In this document: positions 1-45,817 of the stretch, piece after piece | Numbering within the stretch: the first letter of the stretch is position 1 | How the letters are laid out: each line of letters begins with the position of its first letter | Assembly (NCBI GenBank): GCA_964508365.1 | Contig: CAZDTP010000030.1 | Span: forward strand, 1-45,817 | Origin: an uncultured archaeon | Lineage (GTDB): Archaea; Asgardarchaeota; Lokiarchaeia; Sigyniarchaeales; SOKP01 | Length of the DNA stretch: 45,817 nt | Reading direction: 5' to 3' | Made by a program: the position numbers and the translations under genes | Notes under the pieces: generated by a model | Told to the model about the DNA's origin: nothing | Databases searched by the model: none | Seen by the model: the letters and a program-made list of their open reading frames with translations, nothing else

Positions 1-169
1 CTAATCTAATTTTTCCAATATTAATAATAAAACGTAAAATTGTTTATATACTTTTTTGTGATCATATATCTTGAATAATATATGTGTTTAAAAAGATATA
101 GTTATATCCATAAATTAAGGACTCATTTATTAATTTCTTTAACCATATACTATTATAGGAACATTAGAT

Positions 170-958
170 ATGACCGAAAAAAATTGCCAAATTGTGCTCG
201 TAGGGCACACTTCCCATAAGTTAATCTTATCAATTGATAAAGAAATAACTCATAAACTCATTTTTATAACTGAAAGCGAACCTCTTCCAGGGACTCTTGA
301 AGCTACAAAAGTATTAGAGGAACTCAATGACTATTACAAGGACCGAAGAATTGAGGTGAAAAACGTAAAGTTTGATTTTCACATTCAAACTAAGCCTATC
401 GCGGAATTAATCCACCTAATCTATCAACAGAAACTCCAGAAATACGATGATATTACAATAAATATATCTGGCGGTTTGCGGTACATGGACATTTGGTTCT
501 ATATAGCGAGCTCGATTACAAATACTAGAGTAATCCACGGTGATTTTATTTATGAAAAAAATAAAGAGGTTGGAATTTACTCAAACGTTCAATTACAAAC
601 TATCCCGTTTCAGTCTCTTACAGATAAACAATTTGAGTTTATAGAACTATTTTTTAAAGAGTATAATAATTACAGCCAATTCTTTGACCCAGAATTATCT
701 TTTAACGAAAATCCGTTATTGAATCAAAGGATAACATATCAATCTTTAGAAGAATTAAAAGCCGCTATGGAAAAAGTAAGGAACGAGACGATTTCGAGAG
801 GTGCAATCAACGGTTTTATTCAAAAGTTATCTAGAATTACTGCGTTAAATGTGTATCCAAATCCAATTGATAAAAAAGAGAAATCCATCGAGATTAGCTA
901 TTTTGGTATCGCATATTTCCTCTATAGTTTATGGAGATTCAACCCCATGAGACGATAG
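170..958 (+). CDS. CARF domain + winged-HTH protein (Csa3/DUF6293-like putative transcription regulator)
   Basis: N-terminal Rossmann-like strand (IVLVGHT), CARF-type INISGGLR motif, then LTDKQFEFI helix and a C-terminal HTH/wing (ISRGAINGFIQKL...EISYFG). Confidence 0.7.
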   Translation: MTEKNCQIVLVGHTSHKLILSIDKEITHKLIFITESEPLPGTLEATKVLEELNDYYKDRRIEVKNVKFDFHIQTKPIAELIHLIYQQKLQKYDDITINISGGLRYMDIWFYIASSITNTRVIHGDFIYEKNKEVGIYSNVQLQTIPFQSLTDKQFEFIELFFKEYNNYSQFFDPELSFNENPLLNQRITYQSLEELKAAMEKVRNETISRGAINGFIQKLSRITALNVYPNPIDKKEKSIEISYFGIAYFLYSLWRFNPMRR

Positions 959-1008
959 CATTCTGACAGAAGATTTAGAAATTTAAACCTTTTATTAGCA
1001 GCTTATTT

Positions 1009-1155
1009 TTAGCTTTTAAATCCTTCAGCATCCAATCTTTCGTTACACAGTTTATCGCACTTTTGGACATAAGGATTTTTCCTTCCAACATGGAAAAACT
1101 CGACTTTATCGTATTTCTCGCTTAGCCTGTAGACTTCGCTGCAGAGTTTCGACAA
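1009..1155 (-). pseudogene. rnhA: 3' fragment (48 codons + stop) of a second RNase HI copy
   Basis: Ungapped match to 2949-3095 (22 mismatches in 147 nt by hand); translates LSKLCSEVYRLSEKYDKVEFFHVGRKNPYVQKCDKLCNERLDAEGFKS*; no start codon before the upstream in-frame TAG. Confidence 0.9.
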
Positions 1156-1221
1156 ATCTAATTCGAATTTTTTTTTCTTCTATTATTTTTATCTTAACAA
1201 TTTGAAATAGAAAAAATGTAA

Positions 1222-1875
1222 TTAAAATTGCTTTTTGTTAAAAACTAGGATTGTGAGTAACAGAGCTAGGATGCTTGTTACAGTACCGACGATTACAGTT
1301 AAGATAAATGGATCAAAAGGAAGCGAAACTCCAGATCGTAATTCTATTACTTCGGAAATTAATGGAATTACTAAAGTAAAGATACTGCTTGCTGCATTTC
1401 CCACGTAGATCGACAGTAAGGCGGAACCTGCTACTGATTTCATCAGAACTCCGAATAATGCTCCGAAGGAGCACGTGATCGCCAACGCAAAGAAAACGGT
1501 GCGAATTGAATTTTCAAGTTCGTTGGCGAAGAATTCTGGTGTTGTGACCTCCCTGATCGCGTCAATGATCATTCCTGTGAGGATTGATAACCACACAGCA
1601 GCGATCGTGCATATGTAGACCGCAACAAACTTCGCAATAATTATGTTGCGGCGCTTAACAGGTCGGATTAGGAAGAGATCGTACACATTTTTATTCATTT
1701 CGCTCGTGATACTTGTAGAAAGCATTATTGAACCAAGCGCTCCTGCAAGGCTCGTAGCTAGAACGGTTGTAAGATACGTTGCGGGAAAATCTTCCAATTG
1801 ACCTGTAATAATAGCCATTACTACAGCTAACACTGGCAACACAATGAAGAGGATGATTGTTATTTTTGATTTCAC
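1222..1875 (-). CDS. ABC-2 type transporter permease
   Basis: Multi-TM protein with LIRPVKRRNIIIAKF ABC-2 signature; directly downstream of an ABC ATPase; GTG start after AGGGGA. Confidence 0.85.
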   Translation of the reverse strand: MKSKITIILFIVLPVLAVVMAIITGQLEDFPATYLTTVLATSLAGALGSIMLSTSITSEMNKNVYDLFLIRPVKRRNIIIAKFVAVYICTIAAVWLSILTGMIIDAIREVTTPEFFANELENSIRTVFFALAITCSFGALFGVLMKSVAGSALLSIYVGNAASSIFTLVIPLISEVIELRSGVSLPFDPFILTVIVGTVTSILALLLTILVFNKKQF

Positions 1876-1907
1876 GTATCCCCTAAGTTCATCAATGAGA
1901 AGAATTG

Positions 1908-2882
1908 CTAGGCTAATCTGTGTTCACCTCCGATTAATTGGACATATACATCATCAAGGCTTGGTGTTACTAAGTTGAAATTATGTATTTTACATCCTTG
2001 CTCTACCAGAATGGAAAGCATTCGCGAGATTTTCTCGTCCAAATCTCCCCCTGATTTGAAATAAATTAATTGCCGTTTGTCTTCCGTAACTTCTACCTTT
2101 TCTACAATTTCTAGATTTTCGATGTCCTTCACCATCGGAGCGTCTTTAGAATAGTTAACCTCAACAACATCACCCATTGCAAGCCTGGATTCTTCCCTTA
2201 AATCTTTTGGGTTGCTAATCTTCGTAATTTCTCCGTGATTCAAAACCCCTAAAGTGTTGCAGATACCTTCGACATCGCTTAGGACATGGCTTGAAAAGAA
2301 CAATGTTTTTCCTCCATTCTTGGATATCTTTTGAAATACTTTTTTCAATTGGAATCTTGAGAGAGGATCTAATCCTGTCATTGGTTCGTCAAGAACGAGA
2401 ATTTCCGGATCGTGAAGCATGGCTTGAGCGAGCAATAGTTTTTGTTTCATACCTCCTGAAAGCTTACTGATTTTCTTCTTTCGAACATCCTCTAAGGTGA
2501 CAAGTTCTAATACATTAGGAATTTTTTCCTTAATCGATTTTGAATCCATTCCGGATAACCTACCAAATGTATGTAGTGCGTGTTCCACTGACCTCCATTC
2601 TTGAAAGCCTACATCTTGGGGAAGGTAACCAAGTATGCGGTGGAATCCGTGTTCCCCATAATCAATTGGTTTGCCATCTATGAAAATTGAGCCACTGTAT
2701 TTACGAATTAAACCGACTAATATTTTTATAGTAGTCGTCTTCCCAGCTCCGTTTGGTCCAACATAACCAAATATTTCGCCTTTTCGGATACTAAATGAAA
2801 TACCTTTTAGAGCCTGTACATCCTTATATGACTTTTCTATGTTTTTAAATTCAATAAAGGACTCAGTCAATTTTATTACCAT
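1908..2882 (-). CDS. ABC transporter ATP-binding protein (exporter type)
   Basis: Walker A GPNGAGKTT, signature LSGGMKQK, Walker B ILVLDEP, H-switch SSH. Confidence 0.95.
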   Translation of the reverse strand: MVIKLTESFIEFKNIEKSYKDVQALKGISFSIRKGEIFGYVGPNGAGKTTTIKILVGLIRKYSGSIFIDGKPIDYGEHGFHRILGYLPQDVGFQEWRSVEHALHTFGRLSGMDSKSIKEKIPNVLELVTLEDVRKKKISKLSGGMKQKLLLAQAMLHDPEILVLDEPMTGLDPLSRFQLKKVFQKISKNGGKTLFFSSHVLSDVEGICNTLGVLNHGEITKISNPKDLREESRLAMGDVVEVNYSKDAPMVKDIENLEIVEKVEVTEDKRQLIYFKSGGDLDEKISRMLSILVEQGCKIHNFNLVTPSLDDVYVQLIGGEHRLA

Positions 2883-2948
2883 AAATTTGATATGTAAATT
2901 GGGTAACTGAAAAAATGCCGTTAATTTAAAGTCTATGTTTTAAAAAAG

Positions 2949-3389
2949 TTAATTTTTAAATCCTTCCGCATCCAATCGTTCATTACACATTTTATCGCAT
3001 TTTTGGATGTAGGGATTATTCCTTCCGACGTGGAAAAACTCCACCTTTTCGTATTTCTCGCGCAGCTTATAGACTTCGCTGCACATTTTCGACAAGTGCG
3101 GATAGTTGATTTTCCACCTTTTATTTATTTGTTGTATTGCTAAGTTGCTATCAGAATACACTTGAATGTGCCCTCGTGAGAATTTTTCAGCGACTTTTAA
3201 TGCGTTGATTATAGCTTGATACTCGGCAGTGTTGTTTGTCGCAGTTCCGATAATAACACATTCATCGTGGACAACATTATCATTATGAACGAATAAAAAT
3301 GCGCTAGCAGCGAGCCCGGGATTGCCGCGTGAGGCACCATCCACATAAATTTTAAGTTTGTCTCCTTTTTTGACTGGACTTCCATCCAT
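2949..3389 (-). CDS. rnhA: Ribonuclease HI (archaeal/RT-like type)
   Basis: YVDGASRGNPG, TNNTAEY, YSDS and C-terminal CDKMCN motifs; catalytic D/E/D/D residues present. Confidence 0.93.
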   Translation of the reverse strand: MDGSPVKKGDKLKIYVDGASRGNPGLAASAFLFVHNDNVVHDECVIIGTATNNTAEYQAIINALKVAEKFSRGHIQVYSDSNLAIQQINKRWKINYPHLSKMCSEVYKLREKYEKVEFFHVGRNNPYIQKCDKMCNERLDAEGFKN

Positions 3390-3534
3390 ATTTTATAAGA
3401 GTGTCTTTTTTAATATAAATTTATAGCGCCCTTCTTCGTTTCGAAGATATCGGTCTTGATAAAAAGGTTAAGATTTAAAAGCTCAATATACCAAACAATG
3501 CTTATACTTTAAAAAATAGAGAGTTGGTGAAATT

Positions 3535-4047
3535 ATGGAACAAAATATTAATGCTAAATTTGACGAGAAGATTAAGGAATTGGAAGAGAAATTGCCTAAA
3601 ATGACCGTTGGCGTGAATTGTGCTGAATTGACATTGACAAATATTTTAGATGTGCTAGGAATCAAGGATGGAATTATTAATAATCTTATGATTCCATTAG
3701 CTGGCGGATTTGGAGGATATAAATCTGAGAAAGGATGGCAAGGTGCCTGTGGGGCTGTGTGTGGAGGTGTTGCTGCGTCAGGGGTAATTTTAGGAGGAAA
3801 AGAAAGGATGCCGAACGAGTCAATTCCAGTTGCGTATTTGAAAGGGGCGAAATTTGCGACAGATTTCGAAAAAGAGTTTGGCACAGTTGTATGTTCAGAG
3901 TTATGTGGCTATGATTTTAGTGATCCTAATGCTTTTATGGAATATGAGAAGAATAAAACTTGGGAAAAAACCTGCACTAAGTATGTTATATGGGCAGTTG
4001 ATAACATAAGAAAATTAATGCGCCAAGATTTAAGAAAAAAATGGTAA
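3535..4047 (+). CDS. C_GCAxxG_C_C family putative redox-active protein
   Basis: NCAE, GGFG, GACGAVCGG, GTVVCSEL and KTC motifs; GGTGA SD 4 nt before ATG. Confidence 0.85.
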   Translation: MEQNINAKFDEKIKELEEKLPKMTVGVNCAELTLTNILDVLGIKDGIINNLMIPLAGGFGGYKSEKGWQGACGAVCGGVAASGVILGGKERMPNESIPVAYLKGAKFATDFEKEFGTVVCSELCGYDFSDPNAFMEYEKNKTWEKTCTKYVIWAVDNIRKLMRQDLRKKW

Positions 4048-4082
4048 TCTTAAATTAGGTTTCTATTGCTAACTTGCTAACT

Positions 4083-4274
4083 TTATTTTTTCTTTAGTAG
4101 TAATATCAAAAGTAGGGCAATTCCAACCAAGAGGATAATAAGAGAGATTGGAATTATTTCAGATAATCCTTCCAATATTCCAATTTGAATGACTCCAAGA
4201 GTTCCAAGCGCGAAAAACAAGAAGCCGAAGAGCAAGATTATTTGTCCATTCGAGATTTTCCATTTGTTTTCTAT
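4083..4274 (-). CDS. Unannotated 63-aa two-TM membrane protein with apparent ATA start
   Basis: Open frame (I)ENKWKISNGQIILLFGFLFFALGTLGVIQIGILEGLSEIIPISLIILLVGIALLLILLLKKK*; AGGTGA SD 6 nt upstream of ATA; in-frame TGA just upstream. Confidence 0.65.
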   Translation of the reverse strand: MENKWKISNGQIILLFGFLFFALGTLGVIQIGILEGLSEIIPISLIILLVGIALLLILLLKKK

Positions 4275-4306
4275 ATTTTTTCACCTTTTCAATAATTTCT
4301 TACATT

Positions 4307-5260
4307 TCATAAATTAATCTTTTTAAAGATAGCAGGCCAAATTACAATTCCTATGACGAGTGTGATGATATAATGAAGGGCGTTCATCCAGTAAATGTCA
4401 GTATCAATTATCAAATAAATCACTAAGTAAACTATAGCGATTAATAATATACCGATAAGAATACGCAATATTACCTTCCACTTTTTATCAATGTTGTTAT
4501 TGGCATCGAAATTTACGAATTTCTCTTCAAGGGCGAATCCTATACCAAGGCCAATCATTTGCCCACCGGGGGATCCAAAATTATATTCAATTTGAAGAAA
4601 TATTTCGGTAAATAGCATTACAACCAATCCTAGTATTGCTAAGCCCAAATAGATAAGGATAATATTATGTCTGCTTGCAAAATTCTTGATTGGTGTCTCT
4701 AAAATCAAGACTACATCTAAAAGTATAATTCCAAACAGCCATCCAGTGAGTATATCACCAAACCAGTGAACTCCGAGATATAATCGTGATAATCCAACCA
4801 AAATAATAATAACTATGGATATTATCCACATGATAGCCCTTCTGCTCTTAAGTGCTATATATCCCCAGAAAGTACTCGAACTCTGAGCATGACCGCTCGG
4901 GGTACTTAAATGTGAAGCATCAATAAGGAGCCAATTTGATTCAGGAGGTCTTTCTCGTCCAATAATGCTTTTTGCGTAGAAATTGACACAATTTGATGCG
5001 ACATATACTATAAATAGATTCCTGGCTAAATTCTTGTTTACTCCCCAAAATAGTATAAAGAAGATAGCTAAATAAATCAGAGTTCCACCAAATTCAGTAA
5101 TAAATCGGAAAAAATAATCAGTGTTGACAAGAGTATCCCTGAGCATTTGATTCCAATAAAATTCAAAAAAAGCTGGTACCACTAGTATTATACCGATTGA
5201 AATTATACAAAGGATTCCGATAAGAAGCAGGATATATTTATACTGTTTATTTTTCTCCAT
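4307..5260 (-). CDS. PAP2 family membrane phosphatase
   Basis: KSIIGRERP, PSGHA and SRLYLGVHWFGD catalytic motifs; multiple TM segments. Confidence 0.92.
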   Translation of the reverse strand: MEKNKQYKYILLLIGILCIISIGIILVVPAFFEFYWNQMLRDTLVNTDYFFRFITEFGGTLIYLAIFFILFWGVNKNLARNLFIVYVASNCVNFYAKSIIGRERPPESNWLLIDASHLSTPSGHAQSSSTFWGYIALKSRRAIMWIISIVIIILVGLSRLYLGVHWFGDILTGWLFGIILLDVVLILETPIKNFASRHNIILIYLGLAILGLVVMLFTEIFLQIEYNFGSPGGQMIGLGIGFALEEKFVNFDANNNIDKKWKVILRILIGILLIAIVYLVIYLIIDTDIYWMNALHYIITLVIGIVIWPAIFKKINL

Positions 5261-5404
5261 TCTACATCGCTAATTTGATTTATGATATTCAATAAGAAGA
5301 TATTCAATATATAGTCTAATCTTTAGGTCCTAGAATACTTTAAGGTTTTTAGTTAATTAATTCTTCTTTACTATATTTAGTGTCTTTCATAATGATGATG
5401 AATA

Positions 5405-6142
5405 ATGACTGAAAAAGTATTATATATTGAGTTAAATCCTCAAGAATTTAGGGAAAGAATCTCGAAGGCTCCTATTGCTTATTTACCATTGGGAACTCTT
5501 GAATGGCATGGAAGACATATGCCTTTAGGAGCTGATGGTTTAATATCTTTAGGATTTTTTATTGAGCTGGCAAGAAAAGTTGGAGGGATTGTTCTTCCAA
5601 TGCTCTTCCTCGGACCGGACGATGTTGAACAACAAGGGGGAAGAGAGTACTATGGTATGGATATTCTGAGTTATCGAAAAAATCACCCCCAGCAATTGGA
5701 AGGAAGTGCCTATTGGGTGACAGAAGATTTTTTCAAACGAATTTTAGACGCTATTCTGACACAACTAAAAAGAGCAGGATTTAAAATAGTTGTTGCCCAT
5801 GGTCACGAGCCCTCTACGGTCTTATTTGCTAAAAATATTAAAAAGTGGAAAGAAGAACTAGGACTTATTTGTTTTACTTGTTGGAAACATGGTGAGCCAC
5901 CCAACATAGGATTGCAAACAGATCATGCTGCCGCAAACGAAACTGCTCTCATGATGGCGCTAAGACCTGAACTCGTAAATATAAAAAACCTTCCTAACGA
6001 CTTAAGTGAAAAGCCTCTTGGACTACTTGGTGAAGATCCACGCACACATGCTAGTTTTGAAGGGGGTAGAAGTATAATTGAGTTACAATTAAAAAATATG
6101 GAGAAATTACTAAAGAAAAGTTTAGAGAATCTCCAAATTTAG
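5405..6142 (+). CDS. Creatininase (creatinine amidohydrolase) family protein
   Basis: PLGTLEWHGRHMPLGAD, AHGH and DHAAANET metal-binding motifs. Confidence 0.9.
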   Translation: MTEKVLYIELNPQEFRERISKAPIAYLPLGTLEWHGRHMPLGADGLISLGFFIELARKVGGIVLPMLFLGPDDVEQQGGREYYGMDILSYRKNHPQQLEGSAYWVTEDFFKRILDAILTQLKRAGFKIVVAHGHEPSTVLFAKNIKKWKEELGLICFTCWKHGEPPNIGLQTDHAAANETALMMALRPELVNIKNLPNDLSEKPLGLLGEDPRTHASFEGGRSIIELQLKNMEKLLKKSLENLQI

Positions 6143-6168
6143 AATAAATTTAATTTTATACTTCTATG

Positions 6169-6196
6169 ATTTCCTACATTCATAGGAAATTTTTTC
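6169..6196. terminator. Hairpin plus T-tract between convergent genes
   Basis: ATTTCCTA-cattca-TAGGAAAT perfect 8-bp stem followed by a T run; lies between the convergent creatininase and GNAT stops. Confidence 0.5.
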
Positions 6197-6231
6197 CGTC
6201 CTTTTATTCCTCTTATGTTTAATTAAAATAA

Positions 6232-6852
6232 TTAATGAGCATAACGGAGGAGATACCACTGTTTAACATCAGTCTCGGGTATAATATCTTCTCTCATCAC
6301 CTCAAATCCAAACCGTTTATAGAAGTTCACATTTAATTCAGTAGAAGTCTCAAGAAATACGGGTAAAGGATTAGTATTATCAATTTTTTCAAGCATATAT
6401 TCCATCAACAGACTTCCATATCCCTTCCCTTGATGAACGGGTTCTACACCAAGCGTTTGCAGATACCAGTGATCAGCAGGAGCAAACTCTCGATGCATCT
6501 TAGAATTATATTCTTCTATTGGTTTAATTCGCTTAGAAGCTTGAATACCCATTTTATAGACTTTTGCTTTAAGCATACATCCTATGCTCATTTTTAGCTT
6601 ATAATCTTTATTAATAAATGGTAACCATACTGCTATGCCTTCCAAATTGGGAGAAGTCGCATGTGTCTCGCCGAATTTAACGCCCAAGCAACTTGTCATC
6701 TGAAAAACATATTTCATCACAGCATGCCTTTTTTCTGTGTTAGGTATATCATAAACTGAAATGGGATCATCCTTTAAAGCGCGACCCAAAACTTCACCAG
6801 CAGCTTTAATTTGAGTTTTATCTAACTTTATAATATCTTCTTTTGATATCAT
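6232..6852 (-). CDS. GNAT family N-acetyltransferase
   Basis: WYLQTLGVEPVHQGKGYGS acetyl-CoA motif A; FLETSTELNVNFYKRFGF motif B. Confidence 0.9.
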   Translation of the reverse strand: MISKEDIIKLDKTQIKAAGEVLGRALKDDPISVYDIPNTEKRHAVMKYVFQMTSCLGVKFGETHATSPNLEGIAVWLPFINKDYKLKMSIGCMLKAKVYKMGIQASKRIKPIEEYNSKMHREFAPADHWYLQTLGVEPVHQGKGYGSLLMEYMLEKIDNTNPLPVFLETSTELNVNFYKRFGFEVMREDIIPETDVKQWYLLRYAH

Positions 6853-7214
6853 ATGATTGAATTAGATTATTTCAATAAAAAGATATTTTAGACCAATATT
6901 AAATCATGTTTTTGATTTGATCCCACTAGTCTTTAAACTATAATCAAAATGCTTAATTTTAGAAAAATTCTTCTTTTTATGTAAAATGGAGTATAAGAGG
7001 ATTTTCTGAAATAGAACTTGAGAAAATTAAGCAAATAAAGGTTGGAAAGTGGGTAATGTGAGGAATTGAATTAAAAAAGATTGGAATATAATGGTTAATA
7101 AGGCACTCTGACGGTTTCTTACTTTTTCTGAATATAATTCAGAGTGTTATAAATTATTTAAAAAAGATTTTTATTCTGTAAAAAAAAAATAAAACTAATA
7201 AAATCTACAAAAAT

Positions 7215-8027
7215 GTGAAATATTTGAACGAAAAAAAAGAATCTAAAATAACTTTCTCTTATTTAAGACGATTCAACTTGATTATGGGCTTTTTACATTT
7301 AATCCAAGCCAGCATAATGATAATAATGTCTTATACAATACCTCAAATAAGGGATTTTGAGTTACCTATTACAACCTCTTACTTGTATTACAACGATCTC
7401 TTAATACCTCCAAGGTTGGTGCCTAACTACATTCAATTAACGACTGTTCCAATTGGACCATTAGTGGCTATGTTTTTACTTCTCTCAGCGATCGCTCATT
7501 TATTAATCGTATTACCCAAAGTCAATAACTTCTATAACAGAAAATTGGGAGAGGGGATTAACTACTTTAGATGGTTTGAATACGCCTTAAGTTCCTCCTT
7601 GATGATAGTTTTAATTGCGTGGTTTTTCGGAGTTTACGATCTTTCCTCTTTAATTTTAATTTTTTGTATCAACGCTACAATGAATCTTTTAGGTTTGATG
7701 ATGGAACTTCATAATCAAACAACACAGAAAACGAATTGGACATCGTTTTACATAGGAACATTTGCAGGTCTTATTCCATGGGTAATAATTCTTCTTTATC
7801 TATTTGGCAACGGGAATATTACCGAGATTCCATGGTTTGTTTGGGCGATTTTTGGATCTTACATATTATTCTTCAATACTTTCCCGATTAATATGATCCT
7901 TCAATATAAAAAAATAGGGAAATGGAAGGATTATTTGCATGGAGAAAGAGGATATATTCTACTCAGTTTGTGGTCTAAAACTCTTCTAGCATGGTTGGTC
8001 TTTGCAGGAGTATTACAACCAGCATAA
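7215..8027 (+). CDS. Heliorhodopsin
   Basis: 7 TM; TM1 His (MGFLHLIQA), TM2 His (SAIAH), RWFEYALSSSLM counterion motif, GKWKDYLHGERGY, retinal Lys in LSLWSKTLLAW; start may be the TTG at 7224 after GTGA. Confidence 0.93.
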   Translation: MKYLNEKKESKITFSYLRRFNLIMGFLHLIQASIMIIMSYTIPQIRDFELPITTSYLYYNDLLIPPRLVPNYIQLTTVPIGPLVAMFLLLSAIAHLLIVLPKVNNFYNRKLGEGINYFRWFEYALSSSLMIVLIAWFFGVYDLSSLILIFCINATMNLLGLMMELHNQTTQKTNWTSFYIGTFAGLIPWVIILLYLFGNGNITEIPWFVWAIFGSYILFFNTFPINMILQYKKIGKWKDYLHGERGYILLSLWSKTLLAWLVFAGVLQPA

Positions 8028-8142
8028 TTTAAACTCTTTTTTTTTTATTTGTTTTATGTAAAAACTTGTATTTTTATAGTATAATTTAATATTTCATAAG
8101 AAAATGGTTTTAACTTCTTGTTATAATATTAAATATGTAATA

Positions 8143-8607
8143 ATGACATATTTAAATCCTGATAAATTACAAGTTGTCTATAAAGACTCGGTTGATGAAG
8201 TCACCCTTAAATTACCTCGCAAATACACATTGACTCATTCTGATTCAACAGGAGATCTTTTTCTTACAATAGGATCCGAATATGATTTTGAACAGATTTC
8301 AAGCCTCTATACTCGCTTTATGAGGGATGAAGTTTTAGCTGAATGGCAAATGAATAATGATCTTTACGAATTACATCTATATATGCATGTCAGCGGAGGT
8401 TTTTGCTTTGGTTGGGCAAGTTTACGAAACAGAATCTTTTGCTATCATTTACCACTCGTCCTTGAAGCATTTATATATGCAGACAAGAAACTTATTGAGA
8501 AAATGCCAGAACTCGAAAACTCTCAGATTATCGTACATTTTCAATCTAAGAATAAGAAATACGACAGAATCGAGAATCATGGAAAAATTAAAGAGTTTTC
8601 TTGTTAA
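8143..8607 (+). CDS. Staygreen (SGR) family protein, Mg-dechelatase homolog
   Basis: PRKYTLTHSDSTGDLFLTIG, RDEVLAEW and LHLYMHVSGG motifs; ORF open from 8104, ATG 8143 more likely. Confidence 0.88.
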   Translation: MTYLNPDKLQVVYKDSVDEVTLKLPRKYTLTHSDSTGDLFLTIGSEYDFEQISSLYTRFMRDEVLAEWQMNNDLYELHLYMHVSGGFCFGWASLRNRIFCYHLPLVLEAFIYADKKLIEKMPELENSQIIVHFQSKNKKYDRIENHGKIKEFSC

Positions 8608-8793
8608 GAATTATAAATTCTTTACCCTTTAGGATTAACTTTTATAATTATCAAGTTTTGAAAAAAAAATTTTTTACTTAATTTGAATCGTGATTAATTG
8701 GATTAAGAAAGAAATATAAATCAATTATAAGGATAAAAGTTAAAAAATACTGTACTTAATTCACTTAGTAATTAATGCAAAAAGGAATTCGTT

Positions 8794-10215
8794 ATGAATT
8801 TAGAGAATTTATTTAAGCCAAAATCAATGGCAGTAGTAGGAATTAGCAAAAAAAATCCATTGAGTCCAGGGAGAATAATTTTTGTAAAGAATGTTTTTGA
8901 AATGGACGTAAAAGTTTATGGAATCCATCCAGAGGGAGGAGAGGTTGATGGGATAAGCTTATATACTCGATTGGATGAGCTGCCTGAAATACCTAATCTT
9001 TTAGTAATTGCCATCTCGGCAGAAGATACTTTAGGTTATGTGCAAGCTTGCGCAGACTTACATATCCCTGCGTGCATTATTATTGGGGGAGGATTTGCTG
9101 AGATAGGATCGGAAGGAGTTAAACGGCAAGAAAAGTTAGTACAAATTGCAAATGATAATGCAATCGCAGTATTAGGGCCAAATTGTATAGGAGTATATTC
9201 CCCACCTTTACTGGATACAATCTTTATGCCAACGGAGCGGATTACACGCCCTCCTAAAGGGACAGTTGCGCTAATCAGTCAATCTGGAGGTGTTTTAGTA
9301 GATCAATTCTTTCATAAATTCAATGAAATTAACATAGGGGTTTCAACTGCTGTTTCTATAGGTAATCGTGCGGTGGTCGATGAAACTATGTTATTAGAAT
9401 ACTTTAGTAAATATGATAAAGAAACATCTAATATTGCGTTTTATTTGGAGGGTTTTAAGTCGAGCAGAAAGTTTTTAGAGTTGGCGAGAGAATCAAACGA
9501 CACAGTTATAACCTATTTTGGAGGGTTATCCGAGCAAGGTAAGAGAGCTACTATGTCCCATACTGCGAGTTTATCAGGAAACGATAAAGTCCTCTCTGCT
9601 GCATTAAAGCAAAATTTAATAATTCAACCAAGAACAGAACTTGAGATGCTTACATATTTAAAGTTATTTGATGTCCTGTCTCATAAAAAAAAACCTTTTG
9701 ATTATAATAAAATTGTACATGGAAATGTCGCTATTTTATCAATTTCAGGAGGACATGGAGTCATATGTACCGATCTGCTCAAGGTATATCATCTATCTAG
9801 TGTGGAATATACAGAAGAAGAAAAACAAGATATGCAACAATTAGTAAATCCCGTTGCGCGTAATATAGCCTCATTTAATAACCCTATAGACCTTACTGGC
9901 TCTGCTAAGGACGAAGATATTGAAAATATTATTCAGTATTTATCAAAAATTGAACGCATTGAATGTATAATTCTTCTTATCTTACCCTATACTCCTTCAA
10001 TCTCGTTTCAGATTGGGAGAAAGATAGCGAATAGAGTAACAACTGATAAAAAGCCATTAGTGTGTTTTATACCTTACATTCAAAAATATGGACTGATAAT
10101 AGAATCTTTAGAGCTTTCAAATGTTCCTGTTTTTCACAGTATCGAAGAAGCTGTTCAAGCGGTCTCAGCTCTTAAAATGTTGACACGAATTTATAATATT
10201 AAACAAAAAAAGTAA
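8794..10215 (+). CDS. Acyl-CoA synthetase (NDP-forming) alpha-type subunit / CoA-binding protein
   Basis: GPNCIG, ALISQSGG, SIGN, YLEG, SHTASL phospho-His motif, NPIDLTG. Confidence 0.88.
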   Translation: MNLENLFKPKSMAVVGISKKNPLSPGRIIFVKNVFEMDVKVYGIHPEGGEVDGISLYTRLDELPEIPNLLVIAISAEDTLGYVQACADLHIPACIIIGGGFAEIGSEGVKRQEKLVQIANDNAIAVLGPNCIGVYSPPLLDTIFMPTERITRPPKGTVALISQSGGVLVDQFFHKFNEINIGVSTAVSIGNRAVVDETMLLEYFSKYDKETSNIAFYLEGFKSSRKFLELARESNDTVITYFGGLSEQGKRATMSHTASLSGNDKVLSAALKQNLIIQPRTELEMLTYLKLFDVLSHKKKPFDYNKIVHGNVAILSISGGHGVICTDLLKVYHLSSVEYTEEEKQDMQQLVNPVARNIASFNNPIDLTGSAKDEDIENIIQYLSKIERIECIILLILPYTPSISFQIGRKIANRVTTDKKPLVCFIPYIQKYGLIIESLELSNVPVFHSIEEAVQAVSALKMLTRIYNIKQKK

Positions 10216-10254
10216 AAAATTTTGGGATTAAATTCAGAATATAAAATTGTTCGT

Positions 10255-11679
10255 TTATTTCTCATAATCTGTGAATTGAGGGATATATCCCTTTTCCATT
10301 AGCAATTTAAATTGACCCTGAGAATTGTCTATAATATTCTTAGATTTTGAGAGTAGTTCCTCTTCAGAGAGATTAATTTTAGCAACGCCTTGCTCAATTG
10401 CTTTCAATCCTACAGCAGTAGCTTGTCTAATAAACGCATTTTCATATTGCATAGTAGGGAGAATACAATTATCCACAAGGCAACCTTCAATCTCATCTAC
10501 TAAATTTGCGAGAGTATGTGATGCTGCAATACACATTTCATCAGTTATAGTAGTAGCACGTACATCTAAAGTTCCTCTAAATACTCCTGGAAAACAGAGT
10601 GAATTATTTACCTGATTAAGAAAATCAGAGCGACCGGTTGCAACGATTCTAGCTCCAGCTTCTTTGGCGTCCCATGGAAAAATCTCCGGAATTGGATTAG
10701 CTAAAGCGAAAACTATTGCGTCATCTGTCATTTTTGAAATCCATTCTTTTTTGATAACATTTGGTCCCGGAACGCTTGATGAGATGAGGATATCTGCTCC
10801 TTCTAAAGCCTTACCACAATCTCCTCTAATTTGTTCTTGATTACTTATTTTAGCGACTTCACATTTATAATCTTGTGGACATTGTAAATCAGTTCGCTCT
10901 TTGAACAAGATTCCTTTACTATCGACGAAAATTGAGTTAGTTATATTAAATCCGTCAGCTTTTAGTAACCGATAAATCCCAAAATTAGCAGCGCCTATTC
11001 CGTTGAACACTATTTTAACTTGTGCTTTTTTCTTTCCAACAATTCGTAGAGAATTCATTAATCCTGCTAGAGTCACACAGGCAGTTCCCTGTTGATCGTC
11101 ATGCCAAACAGGAATATTTATGTCTGGATCACTGCGTAATTTATCCAAAACCGTAAAGCATTTTGGGTTGCTAATATCTTCTAAATTTATACCACCAAAT
11201 GTAGGCTGAACCATTTTTACAAATTCTATAATATCTTCGGCGTCACAACATTCTTTTTGACCAATACATAGTGGAAACGCATCAACTCCACCTAAATATT
11301 TAAAAAGAAGAGCTTTACCTTCCATTACTGGCAATGCTGCTTCAGGACCAATATTACCAAGTCCTAAAACTCTACTTCCGTCACTGACGACAGCAACATA
11401 ATTCCACTTACTTGTATAATCATATACCTTTTCTTTATCCTGAAAGATTTCAGAGGAAGGTGCGGCTACTCCTGGCGAATACCAAATTCCAAAATCATCA
11501 TAATTCCGAACTTGACAACGTGGAATAACTTGAATCTTTCCTCTGTAGAATTTATGCATTCTAATCGCATTTATTCCAGGAATTTTTGTTTTTTTTAGGA
11601 GTTGTTCTTTAGTTTTTTTTTCCATGATAGATATTAAGCTAAATGATATTAAAATTAAATTGATATTGGAATATAACAT
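10255..11679 (-). CDS. NAD(P)-dependent malic enzyme
   Basis: YSPGVA, DGSRVLGLGNIG, PVMEGKALLFK, INLEDI, HDDQQGT, ALANP, ATGRSD, NQVNNSLCFPG; probable start ATG 11625. Confidence 0.95.
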   Translation of the reverse strand: MLYSNINLILISFSLISIMEKKTKEQLLKKTKIPGINAIRMHKFYRGKIQVIPRCQVRNYDDFGIWYSPGVAAPSSEIFQDKEKVYDYTSKWNYVAVVSDGSRVLGLGNIGPEAALPVMEGKALLFKYLGGVDAFPLCIGQKECCDAEDIIEFVKMVQPTFGGINLEDISNPKCFTVLDKLRSDPDINIPVWHDDQQGTACVTLAGLMNSLRIVGKKKAQVKIVFNGIGAANFGIYRLLKADGFNITNSIFVDSKGILFKERTDLQCPQDYKCEVAKISNQEQIRGDCGKALEGADILISSSVPGPNVIKKEWISKMTDDAIVFALANPIPEIFPWDAKEAGARIVATGRSDFLNQVNNSLCFPGVFRGTLDVRATTITDEMCIAASHTLANLVDEIEGCLVDNCILPTMQYENAFIRQATAVGLKAIEQGVAKINLSEEELLSKSKNIIDNSQGQFKLLMEKGYIPQFTDYEK

Positions 11680-11947
11680 AAAGAAAGATTTAATTAATGC
11701 GCTACTTCTTGACGAAGATATCTTTAAAATCTTTTAGTCAATAATTAGCTATTTTTAGATCAGTGAAGTATCAAGTCGCTCATTGCATAAAGTATTGTAT
11801 TTTTGGATATAGTGATTATTCCTTCCAAATAAGAAAACTCCACCCTTTCATTGGGCTCACAGGATTGATAGAGTTACTATTTAAATATTATCAAGGGATT
11901 TCTTTTGATAATAAATCATCTATTTTATGTAATAAATCAGTTAAATC

Positions 11948-12238
11948 TTATTCGATTATAGCCCAAATTATTTCATAATTCACTCCAAAATATTGATGGA
12001 TAAGTCTATCTCGAATACTAGCAATTTTATTCCAAGGGATTGACTTAGATTTATTTTTTAAATTATCCGGTAAAAGTTTAACAGCCTCACCAATTATCTC
12101 AAAATTCCGTACAACAGCATCTTGAGTTTTTATGTCTTTTAAAAATTGGTCAAAATTTATATTTATAACATATTTTTTAATTCTTGATATTGCTTCTTTT
12201 ATGTCGCTCAGAATTTCTACAGCTCTTCTTTTAGACAT
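11948..12238 (-). CDS. hepT: HEPN/DUF86 toxin (HepT-like), apparently C-terminally truncated
   Basis: DAVVRNFEIIGEA and RDRLIHQY (RX4HXY); TAA at 11948-11950, after which the frame continues DLTDLLHKIDDLLSKEIP* to 11891. Confidence 0.85.
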   Translation of the reverse strand: MSKRRAVEILSDIKEAISRIKKYVININFDQFLKDIKTQDAVVRNFEIIGEAVKLLPDNLKNKSKSIPWNKIASIRDRLIHQYFGVNYEIIWAIIE

Positions 12239-12533
12239 ATATCACACTCATACTGATTTCTTGGGCAATTTTTTCTACTCTTATACTTCTAATTCCTTCG
12301 GGAGTTAAAATATCCACTTTCTTATTGAACAAATTTTCTAAATAATCAGCCAAATCCATAAAAGCTAATCCAATTGATTTTTCAAATTCTACAATTATGT
12401 CAAGATCACTTTCTTCTTTTGGCTTCCCTTTAGCAAAAGATCCAAAGAGCCCAATTTTTTTAATTTTAAATTCTTTTTTAAGAAAAGACAGTTCTTCTCT
12501 TAATTTATTAATAACTTCTTCACTCGTCAACAT
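12231..12533 (-). CDS. mntA: Minimal nucleotidyltransferase antitoxin (MntA-like)
   Basis: GLFGSFAKG...SDLDIIV (GSX10DXD); overlaps the start of the HEPN gene. Confidence 0.9.
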   Translation of the reverse strand: MLTSEEVINKLREELSFLKKEFKIKKIGLFGSFAKGKPKEESDLDIIVEFEKSIGLAFMDLADYLENLFNKKVDILTPEGIRSIRVEKIAQEISMSVIYV

Positions 12534-12752
12534 TTTTTTTCATATTAAATGTAATTTAGGAAATTAGGAATATTCTAATTGTTTTAAAGTCAGTATTATC
12601 AATAAATAAGATGTTTTTCTTGATATAAATTCTTTATATTCCTATTCTTAAAAAAAAGAGATGATTATTAATTTTTAAATAATTTCATGAAGAATAGGTT
12701 TGTACAAATAAAAAACTTTCAAAAACGCCGTTTATATTGTAGGTTGATGTTG

Positions 12753-12912
12753 TCATTATGAACAAATAGAAAAGCACTAGCGGCGAGACGGGGATTACCG
12801 CGTGTAAGGCACCATTCACATAAAATTTAAGTTTGTCTCCTTTTTTAACGGTATTTCTGCTCATAATAAATAGGAGTGAATTTTTAACTTTAAATTTATA
12901 ACAACCTTCTTT
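12753..12912 (-). pseudogene. rnhA: Degraded 5' end plus promoter region of a third RNase HI copy
   Basis: 12753-12864 aligns to 3280-3389 (about 18 mismatches and a 2-nt insertion by hand); ATG at 12864, MSRNTVKKGDKLKFYVNGA with catalytic D to N and then a frameshift; upstream TATAAATTTA also conserved. Confidence 0.85.
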
Positions 12913-13197
12913 ATTCTATTCTTTCTTGACTTGAAATTCTTTGACGAATTTCCTAATGATACGTAATATTTTTTTATAAAACCCCACAGAAATATAGATT
13001 AAATATTTACTAATGTAGAAAAGCTTTAATATCAGAGTTCATTTACTAGAAACTTAATAACACTTAATTTAATAAAAGGGTTACATTAATTATGAAAATT
13101 TCCTTAAAATTAGATTTGTTTTTTTAAACTTAATTTCTTAATTTTATAGATGAGGAAATTAACACCATCAAAATTAATTAAATATGAGGTAATTAGA

Positions 13198-14130
13198 ATG
13201 ATCGAAGATTTACATGTGGATAAGAATTATATCTCAGCAGACTCTTTGAATAAACAGGAGGAACTTGTTAACTTAAAAATTGATATATTGGAGGATGGAC
13301 TCCATCTTCCCAGTAAGAGCAAATATTTTGACACAATTACGGAACATCAACACAATTTTTACAATTTAGCAAAATATTACGATTTAGCGTTCATGAGGGA
13401 TACAAAGGGAGACATAGATTTTTTCATTAGATGTTTTCAGAGATATAGTGATATTGAAGTAACGCATGTTTTAGAAGCAGCTTGTGGTCCAGGGTTATTT
13501 TTAGAAATGATGGCCGTAGGTGGATATAATGTGTTCGGGTTTGATTTAAATCCTGCAATGGTTGAATATTCGAAAAATAGGTTAAGGAAACAAGGAATTT
13601 CAATAATTAATGCTGATGCAGTAATCGCTAATATGAAAAATTTTGAATTTGCAGAGAAATTTGATGCGGCGTTTGTTTGTATAAATAGCTTAGGATATTT
13701 AAAAACTGATCAAGAAATCATTTCACATTTCAAATCGATGAACAAAGCTTTAAATAAAGGGGCTATCTACATTGTCGAAATTAGTTGTAAATGCGATGAT
13801 ATAAAAGCCGAAAAAAAAGTTGATGAAACTTGGCATGTAAAAGAGGAACATGTCGAAATTGATTTGAAATGGGTAATTAAAAGTTATGATATGAATAAAC
13901 GATTAAGGAATATTGATTTCAAAATGGTCGTTAATGATAATGGAAGTCAAATCGTTGTTGAGGAGGAGCATGAACTCAGATTATGGATATTTGAAGAGTT
14001 TAAGGAATTCGCTCGGTCAGGCGGATTTGAAATTGTTGGGATATTTAACCAAAATTATGAATTAGTTTCTGAGCAAGAAAAAATTACTGGAGAATTGGGA
14101 GTCTTATATTTTGTATTAAAAAAAGTATAG
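13198..14130 (+). CDS. Class I SAM-dependent methyltransferase
   Basis: VLEAACGPG motif I, GFDLNPAMV, ANMKNF, FDAAF; GAGGT SD before ATG 13198 (ORF open from 13150). Confidence 0.9.
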   Translation: MIEDLHVDKNYISADSLNKQEELVNLKIDILEDGLHLPSKSKYFDTITEHQHNFYNLAKYYDLAFMRDTKGDIDFFIRCFQRYSDIEVTHVLEAACGPGLFLEMMAVGGYNVFGFDLNPAMVEYSKNRLRKQGISIINADAVIANMKNFEFAEKFDAAFVCINSLGYLKTDQEIISHFKSMNKALNKGAIYIVEISCKCDDIKAEKKVDETWHVKEEHVEIDLKWVIKSYDMNKRLRNIDFKMVVNDNGSQIVVEEEHELRLWIFEEFKEFARSGGFEIVGIFNQNYELVSEQEKITGELGVLYFVLKKV

Positions 14131-14194
14131 TACCACTATTAGTTTATGCTGAAATTCTTATGTGAAATCAGATTTTTAGTTTAACTCTTTCATT

Positions 14195-15574
14195 TTAAAT
14201 TTCATTCGGTAATTTTTCTTCTTTTTTATTCTTTTTCCGATTTTTTGGATGATTTCTAAGAGTTAAATCATAGAGCCACCGATAGATTGCCATATTTTTC
14301 AAATTAGATATTGGTTTGGTAGTTACTCTTACTTCTTTGATCTTAGGTAACAAAATAATTACTACAATAAATCGAACGATTCCAGATATTAAAAATAAGA
14401 AATGAAAAGAGTTCATAAAAGTAATGGGAAGAAAAGTGATAAGTAGACTGCCTATTACTCCACCTGTTAAGATTGAGATTCCTAATAAAGAATTATAAAA
14501 AGCAATATACATTCCAATTTTTTTAGTAGGGATATTATCGTAAATAAAATTCGAGCACGCTAAATTGAAGGCTGTCCATCCGATACCGTTTAATAATTGT
14601 GGAACGAAGAGAATTCCAGTTGGAGTGTTAACAAATATCCATAAAATTGGTAATAAAGGGATGATAATACTTCCAAGTTGAAGCATTCTTACATTCCCAA
14701 ATTTATCGCAAAGTTTTCCCAATAAGGGAAAGAAAAATAATGATATCACAGAGGGGAAAATATTAATGAGAATATAAAGGGAATAATTAAATTGCAGATC
14801 TGTTAACAAATAAATGGCATAGAATGGACCAGCTATCCATTGTCCAAGCATTATTAAGGAAACAAATAAGGTAAATTTCCCAAAATTGGTTTTTGGGATT
14901 TCTTTAATAATTTGAACAAACTTAACATGCTCTGAAGCTTCAATATGAAAAGGAGGAAAATGATGTTTAGTAAAAAAGATAACTGACATCATACGAGTAA
15001 TAAATCCTATGGAAAAAACAAGAATAAATCCTAAAAAAATCACTCCTTGGACTTCAAACCAATCTAAAGAAAATGATAAGATCAATATTCCAGTTAAAGC
15101 AATCGTATTTGTTATGAGATTACGTTTTGCAAAATATCTGCCTCTAAAATTTTCGGGCACGATATCGCCCATTACAGAAAACCAAGCAGGATTCAATATC
15201 CCTGCGAAAAACATGTAAATTAAAAACAAACCGAGGAGGAGCCAAGGAAGCAGTTGATTTATCATTCCAAATTGAAAGATAAGAGCCAAAACAATGTAAA
15301 GTGGCCAAATCGCTGCCATACCAATGACTCCACTTAGAGTAACTGATTTTCTTGAATTTTTTTCGGTTCTGTACGATCCAATAATTTGGCCTATAGGAGA
15401 TACCAAATTTCCTAATGATGATAAAATACCAATCTGGAGGGGGGTTGAATTAAGGTTAAGTGCAAAGGGTACGATATAATTATCAGATAACATGCTACTA
15501 AGAGCTCCAAAAGAACCCTCTGCAATTGAGATTTTCATTGTTTTATTTTTAAGAACATCATCCGAGAGCTTCAT
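14195..15574 (-). CDS. MFS transporter
   Basis: About 12 hydrophobic helices; MGDIVPENFRGRYF and GKLCDKFGN loop motifs. Confidence 0.88.
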   Translation of the reverse strand: MKLSDDVLKNKTMKISIAEGSFGALSSMLSDNYIVPFALNLNSTPLQIGILSSLGNLVSPIGQIIGSYRTEKNSRKSVTLSGVIGMAAIWPLYIVLALIFQFGMINQLLPWLLLGLFLIYMFFAGILNPAWFSVMGDIVPENFRGRYFAKRNLITNTIALTGILILSFSLDWFEVQGVIFLGFILVFSIGFITRMMSVIFFTKHHFPPFHIEASEHVKFVQIIKEIPKTNFGKFTLFVSLIMLGQWIAGPFYAIYLLTDLQFNYSLYILINIFPSVISLFFFPLLGKLCDKFGNVRMLQLGSIIIPLLPILWIFVNTPTGILFVPQLLNGIGWTAFNLACSNFIYDNIPTKKIGMYIAFYNSLLGISILTGGVIGSLLITFLPITFMNSFHFLFLISGIVRFIVVIILLPKIKEVRVTTKPISNLKNMAIYRWLYDLTLRNHPKNRKKNKKEEKLPNEI

Positions 15575-15599
15575 GATATTTCAGTTGTCTAATGAGATA

Positions 15600-16742
15600 T
15601 TAAGTGTTTATATGAATGACTTTTGCAGGGGGAAATCCATTAAAATGAGTAGCGGAAGCATTAGTATAAGCTCCAACATTTTCAGAATAGAGTAAATCTT
15701 CAAGATTTAATTCAGGTAATTGTTCATGGAGAGAAATTTTGTCTAAAGCATCGCACGTTGGTCCTACGACTGCAGATTCTTTTAGCAAACCTTCCTTGAA
15801 AGCTTTAAAATGATATTGGATATGGTCGAAAATAACGCCTGAAAAGGTATTATATACTCCATCATTAACATAATAATATATTTTATCGTTTCTCATCGCT
15901 TTACCGTTAATTTCGACTATAACAACCGCTGTAGTTGCAACAAAAAAGCGTCCCGGTTCTGCTATTATTTTTATTTCAAGATTATCAAAGTATTCAGAGA
16001 TATTACTGTTAATAACTTCAGCTAAGGTTTCAAAAGAAGGGGTATATTCTTCATAGGGAACGGGAAAACCACCACCTATATCTAAGAATGTTAATTCTTC
16101 TCCAATCTCTTTAGCTTGTTCAAAAAGTTCACGAGTAATTTGAAATGCGTGGGTATAGTTTTCGAAATTACTACATTGACTACCAACATGAAAACTCAAT
16201 CCCTCCACTTTAAGTCCTAACTTTTTCGCATGTTTAATTAAGTCCAGACAAATGTTAGGATTCGCTCCAAATTTTGTAGAGAGCTCCACAACTGAGCCAG
16301 TGTTAGGAACATCCACCCGTAAAATTAAACGGCTATTTTTACAGTATTGAGCAATCTTATCAACTTCTATATAATTATCAAAAGTCATTCGGATAGAAAA
16401 TTCATTGAGTTTTTTTAATGAATCGATTCTTTTTACAGGATTAGCATAAATTACTTTCTCATTCATAAATGCTTTTTTATCCTCTTGATTTCCCTCAATC
16501 ACATCATAAACAATCATGAATTCTTCCCACGAAGCAACATCAAACCCACAACCTTCATTGTATAAAGTTTCTACTATTTTTGGTTCGGGATTAGCTTTTA
16601 TAGCATAAAAAGGTTGTACATCAGGGAGATACTTGCAGAAATTAAAATAGTTCGCTTTAATTAAGTCATGATCAATAACAATCAAGGGAGTACCATTTGC
16701 ATTCGCAAGGTTTAATAGAGTTGATTTCTCAATCATTTTCAT
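15600..16742 (-). CDS. Fold-type III PLP ornithine decarboxylase (eukaryote-type ODC/LDC family)
   Basis: PFYAIKANP (PLP Lys), FDVAS, KFGA, SFHVGSQ, LDIGGGF, AEPGRFF, NDGVY, IFDH specificity element, GPTCDALD, GAYT. Confidence 0.9.
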   Translation of the reverse strand: MKMIEKSTLLNLANANGTPLIVIDHDLIKANYFNFCKYLPDVQPFYAIKANPEPKIVETLYNEGCGFDVASWEEFMIVYDVIEGNQEDKKAFMNEKVIYANPVKRIDSLKKLNEFSIRMTFDNYIEVDKIAQYCKNSRLILRVDVPNTGSVVELSTKFGANPNICLDLIKHAKKLGLKVEGLSFHVGSQCSNFENYTHAFQITRELFEQAKEIGEELTFLDIGGGFPVPYEEYTPSFETLAEVINSNISEYFDNLEIKIIAEPGRFFVATTAVVIVEINGKAMRNDKIYYYVNDGVYNTFSGVIFDHIQYHFKAFKEGLLKESAVVGPTCDALDKISLHEQLPELNLEDLLYSENVGAYTNASATHFNGFPPAKVIHINT

Positions 16743-16968
16743 ATCCCTTAATTTTTAATGAATTTAATGACGCATGGTTAAAAACTTTTTTTTAACGAGT
16801 TTGCGGGAAAATGTGTGGATTAAAACATATTTTTCAAAAAACGAATTTTTGCTAAAAATTCTTTATTTAATGTGGCAAAAGACAAATCTTTAAAAAGGAA
16901 AACAACAAAACTTTATTTATATTAATTTGATTCTAAAATTTTAAATGATTAAGGAGAGGTATTATCTA

Positions 16969-17067
16969 ATGGCAAAAAAGAAAGCTCCTGTAAAAAAAAA
17001 ACCTGCACCAAAAACGCCCGTTAAGAAAAAAGCTCCCGTTAAGAAAAAAGCTCCACCTAAAAAATAA
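16969..17067 (+). CDS. Unannotated 32-aa Lys/Pro/Ala-rich basic microprotein, histone H1-tail-like
   Basis: MAKKKAPVKKKPAPKTPVKKKAPVKKKAPPKK*; AAGGAGAGGT SD 8 nt upstream; TATA-like TTTATTTATA at 16912; long T-tract at about 17100. Confidence 0.8.
   Translation: MAKKKAPVKKKPAPKTPVKKKAPVKKKAPPKK
17017..17054 (+). repeat. 18-bp tandem repeat inside the microprotein gene
   Basis: CCCGTTAAGAAAAAAGCT twice (17017-17034, 17035-17052) plus CC; in frame, encoding PVKKKA. Confidence 0.9.
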
Positions 17068-17774
17068 TTTACTAAAAAAGGAAAGGAATAACACTTCCGT
17101 TTTTTTTTATTTTTGATTTTATTATGTTTTATCTACATCTTTAACATGATAGGGAATATACTTATTTTAATGACTTTTTAACAAAATTCAAATCTGGAGA
17201 AAAACATATAGCAGAATTAAGAGTAAATCTTTAATAAGGTTTAGAAGTGATAAGATATTTTTTTAAGTGGGGGGATAACTGTTAAATTCTTTTAAGCTAT
17301 CTAATTCTCGGTCAGCAGCATAACCTAAAAATCCATTAGTAACGCAATTACTATAGAAATTAAATTTTAATGATAATGATTATCCTGCTTTCCAGTAGTG
17401 GTTCAGTCCTAGCACATGGCATTCATATGTTAATAACGGATGGCATTGATCTGGGTCTCGTTATGATGTAGGAGACTGTTGCTATACAATTTGGTTTAGA
17501 ATTGACTCGGTTTATTAAATCAGATAAAAATAAAGGATTTTGCTTAATTAAAATTTAGATCAACGATTTTAGGAGAATTATGGCTCATTTAAGGAATTAT
17601 AAGGAATTAAATAGCTAAAAACTTACTGAAATTTGGTGATTTAATGTCTCTTTTTTTTCCTTGAATAATTAATTCTCATATGAATGATTTAACCTCGCGA
17701 TTAAATAATCACACGCAATGTTAATTTGATTGTAAAGAAATTTGATTAAAATAAATCTAACATCTATAAAATAA

Positions 17775-20700
17775 TCATTGAGCTTCTTTTAATAGTAGTA
17801 CAAAATTGCTTCCCTTTGTATAATCTCCTTCAATCCTATTCTCGATAAAAATTTTTCCTCCAAACGTATCCACGATTTTTTTAACGAGGGATAAACCCAT
17901 TCCCATCCCCATTCTTTTATGGGTTTTATCTCGATTGTAAGTCTTTTCAAATAAAGTTTTCTTCTTTTCATCTTCGACACCCTCTCCGTAATCTTTAAAC
18001 TCAATTTTGATAAACTTCGTACCATTATCTTGAACTTTAGAAATGTTGATATCAATTTTAACCTCCGTTTCGTTATTGTTAAACTTCACTGCGTTATTTA
18101 GAATATTATCAAAAATTTCAGCTAAAAGTTCATTTCCGATTACTTTTATATCGTTTGAAAATTCATTAAAATCAATTTTTATATTCCTTTTTTTAAACGA
18201 GGTTTTTATATTTTCAACAGCAGTAATTAATTGTCCGGAAATTTCTATAGGACTTAATTCTCTCTCTTCTTCGTTTATGTCTGAGAGTTTTTTAATATTT
18301 CCAATTAAAGTTGAACCTCTATTTAAGTGGTATTTCAGTATTTCAGAGATATCTCCTAGTTCTTTCAATTGTTCAGGATCATCTCGAAATTTAGAATAGT
18401 ACTCTACTGCTAAAACCATACTTTGAAGGATATTTCTCATGTCGTGAGCAAAGAGATCCTTGTAAAAATTGGCTAGATTGTAAGCTTCTTGAATTTTTTC
18501 TTTGGATTCTACTATTATTTGATTGGTTCTTGTTCGCTCGGTTATATCTATTTCTTGGATAACAGCATTTGTTATCTTACCATAAATATCCAAAATAGGA
18601 AAAATAGAAATATCTACAATAACTTTAGGATACTTCTCTATGGAAATATTTTCAAGATTAGAGCGATCATAAACCATCGTGAATCTAGCAGCTTTACCTT
18701 CATTATAAACAGAATTGACTAAATGCATATGACCTTGTTCTTCTATAAGGTTGTCTTTGAAGATATTATAGATACCTACTATTTCCTCTTCGTTTAAATT
18801 CAATAAGTTTAAACACGCTTGATTTATCCTTATTAAAGTTCCATGTTCATCAGATATCCACGTAGCATATGGGCTTTGGTCAATAACACTATTTAGAAAC
18901 GATTCAGAAATGAGTAGATCTCTTTCTATTTCCTTACGTTTGGTGATGTCAAAAAAAGTAATAACTACACCATTAATGATATTATCTATAGTTCTATAAG
19001 GAGTTATTTTCATTGTATACCAATTGTTATTATTATCTTGAACATCTTGTTCTTTTGGAATTAAGGATTTTAGGACTTCTTCAATATCAATTAGTAAGTT
19101 ATTATATTTTAGATTTGAAGAGATATGTTGGATTGGCCGCCCGATGTCAGAATCAATTAAATTGAGGATTCTGGTAGCAGAAGGAGTAAAAAGATTTGTG
19201 TTAAAATCAAGATCTAAAAAAATCGTACTAATTTCCGTACTTTCCATTAAATTTGCCAAATCATTATTGGCTATTGATAAATCCATGATTCTTGCTTCTA
19301 ATTCCGCATTTACCGTCATTAATTCTTCGTTAACAGATTGTAATTCCTCTTTTGATGTTTGTAATTCCTCGTTAGTACTTTGCAATTCTTCAATTGATGA
19401 TTGTAACTCCTCGTTTGTAGATTTGAGTTCCTCATTTGAAGTTTCAAGCTCCTCTATCGTTGTTTGAAGAGACTGTTTGGTTGAATTTAATTCATCTTCT
19501 AATTGTTTAATCCTCTGTTTTGTTAAATCGTCTATAGATTCGAGTTTTATTTCTATGGATTCCTCTTTTGGTTTTGATAAAATTTTTTCAAAGAGAACCA
19601 TGAACAATCCTTCCATCATTGGAGCTTCAAATATAGGTTTTACGATCAAATTTAATGAGACAGAAGTTCCGTTAGTTTTCACTTTTAGATTTTTATATAT
19701 TACATCTTTTTTCGTTGAATTCGCTTTTCTAAGTGCTGTTGTTAATTCTAATCGAAAACCTTCTCTAGCCATATCAAGAATATTTAAACGAGCATCCCCT
19801 GTAGAAGGTTCAAGAAATTCCCCTGTACGACCGTGAAAATATAGAATCTTATATTCTTTATTAATAATTACAGCGGGAGGAGCGTATTCATTAAGAAGAA
19901 ATTCTTCAATTATTTCATTATAAGAAATTTTTTCCTGCAAACCAGAATCAAGTGGATAATCAGCTTTATAATTATAATCAATTAATGGAGGAAAAAATCT
20001 TTCTCTTTCGCCTATGGGGAGTAATGGTTCTTTACGTTGAAAAATTTTCCACTTTTTTTCTATTACTCTATAATAAGACGAAACCTTAGTGATAGATTCT
20101 GAACTTCCTAGAAATAGAAAACCATTGTCATTTAGAGCATAGTGAAATAGAAGTAACATTTTGTTCTGAATATCAGATAGTAAATAAATTAATAAATTAC
20201 GACATGAGATTAAATCCATTTTTGAAAAGGGGGGATCAGTAATAACATTTTGAGTTGCAAACACAATATCATTCCTTATGCTCTTCTTAATCTGGAGCAT
20301 ATTATCATGTAAGTTAAAGTATTTCTTAATATATTCTGTTGGGATATCCACAGCAACACCATCGGGATATATTCCTTGGCGAGCCTTTTCAATTGCGACA
20401 TCATCTATATCTGTGCCAAAAATTTGTACCTTAATATCCTTTTTTATTCTTTCTTTGTATTCGTTTATCAGTATTGCGATCGAATATGCCTCCTCACCAG
20501 TAGAACACGCTGGAATCCATATTCGTATTATTTTAGCATTTATTTTATTTTTAAAGAGCTCTGGAATTACTTTTTCTTGAAGATGTTTAAAAGCTTCTTT
20601 ATCACGGAAGAAATTCGTAACTCCTATAAGAATTTCTCGAAAAAGGAATTCTAATTCTTTTGGGTTGGTTTCAAGATAAATAACATATTTTTCTATAGTG

Positions 20701-21494
20701 CTTGTTTTAGTTATGGTTATTCGTCGATCAATTCTACGAAGAAGTGTATTATCTTTATAAGCAGAGAATTCGTGTCCTGCGTGAGAACGCAATAAATAGA
20801 ATATTTTCTCGAGATAGTCTTTGGTTTGAAGATTAGGTTTAATAACTTTGCTCTCAATAGAAGAGAATGTCTTTTCTACGAATGCAATTAATTGTTCTGG
20901 AAGCTCTTCAACGGGAAGAATATAATCTACGATAGCGCTATTAATTGCACTTCTGGGCATTCCGTCATACTTTGCAGATGCAGGGTCTTGCACCATTACC
21001 ATTCCTTCTCTTCCCTTAATTTCTCTTAAGCCAAGAGTTCCATCCGTCCCAGTACCTGAAAGCACGATGCATATAGCTTTTTCTTTTTGATCTTCTGCGA
21101 GAGTACGGAAGAAAAAATCGATCGGTAATCGTAAACCTCGAGGGGCAGATGGTTTTAAAATATAAAGTTTTTTTCTCTCTATTTTCAAATCATAATTAGG
21201 AGGAATGATATAAGCATGGTTTGGTTTGACATCCATACCATCTTCTATCTCGACAACATTCATTTTTGTGTATTTTCTGATTAACTCGGTTAAAATACTT
21301 TTATGCGTAGGATCGAGATGAGGGACTAATATAAACGCCATCCCACTATCAGAAGGCATGTTGGAGAAAAATTTTTCAAAAGCTTCTAAACCCCCTGCTG
21401 AAGCTCCTATTCCAACAATTGGAAAGTTAGTTGAATTTTTCTCTTTTTTACCTATTATCTTTTTTTGTGTGTCACTCTTCATTAGTATCCACAT
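17775..21494 (-). CDS. CheB-CheR-coiled coil-PAS-PAS-histidine kinase hybrid protein
   Basis: CheB GASAGG/VPHL/GTGTDG triad; CheR ACSTGEEAY, GTDID, SCRNLLIY; EELQSxNEEL heptads; two PAS domains; HDMRN H-box, NNAVKF, DYGEG, GMGLSLVK. Confidence 0.92.
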   Translation of the reverse strand: MWILMKSDTQKKIIGKKEKNSTNFPIVGIGASAGGLEAFEKFFSNMPSDSGMAFILVPHLDPTHKSILTELIRKYTKMNVVEIEDGMDVKPNHAYIIPPNYDLKIERKKLYILKPSAPRGLRLPIDFFFRTLAEDQKEKAICIVLSGTGTDGTLGLREIKGREGMVMVQDPASAKYDGMPRSAINSAIVDYILPVEELPEQLIAFVEKTFSSIESKVIKPNLQTKDYLEKIFYLLRSHAGHEFSAYKDNTLLRRIDRRITITKTSTIEKYVIYLETNPKELEFLFREILIGVTNFFRDKEAFKHLQEKVIPELFKNKINAKIIRIWIPACSTGEEAYSIAILINEYKERIKKDIKVQIFGTDIDDVAIEKARQGIYPDGVAVDIPTEYIKKYFNLHDNMLQIKKSIRNDIVFATQNVITDPPFSKMDLISCRNLLIYLLSDIQNKMLLLFHYALNDNGFLFLGSSESITKVSSYYRVIEKKWKIFQRKEPLLPIGERERFFPPLIDYNYKADYPLDSGLQEKISYNEIIEEFLLNEYAPPAVIINKEYKILYFHGRTGEFLEPSTGDARLNILDMAREGFRLELTTALRKANSTKKDVIYKNLKVKTNGTSVSLNLIVKPIFEAPMMEGLFMVLFEKILSKPKEESIEIKLESIDDLTKQRIKQLEDELNSTKQSLQTTIEELETSNEELKSTNEELQSSIEELQSTNEELQTSKEELQSVNEELMTVNAELEARIMDLSIANNDLANLMESTEISTIFLDLDFNTNLFTPSATRILNLIDSDIGRPIQHISSNLKYNNLLIDIEEVLKSLIPKEQDVQDNNNNWYTMKITPYRTIDNIINGVVITFFDITKRKEIERDLLISESFLNSVIDQSPYATWISDEHGTLIRINQACLNLLNLNEEEIVGIYNIFKDNLIEEQGHMHLVNSVYNEGKAARFTMVYDRSNLENISIEKYPKVIVDISIFPILDIYGKITNAVIQEIDITERTRTNQIIVESKEKIQEAYNLANFYKDLFAHDMRNILQSMVLAVEYYSKFRDDPEQLKELGDISEILKYHLNRGSTLIGNIKKLSDINEEERELSPIEISGQLITAVENIKTSFKKRNIKIDFNEFSNDIKVIGNELLAEIFDNILNNAVKFNNNETEVKIDINISKVQDNGTKFIKIEFKDYGEGVEDEKKKTLFEKTYNRDKTHKRMGMGMGLSLVKKIVDTFGGKIFIENRIEGDYTKGSNFVLLLKEAQ

Positions 21495-21898
21495 AATGAA
21501 TATAAGTTAGTCTTTTTAAATCCATTTAGTGTCAGAAAACTTTTGCATTCAACGCTTCTTTAACTTTTATTATCAACTTATGATCTTATCGATCACCTTT
21601 TGTTCATTAATCTTCGTGTCACATATATCTAAGCTTCATCATCAAATGGCATTTTCAGTATAGCAAGTATATTTCAATCGTTATCAACTAAAAACATAGC
21701 CCTTATAAAAAATAAGCTTGAGGGAAGGGAATCATGATGTTATAATGCTAATAGTAGTATTTGGTATTTGTGTTATAAATTTTAGAATTATAAGTTTAAA
21801 TTAATATTAGAAATTTTAAATAATCATAAATAATGAAAGAGGAGTGAAGACAAAGTCATAAAATATTTATGTTAAATACAATATTAGTTACTTAACTA

Positions 21899-22612
21899 AT
21901 GAAGACAAAAACGGAAAAAAACGACCAAGAGTCGTGCCAATCCACTATAAATCCCAGCGAGTGGAAGGGAAGAACAATAGAAATTGACGATGCTGGGACG
22001 GGTGATCTCGTTGGGAATGCATTTATTGGATTTCATGATACGAGCACGGGAAGAATTATATTTCAAACGGTTCCAGTTGACCTCTATAAAGAAGATGAGG
22101 ATAAGAAGAACCATATTCTAAAACCGAAGGAACAGATTCTTAAAGTTGTTATAAAAGCTCTTAGAATTCTTAATCACAACAAGGGTGATAGAATACTTCT
22201 ATGTCGGGGTAATTGTTTTGATCTTGTTAGAGAATATTTTGACGAGAACAAGATATATTACGAGCCGGCAATTGTCGAAGGAGAGCTCCAGGACGCTGTG
22301 GAGGGCAGATTTCTTCAACACCTCAGAAATTTAGGAGTACGCTCGAAAAATCTTACGATGGACTCAGGGATCAAGAGATATTTTATCTTGTTTAACTGGG
22401 TATGTAGGGACTTCCCAAATCGGGAGCGTTACGTTAAGACGGGCTTCCCAGCGTGGAAAAGGAAATGGCGTAAGATTGCTTTGGAGAGATACCAAACAAA
22501 AATACCTAATTCTCGGAGAAGGGAATTAATTGAGCAAAGAGCTAATGAAATCTATAAAGTTATGCTTGAGAAATCTATTTCTGTAAGAGAGACAGTCTCT
22601 CAGAGAAGATAA
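21899..22612 (+). CDS. Conserved hypothetical protein with an acidic DDAGxG motif (possible RNase H-like fold)
   Basis: Long clean ORF; IEIDDAGTGDLVG resembles the RNase HII DEAGRG motif; LLCRGNCFD and VKTGF motifs. Confidence 0.55.
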   Translation: MKTKTEKNDQESCQSTINPSEWKGRTIEIDDAGTGDLVGNAFIGFHDTSTGRIIFQTVPVDLYKEDEDKKNHILKPKEQILKVVIKALRILNHNKGDRILLCRGNCFDLVREYFDENKIYYEPAIVEGELQDAVEGRFLQHLRNLGVRSKNLTMDSGIKRYFILFNWVCRDFPNRERYVKTGFPAWKRKWRKIALERYQTKIPNSRRRELIEQRANEIYKVMLEKSISVRETVSQRR

Positions 22613-22891
22613 GATTCCAAGTATTTATAGAATAAATCTTTATTTTTGTTTGAAAAACAATTCCTTAAACTTATTTTATTTAAATTTGGATAATTCTTTT
22701 TTATTACTATTATTAAAAAAATATATATTTATGTTCCTCTTTGAACCAGCTGTAACTCTTACTATATGAGTATACTATCTGGTCCCGTAAAATACACTAT
22801 TAAAAGGAAACTACTACGACAGAGACAAAAAGCAGAGGGATTAAATAACTAATAAAAAATAGAACATTATAATTCTAAAGGTGAATAAAGT

Positions 22892-23122
22892 ATAAATAAA
22901 AGCGATTTAGAGAAATTTTTTATCAGATTGGAGGAATTATTAGAAACTAATGGGTGTAATGCGCGCGATTTAACCAATGCAGAAATTATATTGAAAGAAA
23001 TGAATATACCTAAAGACGAGCAGGAAGAATTTTTAGAGGATTGTAGATATTCTGGCGGATTTTGCGATTGTGAAATTTTTTTAAACTCCGAAGATTATTT
23101 GAGGGAGAAATACGATAAATAA
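22892..23122 (+). CDS. DUF2695-like small protein
   Basis: GGFCDCEIFLN motif plus upstream Cys; canonical TTG at 22928, but frame is open from ATA 22892, 7 nt after AGGTGA. Confidence 0.75.
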   Translation: MNKSDLEKFFIRLEELLETNGCNARDLTNAEIILKEMNIPKDEQEEFLEDCRYSGGFCDCEIFLNSEDYLREKYDK

Positions 23123-23307
23123 TAATTGTTTTCTAGATGGAAAACAATTGCTTTATTTGAGTGATTATAGTTGTATCGCATTAATTTTTCTTTAAAACCA
23201 AAGTGGACCAATAAAGTATATTAATCCCGGAGTAGAAATACTTATAACATTAATTAGTATATAGGTTTAAAAAAAGTGAATCCAAATAGGAAAAAATGAG
23301 TTGAGGA

Positions 23308-23871
23308 ATGATGGGAGAAAGAAAAGTTTCAGTTTTTAGCGTTTTAGTACTTATTGTAGGACTTTCAGGCTTAGGAGTTGGAGCGTATTCGCTGTATAAT
23401 TACCAGCAACTTATTAGTCAGCTGGAACCTCAGGTGGAACCCCCTAAGCCGTTAGCAAGAGCTTTTCTAAGTTCAAATTACGCAATCTCGAACAGTAGCT
23501 GGAAGGTCGTTAATTTTACTGTCTTAGATTATGACACGACAGGTGACTTTAACATTACATCAGACAGGTTTATATGTCCGACTTCGGGGTATTACCTCAT
23601 TTCGGCAATGCTTATGTTTAGCACTATGTACGATACGGAGATAATATTTTTGGCAGCGGCTAGAGGAGGCGTTGTAGAAGCGGGAAGTTCTGCACAAGCG
23701 TCTGAAACAAACAGTTTAGCAACGGGTTTTACAGATATCTTATATTTAAACGTGTCAGATTACGTTGAGCTGTTGGCGTATCATACAGGGAGTGCTCCAA
23801 GGACGATTTATGGAGATTCAACAGGCGCTTACACTTACTTTACGATAGCAGCTACAGATATTTTAAATTAA
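23308..23871 (+). CDS. Membrane-anchored C1q/TNF-like domain protein
   Basis: N-terminal TM helix (VLIVGLSGLGVGAY), then VNF..YDTTGDFN....FICPTSGYYLI...LYLNVSDYVEL...YFT C1q pattern. Confidence 0.75.
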   Translation: MMGERKVSVFSVLVLIVGLSGLGVGAYSLYNYQQLISQLEPQVEPPKPLARAFLSSNYAISNSSWKVVNFTVLDYDTTGDFNITSDRFICPTSGYYLISAMLMFSTMYDTEIIFLAAARGGVVEAGSSAQASETNSLATGFTDILYLNVSDYVELLAYHTGSAPRTIYGDSTGAYTYFTIAATDILN

Positions 23872-23954
23872 TAACATTTTTTTTATTAAAACATTCAGAG
23901 GGGGAATTTAATTTCTGAAACTGAGGAATCTAAAAAGCTAGATGGAATTAAAAA

Positions 23955-24557
23955 TTAAAAATCGTAATCAAGAGAAAATGTTCGACCGATCCACTCTTGA
24001 AGATTTTCAGTAGGTCCTAGCTTTCCGTCAGAAATGTTAAGGTTTCGATAATCTTTCATTATTTCGGAAAAATCAGTGACTTTAATTAAAGCCCCATCTG
24101 AAATCTTTAATTCAATAACAGTTTTAAAAGATAGAGGGCTTTGGAATCCCATGTGAACGTACATGGAGTCTATGAAGTCTTTAGCGATTAAAATTTTACC
24201 CGTGAATTGAGTTTTAAACTTTAAACTTTTATAGGTAAGGTGGAGTAATCCTTCCTTTTTAGTCTCTGGATTTACGCCATTGATTAGGGGAGGTTTTTTC
24301 TTCAGATTCTTAACAGTCACGTTCATTTCCTGTACGAATAAACAATTCTCGGCGATCATATAAGTCATTATGAAACCCCGCCAATTTGCTGTATGTGGAG
24401 AAATTGGTTCTAAACCATAATCGAAGGGTGATGGTAATCCTTCGCCTTTAAGGCCCACTATGGAATACGAGCTTTTGTTATAAATTAAATTATCTGGTAC
24501 TTGTCCTGTCATTTTTATGATCAGCAAGTAATAATTATATTTTCTTAAATTACTCAT
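23955..24557 (-). CDS. Conserved hypothetical protein
   Basis: MTGQVPD...PFDYGLEP..PHTANWRGF pattern; probable start ATG 24512. Confidence 0.6.
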   Translation of the reverse strand: MSNLRKYNYYLLIIKMTGQVPDNLIYNKSSYSIVGLKGEGLPSPFDYGLEPISPHTANWRGFIMTYMIAENCLFVQEMNVTVKNLKKKPPLINGVNPETKKEGLLHLTYKSLKFKTQFTGKILIAKDFIDSMYVHMGFQSPLSFKTVIELKISDGALIKVTDFSEIMKDYRNLNISDGKLGPTENLQEWIGRTFSLDYDF

Positions 24558-24632
24558 ATCTTCAAAAATCTTTAAGCTTATTGAAAAGGAAAATGGAAAT
24601 TAAATTTGAGTTATAATATCTTTTGAAATTAC

Positions 24633-25850
24633 TTAAACTATGGAAAATATAAGAGCTGAGATAAAAAGGACGATGCTAACCATTAAAAATACTCCTCCAA
24701 AAGAAAAAGCGATTAAAACATATCCACTTAGGATAGGGCCAATAGTTTGTCCTATGTCCATTATTGTACTCAGAGTTCCAATTGCGGTGCCATAATCTTC
24801 TTTTTTAGAATGATCTGATATATAAGCGGCGGTAGAAGATATTACCATGGCCATACCGATTCCAAATCCGCAAAGTATCAAAATTACCCAGAGATAATTG
24901 GTCGTAATTGGTATCATCCACGATACACCACCCCCTAGTAGGAGCCCAACGAGAATAATTAAGCGGCGCCCAACCTTGTCTGAAAGATATCCCATTAAGG
25001 GTTTGAACCCAACAAGCATCAATGTTAAGAGTGCCGGAATTAGTCCAATCAACCATGCGTCGAAATGAAGCGAGTTGGCATACAATATCACATAAGCTTC
25101 AATAATTCCGAAGGCAAAATATTGGCTAGCTTGAACGATGGAGGTTGATAGTATGATCTTATGGGTAAGGGCTTCTTTAATTCCTCTCACGAATTCTTTT
25201 ATTGTTAGTGAAGACCTTTCCGTTGCTTGTTTGAATTCAGTTTGTGTAATTCGATCTCGATAAAAGAACACTGTAAGCGTTAGTGCAATAGTTCCTGAAA
25301 TCGCACATCCAATGTAGACGCCATAATAATAATTCGTTGTTATAAAGAGAATTGTTCCTCCAGTTATAGGTGCTAGGAAGCGTCCCACAAGAGTAATTGA
25401 AGAAAAAGAGGAGATATACTTTCCTTTGTTATCCGGATACGATTCAGCAATAGCAGCCATGGCTACAGGAGCGAAAATTGCAGTTGAAAAGCCGTGATAG
25501 AAACGAATTATCATCAAAATCCATATATTAATCGCAAAAAGATAAAAAAAGGGGGCGCTCGCAAAGATTACGGTCGAAACGAGAATAAGTTTCCTTCGGC
25601 CATACATGTCTGATAATCGTCCAGCGATCATGCTAACTAAAATTCCTGGAACGGTAGAAGCCGCAATAACATAGCCAATAAATTGCATCTCGAATTCTGA
25701 AGTAATTAACGATTCTGCGAAGAGAGGTAAAATTGGGCTTTTGGACATTGTAGAACTAAACAACGCAAAAAACCCGATAAAGCTGACAATAAAAAAAGAG
25801 ATTATTTTAAGGTTTTTGACACCTTTTTTATCTTCTATTCCGTTGGTCAT
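24633..25850 (-). CDS. MFS transporter
   Basis: AGRLSDMYGRRKL and GYLSDKVGRR motif A in both halves; ATG overlaps the chrB-like stop (ATGA). Confidence 0.93.
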   Translation of the reverse strand: MTNGIEDKKGVKNLKIISFFIVSFIGFFALFSSTMSKSPILPLFAESLITSEFEMQFIGYVIAASTVPGILVSMIAGRLSDMYGRRKLILVSTVIFASAPFFYLFAINIWILMIIRFYHGFSTAIFAPVAMAAIAESYPDNKGKYISSFSSITLVGRFLAPITGGTILFITTNYYYGVYIGCAISGTIALTLTVFFYRDRITQTEFKQATERSSLTIKEFVRGIKEALTHKIILSTSIVQASQYFAFGIIEAYVILYANSLHFDAWLIGLIPALLTLMLVGFKPLMGYLSDKVGRRLIILVGLLLGGGVSWMIPITTNYLWVILILCGFGIGMAMVISSTAAYISDHSKKEDYGTAIGTLSTIMDIGQTIGPILSGYVLIAFSFGGVFLMVSIVLFISALIFSIV

Positions 25851-26380
25851 AGGGACTCATTGAGTTTTTGTTTTATGAATGCATGCCTTTCTGGTCGCGT
25901 TTTGATTTTCTCTATTTCATCTTTATATTTTTCACGGATTATTTGTTGTTTAAAGTATGTGTATACGGCGTCGTAAACTGGAAATTCCTTTTCCAATGCT
26001 TCGTGATCTGAATCTACTAAAAAGGGAGTTCCAACTGCCACAAGTTCTAAAGCCCACGCCATAGGTTCCTCATTTATACCTCCCGTATCTGCAGCTCTAA
26101 CAAGGTTTCTAACTTTTTGCAATGCGTCATCGTTTTCGAGCTCATAATTTTCCACGATGGCATCAAACGTGCAATGTTTCTCACCGTTGCATACATGGTG
26201 ATCAAGTTCTACTCCCGTACCAGCAGTATCAAATGGAATTGCTCCAGTGTTCGCTACGAAATCAGATATTTCATCTCTTGGCAGGAAAACGAATTGAGCG
26301 CGTTTATCAACGAATCTTTTGATTAACCAGGGGCTAGCTACCCTATCAATATGTACATAATCTCGAGTTACCCATATCAT
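25847..26380 (-). CDS. chrB: Chromate-resistance ChrB-domain protein
   Basis: WVTR..VHIDRVASPWLIKRFVD, GAIPFD, CTFDA and VRAADT motifs. Confidence 0.82.
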   Translation of the reverse strand: MIWVTRDYVHIDRVASPWLIKRFVDKRAQFVFLPRDEISDFVANTGAIPFDTAGTGVELDHHVCNGEKHCTFDAIVENYELENDDALQKVRNLVRAADTGGINEEPMAWALELVAVGTPFLVDSDHEALEKEFPVYDAVYTYFKQQIIREKYKDEIEKIKTRPERHAFIKQKLNESL

Positions 26381-26446
26381 TTTTTTTTCAGTTTTTATTT
26401 AGTTTTACTTCGGTATCTATTAAATTATTAAATTAATTTAAATTTT

Positions 26447-26584
26447 TTATATACGCAATTTAGTTCCATATTCCTGGCAAAAAGCGTTAGTTTGGTTATT
26501 ATTTTCTCCGCAACTTGGGTATAACAAAATTGGACAGTTAAGATGAGTTAATCGGGATTTTATCGCTTTGAAAAAGAGATAAAA
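26447..26584 (-). pseudogene. Remnant of a zinc-ribbon domain gene
   Basis: Frame ends YPSCGENNNQTNAFCQEYGTKLRI*, a CPxCG...FCxxCGxKL ribbon with two Cys codons changed to Tyr; no start codon. Confidence 0.5.
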
Positions 26585-26673
26585 CTATTGGACTATAAAT
26601 AAGTTAAATAGATCATTTTCATAATCAAATATAGAATGTAAAATCTTTAATAATACAACATTTATGATGAAAA

Positions 26674-27084
26674 ATGGATACTTTAGTAGTGTATTATTCG
26701 ATCTTTGGGAATAATGAGGGTATCGCCACTAACATCGCGCAAGTTTATAATTACGATATTATGGAGTTCAATCCAGGTACCTTCTTTCGTGTTTTTCAAT
26801 TCTTCATGAGGAAGAAACGCTTAGCCAAAAAAGCGAAACAGATTGATATCAAAAAATGTACTAATTTAATTATCTGTGGACCTATTTGGGCTGGTAAGCC
26901 AGCACCAGCGATAATAAAACTCTTGGAGAATATTGGAATAAAAAATAAAAACATTAGCTGTAACTTTACCTATACTCAAGATTATGGTGAGACAGAAACC
27001 CAGATTAAGGATTTAATCACCACAAATGGTGGAAATCCTCAAGAGATTATTTTTTGGAATATTGCCAATAAAAAGGATGCTTAA
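26674..27084 (+). CDS. Flavodoxin-like protein
   Basis: LVVYYSIFGNNEGIA FMN-loop variant; LIICGPIWAGKPAP. Confidence 0.75.
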   Translation: MDTLVVYYSIFGNNEGIATNIAQVYNYDIMEFNPGTFFRVFQFFMRKKRLAKKAKQIDIKKCTNLIICGPIWAGKPAPAIIKLLENIGIKNKNISCNFTYTQDYGETETQIKDLITTNGGNPQEIIFWNIANKKDA

Positions 27085-27133
27085 ATAGTAATAAATATAT
27101 CAAATGATTTAAATCGAGGTTTTTCTTAAGAAA

Positions 27134-27787
27134 ATGAATCGAGAGCTTTTTAAGATTTGGGCCATCAATAGTTTTTTATTAATGGTGCTACTCAGTGTTA
27201 CCATTTTCTTTTGGGATTTTTATTCTGGCGCCGATACGCAAGGATTTGGCGTAATTGAACCTTATTATGGAATGGGAATGTTCTATGTTTACATGATTTC
27301 CTTTTTTAGCAGTTTAATCGTAATATATGCGATTATTAAGAGTAAAGTCTTTGGTATGGGGTTTTATTTGTGGCTTCCTTACGCAGTTATCGGTTTTTTT
27401 GTAGAAGCGTATTTCGAATTAAATGTGCTAATTAGTATTTGGGCAGTAATAGGGTATAGCGCTTTTGGTTTAATTACGGGATTTTCGGCAGATCTTTGTT
27501 TTAAATTGCTAAACGATAATACTAAAATAAACCAGAGCGTAATTGCGGGTATTTCAGGATTATTTATGAGTCTTGTCTATTTCATTTTGACAGTAATAGC
27601 ATTGGGTTTCTTTTATAAGGTAGGATGGGGAGCGGGTTCATTTACTGAACCGGGGTCTTTTTTAGGAGTGGCTTACTTCTGTTTCCCATGGATGCTAATT
27701 AATGCCTTTTTCGGAGGATTTACAGCTTTTTGTATTCATATGTTTAAACATTATCGTAACGCTTCGTTTCTGGTATCTCCAGGATAA
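27134..27787 (+). CDS. Hypothetical polytopic membrane protein
   Basis: 217 aa, 5-6 hydrophobic segments, no motif recognised. Confidence 0.65.
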   Translation: MNRELFKIWAINSFLLMVLLSVTIFFWDFYSGADTQGFGVIEPYYGMGMFYVYMISFFSSLIVIYAIIKSKVFGMGFYLWLPYAVIGFFVEAYFELNVLISIWAVIGYSAFGLITGFSADLCFKLLNDNTKINQSVIAGISGLFMSLVYFILTVIALGFFYKVGWGAGSFTEPGSFLGVAYFCFPWMLINAFFGGFTAFCIHMFKHYRNASFLVSPG

Positions 27788-27829
27788 AATTTAACCACTA
27801 AAAGAAATGTTTTAAAAAAATAGAAATTT

Positions 27830-28015
27830 TCACAGAAATTTGTCCATGAGGTATCTCTTTGCCTTTATATTAGTTATGCTAAAATCTAAAGTATCAATGA
27901 TATGTTGAGCTTGGTCATTAGCGATGATTCTTGCTTCCTTTTCATCTTTAGCGCTTATTTTGAATTTTCTATATGGAAAAATGTGGAATTTTACCGTAAC
28001 ATCATATTCTGGCAA
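27830..28015 (-). CDS. Small hypothetical protein
   Basis: TTG start after GAGGGA SD; YDVTVKF...ISAKDEKEARIIA beta-beta-alpha pattern. Confidence 0.6.
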   Translation of the reverse strand: MPEYDVTVKFHIFPYRKFKISAKDEKEARIIANDQAQHIIDTLDFSITNIKAKRYLMDKFL

Positions 28016-28185
28016 CTTAATTCCCTCTAATTATTTTAATATTATTGTAAAGGTTTTACTATACTTTAAGAAATCTTATGTTATAAAGCTAAATTATCTC
28101 TCAGACAATTCTTCAAATTTATGAGTTAAAAGAAAAACAATAAAAAATAAAATATATTAGATTTCTCTAGGAGGTATAGGTAAAA

Positions 28186-28611
28186 GTGAATAGAAATCAA
28201 CAGTATTTAGAAGATATGATTCAAGGAAAAGTTCCCCCTCCCCCCATTGCCCAATTATTAGGATTTAAAATTACTAATTATTGTGAGGGGTGTACGACTA
28301 TTGAGATGGAAGCGACCGAGAAGTATTGGAATCCGATGAAAACCCTGCATGGAGGTATCTATTGCGATTTAGCGGATGCTGCTATGGGATTTTCCTTCTT
28401 TACTACCTTAAAAGACGACGAGATGTTTACCACGGTAGATTTAAGAATAAATTATCTTAAACCGGTAACAACTGGGAAGCTCATTGCCTCAAGTAATATA
28501 ATTAAAAGAGGGAAAAGATTAGGTTATATGGAATGTGAAATAGTTAATGAACAAGGAAAGTTAGTTGCTAAAGCAAGTAGTACTTGTATAGTTCAAAAAA
28601 AAGGATTATAA
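28186..28611 (+). CDS. PaaI family thioesterase (hotdog fold)
   Basis: NPMKTLHGGIYCDLADAAMG, TVDLRINYLKP, GKLVAKAS. Confidence 0.92.
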   Translation: MNRNQQYLEDMIQGKVPPPPIAQLLGFKITNYCEGCTTIEMEATEKYWNPMKTLHGGIYCDLADAAMGFSFFTTLKDDEMFTTVDLRINYLKPVTTGKLIASSNIIKRGKRLGYMECEIVNEQGKLVAKASSTCIVQKKGL

Positions 28612-28626
28612 TTAAACGGAGCAAGA

Positions 28627-29133
28627 ATGATGAATGATAATATTAAAGTTAGACTTAAAAAGTTGGAGCCTATGCGGGCAGCGTTTTTTTCTTCCCTCTC
28701 AAATACACCGGAAGAAGATGCTTGGAATAGAGCAGAATCTTGGGCCAAAGAGAAAGGATTATTGCATGTTGATTCAAGCATTCGAATTTTTGGTAGGAAT
28801 ATTTATCCAACGGAAAATCCTGAACCACATGGGTATGGAATTTATATAACAATTCCACCTAATATTAAGATAGAAAGTGAAGTACCAGTCCTATCAATAC
28901 CGGGAGGGCTTTATGCAGTGGTTAAATGCGAAGGAATAAAGGAAATGAGTATTAAATGGCCAGAATTATGGAAATGGGTCGAAAATAGCGAATATCAATA
29001 TATAGGTGAAACGAAAGGAGAGTACGGATTTGAATTAGGGTTTGAAGAATATTTAAATTGGTATTCTACGATAGTTGACAAAAGCGAAAGCAGGATGTTA
29101 TTCGATCTTATGCTTCACTTAAAAGAAAAATAG
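28627..29133 (+). CDS. GyrI-like small-molecule/effector-binding domain protein
   Basis: KKLEPMRAA start, PEEDAW, IPGGLYAV, WKWVENSEY pattern. Confidence 0.85.
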   Translation: MMNDNIKVRLKKLEPMRAAFFSSLSNTPEEDAWNRAESWAKEKGLLHVDSSIRIFGRNIYPTENPEPHGYGIYITIPPNIKIESEVPVLSIPGGLYAVVKCEGIKEMSIKWPELWKWVENSEYQYIGETKGEYGFELGFEEYLNWYSTIVDKSESRMLFDLMLHLKEK

Positions 29134-29209
29134 TTCCTTCTTCCAAATAAAATCAATTTATGAATGAATATTTTAATTATGTAAATTAAAAAAAAAAGAT
29201 GAAAATAAT

Positions 29210-29917
29210 TTAACTTTTTACCCCTAAGTAGAATAGTAAAGCGCTTATAATCATTGCAGCTCTTATAAATATTAAACTAATACCAGGATCAAATAAACCG
29301 TCTAAAATTCCCCCTGCTATATATAAAAAAGCTCCTAGGGACAAATAATAAAATCTTCTTCTGATTGTACCAGTTGCCTGTATACCTTTTCTTAAGAAGC
29401 CAAATCCGTCAAGAATAAGGATGGATATTAGAAAGATTAAAGCTAGGATCGAAACGACTGATTCAAGGATAAGACTGTCGTTAATGAGATCGCTACCTAA
29501 AGGGTCAGGAGTAGTGTAGGTTAAAGCACTAGAGGGGTCTAAGAATAATAGGACATCGAAAATAATGCCTAAGATTAAATAAATTCCAAAAATTAACCAC
29601 TTTTTTTTGGGAATAATCAATTCGGCTCCAAAAAACATGCCAAATATAGCAACCCCAGGAAACCACATCCAATTAATTAGACCAATAAATCCTGAAGAAT
29701 TATCAATATTTGTTTGAGTTATGAGGACTGTTACGAAGTCTAAGAAATCTCCTGTAAAAATAAGACCAGCGAAAAAGTAAGTTAAACCGAGATATAATAG
29801 AGGATTTGATTGTGTTTTTCTTGCTTTATAAATCGCAAATAATCCGAAAAGAAGAGAGAAGAGAAAAACACCAGAGGCCGTAAGCCCATTTAACCAACCT
29901 ATAGGAGTGAGTGTTAT
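29210..29917 (-). CDS. Polytopic membrane protein (about 235 aa) with non-canonical start
   Basis: Track ORF 29210-29668 extends 83 more open, hydrophobic codons (ITLTPIGWLNGLTASGVFLFSLLFG...) with no ATG/GTG/TTG; in-frame TGA at 29924-29926. Confidence 0.75.
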   Translation of the reverse strand: MTLTPIGWLNGLTASGVFLFSLLFGLFAIYKARKTQSNPLLYLGLTYFFAGLIFTGDFLDFVTVLITQTNIDNSSGFIGLINWMWFPGVAIFGMFFGAELIIPKKKWLIFGIYLILGIIFDVLLFLDPSSALTYTTPDPLGSDLINDSLILESVVSILALIFLISILILDGFGFLRKGIQATGTIRRRFYYLSLGAFLYIAGGILDGLFDPGISLIFIRAAMIISALLFYLGVKS

Positions 29918-30101
29918 AAGAATTCACATTTTAACATATTTTATTTTTAAATAACTAACACAAAAATAATATTGTATTATAATTCCAATAAATGTCAATA
30001 TAAACTTTTCTCAATCAAATGATATTTGAATTTTTCAATTTAAATTCTGGGGGGTTTGAATAAAAAATAAAAGAAGTGTTAATAAAAAGAGGAGTTTTAA
30101 A

Positions 30102-31448
30102 TTATTTTATTTTATATTGACTTTTTAAGAAATTGATAATGTAGTCTTTGACTTTTTGACGGTCTGGTAAACTTGCTACCATACCATATATAGCAGCGTC
30201 CCCGTCTGAAGATGCTTCAGGATGCTCTTTAATTTCTTTAACAGCTTCCTTGAGATCCTTCAAGAAAGTATCTACAACACTAGCATGATGAGGATTTACC
30301 ATCATATGTAAAGCGTTTGGAAATTGAATTCTGTCTAAATGCCACCCTTTCTTATCCATATTATCTCCTAGATTATAGATATCTACAGAGTCGGATGTAA
30401 AGGAGAAAACGCTCATCACAGGGTCTCCAATAATATAGAGTTCAGGGATTTGATTTATTCCATCAATTAATTCTTTCGTAGCCTGCATGACGATTTTAGC
30501 CAAGTGTAAATAACCATCGTTTCCTAAAGCTTTCATTGAAGCCCACGCAGCAGCAATTGGCCCACCAGGTCGAGTACCTCTCATAGAGGGGGATATATAA
30601 ATACCACCTGACCAATCTGTATAAACTGAAAATTGATGTTTCCAAACTCTTTCTTTGCGATACAATATTGTAGAAGCACCTTTTGCTCCATACCCATATT
30701 TGTGAATATCTGCCGAAAGAGAGGTTACCCCCGGTACTGAGAAATCAAAATCAGGAACATTATTTCCAAGCTTCTTCACAAAGGGAAGCATAAACCCCCC
30801 AAGACAGGCATCAACATGCATTCCAATACCTTGTTCGTGAGCAATAGATGCGAGCTCTGAGATGGGATCTACTACGCCTCTTGGAAAATCACACGCAGAA
30901 CCGACCATTAAAATGGTGTTCTTGGTCAGTGCGTTTTCCATAGCTTTTATATCTGCCCGATGGGTTTCTTTATCCACAGGTACTTTAACAATTTTTACTC
31001 CAAAATAATCTGCTGCTTTGTCAAAGGATGGATGTGCTGAACTGGGTACCACCATCTCAGGTTCTTTAATATGGGGGAATTTTTCCCGTGCCCAATCTCT
31101 ATACGTTTTTACTGCCATTAAAAGACTTTCTGTTCCACCCGATGTCATACTCCCACAACACCTGTTATCTCCTCCAAACAAGTCAATTGCCATGGAAATC
31201 ACTTCCGTTTCAAACTTCTTTAAACTGGGAAAAGCTATAGGACTGAGGGCGTTCTTAGAAAAAAACATAGAAGAAGCTTTTTTAAGCATTTCTGTGTGCT
31301 TTTCTGAAGCGTGATATACAAGGCTCCAAACCTTTCCATCCTTCCAATTTATGTCGTCTTCCCGTATTTCTTCCATTTTTTTGAGAAGTTTGTCTTCGGG
31401 GATTCCATTTTCTGGTAATACTACTTTAGGTCTAGCCATTTTAATCAC
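30102..31448 (-). CDS. Sphingosine-1-phosphate lyase-like PLP-dependent enzyme
   Basis: WKDGKVWSLVY, FPSLKKFETEVI, TSGGTES, HPSFDKAA, HVDACLGGF, SADIHKYGY, DWSGGIYISP..RGTRPG; probable start ATG 31439. Confidence 0.8.
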   Translation of the reverse strand: MIKMARPKVVLPENGIPEDKLLKKMEEIREDDINWKDGKVWSLVYHASEKHTEMLKKASSMFFSKNALSPIAFPSLKKFETEVISMAIDLFGGDNRCCGSMTSGGTESLLMAVKTYRDWAREKFPHIKEPEMVVPSSAHPSFDKAADYFGVKIVKVPVDKETHRADIKAMENALTKNTILMVGSACDFPRGVVDPISELASIAHEQGIGMHVDACLGGFMLPFVKKLGNNVPDFDFSVPGVTSLSADIHKYGYGAKGASTILYRKERVWKHQFSVYTDWSGGIYISPSMRGTRPGGPIAAAWASMKALGNDGYLHLAKIVMQATKELIDGINQIPELYIIGDPVMSVFSFTSDSVDIYNLGDNMDKKGWHLDRIQFPNALHMMVNPHHASVVDTFLKDLKEAVKEIKEHPEASSDGDAAIYGMVASLPDRQKVKDYIINFLKSQYKIK

Positions 31449-31553
31449 TAAATAAAATTTGATATTTGAATATCTAAATTAAGTGTCGTATATTAAATAT
31501 ACTTGAAATCATTAATATGAGATAAAACGCTATAAAATAAAACCTTTATACTA

Positions 31554-31739
31554 TTAATGTAATACCTTAGAAGTAGATTTAAGTTTATTTAATCCCAATT
31601 GATATTCCGAACACATTTTGTAATTAGGAAAATCACAAACTTCTTTAGCTTTTGGAAGATGGCACGAACGAGTAAAGGGGCACGATAATAATGATCCCTC
31701 CATTAGCTCAAATTCCTTGTTCATTTTATACCTCCTCAA
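31554..31739 (-). CDS. Small Cys-rich protein (possible zinc-binding)
   Basis: GAGGAGGT SD before MNKEF (ATG 31724); CPFTRSC...CDFPNYKMC, four Cys. Confidence 0.65.
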   Translation of the reverse strand: MRRYKMNKEFELMEGSLLSCPFTRSCHLPKAKEVCDFPNYKMCSEYQLGLNKLKSTSKVLH

Positions 31740-31902
31740 ATGAAAAGAGTATACTTTCTTTTCAGATAGTAAGTATCAATCGAATATTATTAAATGTAAC
31801 TGTTATAATCTCTAAATTCCTCAAATTATTGTTAATTTGTATAACGATTTGTTTATACAAAGAAGAAGAGCTGTGAAGTCTTTAATGTATTGATGCTCTT
31901 CT

Positions 31903-33102
31903 TTATTTCCTCATATCAAGAAAACCGCCGGATCTCATCAATTTGCACGGTTTTAAATATTTTCTCCCTGTTAATTCTGCGAACTCGTCCAATTTTACAA
32001 CAAGTTGTTTGTAGTTCTTTTTACCCATAGAGAAGGGACCAGGTGAACGATAACCAGTTGATACAGCTTTATCAATTATTTTATAATTACTAACACAGCC
32101 TTCTTCTAGCATCCTACAGCCTTCATTTAATTGGATTGCTATTAGGAGTTCGATATCGACCAGGCCTGCTGTTTTTGAGCGATCTATACTAGGTTCCTTA
32201 TTTTGAGACCAATCATAGAAGCCCCGACCGGTCTTTTGTCCAAGATTGTTTTCATTAATAAGTTTCGTAAACAATTTGTGAGGGGCAAAGTCTGGGGACA
32301 GAGTATCTTCAAAGTATTTCATCGCGTTAAAAACCGTGTCTATTCCTATATAATCACATAAGCAAAAAATACCCATAGGCATAAAATCGATTACATCAGC
32401 ATCGAGTTGCTCAAAGGGGATATTTCTAGCGATAGCTTGTTCAATAAGCCAATTTATATATATTTCAATAGTGCCTACGATTCTATTTGCGATGAATCCA
32501 GGAGATTCTCTTTGAAGTTCAATAAGTAATCTTTTTCCCTCTAAGCTTGGTAACTTATGGCCAACTTCTGTCGCAATTTTTAGAGTATCTTCTGAAGTTT
32601 TTTCTCCTTTCGTGATTTCGATTAATTTATTTTCGAGTGGGGCAAAAAAATGCATTCCGATGACCTTTTCAGGGCGTCCCGAAGCTTTTCCAATTTCTGT
32701 AATACTCATTGTTGAGGTATTAGTAGCGAATATTGTATGTTCGGGACAATATTGCCCTAATTTTCTAAAGACCTCTTTTTTAATGTTCATAACTTCAGGA
32801 ACAGCTTCAATAACAAAATCTACATTTTTAACAGCATTTTGTAAGTTTATTTCTTTTAGTAACCTTTTTACGAGGATTTCCGTTGTAATTTTATCTTCTA
32901 ATTGCCCTTCTTTTTCAAGAACTTTTAAACCAGTCGTGGGATCGTTGACAATTCTATCCACGGCCTTATCGATTAATTCTATGCTAAGATCGTTAAGGAT
33001 CACCTTGCTAAAACCAGCCATCAGCGCTACTTGGGCGATTGCGTGGCCTTGTATTCCTGTCCCTATTATTGCAATGTTTTTTACATCAAAAATATCTTGC
33101 AT
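31903..33102 (-). CDS. 3-hydroxyacyl-CoA dehydrogenase family protein
   Basis: GTGIQG Rossmann motif, EAVPE, FATNTS, GMHFF, PGFIANR, GQKTGRGFYDW. Confidence 0.92.
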   Translation of the reverse strand: MQDIFDVKNIAIIGTGIQGHAIAQVALMAGFSKVILNDLSIELIDKAVDRIVNDPTTGLKVLEKEGQLEDKITTEILVKRLLKEINLQNAVKNVDFVIEAVPEVMNIKKEVFRKLGQYCPEHTIFATNTSTMSITEIGKASGRPEKVIGMHFFAPLENKLIEITKGEKTSEDTLKIATEVGHKLPSLEGKRLLIELQRESPGFIANRIVGTIEIYINWLIEQAIARNIPFEQLDADVIDFMPMGIFCLCDYIGIDTVFNAMKYFEDTLSPDFAPHKLFTKLINENNLGQKTGRGFYDWSQNKEPSIDRSKTAGLVDIELLIAIQLNEGCRMLEEGCVSNYKIIDKAVSTGYRSPGPFSMGKKNYKQLVVKLDEFAELTGRKYLKPCKLMRSGGFLDMRK

Positions 33103-33362
33103 TTGAATCCAACTATTAATTGGTATTTATAGTTTAAGAGAATTCACTATTTTTTAAATTATTCGCTCTCTACCTTAATCTCAAATGCATAAACTGAAAA
33201 ATCAATGACTCTCGTAATTTTACCTTATTAACAGCATAAGGCTCAACTAATTATATTGCGATTTCCTATTAAAATATTAAAAAGGATTTTAAAACACTTG
33301 ATTTATAGATTTTATACAGATTTACTCTCAAATTGAGCATAACGATAAAAGAAGGATGAAAT

Positions 33363-34460
33363 GTGTCACTAAAAGAAAAAAATAGCAACAGTAGCATGCG
33401 AAAGTTAGAACTTAAGAATCAGACGGTTTTTTTCAAATCGGCAGAATACATGTCTGAATTAGAGGATGAATCTATCGATTTAGTAATAACTTCTCCTCCT
33501 TACAATCGTGGAAAAACATATTCTTCTGATTTTGGTGAGTTTCATAATGATAAGATGGTAGATACAGAATATTACTCTTTCTTAACTACTATTTGGTCTG
33601 AATGTTATAGAGTAGCAAAAAGCAGTGCTTTATTCTTTCTGAATATTGGTGATTCTGCGGGAGATCAAGGGAAATCTGAAAAAGTTGCTCAGTCTGCGGA
33701 AAACGCATCTTGGAAACGAATTCAAGATATAGTTTGGGTTAAATCTTTTCTTGGGAAAGGGCACTACACTCCATCAGGAGGAAATCAACGATTAAATAAT
33801 CTCTGGGAACATATTTTCCTCTTTGCAAAAAATACTAAAGAATATAAAATTGACCCAAAAGCGATAGGGATACCGTATACTGATAAATCCAACATTGGGA
33901 GATATTCTGACACAGATTTAAGAGATCCTGGCAATGTGTGGTTGATTCCCTACGTAAAAACAACAGGAGCAACGATTAAAAAAGGTCACGAAGCTCCATT
34001 TCCAATAGGTCTTCCGTATAAATGTATTAAAATGGTTCCAAATGTAAAAACTGTCTTAGATCCCTTTGGGGGGACTTGTTCAACATTAGCTGCGAGTTTG
34101 AAATTAGGCATAAGAGGTTATGCTTACGAAAAATATCCACGCATCGAAGTTATTAAATCAAGAATTCTCGAAGGAGAAGATTATTACGAGAGTGAAGAAA
34201 ACCTAATACCTCATTTAGAATTATCTCTAAAAATGTTAAGCGAAATGTATTCAAAAATGTCTTTAAACATTCCATTAATAAAAACTAAAGTTGCTTTTAC
34301 AAGTTTTCAAATCTTAAACGAGGTCTTAAATAAATTAAATATTAATAATTCCTTTAAATTAAGCTTAGAAAAAAGGATAGCAAATTATAAATTTTATGTA
34401 GGAAAAAAAAAATCGCAAAAAAATAAGTATCACCAAAAAAAACTAGACTTTGGTTCATAA
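33363..34460 (+). CDS. Site-specific DNA methyltransferase (N4-C/N6-A, beta class)
   Basis: DLVITSPPYN catalytic motif IV precedes the VLDPFGG SAM-binding motif I; HEAPFP. Confidence 0.88.
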   Translation: MSLKEKNSNSSMRKLELKNQTVFFKSAEYMSELEDESIDLVITSPPYNRGKTYSSDFGEFHNDKMVDTEYYSFLTTIWSECYRVAKSSALFFLNIGDSAGDQGKSEKVAQSAENASWKRIQDIVWVKSFLGKGHYTPSGGNQRLNNLWEHIFLFAKNTKEYKIDPKAIGIPYTDKSNIGRYSDTDLRDPGNVWLIPYVKTTGATIKKGHEAPFPIGLPYKCIKMVPNVKTVLDPFGGTCSTLAASLKLGIRGYAYEKYPRIEVIKSRILEGEDYYESEENLIPHLELSLKMLSEMYSKMSLNIPLIKTKVAFTSFQILNEVLNKLNINNSFKLSLEKRIANYKFYVGKKKSQKNKYHQKKLDFGS

Positions 34461-34646
34461 TTCTCCTTAAATAATTTTTAAATTTTCAGCTTTAATCCAA
34501 AGCACTAAAAAACACTGATAATAAATAAAAATTAATCCAAATTCTTAAGAAGAACAAAAATATATACTGACTGTTAAACAATATTAAAACCTAAAACCTA
34601 TGCTTTATTAAATGAGTTTTATCAAAAATTAAGGATTCGACTAAAT

Positions 34647-35240
34647 ATGGCAGGACTAACATATACTCCAGCTGAATTTAACACAATAATTACTATGTTA
34701 GGGTGTTTATGTGCTACAGTACAAGCAGCAACTGGAGCATACGCAGGCTATAAGAAGAAAAAAATCTCGCTATTAAAAACAAATGACGTATTATTTAGGA
34801 CTCATAGGGCTTTTGGTGGATTTGCGACAACTTTATACTTTCTAGGTTTGTTTGCTGGACTTACAGGCTTTAGTGGAGCTATATTTTTCGGAGAACCCCC
34901 TTTTGAAATACTTGATTTTAGTTTCAACTTTCATGTGTGGCCTAGCTTTGCAATTGCAGTCATAGTTATCTTGAAAACTTACTTATCATATTTTAGAAAA
35001 CCTTTAATTTACAAACACTATAGTTGGTTAGGAGGTGCTACTTTTATCGCGTGGTCTTATAATTGGATTAGTTCTTCTTTTTCCTATTATTTAAGAACAT
35101 TGCCATCAAACCCACAACATCCTCCTCCTACTTACTTACTACCGTTTGAATTGTTATGGCTTCAAATTATTCTCCCGTTTATTATAGGAGGGGTAATAGG
35201 TTTCTTTATATTAAGAGTTGCGGATAAAAAAGAAAGGTAA
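34647..35240 (+). CDS. Hypothetical membrane protein with membrane-proximal His residues
   Basis: Five hydrophobic segments; RTHRAFG, NFHVWP. Confidence 0.6.
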   Translation: MAGLTYTPAEFNTIITMLGCLCATVQAATGAYAGYKKKKISLLKTNDVLFRTHRAFGGFATTLYFLGLFAGLTGFSGAIFFGEPPFEILDFSFNFHVWPSFAIAVIVILKTYLSYFRKPLIYKHYSWLGGATFIAWSYNWISSSFSYYLRTLPSNPQHPPPTYLLPFELLWLQIILPFIIGGVIGFFILRVADKKER

Positions 35241-35409
35241 ATGCAGAGAGGACATTAATAAAGTCACAAAATGCATAGGATTGGGTAATTGTTAGTTTAT
35301 TCGGCAAATATTCGCTCGTTTATATAGAGAGGGAATTTTTACATTATAAGAAAAAGTTTTTTATAATAAGCTGTAGTCTTTTAATGTAAAAGCATAAGAG
35401 GTGTGTTTA

Positions 35410-35778
35410 ATACCGAGATTAGTACATTTTGAAATGAATGTAAAGGACGTTCATAAGACAATATCGTTTTATGAAGATATATTTGGTTGGAGGTTTCAAA
35501 AATGGGATGGCCCTATGGATTATTGGCTTATTATGACTGGTGACGAAAACGAACCAGGGATCGATGGGGGGTTAGGTTACGGAGAAGAAGGCTTCCCAAA
35601 AATGGTAAACACTATTGATGTAGATGATATTGACGACATAATTAAGAAAATTGAAAGTAAAGGTGGCAAGATAGTTAAACCAAAACACGCAGTTCCTGGT
35701 GTGGGCTGGTTAGCTTACTTTAAAGATTCTGAGGGTGTGATGTCAGGAATTATGCAAAATGATCCTGGAGCTAAATAA
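35410..35778 (+). CDS. VOC (glyoxalase/bleomycin resistance) family protein
   Basis: PRLVHFE, FYEDIFGW, GIDGG, PGVGWLAYFKDSEG; in-frame GTG at 35401 is part of the GAGGTG SD, and ATA 35410 lies 6 nt after it. Confidence 0.9.
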   Translation: MPRLVHFEMNVKDVHKTISFYEDIFGWRFQKWDGPMDYWLIMTGDENEPGIDGGLGYGEEGFPKMVNTIDVDDIDDIIKKIESKGGKIVKPKHAVPGVGWLAYFKDSEGVMSGIMQNDPGAK

Positions 35779-35830
35779 TTTTATTTTTTTTATACAAATC
35801 TAAAAAGTGCATAAGAGATATTAATAACTT

Positions 35831-37495
35831 TTATTTTTTCAATATTCCAAGCTTAATTTTTTCTTGCTCGACGAGTTCACGCCGTAATATTTTTCCAGAG
35901 CCTGATTTTGGAATTTCGTCAACAAATTCAACCTCTCTAATTTTTTTATAAGCAGAAATCCTTTCAGCAACCCAATCTATGATTTCTTGTTCAAGGATTT
36001 TTCCTTTCGACTCTGTTTTTAAAATGATGAAAGCTTTCGGAATTTCTCCTATATCTAACTCTTTTGATGGTTTGCCTATTACTGCTGCATCAAAAACATG
36101 AGGATTTTTAAATAGTAAATCTTCAAGTTCTGCAGGTGCGATACTCCAGCCTTTATACTTAATCATTTCTTTTATCCGATCAAGGAGGTATTCGTATTCT
36201 TCTTCGTCTATGTATGCCATATCGCCCGTTCTTAACCATTTTTCTCCAGTTTTAGGATCTGTCCAAAAGGCACCTTCGGTAGCCTCTGGTCGGTTCCAAT
36301 AGCCTTTCATAACTTGAGGTCCCTTTATTACTAGCTCACCAACATCTCCGCGTTTAGGTAGTTCTTCATTCGTTTCTAAGTCAATTATCTTATGAAAAGT
36401 ATCGGGAATTAGAGTTCCTTGGGATTCCATCTTAGGTCGAGACATAGGATTAACGGCAACTACAGGGGAAGCTTCGGTTAATCCCCATCCGTGTTGGATG
36501 GTTACATTTTTAGCATTACACTTCTTTTTTGCTAATTTATAAAACTTTTCAAGAAGCTCGAGCGGGATTGGGGCTCCACCATTATTGACTACTTTAAGAT
36601 CCTCCCAATCATATCCTTTAACTCCCGGCTCTTCGAGGTGTCTAACTACTGCGAGGAATATTGGAGGTACACATAGGCTGTATGTAACTTTATATTTTTC
36701 TACCAATTCACAAAATTCTTTTACCACGAATCGAGGTGTTACAACCTGTGATGCACCTAACCAAATCGCTTGGTTCATACAAACACTAAGGCCATAGATA
36801 TGGTATAGTGGTAGCACAGTCATGGCGATGTCAAATTCGCATAACTCGAACATTGGACTTGCTTGGACTACGTTCGATACCATATTGTAGTGTGTTAGCA
36901 TTGTTCCTTTTGGTAGACCTGTAGTTCCACTTGTATACACCAGTGCTGCGAGATCTTCTTTAGGGTTGAATTCATATTCTGGAGGATCCGGTTTTGTGTC
37001 ATTCATTAGTTCTGTCCATCCTATCGTTCCCTCCATTTTTTTTAAGGGTTCATTGGTTTCACTTGATTCAATTATTATAACGGTTTTAAGGTTTGTTTCA
37101 TCTTTGATTGCAGCCAGAGTTGGGTATAATGGCTGAAAAACCACGATTGTTTCTGCTCCTGAGTCGTTAGCTTCGTATTTGACTTCAGTTTCTTTAAATA
37201 AGGGATTCATAGGGACCATTATTGCACCCGCTTTCTCTAATCCATAAAATGCAATTTCCCATTGGATTGAATTGGGGGCATATAAAGCAACCCTATCGCC
37301 TTTTTTCACGCCTAGTTTTTTTAATGCTGTAGCGAATATGTCTACTTGCTCTTTAAACTGTTTGAAAGTCATTTCCATAGGGTAAAGAAAAGCTAGTTTC
37401 TCAGGAAATCTTTCAGCTGTATCCTCTAATACTTTATGGATTGGAATTATGGGATAATATAGATGACCTCTTTTGAATTTAACCAATTCTTGCAC
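35831..37495 (-). CDS. Long-chain fatty acid-CoA ligase (AMP-forming)
   Basis: YTSGTTGLPKG, GWGLTE, LRTGD, IKYKG, PKSGSGKILRR; probable TTG start at 37486, 6 nt after GAGGTG. Confidence 0.93.
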   Translation of the reverse strand: MQELVKFKRGHLYYPIIPIHKVLEDTAERFPEKLAFLYPMEMTFKQFKEQVDIFATALKKLGVKKGDRVALYAPNSIQWEIAFYGLEKAGAIMVPMNPLFKETEVKYEANDSGAETIVVFQPLYPTLAAIKDETNLKTVIIIESSETNEPLKKMEGTIGWTELMNDTKPDPPEYEFNPKEDLAALVYTSGTTGLPKGTMLTHYNMVSNVVQASPMFELCEFDIAMTVLPLYHIYGLSVCMNQAIWLGASQVVTPRFVVKEFCELVEKYKVTYSLCVPPIFLAVVRHLEEPGVKGYDWEDLKVVNNGGAPIPLELLEKFYKLAKKKCNAKNVTIQHGWGLTEASPVVAVNPMSRPKMESQGTLIPDTFHKIIDLETNEELPKRGDVGELVIKGPQVMKGYWNRPEATEGAFWTDPKTGEKWLRTGDMAYIDEEEYEYLLDRIKEMIKYKGWSIAPAELEDLLFKNPHVFDAAVIGKPSKELDIGEIPKAFIILKTESKGKILEQEIIDWVAERISAYKKIREVEFVDEIPKSGSGKILRRELVEQEKIKLGILKK

Positions 37496-37655
37496 CTCTC
37501 AAGCTTATGTTATTTTTTTCTTTTATAATTTATCAATTTTAATAGAATTCGTTTCAATTACGATGAAATGCATTTATTTTATTTATATAAAAGTTTAATG
37601 CAAATGAAAGTACTGTTTAATTATTAATTAATTAGGAACATTATTTCACAAAACA

Positions 37656-39611
37656 ATGGAATATATTAAAATCTTAAAAAGCCAACCTGGGGAAGAACTT
37701 TTTCTTCTAGGGAACATGGCCATTGCTCGTGGCGCTTTGGAAAGTGGTATAAATGTTTACACATATTATCCGGGGACTCCCAGTTCTGAAATTGGAGCTT
37801 TTTTTACGGAACTATTTAAAGTGACAGAATTGAATTGGGTAGAAAGTAGCGTTAACGAGAAGGTCGCAATTGAAGTTGCGGGTGCTGCTTATGCTCGAGG
37901 GGCAAAGGTTATGGTTGGTATGAAAAACGTGGGATTGAATGTTGCTTCAGATCCCTTATTTGCTCTTGCTACTACGCACCCAAGAAATGAAAGTTCCGCT
38001 ATAGTTGTTTTAATTGCCGACGATCCTCAACAGTATTCAAGTGCCGTTGAAATGGATTCAAGATATTACTTGAAGCTATTAAAAATCCCCGCTTTGGAAC
38101 CAAGCAACCCTCAAGAGTGTTTGGAATATACTAAACATGCGTTCGAAATATCAAGGGATTTAAAAATTCCTGTTATTTTGCGGTTGGTAACAATGGTGGC
38201 TCACGCAAGGAACAATGTTAAATTAGGAGAAGTTATACCATCTGAAATTGATGAGAGTTTTGATTTATCTCCTGAGGTAAATGTAGCGTCAAGACTCTAT
38301 TTCTTAGATTTGAAACAAGATCAGATATATAATAGGATGAATCGAGCATTAATAATGTCAGAGAAAAGTTCTTTAAATAGAGTCGAATATGAAAATGTGT
38401 CAAACAATTTCGATTTAGGGATTATTACAAGTGGCGTATCCTATAGTTATATACTCGAAGCTCTAGATTCTCTTAACATAAAAGCACCTATTCTTAAACT
38501 TGGCTTCATAAACCCTCTTCCTGAAAGGAAAATCGTTAAGTTCCTTAAACAGTTTAAACAAGTATTGGTCGTAGAAGAAAATGACGCGTACATCGAAACA
38601 GAAGTATTAGCGATTGCTCAAAAGAATGGCATTCAAACGAAAATACACGGGAAAGATCCATTTTCTTATTCAAAAGAAAGTTCATTATTGAATTTTGTTG
38701 GGGAATTAAATCCAACTGAAGTTGCTCTTGCGTTAATAAAATTAACTAATCTAAAACCAAAAATAAACCTCAAACAAATTAAAGAGAAAAAGTATAAAAC
38801 AGTTAGAAGGAAACCCACATTATGCCCTGGCTGTCCTTACGGTGCAATTGGATATGCTTTAAAGAAAGCGGTCAAGAAATTAAAGTCAGACTCAGGAAAA
38901 GAAATTTACTTTTATCAAGATATTGGGTGTTATACGCTTCTATCTTTCCCACCGTATTCTTTTGCTAATGTGAAGTATTGTATGGGATCGAGCATCGCTT
39001 TAGCTCAGGGAGTTGCGCACACTGACGACAGCTTGAATATAGCCATTATAGGGGATGGTACTTTTTTTCATTCTGGAATACCAGCTTTAATAAACGGGGT
39101 CCACAATAAAGCACCAATTTTAGTATTGATTCTAGATAATGGTTGGATCGGGATGACAGGACAACAACCCCATCCAGGAAGTGATATTCGCTATTATCAG
39201 GAAGGAATCTATAAGGAAAAAGTAGATTTAAGGAGACTTCTACAAGGCACTGGTGCAAATGTCAGTGTAATCACTTATCAAAAGGGAAATAAAGAGAATT
39301 ATCTCGATAACCTGGAAGATTTAATCTACGAAAAAGGTCAAAGTGTTTTAGAAAAAAAGGATATGCAAGTTATTGTAATTGAAGATGAATGCATCCAGAA
39401 ATATATTCAAAGAAACACGCTGGAAGTAAGGTATGTAGACGAAGGGTTATGCAACAATTGCGGTTTGTGCTATAATCAATTTAACTGTCCCGCGTTAAAT
39501 AAAAAAAACGATCACGCTCATATTAATTCAAACGAGTGCTTAGGGTGCGGTATCTGTGAAGATTTATGTCCAAACAATGCAATATTAGGAGGAGATAATA
39601 ACGAATACTAA
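37656..39611 (+). CDS. iorA: Indolepyruvate:ferredoxin oxidoreductase alpha subunit
   Basis: GNMAIARG, YPGTPSSEI, NEKVA, CPGCP, DIGCY, GDGTFFHSG TPP motif, two C-terminal 4Fe-4S Cys motifs. Confidence 0.93.
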   Translation: MEYIKILKSQPGEELFLLGNMAIARGALESGINVYTYYPGTPSSEIGAFFTELFKVTELNWVESSVNEKVAIEVAGAAYARGAKVMVGMKNVGLNVASDPLFALATTHPRNESSAIVVLIADDPQQYSSAVEMDSRYYLKLLKIPALEPSNPQECLEYTKHAFEISRDLKIPVILRLVTMVAHARNNVKLGEVIPSEIDESFDLSPEVNVASRLYFLDLKQDQIYNRMNRALIMSEKSSLNRVEYENVSNNFDLGIITSGVSYSYILEALDSLNIKAPILKLGFINPLPERKIVKFLKQFKQVLVVEENDAYIETEVLAIAQKNGIQTKIHGKDPFSYSKESSLLNFVGELNPTEVALALIKLTNLKPKINLKQIKEKKYKTVRRKPTLCPGCPYGAIGYALKKAVKKLKSDSGKEIYFYQDIGCYTLLSFPPYSFANVKYCMGSSIALAQGVAHTDDSLNIAIIGDGTFFHSGIPALINGVHNKAPILVLILDNGWIGMTGQQPHPGSDIRYYQEGIYKEKVDLRRLLQGTGANVSVITYQKGNKENYLDNLEDLIYEKGQSVLEKKDMQVIVIEDECIQKYIQRNTLEVRYVDEGLCNNCGLCYNQFNCPALNKKNDHAHINSNECLGCGICEDLCPNNAILGGDNNEY

Positions 39612-40179
39612 TATATATACTATCGTAATTACAGGTTTAGGGGGACAAGGTTTAGTTAGGTTCTTACAAATTTTAGGATATAGCTTGATGCGAAAAGGAT
39701 ACAAGGTAATAACTTCTGAGAAACACGGTCTAAGCCAGAGGGGAGGAAAGGTAACCTGCTTCCTTCGTTTTGGAGAAAAGATCGCAGCCCCGATACCTAT
39801 GATAGGATCAGCAGATATGATAATTGCTACTGAAAAGGCCTGTATTTTAGATGTATTAGAATATGCAAAACCTGATCGAAGTTCTAGGCTGATTGTAGCA
39901 ACTTATGAGAAAGAAACTCAAAATAATGAATATCCTTTAGAAGTAAATTTATCAAAAGCCCTATATGAGAATTCGGATAATGTCCATATTGTTCCAGTAA
40001 TGCAAATAGTTGATAAATTTAAGAATCTCAGAATTATAAATACTATTATTTTAGGGTATATCATCAGATTCTTACCTATAGCTGAGGAGGATCTATTAGC
40101 ATCAATAAATCAACATTTTAAAGGAAAGGTTTTAGAATTAAATCAAAAAACATTTGATGAAGGAAGAAATTTAAAATAA
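39598..40179 (+). CDS. iorB: Indolepyruvate oxidoreductase beta subunit (non-canonical start)
   Basis: IVITGLGGQG N-terminal motif (39622-39651) lies upstream of the first TTG/ATG (39685/39688); HGLSQRGG, ADMIIA; AGGAGGAG SD before ATA 39598. Confidence 0.88.
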   Translation: MTNTNIYTIVITGLGGQGLVRFLQILGYSLMRKGYKVITSEKHGLSQRGGKVTCFLRFGEKIAAPIPMIGSADMIIATEKACILDVLEYAKPDRSSRLIVATYEKETQNNEYPLEVNLSKALYENSDNVHIVPVMQIVDKFKNLRIINTIILGYIIRFLPIAEEDLLASINQHFKGKVLELNQKTFDEGRNLK

Positions 40180-40192
40180 GAATACTTACTTC

Positions 40193-40420
40193 TTATTTTA
40201 CTTCATTACAGGCAAGACAAGAGTTCATAATTTTAACCATTCTATTATTCTCTTTAATTTCTTCTACGATTTCTTTAAAAATGCCTTTATAATATTCTTT
40301 TGGACTTTTTCTTTGCATCCCTATATTTTCATCTAACCAAATCCTTTCTCTTAATGCCGTCATCTCTATTACCTCCAAAAAAGATTTATTTTCAGATATT
40401 TCATATTTACCTAATTTCAA
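40193..40420 (-). CDS. Small hypothetical protein
   Basis: 75-aa ORF filling the gap after iorB; C-terminal CLAC; no family recognised. Confidence 0.45.
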   Translation of the reverse strand: MKLGKYEISENKSFLEVIEMTALRERIWLDENIGMQRKSPKEYYKGIFKEIVEEIKENNRMVKIMNSCLACNEVK

Positions 40421-40604
40421 CTAACATCTGGTATTAAATAAAGGAATGTGGTATAATTATGAATTAAGATCGTGAGATAAGTACGTTATATATAAATATA
40501 AATTCGTTCTTCATAAACAGGAATAAATTTCTTACCAAATTTATATTTATAGATTGTATTTTCATGGTTATAGATGCTCTGCGTTTTTAATTTTAGATAG
40601 AATT

Positions 40605-41222
40605 TTATTTATTATATCTTAGCATTAACCACATTTCATTATCATTATCAGGGAAAGAGAGATGTTCAACCACTTCAAATCCAAAATGTTCGTACAGAGC
40701 CAAATTTCTTTCGGGAGATTCTAAATAACAAGGTAAATTGTTTTCATCAAGTTTAGCAAACATAGGTTTTAATAATCTACTAGCATAACCATTTCCTTGG
40801 TAGCTGGGGTCTATAGCAATATTATATAGATACATGTGAGGAAAATTAGCATGCTGCTTATGTTTTTTACTGGCTAAGCTGCTATATCGCAATAACTTTT
40901 TTCGGCCTTCATTCCCTGCTCTAAAAAAAACGGAAAGAGCTCCATGTCGTATGTATTGCCAATTTGATAATTTTACTTTATCGTGAGGTAGCCAAGCGGC
41001 AACTCCCTCAATAATTTTACTTGGAGCGTAGACACAACCAAATTTTACAGAGATCTGAAATGTTAAATTCATTAATTTTGTTAAGTATTTCATCTGTTCA
41101 GAGGGATCTTTAGAGGAAGTAGAAAAATCGTCAGCTTCAAAATACGCTCTAGCAGCAACTTCTCCTGCTAAACGAAAATTTGTTTTATCGAATTTAAAGA
41201 GATTATCTAGGTCGTTAAACAC
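40605..41222 (-). CDS. GNAT family N-acetyltransferase
   Basis: MYLYNIAIDPSYQGNGYAS, PCYLES, LYEHFGFEV; same family as 6232-6852. Confidence 0.9.
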   Translation of the reverse strand: MFNDLDNLFKFDKTNFRLAGEVAARAYFEADDFSTSSKDPSEQMKYLTKLMNLTFQISVKFGCVYAPSKIIEGVAAWLPHDKVKLSNWQYIRHGALSVFFRAGNEGRKKLLRYSSLASKKHKQHANFPHMYLYNIAIDPSYQGNGYASRLLKPMFAKLDENNLPCYLESPERNLALYEHFGFEVVEHLSFPDNDNEMWLMLRYNK

Positions 41223-41314
41223 ACCTAGAATAATTTTTTATAATTCTTAATTTCTTCTAAAACTAGTTTTGATAAGACCGTGTTACAAAAGAGTTAAATA
41301 ATATAACGACAGAT

Positions 41315-43480
41315 TTGTATTTATCAATAATTAAAGGTATTTGCGAAGTTAAAATGAAAAATAATTGGAAAATGAAAAAGTGCTTTCTTTTCTTTGGTAT
41401 GATACTTGTGTTAACACTAGCAACTTTTTACAATTTTCATATGAATGAAAGGACTAAAACTGAAGATGTATACAAAAATACTAAAATAAACTTAAAGACC
41501 GCTGGATATTGGGATCTTACAGGCGTTCTAATAGATATTGATGATAGCAATCCCTCTAAAAATTGGTCACATACAGCGTCCACTTATGATTGGTGTAGTG
41601 GCTCTGGCACTTGGAATGATCCATATGTTATTGAAAATGTTACAGTTGATTATTATGGTATAAGTTTGGGAAACTCTATTTATATTAGAAATTCAAAGAA
41701 TTCTTATTTTATTATTAGAAATTGTACATTAGACAATTCATATCCAGATACAGATATTGAGAATGTTGGAATAAAGTTGGAAAACGTTGACAATGGGATT
41801 TTAATGAATAACACTTTCACTGTAAATGAATATGGAATTTCTCTCTACTCTAATTGTGATAATAATACAATTTTAGAAAATAAACTAATAGATAATGAAG
41901 CAGTTGGTGTTGAACTAGCGGTTGGATGTGGAGGAAATATAATTTCTAAAAATATAATCGATCATACTGAACAATACGGGATTATGTGTAGTTACAGTTC
42001 AAATGGTAATAATATCACTAATAATATTATTAAAAATAACGGATGGCATTGGGGTTTAGAGGCGGATTCTGGAATAATGATTCTTTCAAGTAATGATAAT
42101 ATTGTATCAAACAATGAAATAACTAATAATAATCAAAACGGTGTCTACATCTACAGCGATTACTGCTATTATAATGTTATTATCAATAATACTATAAGCG
42201 GGAATAGAAAAGGAATTCGAATGGCTTATAATGTGGTTGGTACCACCATTAGAGACAATTTAATTAGAGACAATAGTGAATATGGAATATATATAGCGAC
42301 TTCTCACCCTCAAGGTAGTGAAATCTATCTCAACTGGTTTATTGATAATGGTATTCAGGCTTATGATAATGGTTTAGGACAAAGTAATAATTGGGATAAT
42401 GGAACGATCGGAAATTTTTGGAGTGATTATCTTGGTGTTGACACTGATGATAATGGAATTGGTGATACTCCTTATTTAATTGGAGGTGATTACGGAGGAA
42501 ATCAAGACAATTATCCAATCTGGTATGATTCTCCAAATATTGAAATTCATTCACCTCATCCATCTGAAATCTTTGAAACTTCTGCCCCAACTTTTAACGT
42601 AAGTATAAAAGATCCTAATTTAGATTCTATGTGGTATACTTTGAGTAATGTAATGCAAAAGGTTCTATTTACAACAAATGAAAGTGTTAATCAAGGATTG
42701 TGGGATGCTTTGCCTGATGGACCCATTTCAATCACTTTTTATGCGAATGACACAGTAGGAAACGTAAATTCTTCGTCAGTTACAGTAATTAGGGATACAG
42801 GAGCACCTGATATACACATAATTAATCCAAACCTAAATGATATTTTTGCATCTACTGCGCCTGCTTTCAATATAGAGGTTAGTGATTTTCTTTTAAATAC
42901 GATGTGGTATACGATAGATGGTGGATTTACTAAGTACTTTTTTACCGTGAATGAATCTATTAATACAAATGGATGGAATAGTGCGCCAGAGGGGTTATTA
43001 GACATTACATTTTATGCGAATGATACATTAGGAAACTTGAATTCTGCATTAGTATCAGTCTACAAAGATACATTATTACCAAAAATTTCGATTATTTCTC
43101 CAGAATATGGTGCGGTATTTAACGCTACTGCACCTAGTTTTATCGTAGAGTTTGATGAAGCAAATCCAGTGGAGATGTGGTATAATATTAATGAATCTTT
43201 GACTCAATATGCATTTACAGTGAATGGAACAATAAACCAAGCAGCCTGGAATGCCCTTTCTGAAGGAGATTTAATAATAAATTTCTCTATTAAAGATATA
43301 GCGGGTAATATCGCATCTGATGTAGAAATTATAACAAAAACATTACCTCCTACTGATGGAAATAATGGAACAACATTGCCTGAAATAAATAGTTATCCAT
43401 TAATTTTACTGATTACAACAATTTGGATTATTTCAACAATAGTTCTCATCTTAGTAAAGAAAAATATTGAGAAAAAATAA
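41315..43480 (+). CDS. Cell-surface protein: NosD-like right-handed beta-helix, 3 Ig-like repeats, C-terminal TM anchor
   Basis: N-terminal hydrophobic segment; WCSGSGTWNDPYVIE; NNxIxNN beta-helix repeats; WDNGTIGNFWSDY; three about 90-aa MWY...FYANDTxGN repeats; TM plus KKNIEKK tail; probable start ATG 41354. Confidence 0.85.
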   Translation: MYLSIIKGICEVKMKNNWKMKKCFLFFGMILVLTLATFYNFHMNERTKTEDVYKNTKINLKTAGYWDLTGVLIDIDDSNPSKNWSHTASTYDWCSGSGTWNDPYVIENVTVDYYGISLGNSIYIRNSKNSYFIIRNCTLDNSYPDTDIENVGIKLENVDNGILMNNTFTVNEYGISLYSNCDNNTILENKLIDNEAVGVELAVGCGGNIISKNIIDHTEQYGIMCSYSSNGNNITNNIIKNNGWHWGLEADSGIMILSSNDNIVSNNEITNNNQNGVYIYSDYCYYNVIINNTISGNRKGIRMAYNVVGTTIRDNLIRDNSEYGIYIATSHPQGSEIYLNWFIDNGIQAYDNGLGQSNNWDNGTIGNFWSDYLGVDTDDNGIGDTPYLIGGDYGGNQDNYPIWYDSPNIEIHSPHPSEIFETSAPTFNVSIKDPNLDSMWYTLSNVMQKVLFTTNESVNQGLWDALPDGPISITFYANDTVGNVNSSSVTVIRDTGAPDIHIINPNLNDIFASTAPAFNIEVSDFLLNTMWYTIDGGFTKYFFTVNESINTNGWNSAPEGLLDITFYANDTLGNLNSALVSVYKDTLLPKISIISPEYGAVFNATAPSFIVEFDEANPVEMWYNINESLTQYAFTVNGTINQAAWNALSEGDLIINFSIKDIAGNIASDVEIITKTLPPTDGNNGTTLPEINSYPLILLITTIWIISTIVLILVKKNIEKK

Positions 43481-43767
43481 AATATTTATTCCTTTTTTTT
43501 TTTATGTCTTACTATAGGAATAAATTATTGGTTCAGACTTTTTCTAGTTAGAATTTGAACTTAAAATCAATAAATTAAATTATAAAAGACTAATTAGAAA
43601 AGATTGTCAAAGATATTGCATCAAGAAGTTAAGTGTTTAATTTGTTCAATGATAAAACTTTCGAACATCTTAATAAGCATAATTTTATATTTAAAATATT
43701 AAACAATTTGCGTCTTACAAATTAAGTTTCACCTTGGTGATTAATCTACAATAAAATCTCGGAAATA

Positions 43768-45048
43768 TCAGCTCGCCTTAATTTTTATATTTCGGGAGAG
43801 AAAGAGTAAGGGTATAAAGACAATCACTCCAAGGATTATAAGGAACACAAAGACTCCATATATGTTGATTTCGGCTATAAAACCCGCAGCAATAGGAGTG
43901 AACCCAAAGCCGATTCCCTTTAAAATTTCATTTATAGTAGAATATTTTTTAGTATTATTCGCAGCACCGTAATCAATCATAATTCTCAACGATGATCCTT
44001 GAATCAATCCTATAAAAAGTCCAATAGAGGCACTAATTATTGATATATATATTATATTTTGAACTAACATGATTGCTATAGAGCTAATAACGATCATTAT
44101 AAGGCTACTGAATACCGAGATTTTTCTGGAATAGAATTTCATAGAATTACTCCAGGTTAATCCACCTAATTGTCCAACTTGGATTGAAAGTTGAATGAGA
44201 TATGTAAAATATGAGGGATTGTCTTCTATTTTTAGAAATATGGGATAACTAAAGCGAAATATAGATTTTGATACGGCATAAACTATGAGTGTTATCCATG
44301 AGAATAAAATGGGATAAGATATCATCTTATTATTTGAATTTGTTTGATTGTGAGGTTTCGTTTTACCCTTAAGATTCTGATCATCTTTTCCGATACCGAC
44401 ACTGAAATTTTTATTGAGATGATTTAATTCTGATTCTTTTTTAAGGAATAAACTAAAAAGCGGTAATGAAAATGAAATTATAAACGAAAAAGTCATCGCG
44501 AAGTATTCGTCTAAAGAAAAAGCCCAAAAAAAACCAACTAAAAGCCCAGAAATAAAACCAAGATTCCAAGAGAAATTAAAATATCTAAAATTTTTATTAG
44601 ATTTAGCATCACTACTGACACTCTGCCACCTACTTAGTAGATTATAGCAATTAGGCCAAAATACTCCTAACAATAATCCATTTATAACTCGAATAAAGAT
44701 AAGATAATTTGGATCAAAATATATCATCTGAGCGCCCACTAGGAGAGGAGTGCTAATCGTAGATAATAAAATTGAATTTCGAATTCCTAGTTTTTTTGTA
44801 ATTAAGTGGCCAAGAATAGGACCAAAAATATAGGCAATTAAAGGTGCTGCAGTTATTATTCCTAATATACTCTCGCTTACATCTTTATAGAAATAAATAT
44901 AATTTTGAAAGGCTCTCTCGAAAATAGATGTAAAAAATAAACGACAAAAGGAAAGCATGAATATAGGCCAAACACGATAATAAAATAGATTATCACATCT
45001 ATCTGTGTCTCCATATTGAAACGCGGGCGTATCTCCTATAATCCCCAA
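43768..45048 (-). CDS. MFS transporter
   Basis: About 12 hydrophobic helices, KKLGIRNS loop, RVINGLLLG. Confidence 0.8.
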
Positions 45049-45182
45049 TTATGATACCCAAACCTTTTTTTATACGAAATAGAACGCTGAATATCTCAAA
45101 TACTTTTTCGTTTAGTAAAAATTTATTAACAAAATGTTATATAATTTATCTGAAATTAATTCATAATTTCAAAGGATTAAAA

Positions 45183-45817
45183 ATGAATGTAAAAGAAATA
45201 AAGGGTCGCACTGATTTTAGTTCTGGTCAATTTTTAGGATATGTTTTATGGAAACAGTCTGATGGTTTTCACTTGAGATGGACAACTAAAGGAAAAAAAG
45301 AAAACGATTTTCAAGGAAAGGTAATATGTCAGGCTAAAGTCTTAATCACTAAAAAAATTAAATCAGAATCTAAAGATAAAATCAAGATAACTGGGGGAAA
45401 GATAATTGAATGGAATACCACAGTAAAAAACGATATTGACGGATTAGACTTCCTTACTCCGGGTAATTTTGAACTAGAGTTGCATATTGACAATAAAAAA
45501 GTTAAACCAAAAGCAATATTTTTAGGACCTGAAATGATACAACCAGAAAGTAATCCCTTTACAATTCTTCAGGTAATTTCTGAAAAAAAAATCCAACCGA
45601 AACAAGCGAGTGAAATAAAAAAGCAAGAACCAGAACCAGTATACGAACCCATTGCTGAACCTGAGCCAGAATCAGTATATGAACCTGAACCAAAATATGA
45701 ACCTACACCAGAGCCGGAACCAGTATATGAACCTGAACCAAAATCGGTATACGAACCCATTCCTGAACCTGAGCCAGAATCAGTATATGAACCTGAACCA
45801 AAATATGAACCTACACC
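45183..45817 (+). CDS. Partial ORF: globular N-terminal domain plus Glu/Pro/Tyr tandem repeats (runs off the window)
   Basis: ATG 45183 after AAGGA; open for more than 211 codons; [12 protein letters not shown]...[19 protein letters not shown]...; absent from the ORF track because no stop falls in the window. Confidence 0.85.
45627..45817 (+). repeat. In-frame 108-bp (36-aa) tandem repeat with nested EPEP/YEP subrepeats
   Basis: GTATACGAACCCATT recurs at 45639 and 45747; unit [36 protein letters not shown]; second copy differs by one base over the visible part. Confidence 0.9.

Follow-up and report, generated by a model that had tools for sequence, protein, structure and literature searches.

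Probable near-cognate start codons behind Shine-Dalgarno motifs in genes of a Loki-type Asgard archaeon

AUA is a regular start codon in many mitochondria, where it is also an internal methionine codon read by a modified tRNA-Met, and pcnB of Escherichia coli starts at AUU. The bacterial infC gene, which encodes IF3, has an AUU start through which it controls its own translation (Butler et al. 1987, cited in PMC4705826), and eukaryotic eIF1 autoregulates through the poor context of its start codon (PMC4705826). Among archaea, the aIF1 of Saccharolobus solfataricus rejects AUU complexes according to PMC4705826, with which PMC6237735 is consistent, and in ribosome profiling of Haloferax volcanii near-cognate codons made up about 30% of the putative sites of alternative initiation (PMC7261190). 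In the literature we searched, we found no description of a near-cognate start habit in a Loki-type lineage.

We analysed a stretch of 45,817 nt (the window) from an uncultured Loki-type Asgard archaeon with a genome GC content of 32%. The original prediction had proposed ATA as the start of five genes here, and reading the sequence confirmed that all five triplets stand behind Shine-Dalgarno (SD) motifs at normal spacing, each in frame with an ORF opened by a stop codon 1–3 codons upstream; the canonical comparators ATG 3535, ATG 31439 and TTG 37486 also matched their description. Four of the five (ATA 4274, 22892, 29917 and 35410) are homologous to the ATG or TTG start of orthologs, whereas at the fifth site the homologous codon is ACG 39601 and not the proposed ATA 39598; ATT 1917, in a further gene, also aligns with a canonical start of orthologs. 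The genes concerned are as follows.

1222 to 1917, minus strand: ABC-2-permease-like membrane protein, 231 codons, putative start ATT 1917
4083 to 4274, minus strand: site 1, small membrane protein, 63 codons, putative start ATA 4274-4272
22892 to 23122, plus strand: site 2, DUF2695 protein (PF10905), 76 codons, putative start ATA 22892
29210 to 29917, minus strand: site 3, multi-pass membrane protein, 235 codons, putative start ATA 29917
35410 to 35778, plus strand: site 4, VOC/glyoxalase-family protein (PF00903), 122 codons, putative start ATA 35410
37656 to 39611, plus strand: IorA-like subunit (TPP and 4Fe-4S domains, by Pfam matches), canonical ATG start
39601 to 40179, plus strand: site 5, IorB-like subunit of the POR family (PF01558), start most likely ACG 39601-39603

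Six of these genes are probably translated from near-cognate starts, namely AUA at 4274, 22892, 29917 and 35410, ACG at 39601 and AUU at 1917, a reading to which we give a probability of roughly 0.7; we infer initiation with methionine at these six codons, as well as its efficiency. Aligned SD spacing is 5–7 at the six sites, compared with 4–9 at canonical ATG starts of the genome, and the SD has at least 5 bases at five of the six and 4 bases at site 3. The ATA is common to a second species at sites 1–3, and purifying selection acts downstream of the near-cognate codon in carrier lineages at sites 1, 2 and 3 and in IorB. A conserved N-terminus is found without a usable canonical start at site 3, in IorB and in the 1917 gene, while an in-frame TTG or GTG lies 3–13 codons away at sites 1, 2 and 4 and could act instead or additionally.

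At site 3, the ATA stands 6 nt behind the short SD (GTGA 29927-29924), ATG, GTG and TTG are absent for 83 codons after it, and homologs match along the full length of the protein. The homologous codon is ATA in the relative G011 (92%) and ATG in G014 (87%), with G012 having ATG one codon upstream. The two ATA-bearing species differ at 24 synonymous and 27 nonsynonymous sites (p = 1.5e-4), and pN/pS between the window and G011 is 0.16 over the N-terminal 82 codons that precede the first ATG. Sequencing or assembly error, an alternative raised with the original prediction, would draw on the fact that a MAG consensus can contain errors, yet the sequence of site 3 is identical in three independent assemblies, independent assemblies from JGI and Logan match over sites 3 and 4 at 100% identity, and the same ATA recurs in MAGs of different species (G011, G017).

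An in-frame ATG-TGA start-stop (29929-29924) lies directly upstream of the site 3 codon. It sits two codons ahead of ATA 29917 in both ATA-bearing genomes and is absent from G014, which has ATG, as might be expected if these genes were instead rescued by recoding, whether by read-through of this TGA, by mRNA editing (A-to-I on AUA, C-to-U on ACG) or by a +1 frameshift from IorA to IorB. We consider recoding very improbable. ATG-stop mini-ORFs are no more frequent ahead of near-cognate than ahead of canonical starts (15% vs 16%), which argues against read-through and also led us to reject such mini-uORFs as an enabler of near-cognate starts. ACG-to-AUG editing occurs in plant organelles; we know of no start-restoring mRNA editing of the A-to-I or C-to-U kind in archaea, and no single editing activity accounts for the four codons enriched across the genome (ATA, ATT, ATC and ACG).

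The frameshift variant concerns the IorA/IorB junction, where a fusion would arise within the 20-nt overlap behind GGAGG. The 3' end of IorA, whose ATG start is kept in 7 genomes, overlaps the IorB start and holds the IorB SD (GGAGGAG 39588-39594), and the IorB frame opens within it adjoining this SD-like motif, which would suit such a fusion; however, the overlap has no slippery sequence, and the ATG found at the homologous codon in orthologs shows that IorB is usually made as a protein of its own. That codon is ATG in G002, G015, G013, G016, G012, G010, G018 and L107-L110, and ACG in the window, G008, G004, G014, L103 and L106 (at least six MAGs). ACG 39601 has the same spacing as the orthologs' ATG and lies 8 nt ahead of the IorA stop (TAA 39609-39611). 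The ATA at 39598 was rejected as the IorB start because it follows the SD by 3 nt, which is too near, and is replaced by ACA, GCG or GCA in other ACG-bearing genomes. The first canonical codon, TTG 39685, falls downstream of the GxGGQG motif, and pN/pS of the IorB N-terminus among ACG-bearing species is 0.14–0.25, in keeping with near-cognate initiation at the ACG.

The 1917 gene was absent from the original prediction and was recovered by a genome-wide SD-anchored screen; its ABC-2-permease-like label comes from the N-terminal sequence alone. Its SD, GGAGGTGA (1931-1924), is separated from the ATT by a 6-nt spacer, and the gene overlaps its upstream neighbour (1908-2882) at that neighbour's stop codon (1910-1908). 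The homologous codon is ATT in G014 and G012, with an identical SD, and ATG in G023, G021, G018 and paralogs.

Sites 1, 2 and 4 are small genes with a canonical codon near the ATA. At site 1, the SD (AGGTGA 4286-4281) has a 6-nt spacer, and the first in-frame canonical codon after the ATA is TTG 4235, 13 codons in. The homologous codon is ATA in G017 (93% at the amino acid level), from which the window differs by 14 synonymous and 7 nonsynonymous changes (p = 4e-5), and ATG in G030 and G035. The SD of site 2 (AGGTGA 22879-22884) has a 7-nt spacer, and a conserved TTG (22928) lies 12 codons in, with the PF10905 match starting upstream of it; the homologous codon is ATA in G011, TTG in G002 and G017 and ATG in G014, and the window and G011 differ by 3 synonymous and 0 nonsynonymous changes (p = 0.005). 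Site 4 has its SD (GAGGTG 35398-35403) at a 6-nt spacer, with an in-frame GTG (35401) inside the SD, and orthologs in G008, G004, G002 and G012 have ATG at the homologous codon behind an identical SD; we saw its ATA in this population alone, where a JGI contig is identical.

A rival reading of the ATA sites is mutational decay under AT pressure, by which the codons would be recent, mildly harmful G-to-A changes without adapted AUA initiation, the genes being very weakly expressed or started at TTG 4235, TTG 22928 or GTG 35401 until later reversion or loss. The next-closest species have ATG or TTG at all four ATA sites, a canonical codon is nearby at three of them, all four genes are small, and in the syntenic G008 contigs that we fetched an ortholog was present for site 4 only. 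Against decay, the 83 codons of site 3 that offer no canonical start show purifying selection when the two species carrying the ATA are compared, and sites 1 and 2 have been under purifying selection after the change. We regard decay as an unlikely explanation. ATG in relatives had been named as grounds for doubting the original prediction, as a sign of recent disabling changes: the G-to-A changes are indeed recent, because more distant relatives carry ATG or TTG at the ATA sites, but disabling was not borne out, since sister species keep the ATA with genes intact and under purifying selection.

Across the genome, we screened 152 ORFs with a 5-mer SD and no canonical ATG, GTG or TTG start, and found an in-frame ATA, ATT, ATC or ACG at aligned spacing 5–7 in 61 (40%), compared with a background of 13% when other spacings in the same frame are taken (p = 2e-14) and of 5.9% for out-of-frame positions (p = 1e-18). 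ATA alone was found in 17/152 at this spacing vs 46/1216 at spacings 9–32, a 2.9-fold enrichment (p = 3e-4) at exactly the SD-optimal distance that would not be expected from decay and that upholds the predicted genome-wide excess. The control codons AAA, AAT, TTA, GAA, ACA and ACT showed no enrichment at spacing 5–7 in this screen. Repeating the screen in the congener G008 gave 26/73 vs 11% (p = 4e-7). G026, from another genus, was tried and rejected as a negative control because a 0.4-Mb sample gave a weak positive signal; the screen has no truly negative control genome. Together with ortholog alignment, this enrichment makes SD-positioned initiation at codons other than ATG, GTG and TTG the best reading for the lineage, as predicted. 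The accompanying proposal of relaxed third-position checking is too narrow, as ACG was the most enriched codon at SD-aligned spacing (6.4-fold).

Among 910 ortholog pairs from this genome and its congener, with start columns taken from read alignments under stricter rules, each genome has 28 near-cognate starts and 20 are common to both (about 3% of genes). The main codon was ATT and not ATA, which starts about 0.7% of genes. Near-cognate starts are probably a genus-wide habit affecting about 3% of conserved genes, with AUU predominant. In the window they are several-fold more frequent than in the genome at large (6 in roughly 40 genes), which weighs against this reading. Fewer of the ATA starts than of the ATT, ATC and ACG starts are also present in G008 (3/10 vs 16/25, p = 0.13), as decay would have it, yet three ATA starts are common to both genomes; that ATA starts are younger is a trend only, and we did not retain it. 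Translational coupling was likewise rejected as a general enabler, an upstream stop at -25 to +15 nt occurring at 26% of near-cognate vs 35% of canonical SD-led starts.

The original prediction extended to the fidelity factor aIF1, and this link held, in that the aIF1 gene itself has ATT as its sole start.

G000, contig C25, 11557 to 11907: aIF1 gene, ATT at codon 4

No canonical codon precedes the zinc knuckle, and the ATT is kept in 30/30 genomes of the genus; aIF1 in other genera of the order has ATG or TTG. In an alignment with the M. jannaschii aIF1 of solved structure, the N-terminus of that protein falls 2 residues past the conserved ATT. Because these cells rely on ATT for essential aIF1, they must be capable of near-cognate initiation, which again speaks against decay. 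By analogy with bacterial infC, an AUU start on aIF1 would give negative feedback on stringency. It is possible, and we propose it tentatively, that the genus sets its start-codon stringency by this feedback, with the level of aIF1 governing some hundred AUU-, AUA-, AUC- and ACG-initiated genes as a fidelity-read regulon.

Inspection of the initiator tRNA, as had been suggested, revealed a single initiator-like gene with a GGG/CCC anticodon stem and a normal CAT anticodon. Alongside an aragorn and Rfam inventory of 27–29 tRNAs, which is incomplete, we found no second or altered-anticodon initiator in the DNA, where base modifications are invisible; other GGG...CCC matches were T-arms or non-tRNA, and the two GGG..TAT..CCC candidates for an initiator with anticodon UAU were not tRNAs. 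A change in the genetic code or in the initiator tRNA that would make AUA a regular methionine start, as in mitochondria, is at odds with this lone CAT-bearing gene and, like sequencing error, is most improbable and already largely refuted.

We propose the following mechanism for near-cognate initiation. Base pairing of the SD with the 3' terminus of 16S rRNA would bring the near-cognate codon into the P site at the normal distance, the regular CAU-bearing initiator Met-tRNA would pair with it while one mismatch is tolerated, and a fraction of the mismatched complexes would be passed by the proofreading factor aIF1. AUA starts would be easily acquired in a genome of 32% GC because ATG-to-ATA is a G-to-A transition.

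Standard gene finders accept ATG, GTG and TTG only. The N-terminal truncation foreseen in the original prediction is seen in public calls for window genes: one protein loses 83 residues (2–3 membrane helices) and another at least 14, and two starts were moved to a nearby TTG or GTG. The site 3 call is a 152-aa truncation, site 2 is called as a 64-aa form from the TTG, site 4 as a 125-aa GTG form compared with 122 aa in relatives, and the 1917 gene from GTG 1875 (217 aa) or a later start (198 aa); no public call from the first canonical codon is on record for two further window genes. At about 3% of genes, each Loki-type proteome used in work on eukaryogenesis would hold about 100 such errors. 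The eukaryotic counterpart of aIF1 is its homolog eIF1, the gatekeeper of AUG selection. A lineage that has aIF1 and many genes on near-cognate starts may offer a natural system for how stringency and its feedback evolved before scanning. Cultured Lokiarchaeia may share the trait, as hinted by the 0.4-Mb sample of another genus, which would make the question testable.

Compared with described systems, the genus resembles infC in placing a near-cognate codon behind an SD and in using such a start for the fidelity factor's own gene, but in E. coli a handful of genes do so compared with about 3% here, aIF1 is an eIF1 homolog unrelated to IF3, and the feedback proposed here is by analogy. As in eukaryotes, a factor of the aIF1/eIF1 family would restrict its own synthesis by a weak start signal; there it is AUG in a weak Kozak context with scanning, whereas here it is AUU behind an SD-like motif. 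Saccharolobus solfataricus shares the factor and the codon class, and the work there shows that an archaeal 30S complex can form on AUU without aIF1 (cited in PMC4705826), though in vitro and in a crenarchaeon in which AUU starts were not reported as common. Haloferax ribosomes were also seen at near-cognate codons, but these sites were internal or alternative ones, which the authors put to one side because they might be false positives, and not the sole starts of conserved genes (PMC7261190). AUA serves as a start in mitochondria as it probably does here, but the initiator gene found here is of the ordinary kind, and elsewhere in the alignments examined ATA aligns with isoleucine.

Our reading of the window sequence agreed with the original prediction at all five sites: each carries an ATA triplet behind a Shine-Dalgarno-like (SD) motif and a spacer. 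An in-frame stop lies one to three codons before each ATA, and each ATA heads an ORF. The window (contig C30) belongs to a genome, G000, of 4.07 Mb in 149 contigs with 32% GC. When every window ORF for which the syntenic contigs of seven relatives supplied an ortholog was aligned, about 30 genes had conserved ATG, GTG or TTG starts, and the exceptions were the flagged sites. A sixth near-cognate case (ATA, ATT, ATC or ACG behind an SD), ATT 1917(-), surfaced in a genome-wide screen.

Near-cognate sites in the window, their products and their form in public collections
Site 1: ATA 4274 (-), membrane protein, 63 codons; TTG-start form not on record
Site 2: ATA 22892 (+), DUF2695 protein; 64-aa TTG form
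Site 3: ATA 29917 (-), membrane protein, 235 codons, without Pfam match; 152-aa truncation
Site 4: ATA 35410 (+), VOC/glyoxalase protein; 125-aa GTG form (relatives: 122 aa)
Site 5: ATA 39598 / ACG 39601 (+), IorB-like subunit (POR family), paired with an IorA-like gene; TTG-start form not on record
Sixth case: ATT 1917 (-), 6 nt after GGAGGTGA, overlapping the upstream gene's stop; 217-aa and 198-aa forms

Each site's protein was searched in the genus and order, and the codons around its N-terminus were read (G numbers denote related genomes). At site 1 the same ATA stands behind the same SD in G017 (93% amino acid identity), with ATG there in G030 and G035. The codon homologous to site 2 is ATA in G011, TTG in G002 and G017, and ATG in G014. 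Homologs cover the whole 237-residue frame of site 3, which in the window reaches its first ATG, GTG or TTG 83 codons in; the homologous codon is ATA in G011 (92%) and ATG in G014 (87%), and in G012 the ATG lies one codon further upstream. At site 4, G008, G004, G002 and G012 all have ATG at the homologous codon, 6 nt after GAGGTG, and the window also holds an in-frame GTG within the SD. ATT 1917(-) is matched by ATT in G014 and G012, whereas paralogs and orthologs further away have ATG.

Site 5 was misassigned, as the orthologs' ATG aligns not with ATA 39598 but with ACG 39601, whose SD spacing equals that of the orthologs' ATG. This ACG is kept in the window, G008, G004, G014 and two MAGs (L103, L106). 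Since the start is ATG in the closest genome, G002 (80%), in G015 and in more distant orthologs, the IorB start codon has undergone more than one change. ATA 39598 is replaced by ACA, GCG or GCA in other ACG-bearing genomes, and ATA 39595, though conserved, is only 2 nt downstream of GGAGG.

More start-codon changes were seen in the congener G012 (G012:C55, L071/L072): a small gene at 40193-40420(-) starts with ATG in the window and G002 and with ATT in G012, and at 31554-31775(-) G012 has AAG at the ATG position, with ATG two codons later. An in-frame ATG-TGA start-stop lies at window 29924-29929 (-), two codons upstream of ATA 29917, in the window and G011 (both ATA), and is absent from G014 (ATG start). 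An ATG-TAA start-stop at 35385-35390 (+), about 20 nt 5' of the glyoxalase start, also occurs in the orthologous leaders of G008 and G002, with ATGTAT in G004. Window 4083-6142, comprising the site-1 gene and ORFs 4307-5260(-) and 5405-6142(+), had no match in G002 and G008 stretches carrying orthologs of both flanking genes, and G017 is 93% identical to the window at the site-1 gene vs only 77% at site 2; this segment may be an accessory island moving between species.

We counted synonymous and nonsynonymous differences between species both carrying the near-cognate codon.

Synonymous : nonsynonymous differences
Site 1, window vs G017: 14 : 7, p 4e-5
Site 2, window vs G011: 3 : 0, p 0.005
Site 3, whole gene: 24 : 27, p 1.5e-4
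Site 3, 82 codons upstream of first ATG: 4 : 2, pN/pS 0.16, p 0.03
IorB, 27 codons upstream of first canonical codon, ACG-bearing pairs: 6-8.5 : 3-5.5, pN/pS 0.14-0.25, p 0.001-0.005 (three pairs tested)

This constraint shows that the stretches that canonical-only starts would leave untranslated are protein-coding in the ATA- and ACG-bearing lineages. As to sequence errors, sites 3 and 4, ATA included, recur at 100% identity in a JGI metagenome contig and two Logan run assemblies.

Genome-wide, SD 5-mers of canonical ATG starts showed an aligned spacing of 4-9 nt. We screened ORFs of at least 80 codons with an SD 5-mer near the 5' boundary and no ATG, GTG or TTG between the upstream stop and 10 codons beyond; 152 passed, vs 441 with SD-led canonical starts. 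The enrichment at SD-optimal spacing, whose absence would have counted against the original prediction, was found, with in-frame ATA, ATT, ATC or ACG at spacing 5-7 in 61/152 (40%). The in-frame background at spacings 9-32 was 13% (p 2e-14), and the out-of-frame share at 5-7 was 5.9% (p 1e-18). Six control codons were not enriched at spacing 5-7, and looser settings left 42-82 genes in excess, at that spacing alone.

Enrichment at spacing 5-7
ATA: n=17, 2.9x, p 3e-4
ATT: n=24, 2.7x, p 5e-5
ATC: n=10, 2.5x, p 0.02
ACG: n=10, 6.4x, p 4e-5

Repeated on 1.5 Mb of the congener G008, the screen gave 26/73 vs an 11% background (p 4e-7). In a very small 0.4-Mb sample of G026, a complete genome of another genus of the order (G026:C1:1-400000, L221-L240; aIF1 start TTG), enrichment was weak (4/11 vs 8%, three being ATA). 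TTG use, also noted as frequent in the original prediction, is unusually so, as it accounts for 25% (109/441) of SD-led canonical starts in G000; GTG accounts for 8%.

Among 910 G000-G008 ortholog pairs, a near-cognate start was common to both genomes, with an SD in both, in 20 genes and confined to either one in eight each, a rate of ~3.1% per genome. ATT dominates, and ATA makes up 6/28 in G000; ATA starts were shared in 3/10 cases vs 16/25 for other near-cognates, a difference that is not significant (p 0.13). The window, with six cases in roughly 40 genes, lies above this rate, and its cases are mostly short genes or lack a G008 ortholog in the contigs fetched. Neither screen covers genes of this kind, so the true rate probably exceeds 3%. 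The ATA-start observation is real and non-random, and its interpretation as SD-driven initiation was right in substance, with three corrections: the start at site 5 is ACG, ATA is a minority of near-cognate starts, and initiation itself is an inference.

The sole initiator-like tRNA (C25, intron-bearing) has anticodon CAT, and no second initiator tRNA was found in the genome. In its gene, at about 38518-38640 (-) of G000:C25, the intron sits elsewhere than in the anticodon loop. For this genome, rated 100% complete, aragorn and Rfam list just 27-29 tRNA genes, so many are probably split or intron-rich. Near-cognate starts have slightly longer SDs than canonical ones (5.72 vs 5.48 bases, p 0.04); genome-wide, upstream-gene coupling showed no enrichment at them, nor were ATG-stop mini-ORFs enriched before them.

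The gene for aIF1, the start-codon proofreading factor homologous to eIF1 (C25:11557-11907), lacks a canonical codon upstream of the zinc knuckle. Its codon 4 is ATT, preceded by a conserved GGTTGTGA, without exception across the genus (30/30 genomes). In the alignment with aIF1 of M. jannaschii, whose structure has been solved, that protein's N-terminus falls two residues past the ATT. Other genera of the order start aIF1 with ATG (G024, G021) or TTG (G026, G019).

The literature searched, with most subscription journals outside it, yielded no report of Asgard near-cognate starts or of an AUU-initiated aIF1. Reviews describe SDs as not prevalent in Lokiarchaea (PMC7531240, PMC12993045). Near-cognate sites have been detected by ribosome profiling in Haloferax (PMC7261190), AUU is rejected by aIF1 in vitro, and both infC, the bacterial IF3 gene, and eIF1 are autoregulated via weak starts (PMC4705826).

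Follow-up and report, generated by a model that had tools for sequence, protein, structure and literature searches.

A conserved stand-alone gene predicted to encode a lysine-rich, histone-tail-like microprotein in one uncultured family of Lokiarchaeia

The linker histone H1 of kinetoplastids consists of a tail only, without a globular domain. The tiny ribosomal proteins eL41/eS32, bS22, and bL37 are very small, basic, Arg-rich, and universal within their lineages. Tailed histones of Lokiarchaeia, named HLoB, were described in 2026, and their tails are lysine-rich and disordered (bioRxiv 10.64898/2026.07.02.735847). HLoB is among the most abundant proteins of the cell and co-localizes with DNA, and its tails are methylated and acetylated by Asgard enzymes, which acetylate and deacetylate such tails with a broad specificity for lysine-rich disordered tails (bioRxiv 10.64898/2026.07.02.735847). 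Literature and full-text searches returned no paper on a free peptide of this kind, and the HLoB preprint is silent on one.

The window analyzed here, a stretch of 45,817 nt that constitutes contig C30, belongs to a Lokiarchaeia genome (G000) of 4.07 Mb and 31.8% GC, distributed over 149 contigs and 100% complete by marker genes. The first-pass annotation had drawn attention to an unannotated lysine-rich microprotein in this window and had proposed that it is a real gene with its own expression signals. The ORF occupies a gap of about 1 kb between two minus-strand genes, namely, a PLP decarboxylase of the Orn/DAP/Arg family at 15600-16742(-), which is divergent from the microprotein gene, and a 1239-aa CheB-CheR-PAS-histidine-kinase fusion at 17775-21494(-). 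Rfam and tRNA scans of the window gave no match. The features of the locus are as follows.

16859..17159, plus strand: conserved gene module (promoter, leader, CDS, terminator), the sole block aligned with the closest relative (G011) between the flanking genes
16889..16896, plus strand: predicted archaeal TATA box TTTAAAAA, with an A-rich stretch 5' of it; the TTTA.A columns are invariant in 14 upstream regions
16951..16960, plus strand: Shine-Dalgarno (SD) site AAGGAGAGGT, 8 nt 5' of the ATG; GGAG core in 32 of 33 loci
16969..17067, plus strand: CDS of the 32-aa K/A/P microprotein (P0001), stop included; frame kept in orthologues, pN/pS 0.08
17017..17054, plus strand: in-frame 18-bp tandem duplication, called by TRF
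17100..17114, plus strand: predicted oligo-T terminator (T9, then T5); T-run in 33 of 33 loci

Translation and recount confirmed the ORF at 16969-17067(+), with 32 codons followed by TAA, the translation first given for it, and its residue counts: 15 K, 7 P, 5 A, 3 V, 1 T, and 1 M; acidic and aromatic residues are absent. At 47% K, 22% P, and 16% A, the product has the K/A/P-rich composition of the disordered tails of linker histones H1/H5. Its net charge is about +15 in 31 residues once the initiator Met is taken off, and since prolines recur every four to seven residues, no stable fold is predicted. The mixed use of synonymous codons pointed out in the first-pass annotation was seen again, and the in-frame 18-bp duplication that it had reported at 17017-17054 proved exact (period 18, 2.1 copies, 100% match); this duplication represents one extra six-residue unit, which the closest orthologue (L002) has in single copy. 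Among the 24,104 ATG-initiated ORFs of 20-60 aa found in the six frames of the genome, a K fraction of at least 0.33 together with a P fraction of at least 0.10 occurred only in this ORF and in its 40-aa upstream-ATG extension. Because its composition is unique among these small ORFs, the AT-richness of the genome does not explain it. Searches of the microprotein against Pfam (E<=10) and NCBIfam gave no family, and phmmer against PDB sequences gave no match.

Protein and DNA-pattern searches of relatives recovered orthologues as stand-alone ORFs of 27-37 aa built from the same K/A/P units, and gene callers had predicted precisely this 32-aa product on four independent metagenome contigs. The overall composition of 33 orthologues (K 49%, A 26%, P 18%, and R 0.1%) is of the H1-tail or histone-tail type and unlike the Arg-rich type of tiny ribosomal proteins. 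Eight orthologues, all of 37 residues and thus alignable unambiguously, were then compared codon by codon, leaving out the ten codons used for finding them, as motif-based ascertainment favors conserved N-termini. In the sense frame, pS was 0.45 and pN 0.036, for a pN/pS of 0.08, as compared with 2.6-6.8 in the other frames, except for 0.15 in the antisense frame that shares the wobble positions. A strain variant of the window gene likewise carried four synonymous changes and no non-synonymous one. The microprotein is therefore under purifying selection at the protein level. Variation in repeat number among relatives, which the first-pass annotation had predicted, was also seen and is in frame: length is held at 27-37 residues despite repeat slippage, indels keep the frame, and slippage took the form of the 18-bp duplication here, of 36-bp units elsewhere, and of three copies shortened by an in-repeat stop. 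Six-residue units are thus gained and lost in frame as the family evolves.

The expression signals are conserved along with the coding sequence. When the upstream regions of 14 orthologues from two genera were aligned, only the TATA box and the SD site proved to be invariant blocks. The TATA-like box that is conserved among orthologues is TTTAAAAA, 80 nt 5' of the ATG; an AT-rich string closer to the gene was not conserved. The strong SD site was confirmed at 16951-16960, and the downstream T-tract was located as a T9 run at 17100-17108, 33 nt past the stop, with a second run at 17110-17114. Across 33 distinct loci, TTTA[AT]A was present at -79 to -86 from the ATG (about -81) in 31, a GGAG-type SD-like site in 32, and a run of at least 6 T within 70 nt past the stop in all 33; each signal that accompanies the K/A/P ORF of the window is hence found in 31-33 of the 33. 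From the usual archaeal spacing between TATA box and transcription start, the leader would be about 50 nt long. Since the candidate hairpin 5' of the T-run is weak and not significant (-8.1 kcal/mol, z -1.4), the T-run itself would be the terminator signal. In the same genome, the four histone genes carry GTGGAGGA at the same distance from the start as the SD site of the microprotein gene, and an SD-like core at that distance precedes about 16% of the long ORFs of the genome versus 10% in the control.

Comparison with the closest relative (G011) delimited the unit further. Only 16859-17159 aligned (81% over 302 nt), the flanks being rearranged by a 1.7-kb insertion in the relative on one side and a 4.6-kb insertion in the window genome on the other. 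As this is the sole block aligned between the rearranged flanks, we take it as the extent of the transcription unit. Synteny is partly kept between genera. On these sequence grounds, the microprotein is encoded by a genuine conserved stand-alone gene with its own predicted promoter, SD site, and terminator, in line with the earlier proposal of a real gene. It is very improbable that the ORF is non-functional, be it a chance ORF in A-rich DNA, a relic of a histone 5' end, or a lysine-sensing leader peptide that acts in cis. AAA and AAG runs are indeed common in a genome of 31.8% GC, and the divergent upstream gene encodes an Orn/DAP/Arg-family PLP decarboxylase; however, that neighbor is not conserved beyond the closest relatives, the microprotein gene has its own terminator and no same-strand gene downstream, and its promoter is unlike that of the histone gene. 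Selection on the protein, conserved expression signals, and a composition unique in the genome also argue against these options.

As to the function of the product, the reading we favor, with roughly even confidence, is that of a free disordered polycation that would bind DNA or chromatin in trans, like a histone tail or the C-terminal domain of H1. This functional assignment draws on composition and motif usage, because gene neighborhoods give no hint.

The free-standing gene was found in 45 or more of the 135 genomes of a single uncultured family of Lokiarchaeia, spread over four genera: 16 of 42 genomes in the genus of the window genome (g1), 27 of 54 in g28, 1 of 10 in g27, and 1 of 6 in g21, where the single record is uncertain. 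These counts are lower bounds, as the queries were motif-based and all genomes are MAGs, and the relatives in the census are non-independent samples. Two microprotein loci (L247 in G071:C50 and L259 in G138:C16) are identical over the stretch that was read though their genomes are assigned to different genera, which suggests that the same contig was binned twice or mis-binned and is why the g21 record is uncertain. Another locus, L103 (DATKTW010000064.1), is titled Candidatus Nanopelagicaceae, has 33% GC, contains the microprotein gene, is syntenic with the window, and was placed in the genus of the window genome, as G011; the depositor's label is probably wrong.

Beyond the family, the N-terminal motif pattern identified no microprotein in 264 Asgard genomes, and an internal-repeat pattern was likewise negative in five additional Lokiarchaeia genomes, of which three consist of a single contig. 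The microprotein was absent from the cultured Lokiarchaeia that were searched, a result that we count against binding to DNA or chromatin as its main role; Ca. Lokiarchaeum ossiferum belongs to the same order as the window genome and to another family. Viral contigs had the motif at the start of unrelated proteins and yielded no free-standing K/A/P microprotein. Reversed-pattern controls gave zero matches in any genome. Since the gene is missing, by these queries, from about two thirds of the family genomes, it appears dispensable, and this too weighs against the favored reading.

For so low-complexity a peptide, single-protein and profile searches are less sensitive than DNA patterns, and known copies were missed by them. 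A word-index search of large protein databases with the 40-aa upstream-ATG form as query gave two close variants (P0003 and P0004), and a profile search of 1.84 billion representatives gave only seven longer K/A/P-repeat proteins. An exact cluster look-up of eight microproteins found none of them, though the product of the window gene occurs on four contigs.

Gene neighborhoods were variable across loci and gave no hint at function, which we also count against a role in DNA or chromatin binding. Clustering of neighborhoods revealed recurrent neighbors within one genus, none of which belongs to a chromatin- or ribosome-related family. The PLP decarboxylase of the window has lysA as its best NCBIfam match, far below the cut-off (174 vs 298 bits), and its substrate may be a diamine or polyamine, or else lysine. 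Its pairing with the microprotein gene occurs only in this strain and, at a distance of 1.7 kb, in G011. The stretch at 17160-21808 of the window, containing the gene of the 1239-aa kinase and its flanks, is absent from the corresponding place in G011, where the homologue of window positions 21899-22612 lies about 140 nt beyond the microprotein module.

Two tiny acidic ORFs were also observed elsewhere in the genome. The first (L262:501-611, minus strand of contig C52) is a conserved stand-alone gene for a 36-aa Asp/Glu/Trp-rich microprotein. It is unlinked to the lysine-rich gene and has a predicted TATA box of its own, a leader that is conserved, and a T-run, and G011 (89% identical) and G025 (43 aa) contain orthologues. 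The second (L263:501-668, minus strand of contig C8) encodes 55 aa, of which 55% are Asp or Glu, and is preceded by a strong AAAGGAGGT site. In the window, the microprotein gene has no acidic ORF next to it. Genes of the first type were recovered with a protein query and an N-terminal pattern in 3 of 135 family genomes, one of them lacking the lysine-rich gene by the same queries. The idea of an acidic partner co-varying with the lysine-rich gene thus found no support in the family, in a test limited by the fact that the acidic N-terminus may vary.

The motif formed by the first ten codons, MAKKKAP[AV]KK, was scanned in one genome per species (185,579 species) and returned 109 stretches. In Asgard archaea, the bearers were the microproteins, a tailed histone, an AAA_5 ATPase, and one 44-aa ORF (L137). 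In bacteria, the commonest recognizable bearers, as read by eye, were DNA-binding proteins of HU/IHF-like and SWIB type, from Gammaproteobacteria and other bacteria, and long proteins made of K/A/P repeats, besides varied unrelated proteins. DNA-binding proteins thus predominate among the bearers of recognizable type, and none is ribosomal. The AAA_5 (MoxR-like) ATPases are 420-449 aa long, belong to the same Lokiarchaeia family (L014:1501-2847 and L011:10-1272, with more copies in L220 and L222), and have the lysine-rich motif at their start, extended by 15-60 K/P-rich residues. Ten gammaproteobacterial proteins of 132-168 aa (L058, L062, L066, L088, L093-L096, L115, and L116), HU/IHF-like by eye, have the motif at the start of a 40-80-residue K/A/P N-terminal extension, and two others with a SWIB-type look (L056 and L119) bear such a K/A/P tail. 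Among proteins rich in similar repeats, L248 (G093:C402) has K/A/P repeats as the C-terminal tail of a protein of at least 157 aa, and L261 (G017:C64) is an 80-aa K/P/T/R repeat protein. The opening motif looks like a portable N-terminal module.

Motif usage also bears on the possibility that the microprotein is an RNA- or ribosome-associated polycation, that is, a tiny lineage-specific ribosomal protein or an RNA chaperone acting, for example, on the rRNA expansion segments of Lokiarchaeia. We regard this as a real though minor possibility. Very small basic proteins such as those named at the outset are often ribosomal, and the strong SD site and consensus promoter of the gene resemble those of highly expressed genes. 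K/A/P repeats are, moreover, fused to an RNA-binding S1 domain in P0005, so charge alone cannot separate DNA binding from RNA binding. However, only about one third of the family genomes carry the gene and it was found in none of the other Asgard genomes, a distribution seldom seen for parts of the ribosome; none of the loci has a ribosomal gene in its vicinity; and the recognizable proteins that share the motif are mostly DNA-binding. Its Arg content of 0.1% is likewise at odds with the Arg-rich known tiny ribosomal proteins.

The bearer closest to the microprotein is the motif-headed tailed histone, a protein of 77-94 aa with a histone fold (P0002, plus two genes of Ca. L. ossiferum, L122/L185 and L225). 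The histone-tail likeness that had been proposed for the microprotein with reference to H1 therefore stood in part: the resemblance to a lysine-rich tail was upheld, and the closest match was the tailed histone of the lineage itself, not H1. Tailed histones of the P0002 type were found in 35 of the 42 genomes belonging to the genus as well as in Ca. L. ossiferum, and they co-occur with the microprotein in at least seven genomes of the genus (G007, G011, G015, G016, G026, G035, and G036). A split or truncated histone gene was ruled out as the origin of the ORF, as the promoters differ and both genes co-occur in those seven genomes. The identity over ten residues with the histone tail is restricted to a subset of orthologues, many others starting with MAKKAAPKKK or MAKKAPKKK; low complexity hence explains part of the likeness, and we count this against the favored reading. 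The window genome itself has four untailed histone genes (L150-L153, PF00808), and no tailed HLoB-type histone (P0002 orthologue) was found in it, an absence that could reflect real loss or an assembly gap.

Two more specific proposals were weighed. In the first, the microprotein would be a diffusible copy of the tail of the tailed histone, serving as an abundant, minimal linker histone on linker or wrapped DNA and having its lysine marks set and removed by the same acetylation and methylation machinery as those of the histone; at this level of detail, the proposal is doubtful. In the second, which we hold to be rather improbable, the tail copy would act as a decoy or buffer that competes for acetyltransferases, sirtuins, and methyltransferases, tuning chromatin modification and not compacting DNA. 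The N-terminal motif common to both proteins in the seven genomes that carry them, the broad specificity of Asgard tail enzymes for lysine-rich disordered tails, and the strict preference for Lys over Arg would suit such a decoy. Yet the gene shows no genomic linkage to an acetyltransferase or sirtuin gene, its N-terminus varies among orthologues while the histone tail is constant, and the window genome has the microprotein, whereas the tailed histone was not found there.

Under the favored reading of a free polycation on DNA or chromatin, removal of the initiator Met would leave a peptide presenting a lysine-rich sequence akin to the N-terminal tail of the tailed histone. The peptide would bind nucleic acid non-specifically by charge, most probably AT-rich chromosomal DNA or histone-wrapped fibers, and by neutralizing phosphates it would help to compact or bridge chromatin in trans, as a histone tail or the H1 C-terminal domain does. 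As its charge comes from Lys and Arg is nearly absent, the enzymes that acetylate and methylate the lysines of Asgard histone tails might also modify it. If a tail acting in trans is indeed what the gene provides, these Asgard archaea would have a tunable, charge-based layer of chromatin compaction apart from the histone fold, and the motif on the AAA_5 ATPase and other proteins would represent a portable nucleoid-targeting tag. Asgard archaea are the closest known relatives of eukaryotes, and a tail-only gene would add a linker-histone-like or polyamine-like player to their chromatin, and the peptide would be a simple, synthesizable reagent for probing the action of tails on hypernucleosome fibers. 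The significance of the gene is bounded by its occurrence in one uncultured lineage, its dispensability in many genomes, and a function deduced from composition and motif occurrence. More generally, the locus illustrates how a real gene that is no longer than the length cut-off of common gene callers can hide in a seemingly empty intergenic gap.

The resemblance to eukaryotic H1 calls for separate consideration. The two 8-residue strings that the first-pass annotation had ascribed to human H1 are indeed identical to stretches of the N-terminal tails of H1.4 and H1.2, as seen in the H1-4 and H1-2 peptides of PMC12249807. KTPV, KAPV, and the one TPxK site are, however, found only in the close kin of this strain, most orthologues having KAPA or KAPK. 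TPVK is present in P0001, P0003, P0004, and L002, and most orthologues lack the (S/T)-P-x-K phosphosite of H1/H5. As the site is confined to close kin, the suggestion that TPVK is a CDK-type site lost its conserved basis, and as the strings are not conserved among orthologues, their identity with H1 is best seen as a compositional coincidence and not homology. The winged-helix globular domain (Pfam Linker_histone) was not found in the microprotein, whose 32 residues are too few for this domain of roughly 80.

That the microprotein descends from a common ancestor with the H1 tail, as an Asgard precursor of linker histone H1, is scarcely credible. Beyond the shared strings and a similar K/A/P composition, this proposal has to contend with strings confined to close kin, with the lack of a winged helix and of any Pfam match, and with a distribution restricted to one Lokiarchaeia family, the gene being found in no other Asgard class. 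Convergence, which the first-pass annotation had raised in view of the low complexity, is easily reached: high-GC MAGs of Dormibacterota contain near-identical free K/A peptides of 26-28 aa that arose independently (L084:5592-5669, L108:3340-3420, L134:6340-6417, L143:5517-5597, and L144:1596-1679). Judged by sequence, the likeness to H1 is one of chemistry, not of descent, and the microprotein lies outside the H1 family.

Compared with described systems, the microprotein resembles tiny ribosomal proteins in size and in its very high positive charge and differs from them in using Lys instead of Arg and in its patchy distribution. Its repeat chemistry is that of Chlamydia Hc2, AlgP, and the lysine-rich extensions of HU/HupB; these bacterial H1-like proteins, in contrast, either measure 100-400 residues or are attached to a folded DNA-binding domain, and they are of independent origin. 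The HC2 profile (PF07382) did not match the microprotein and matched only the longer database proteins found with the family profile, and HC2 is also the family of the nearest ESM-Atlas cluster with any Pfam family (20% of members), which we treat as a lead only. The Dormibacterota peptides come nearer in form, since they are stand-alone, of similar length, and identical in their first ten residues, although they contain more Ala, Thr, and Ser and less Pro and are encoded by high-GC bacteria; they are likely a product of convergence and an independent bacterial counterpart.

Like eukaryotic H1 tails, the microprotein is K/A/P-rich, predicted to be disordered, and highly basic, and like kinetoplastid H1, it has no globular domain. 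Unlike H1 tails, it is three- to seven-fold shorter and has no winged helix, and its distribution gives no sign of common descent with H1. From HLoB it differs in having no histone fold (PF00808), with nothing after the lysine-rich repeats before the terminator, and in being encoded by a gene of its own, whose promoter and SD site are unlike those of the histone gene. The microprotein contains four to five repeats of the motif, which occurs once in the HLoB tail, and the N-terminus of the microprotein is less constant than that of the histone. With the HLoB tail it nonetheless shares the same first ten residues (MAKKKAP.KK), the K/A/P make-up, the near absence of Arg, and the genomes in which both are found.
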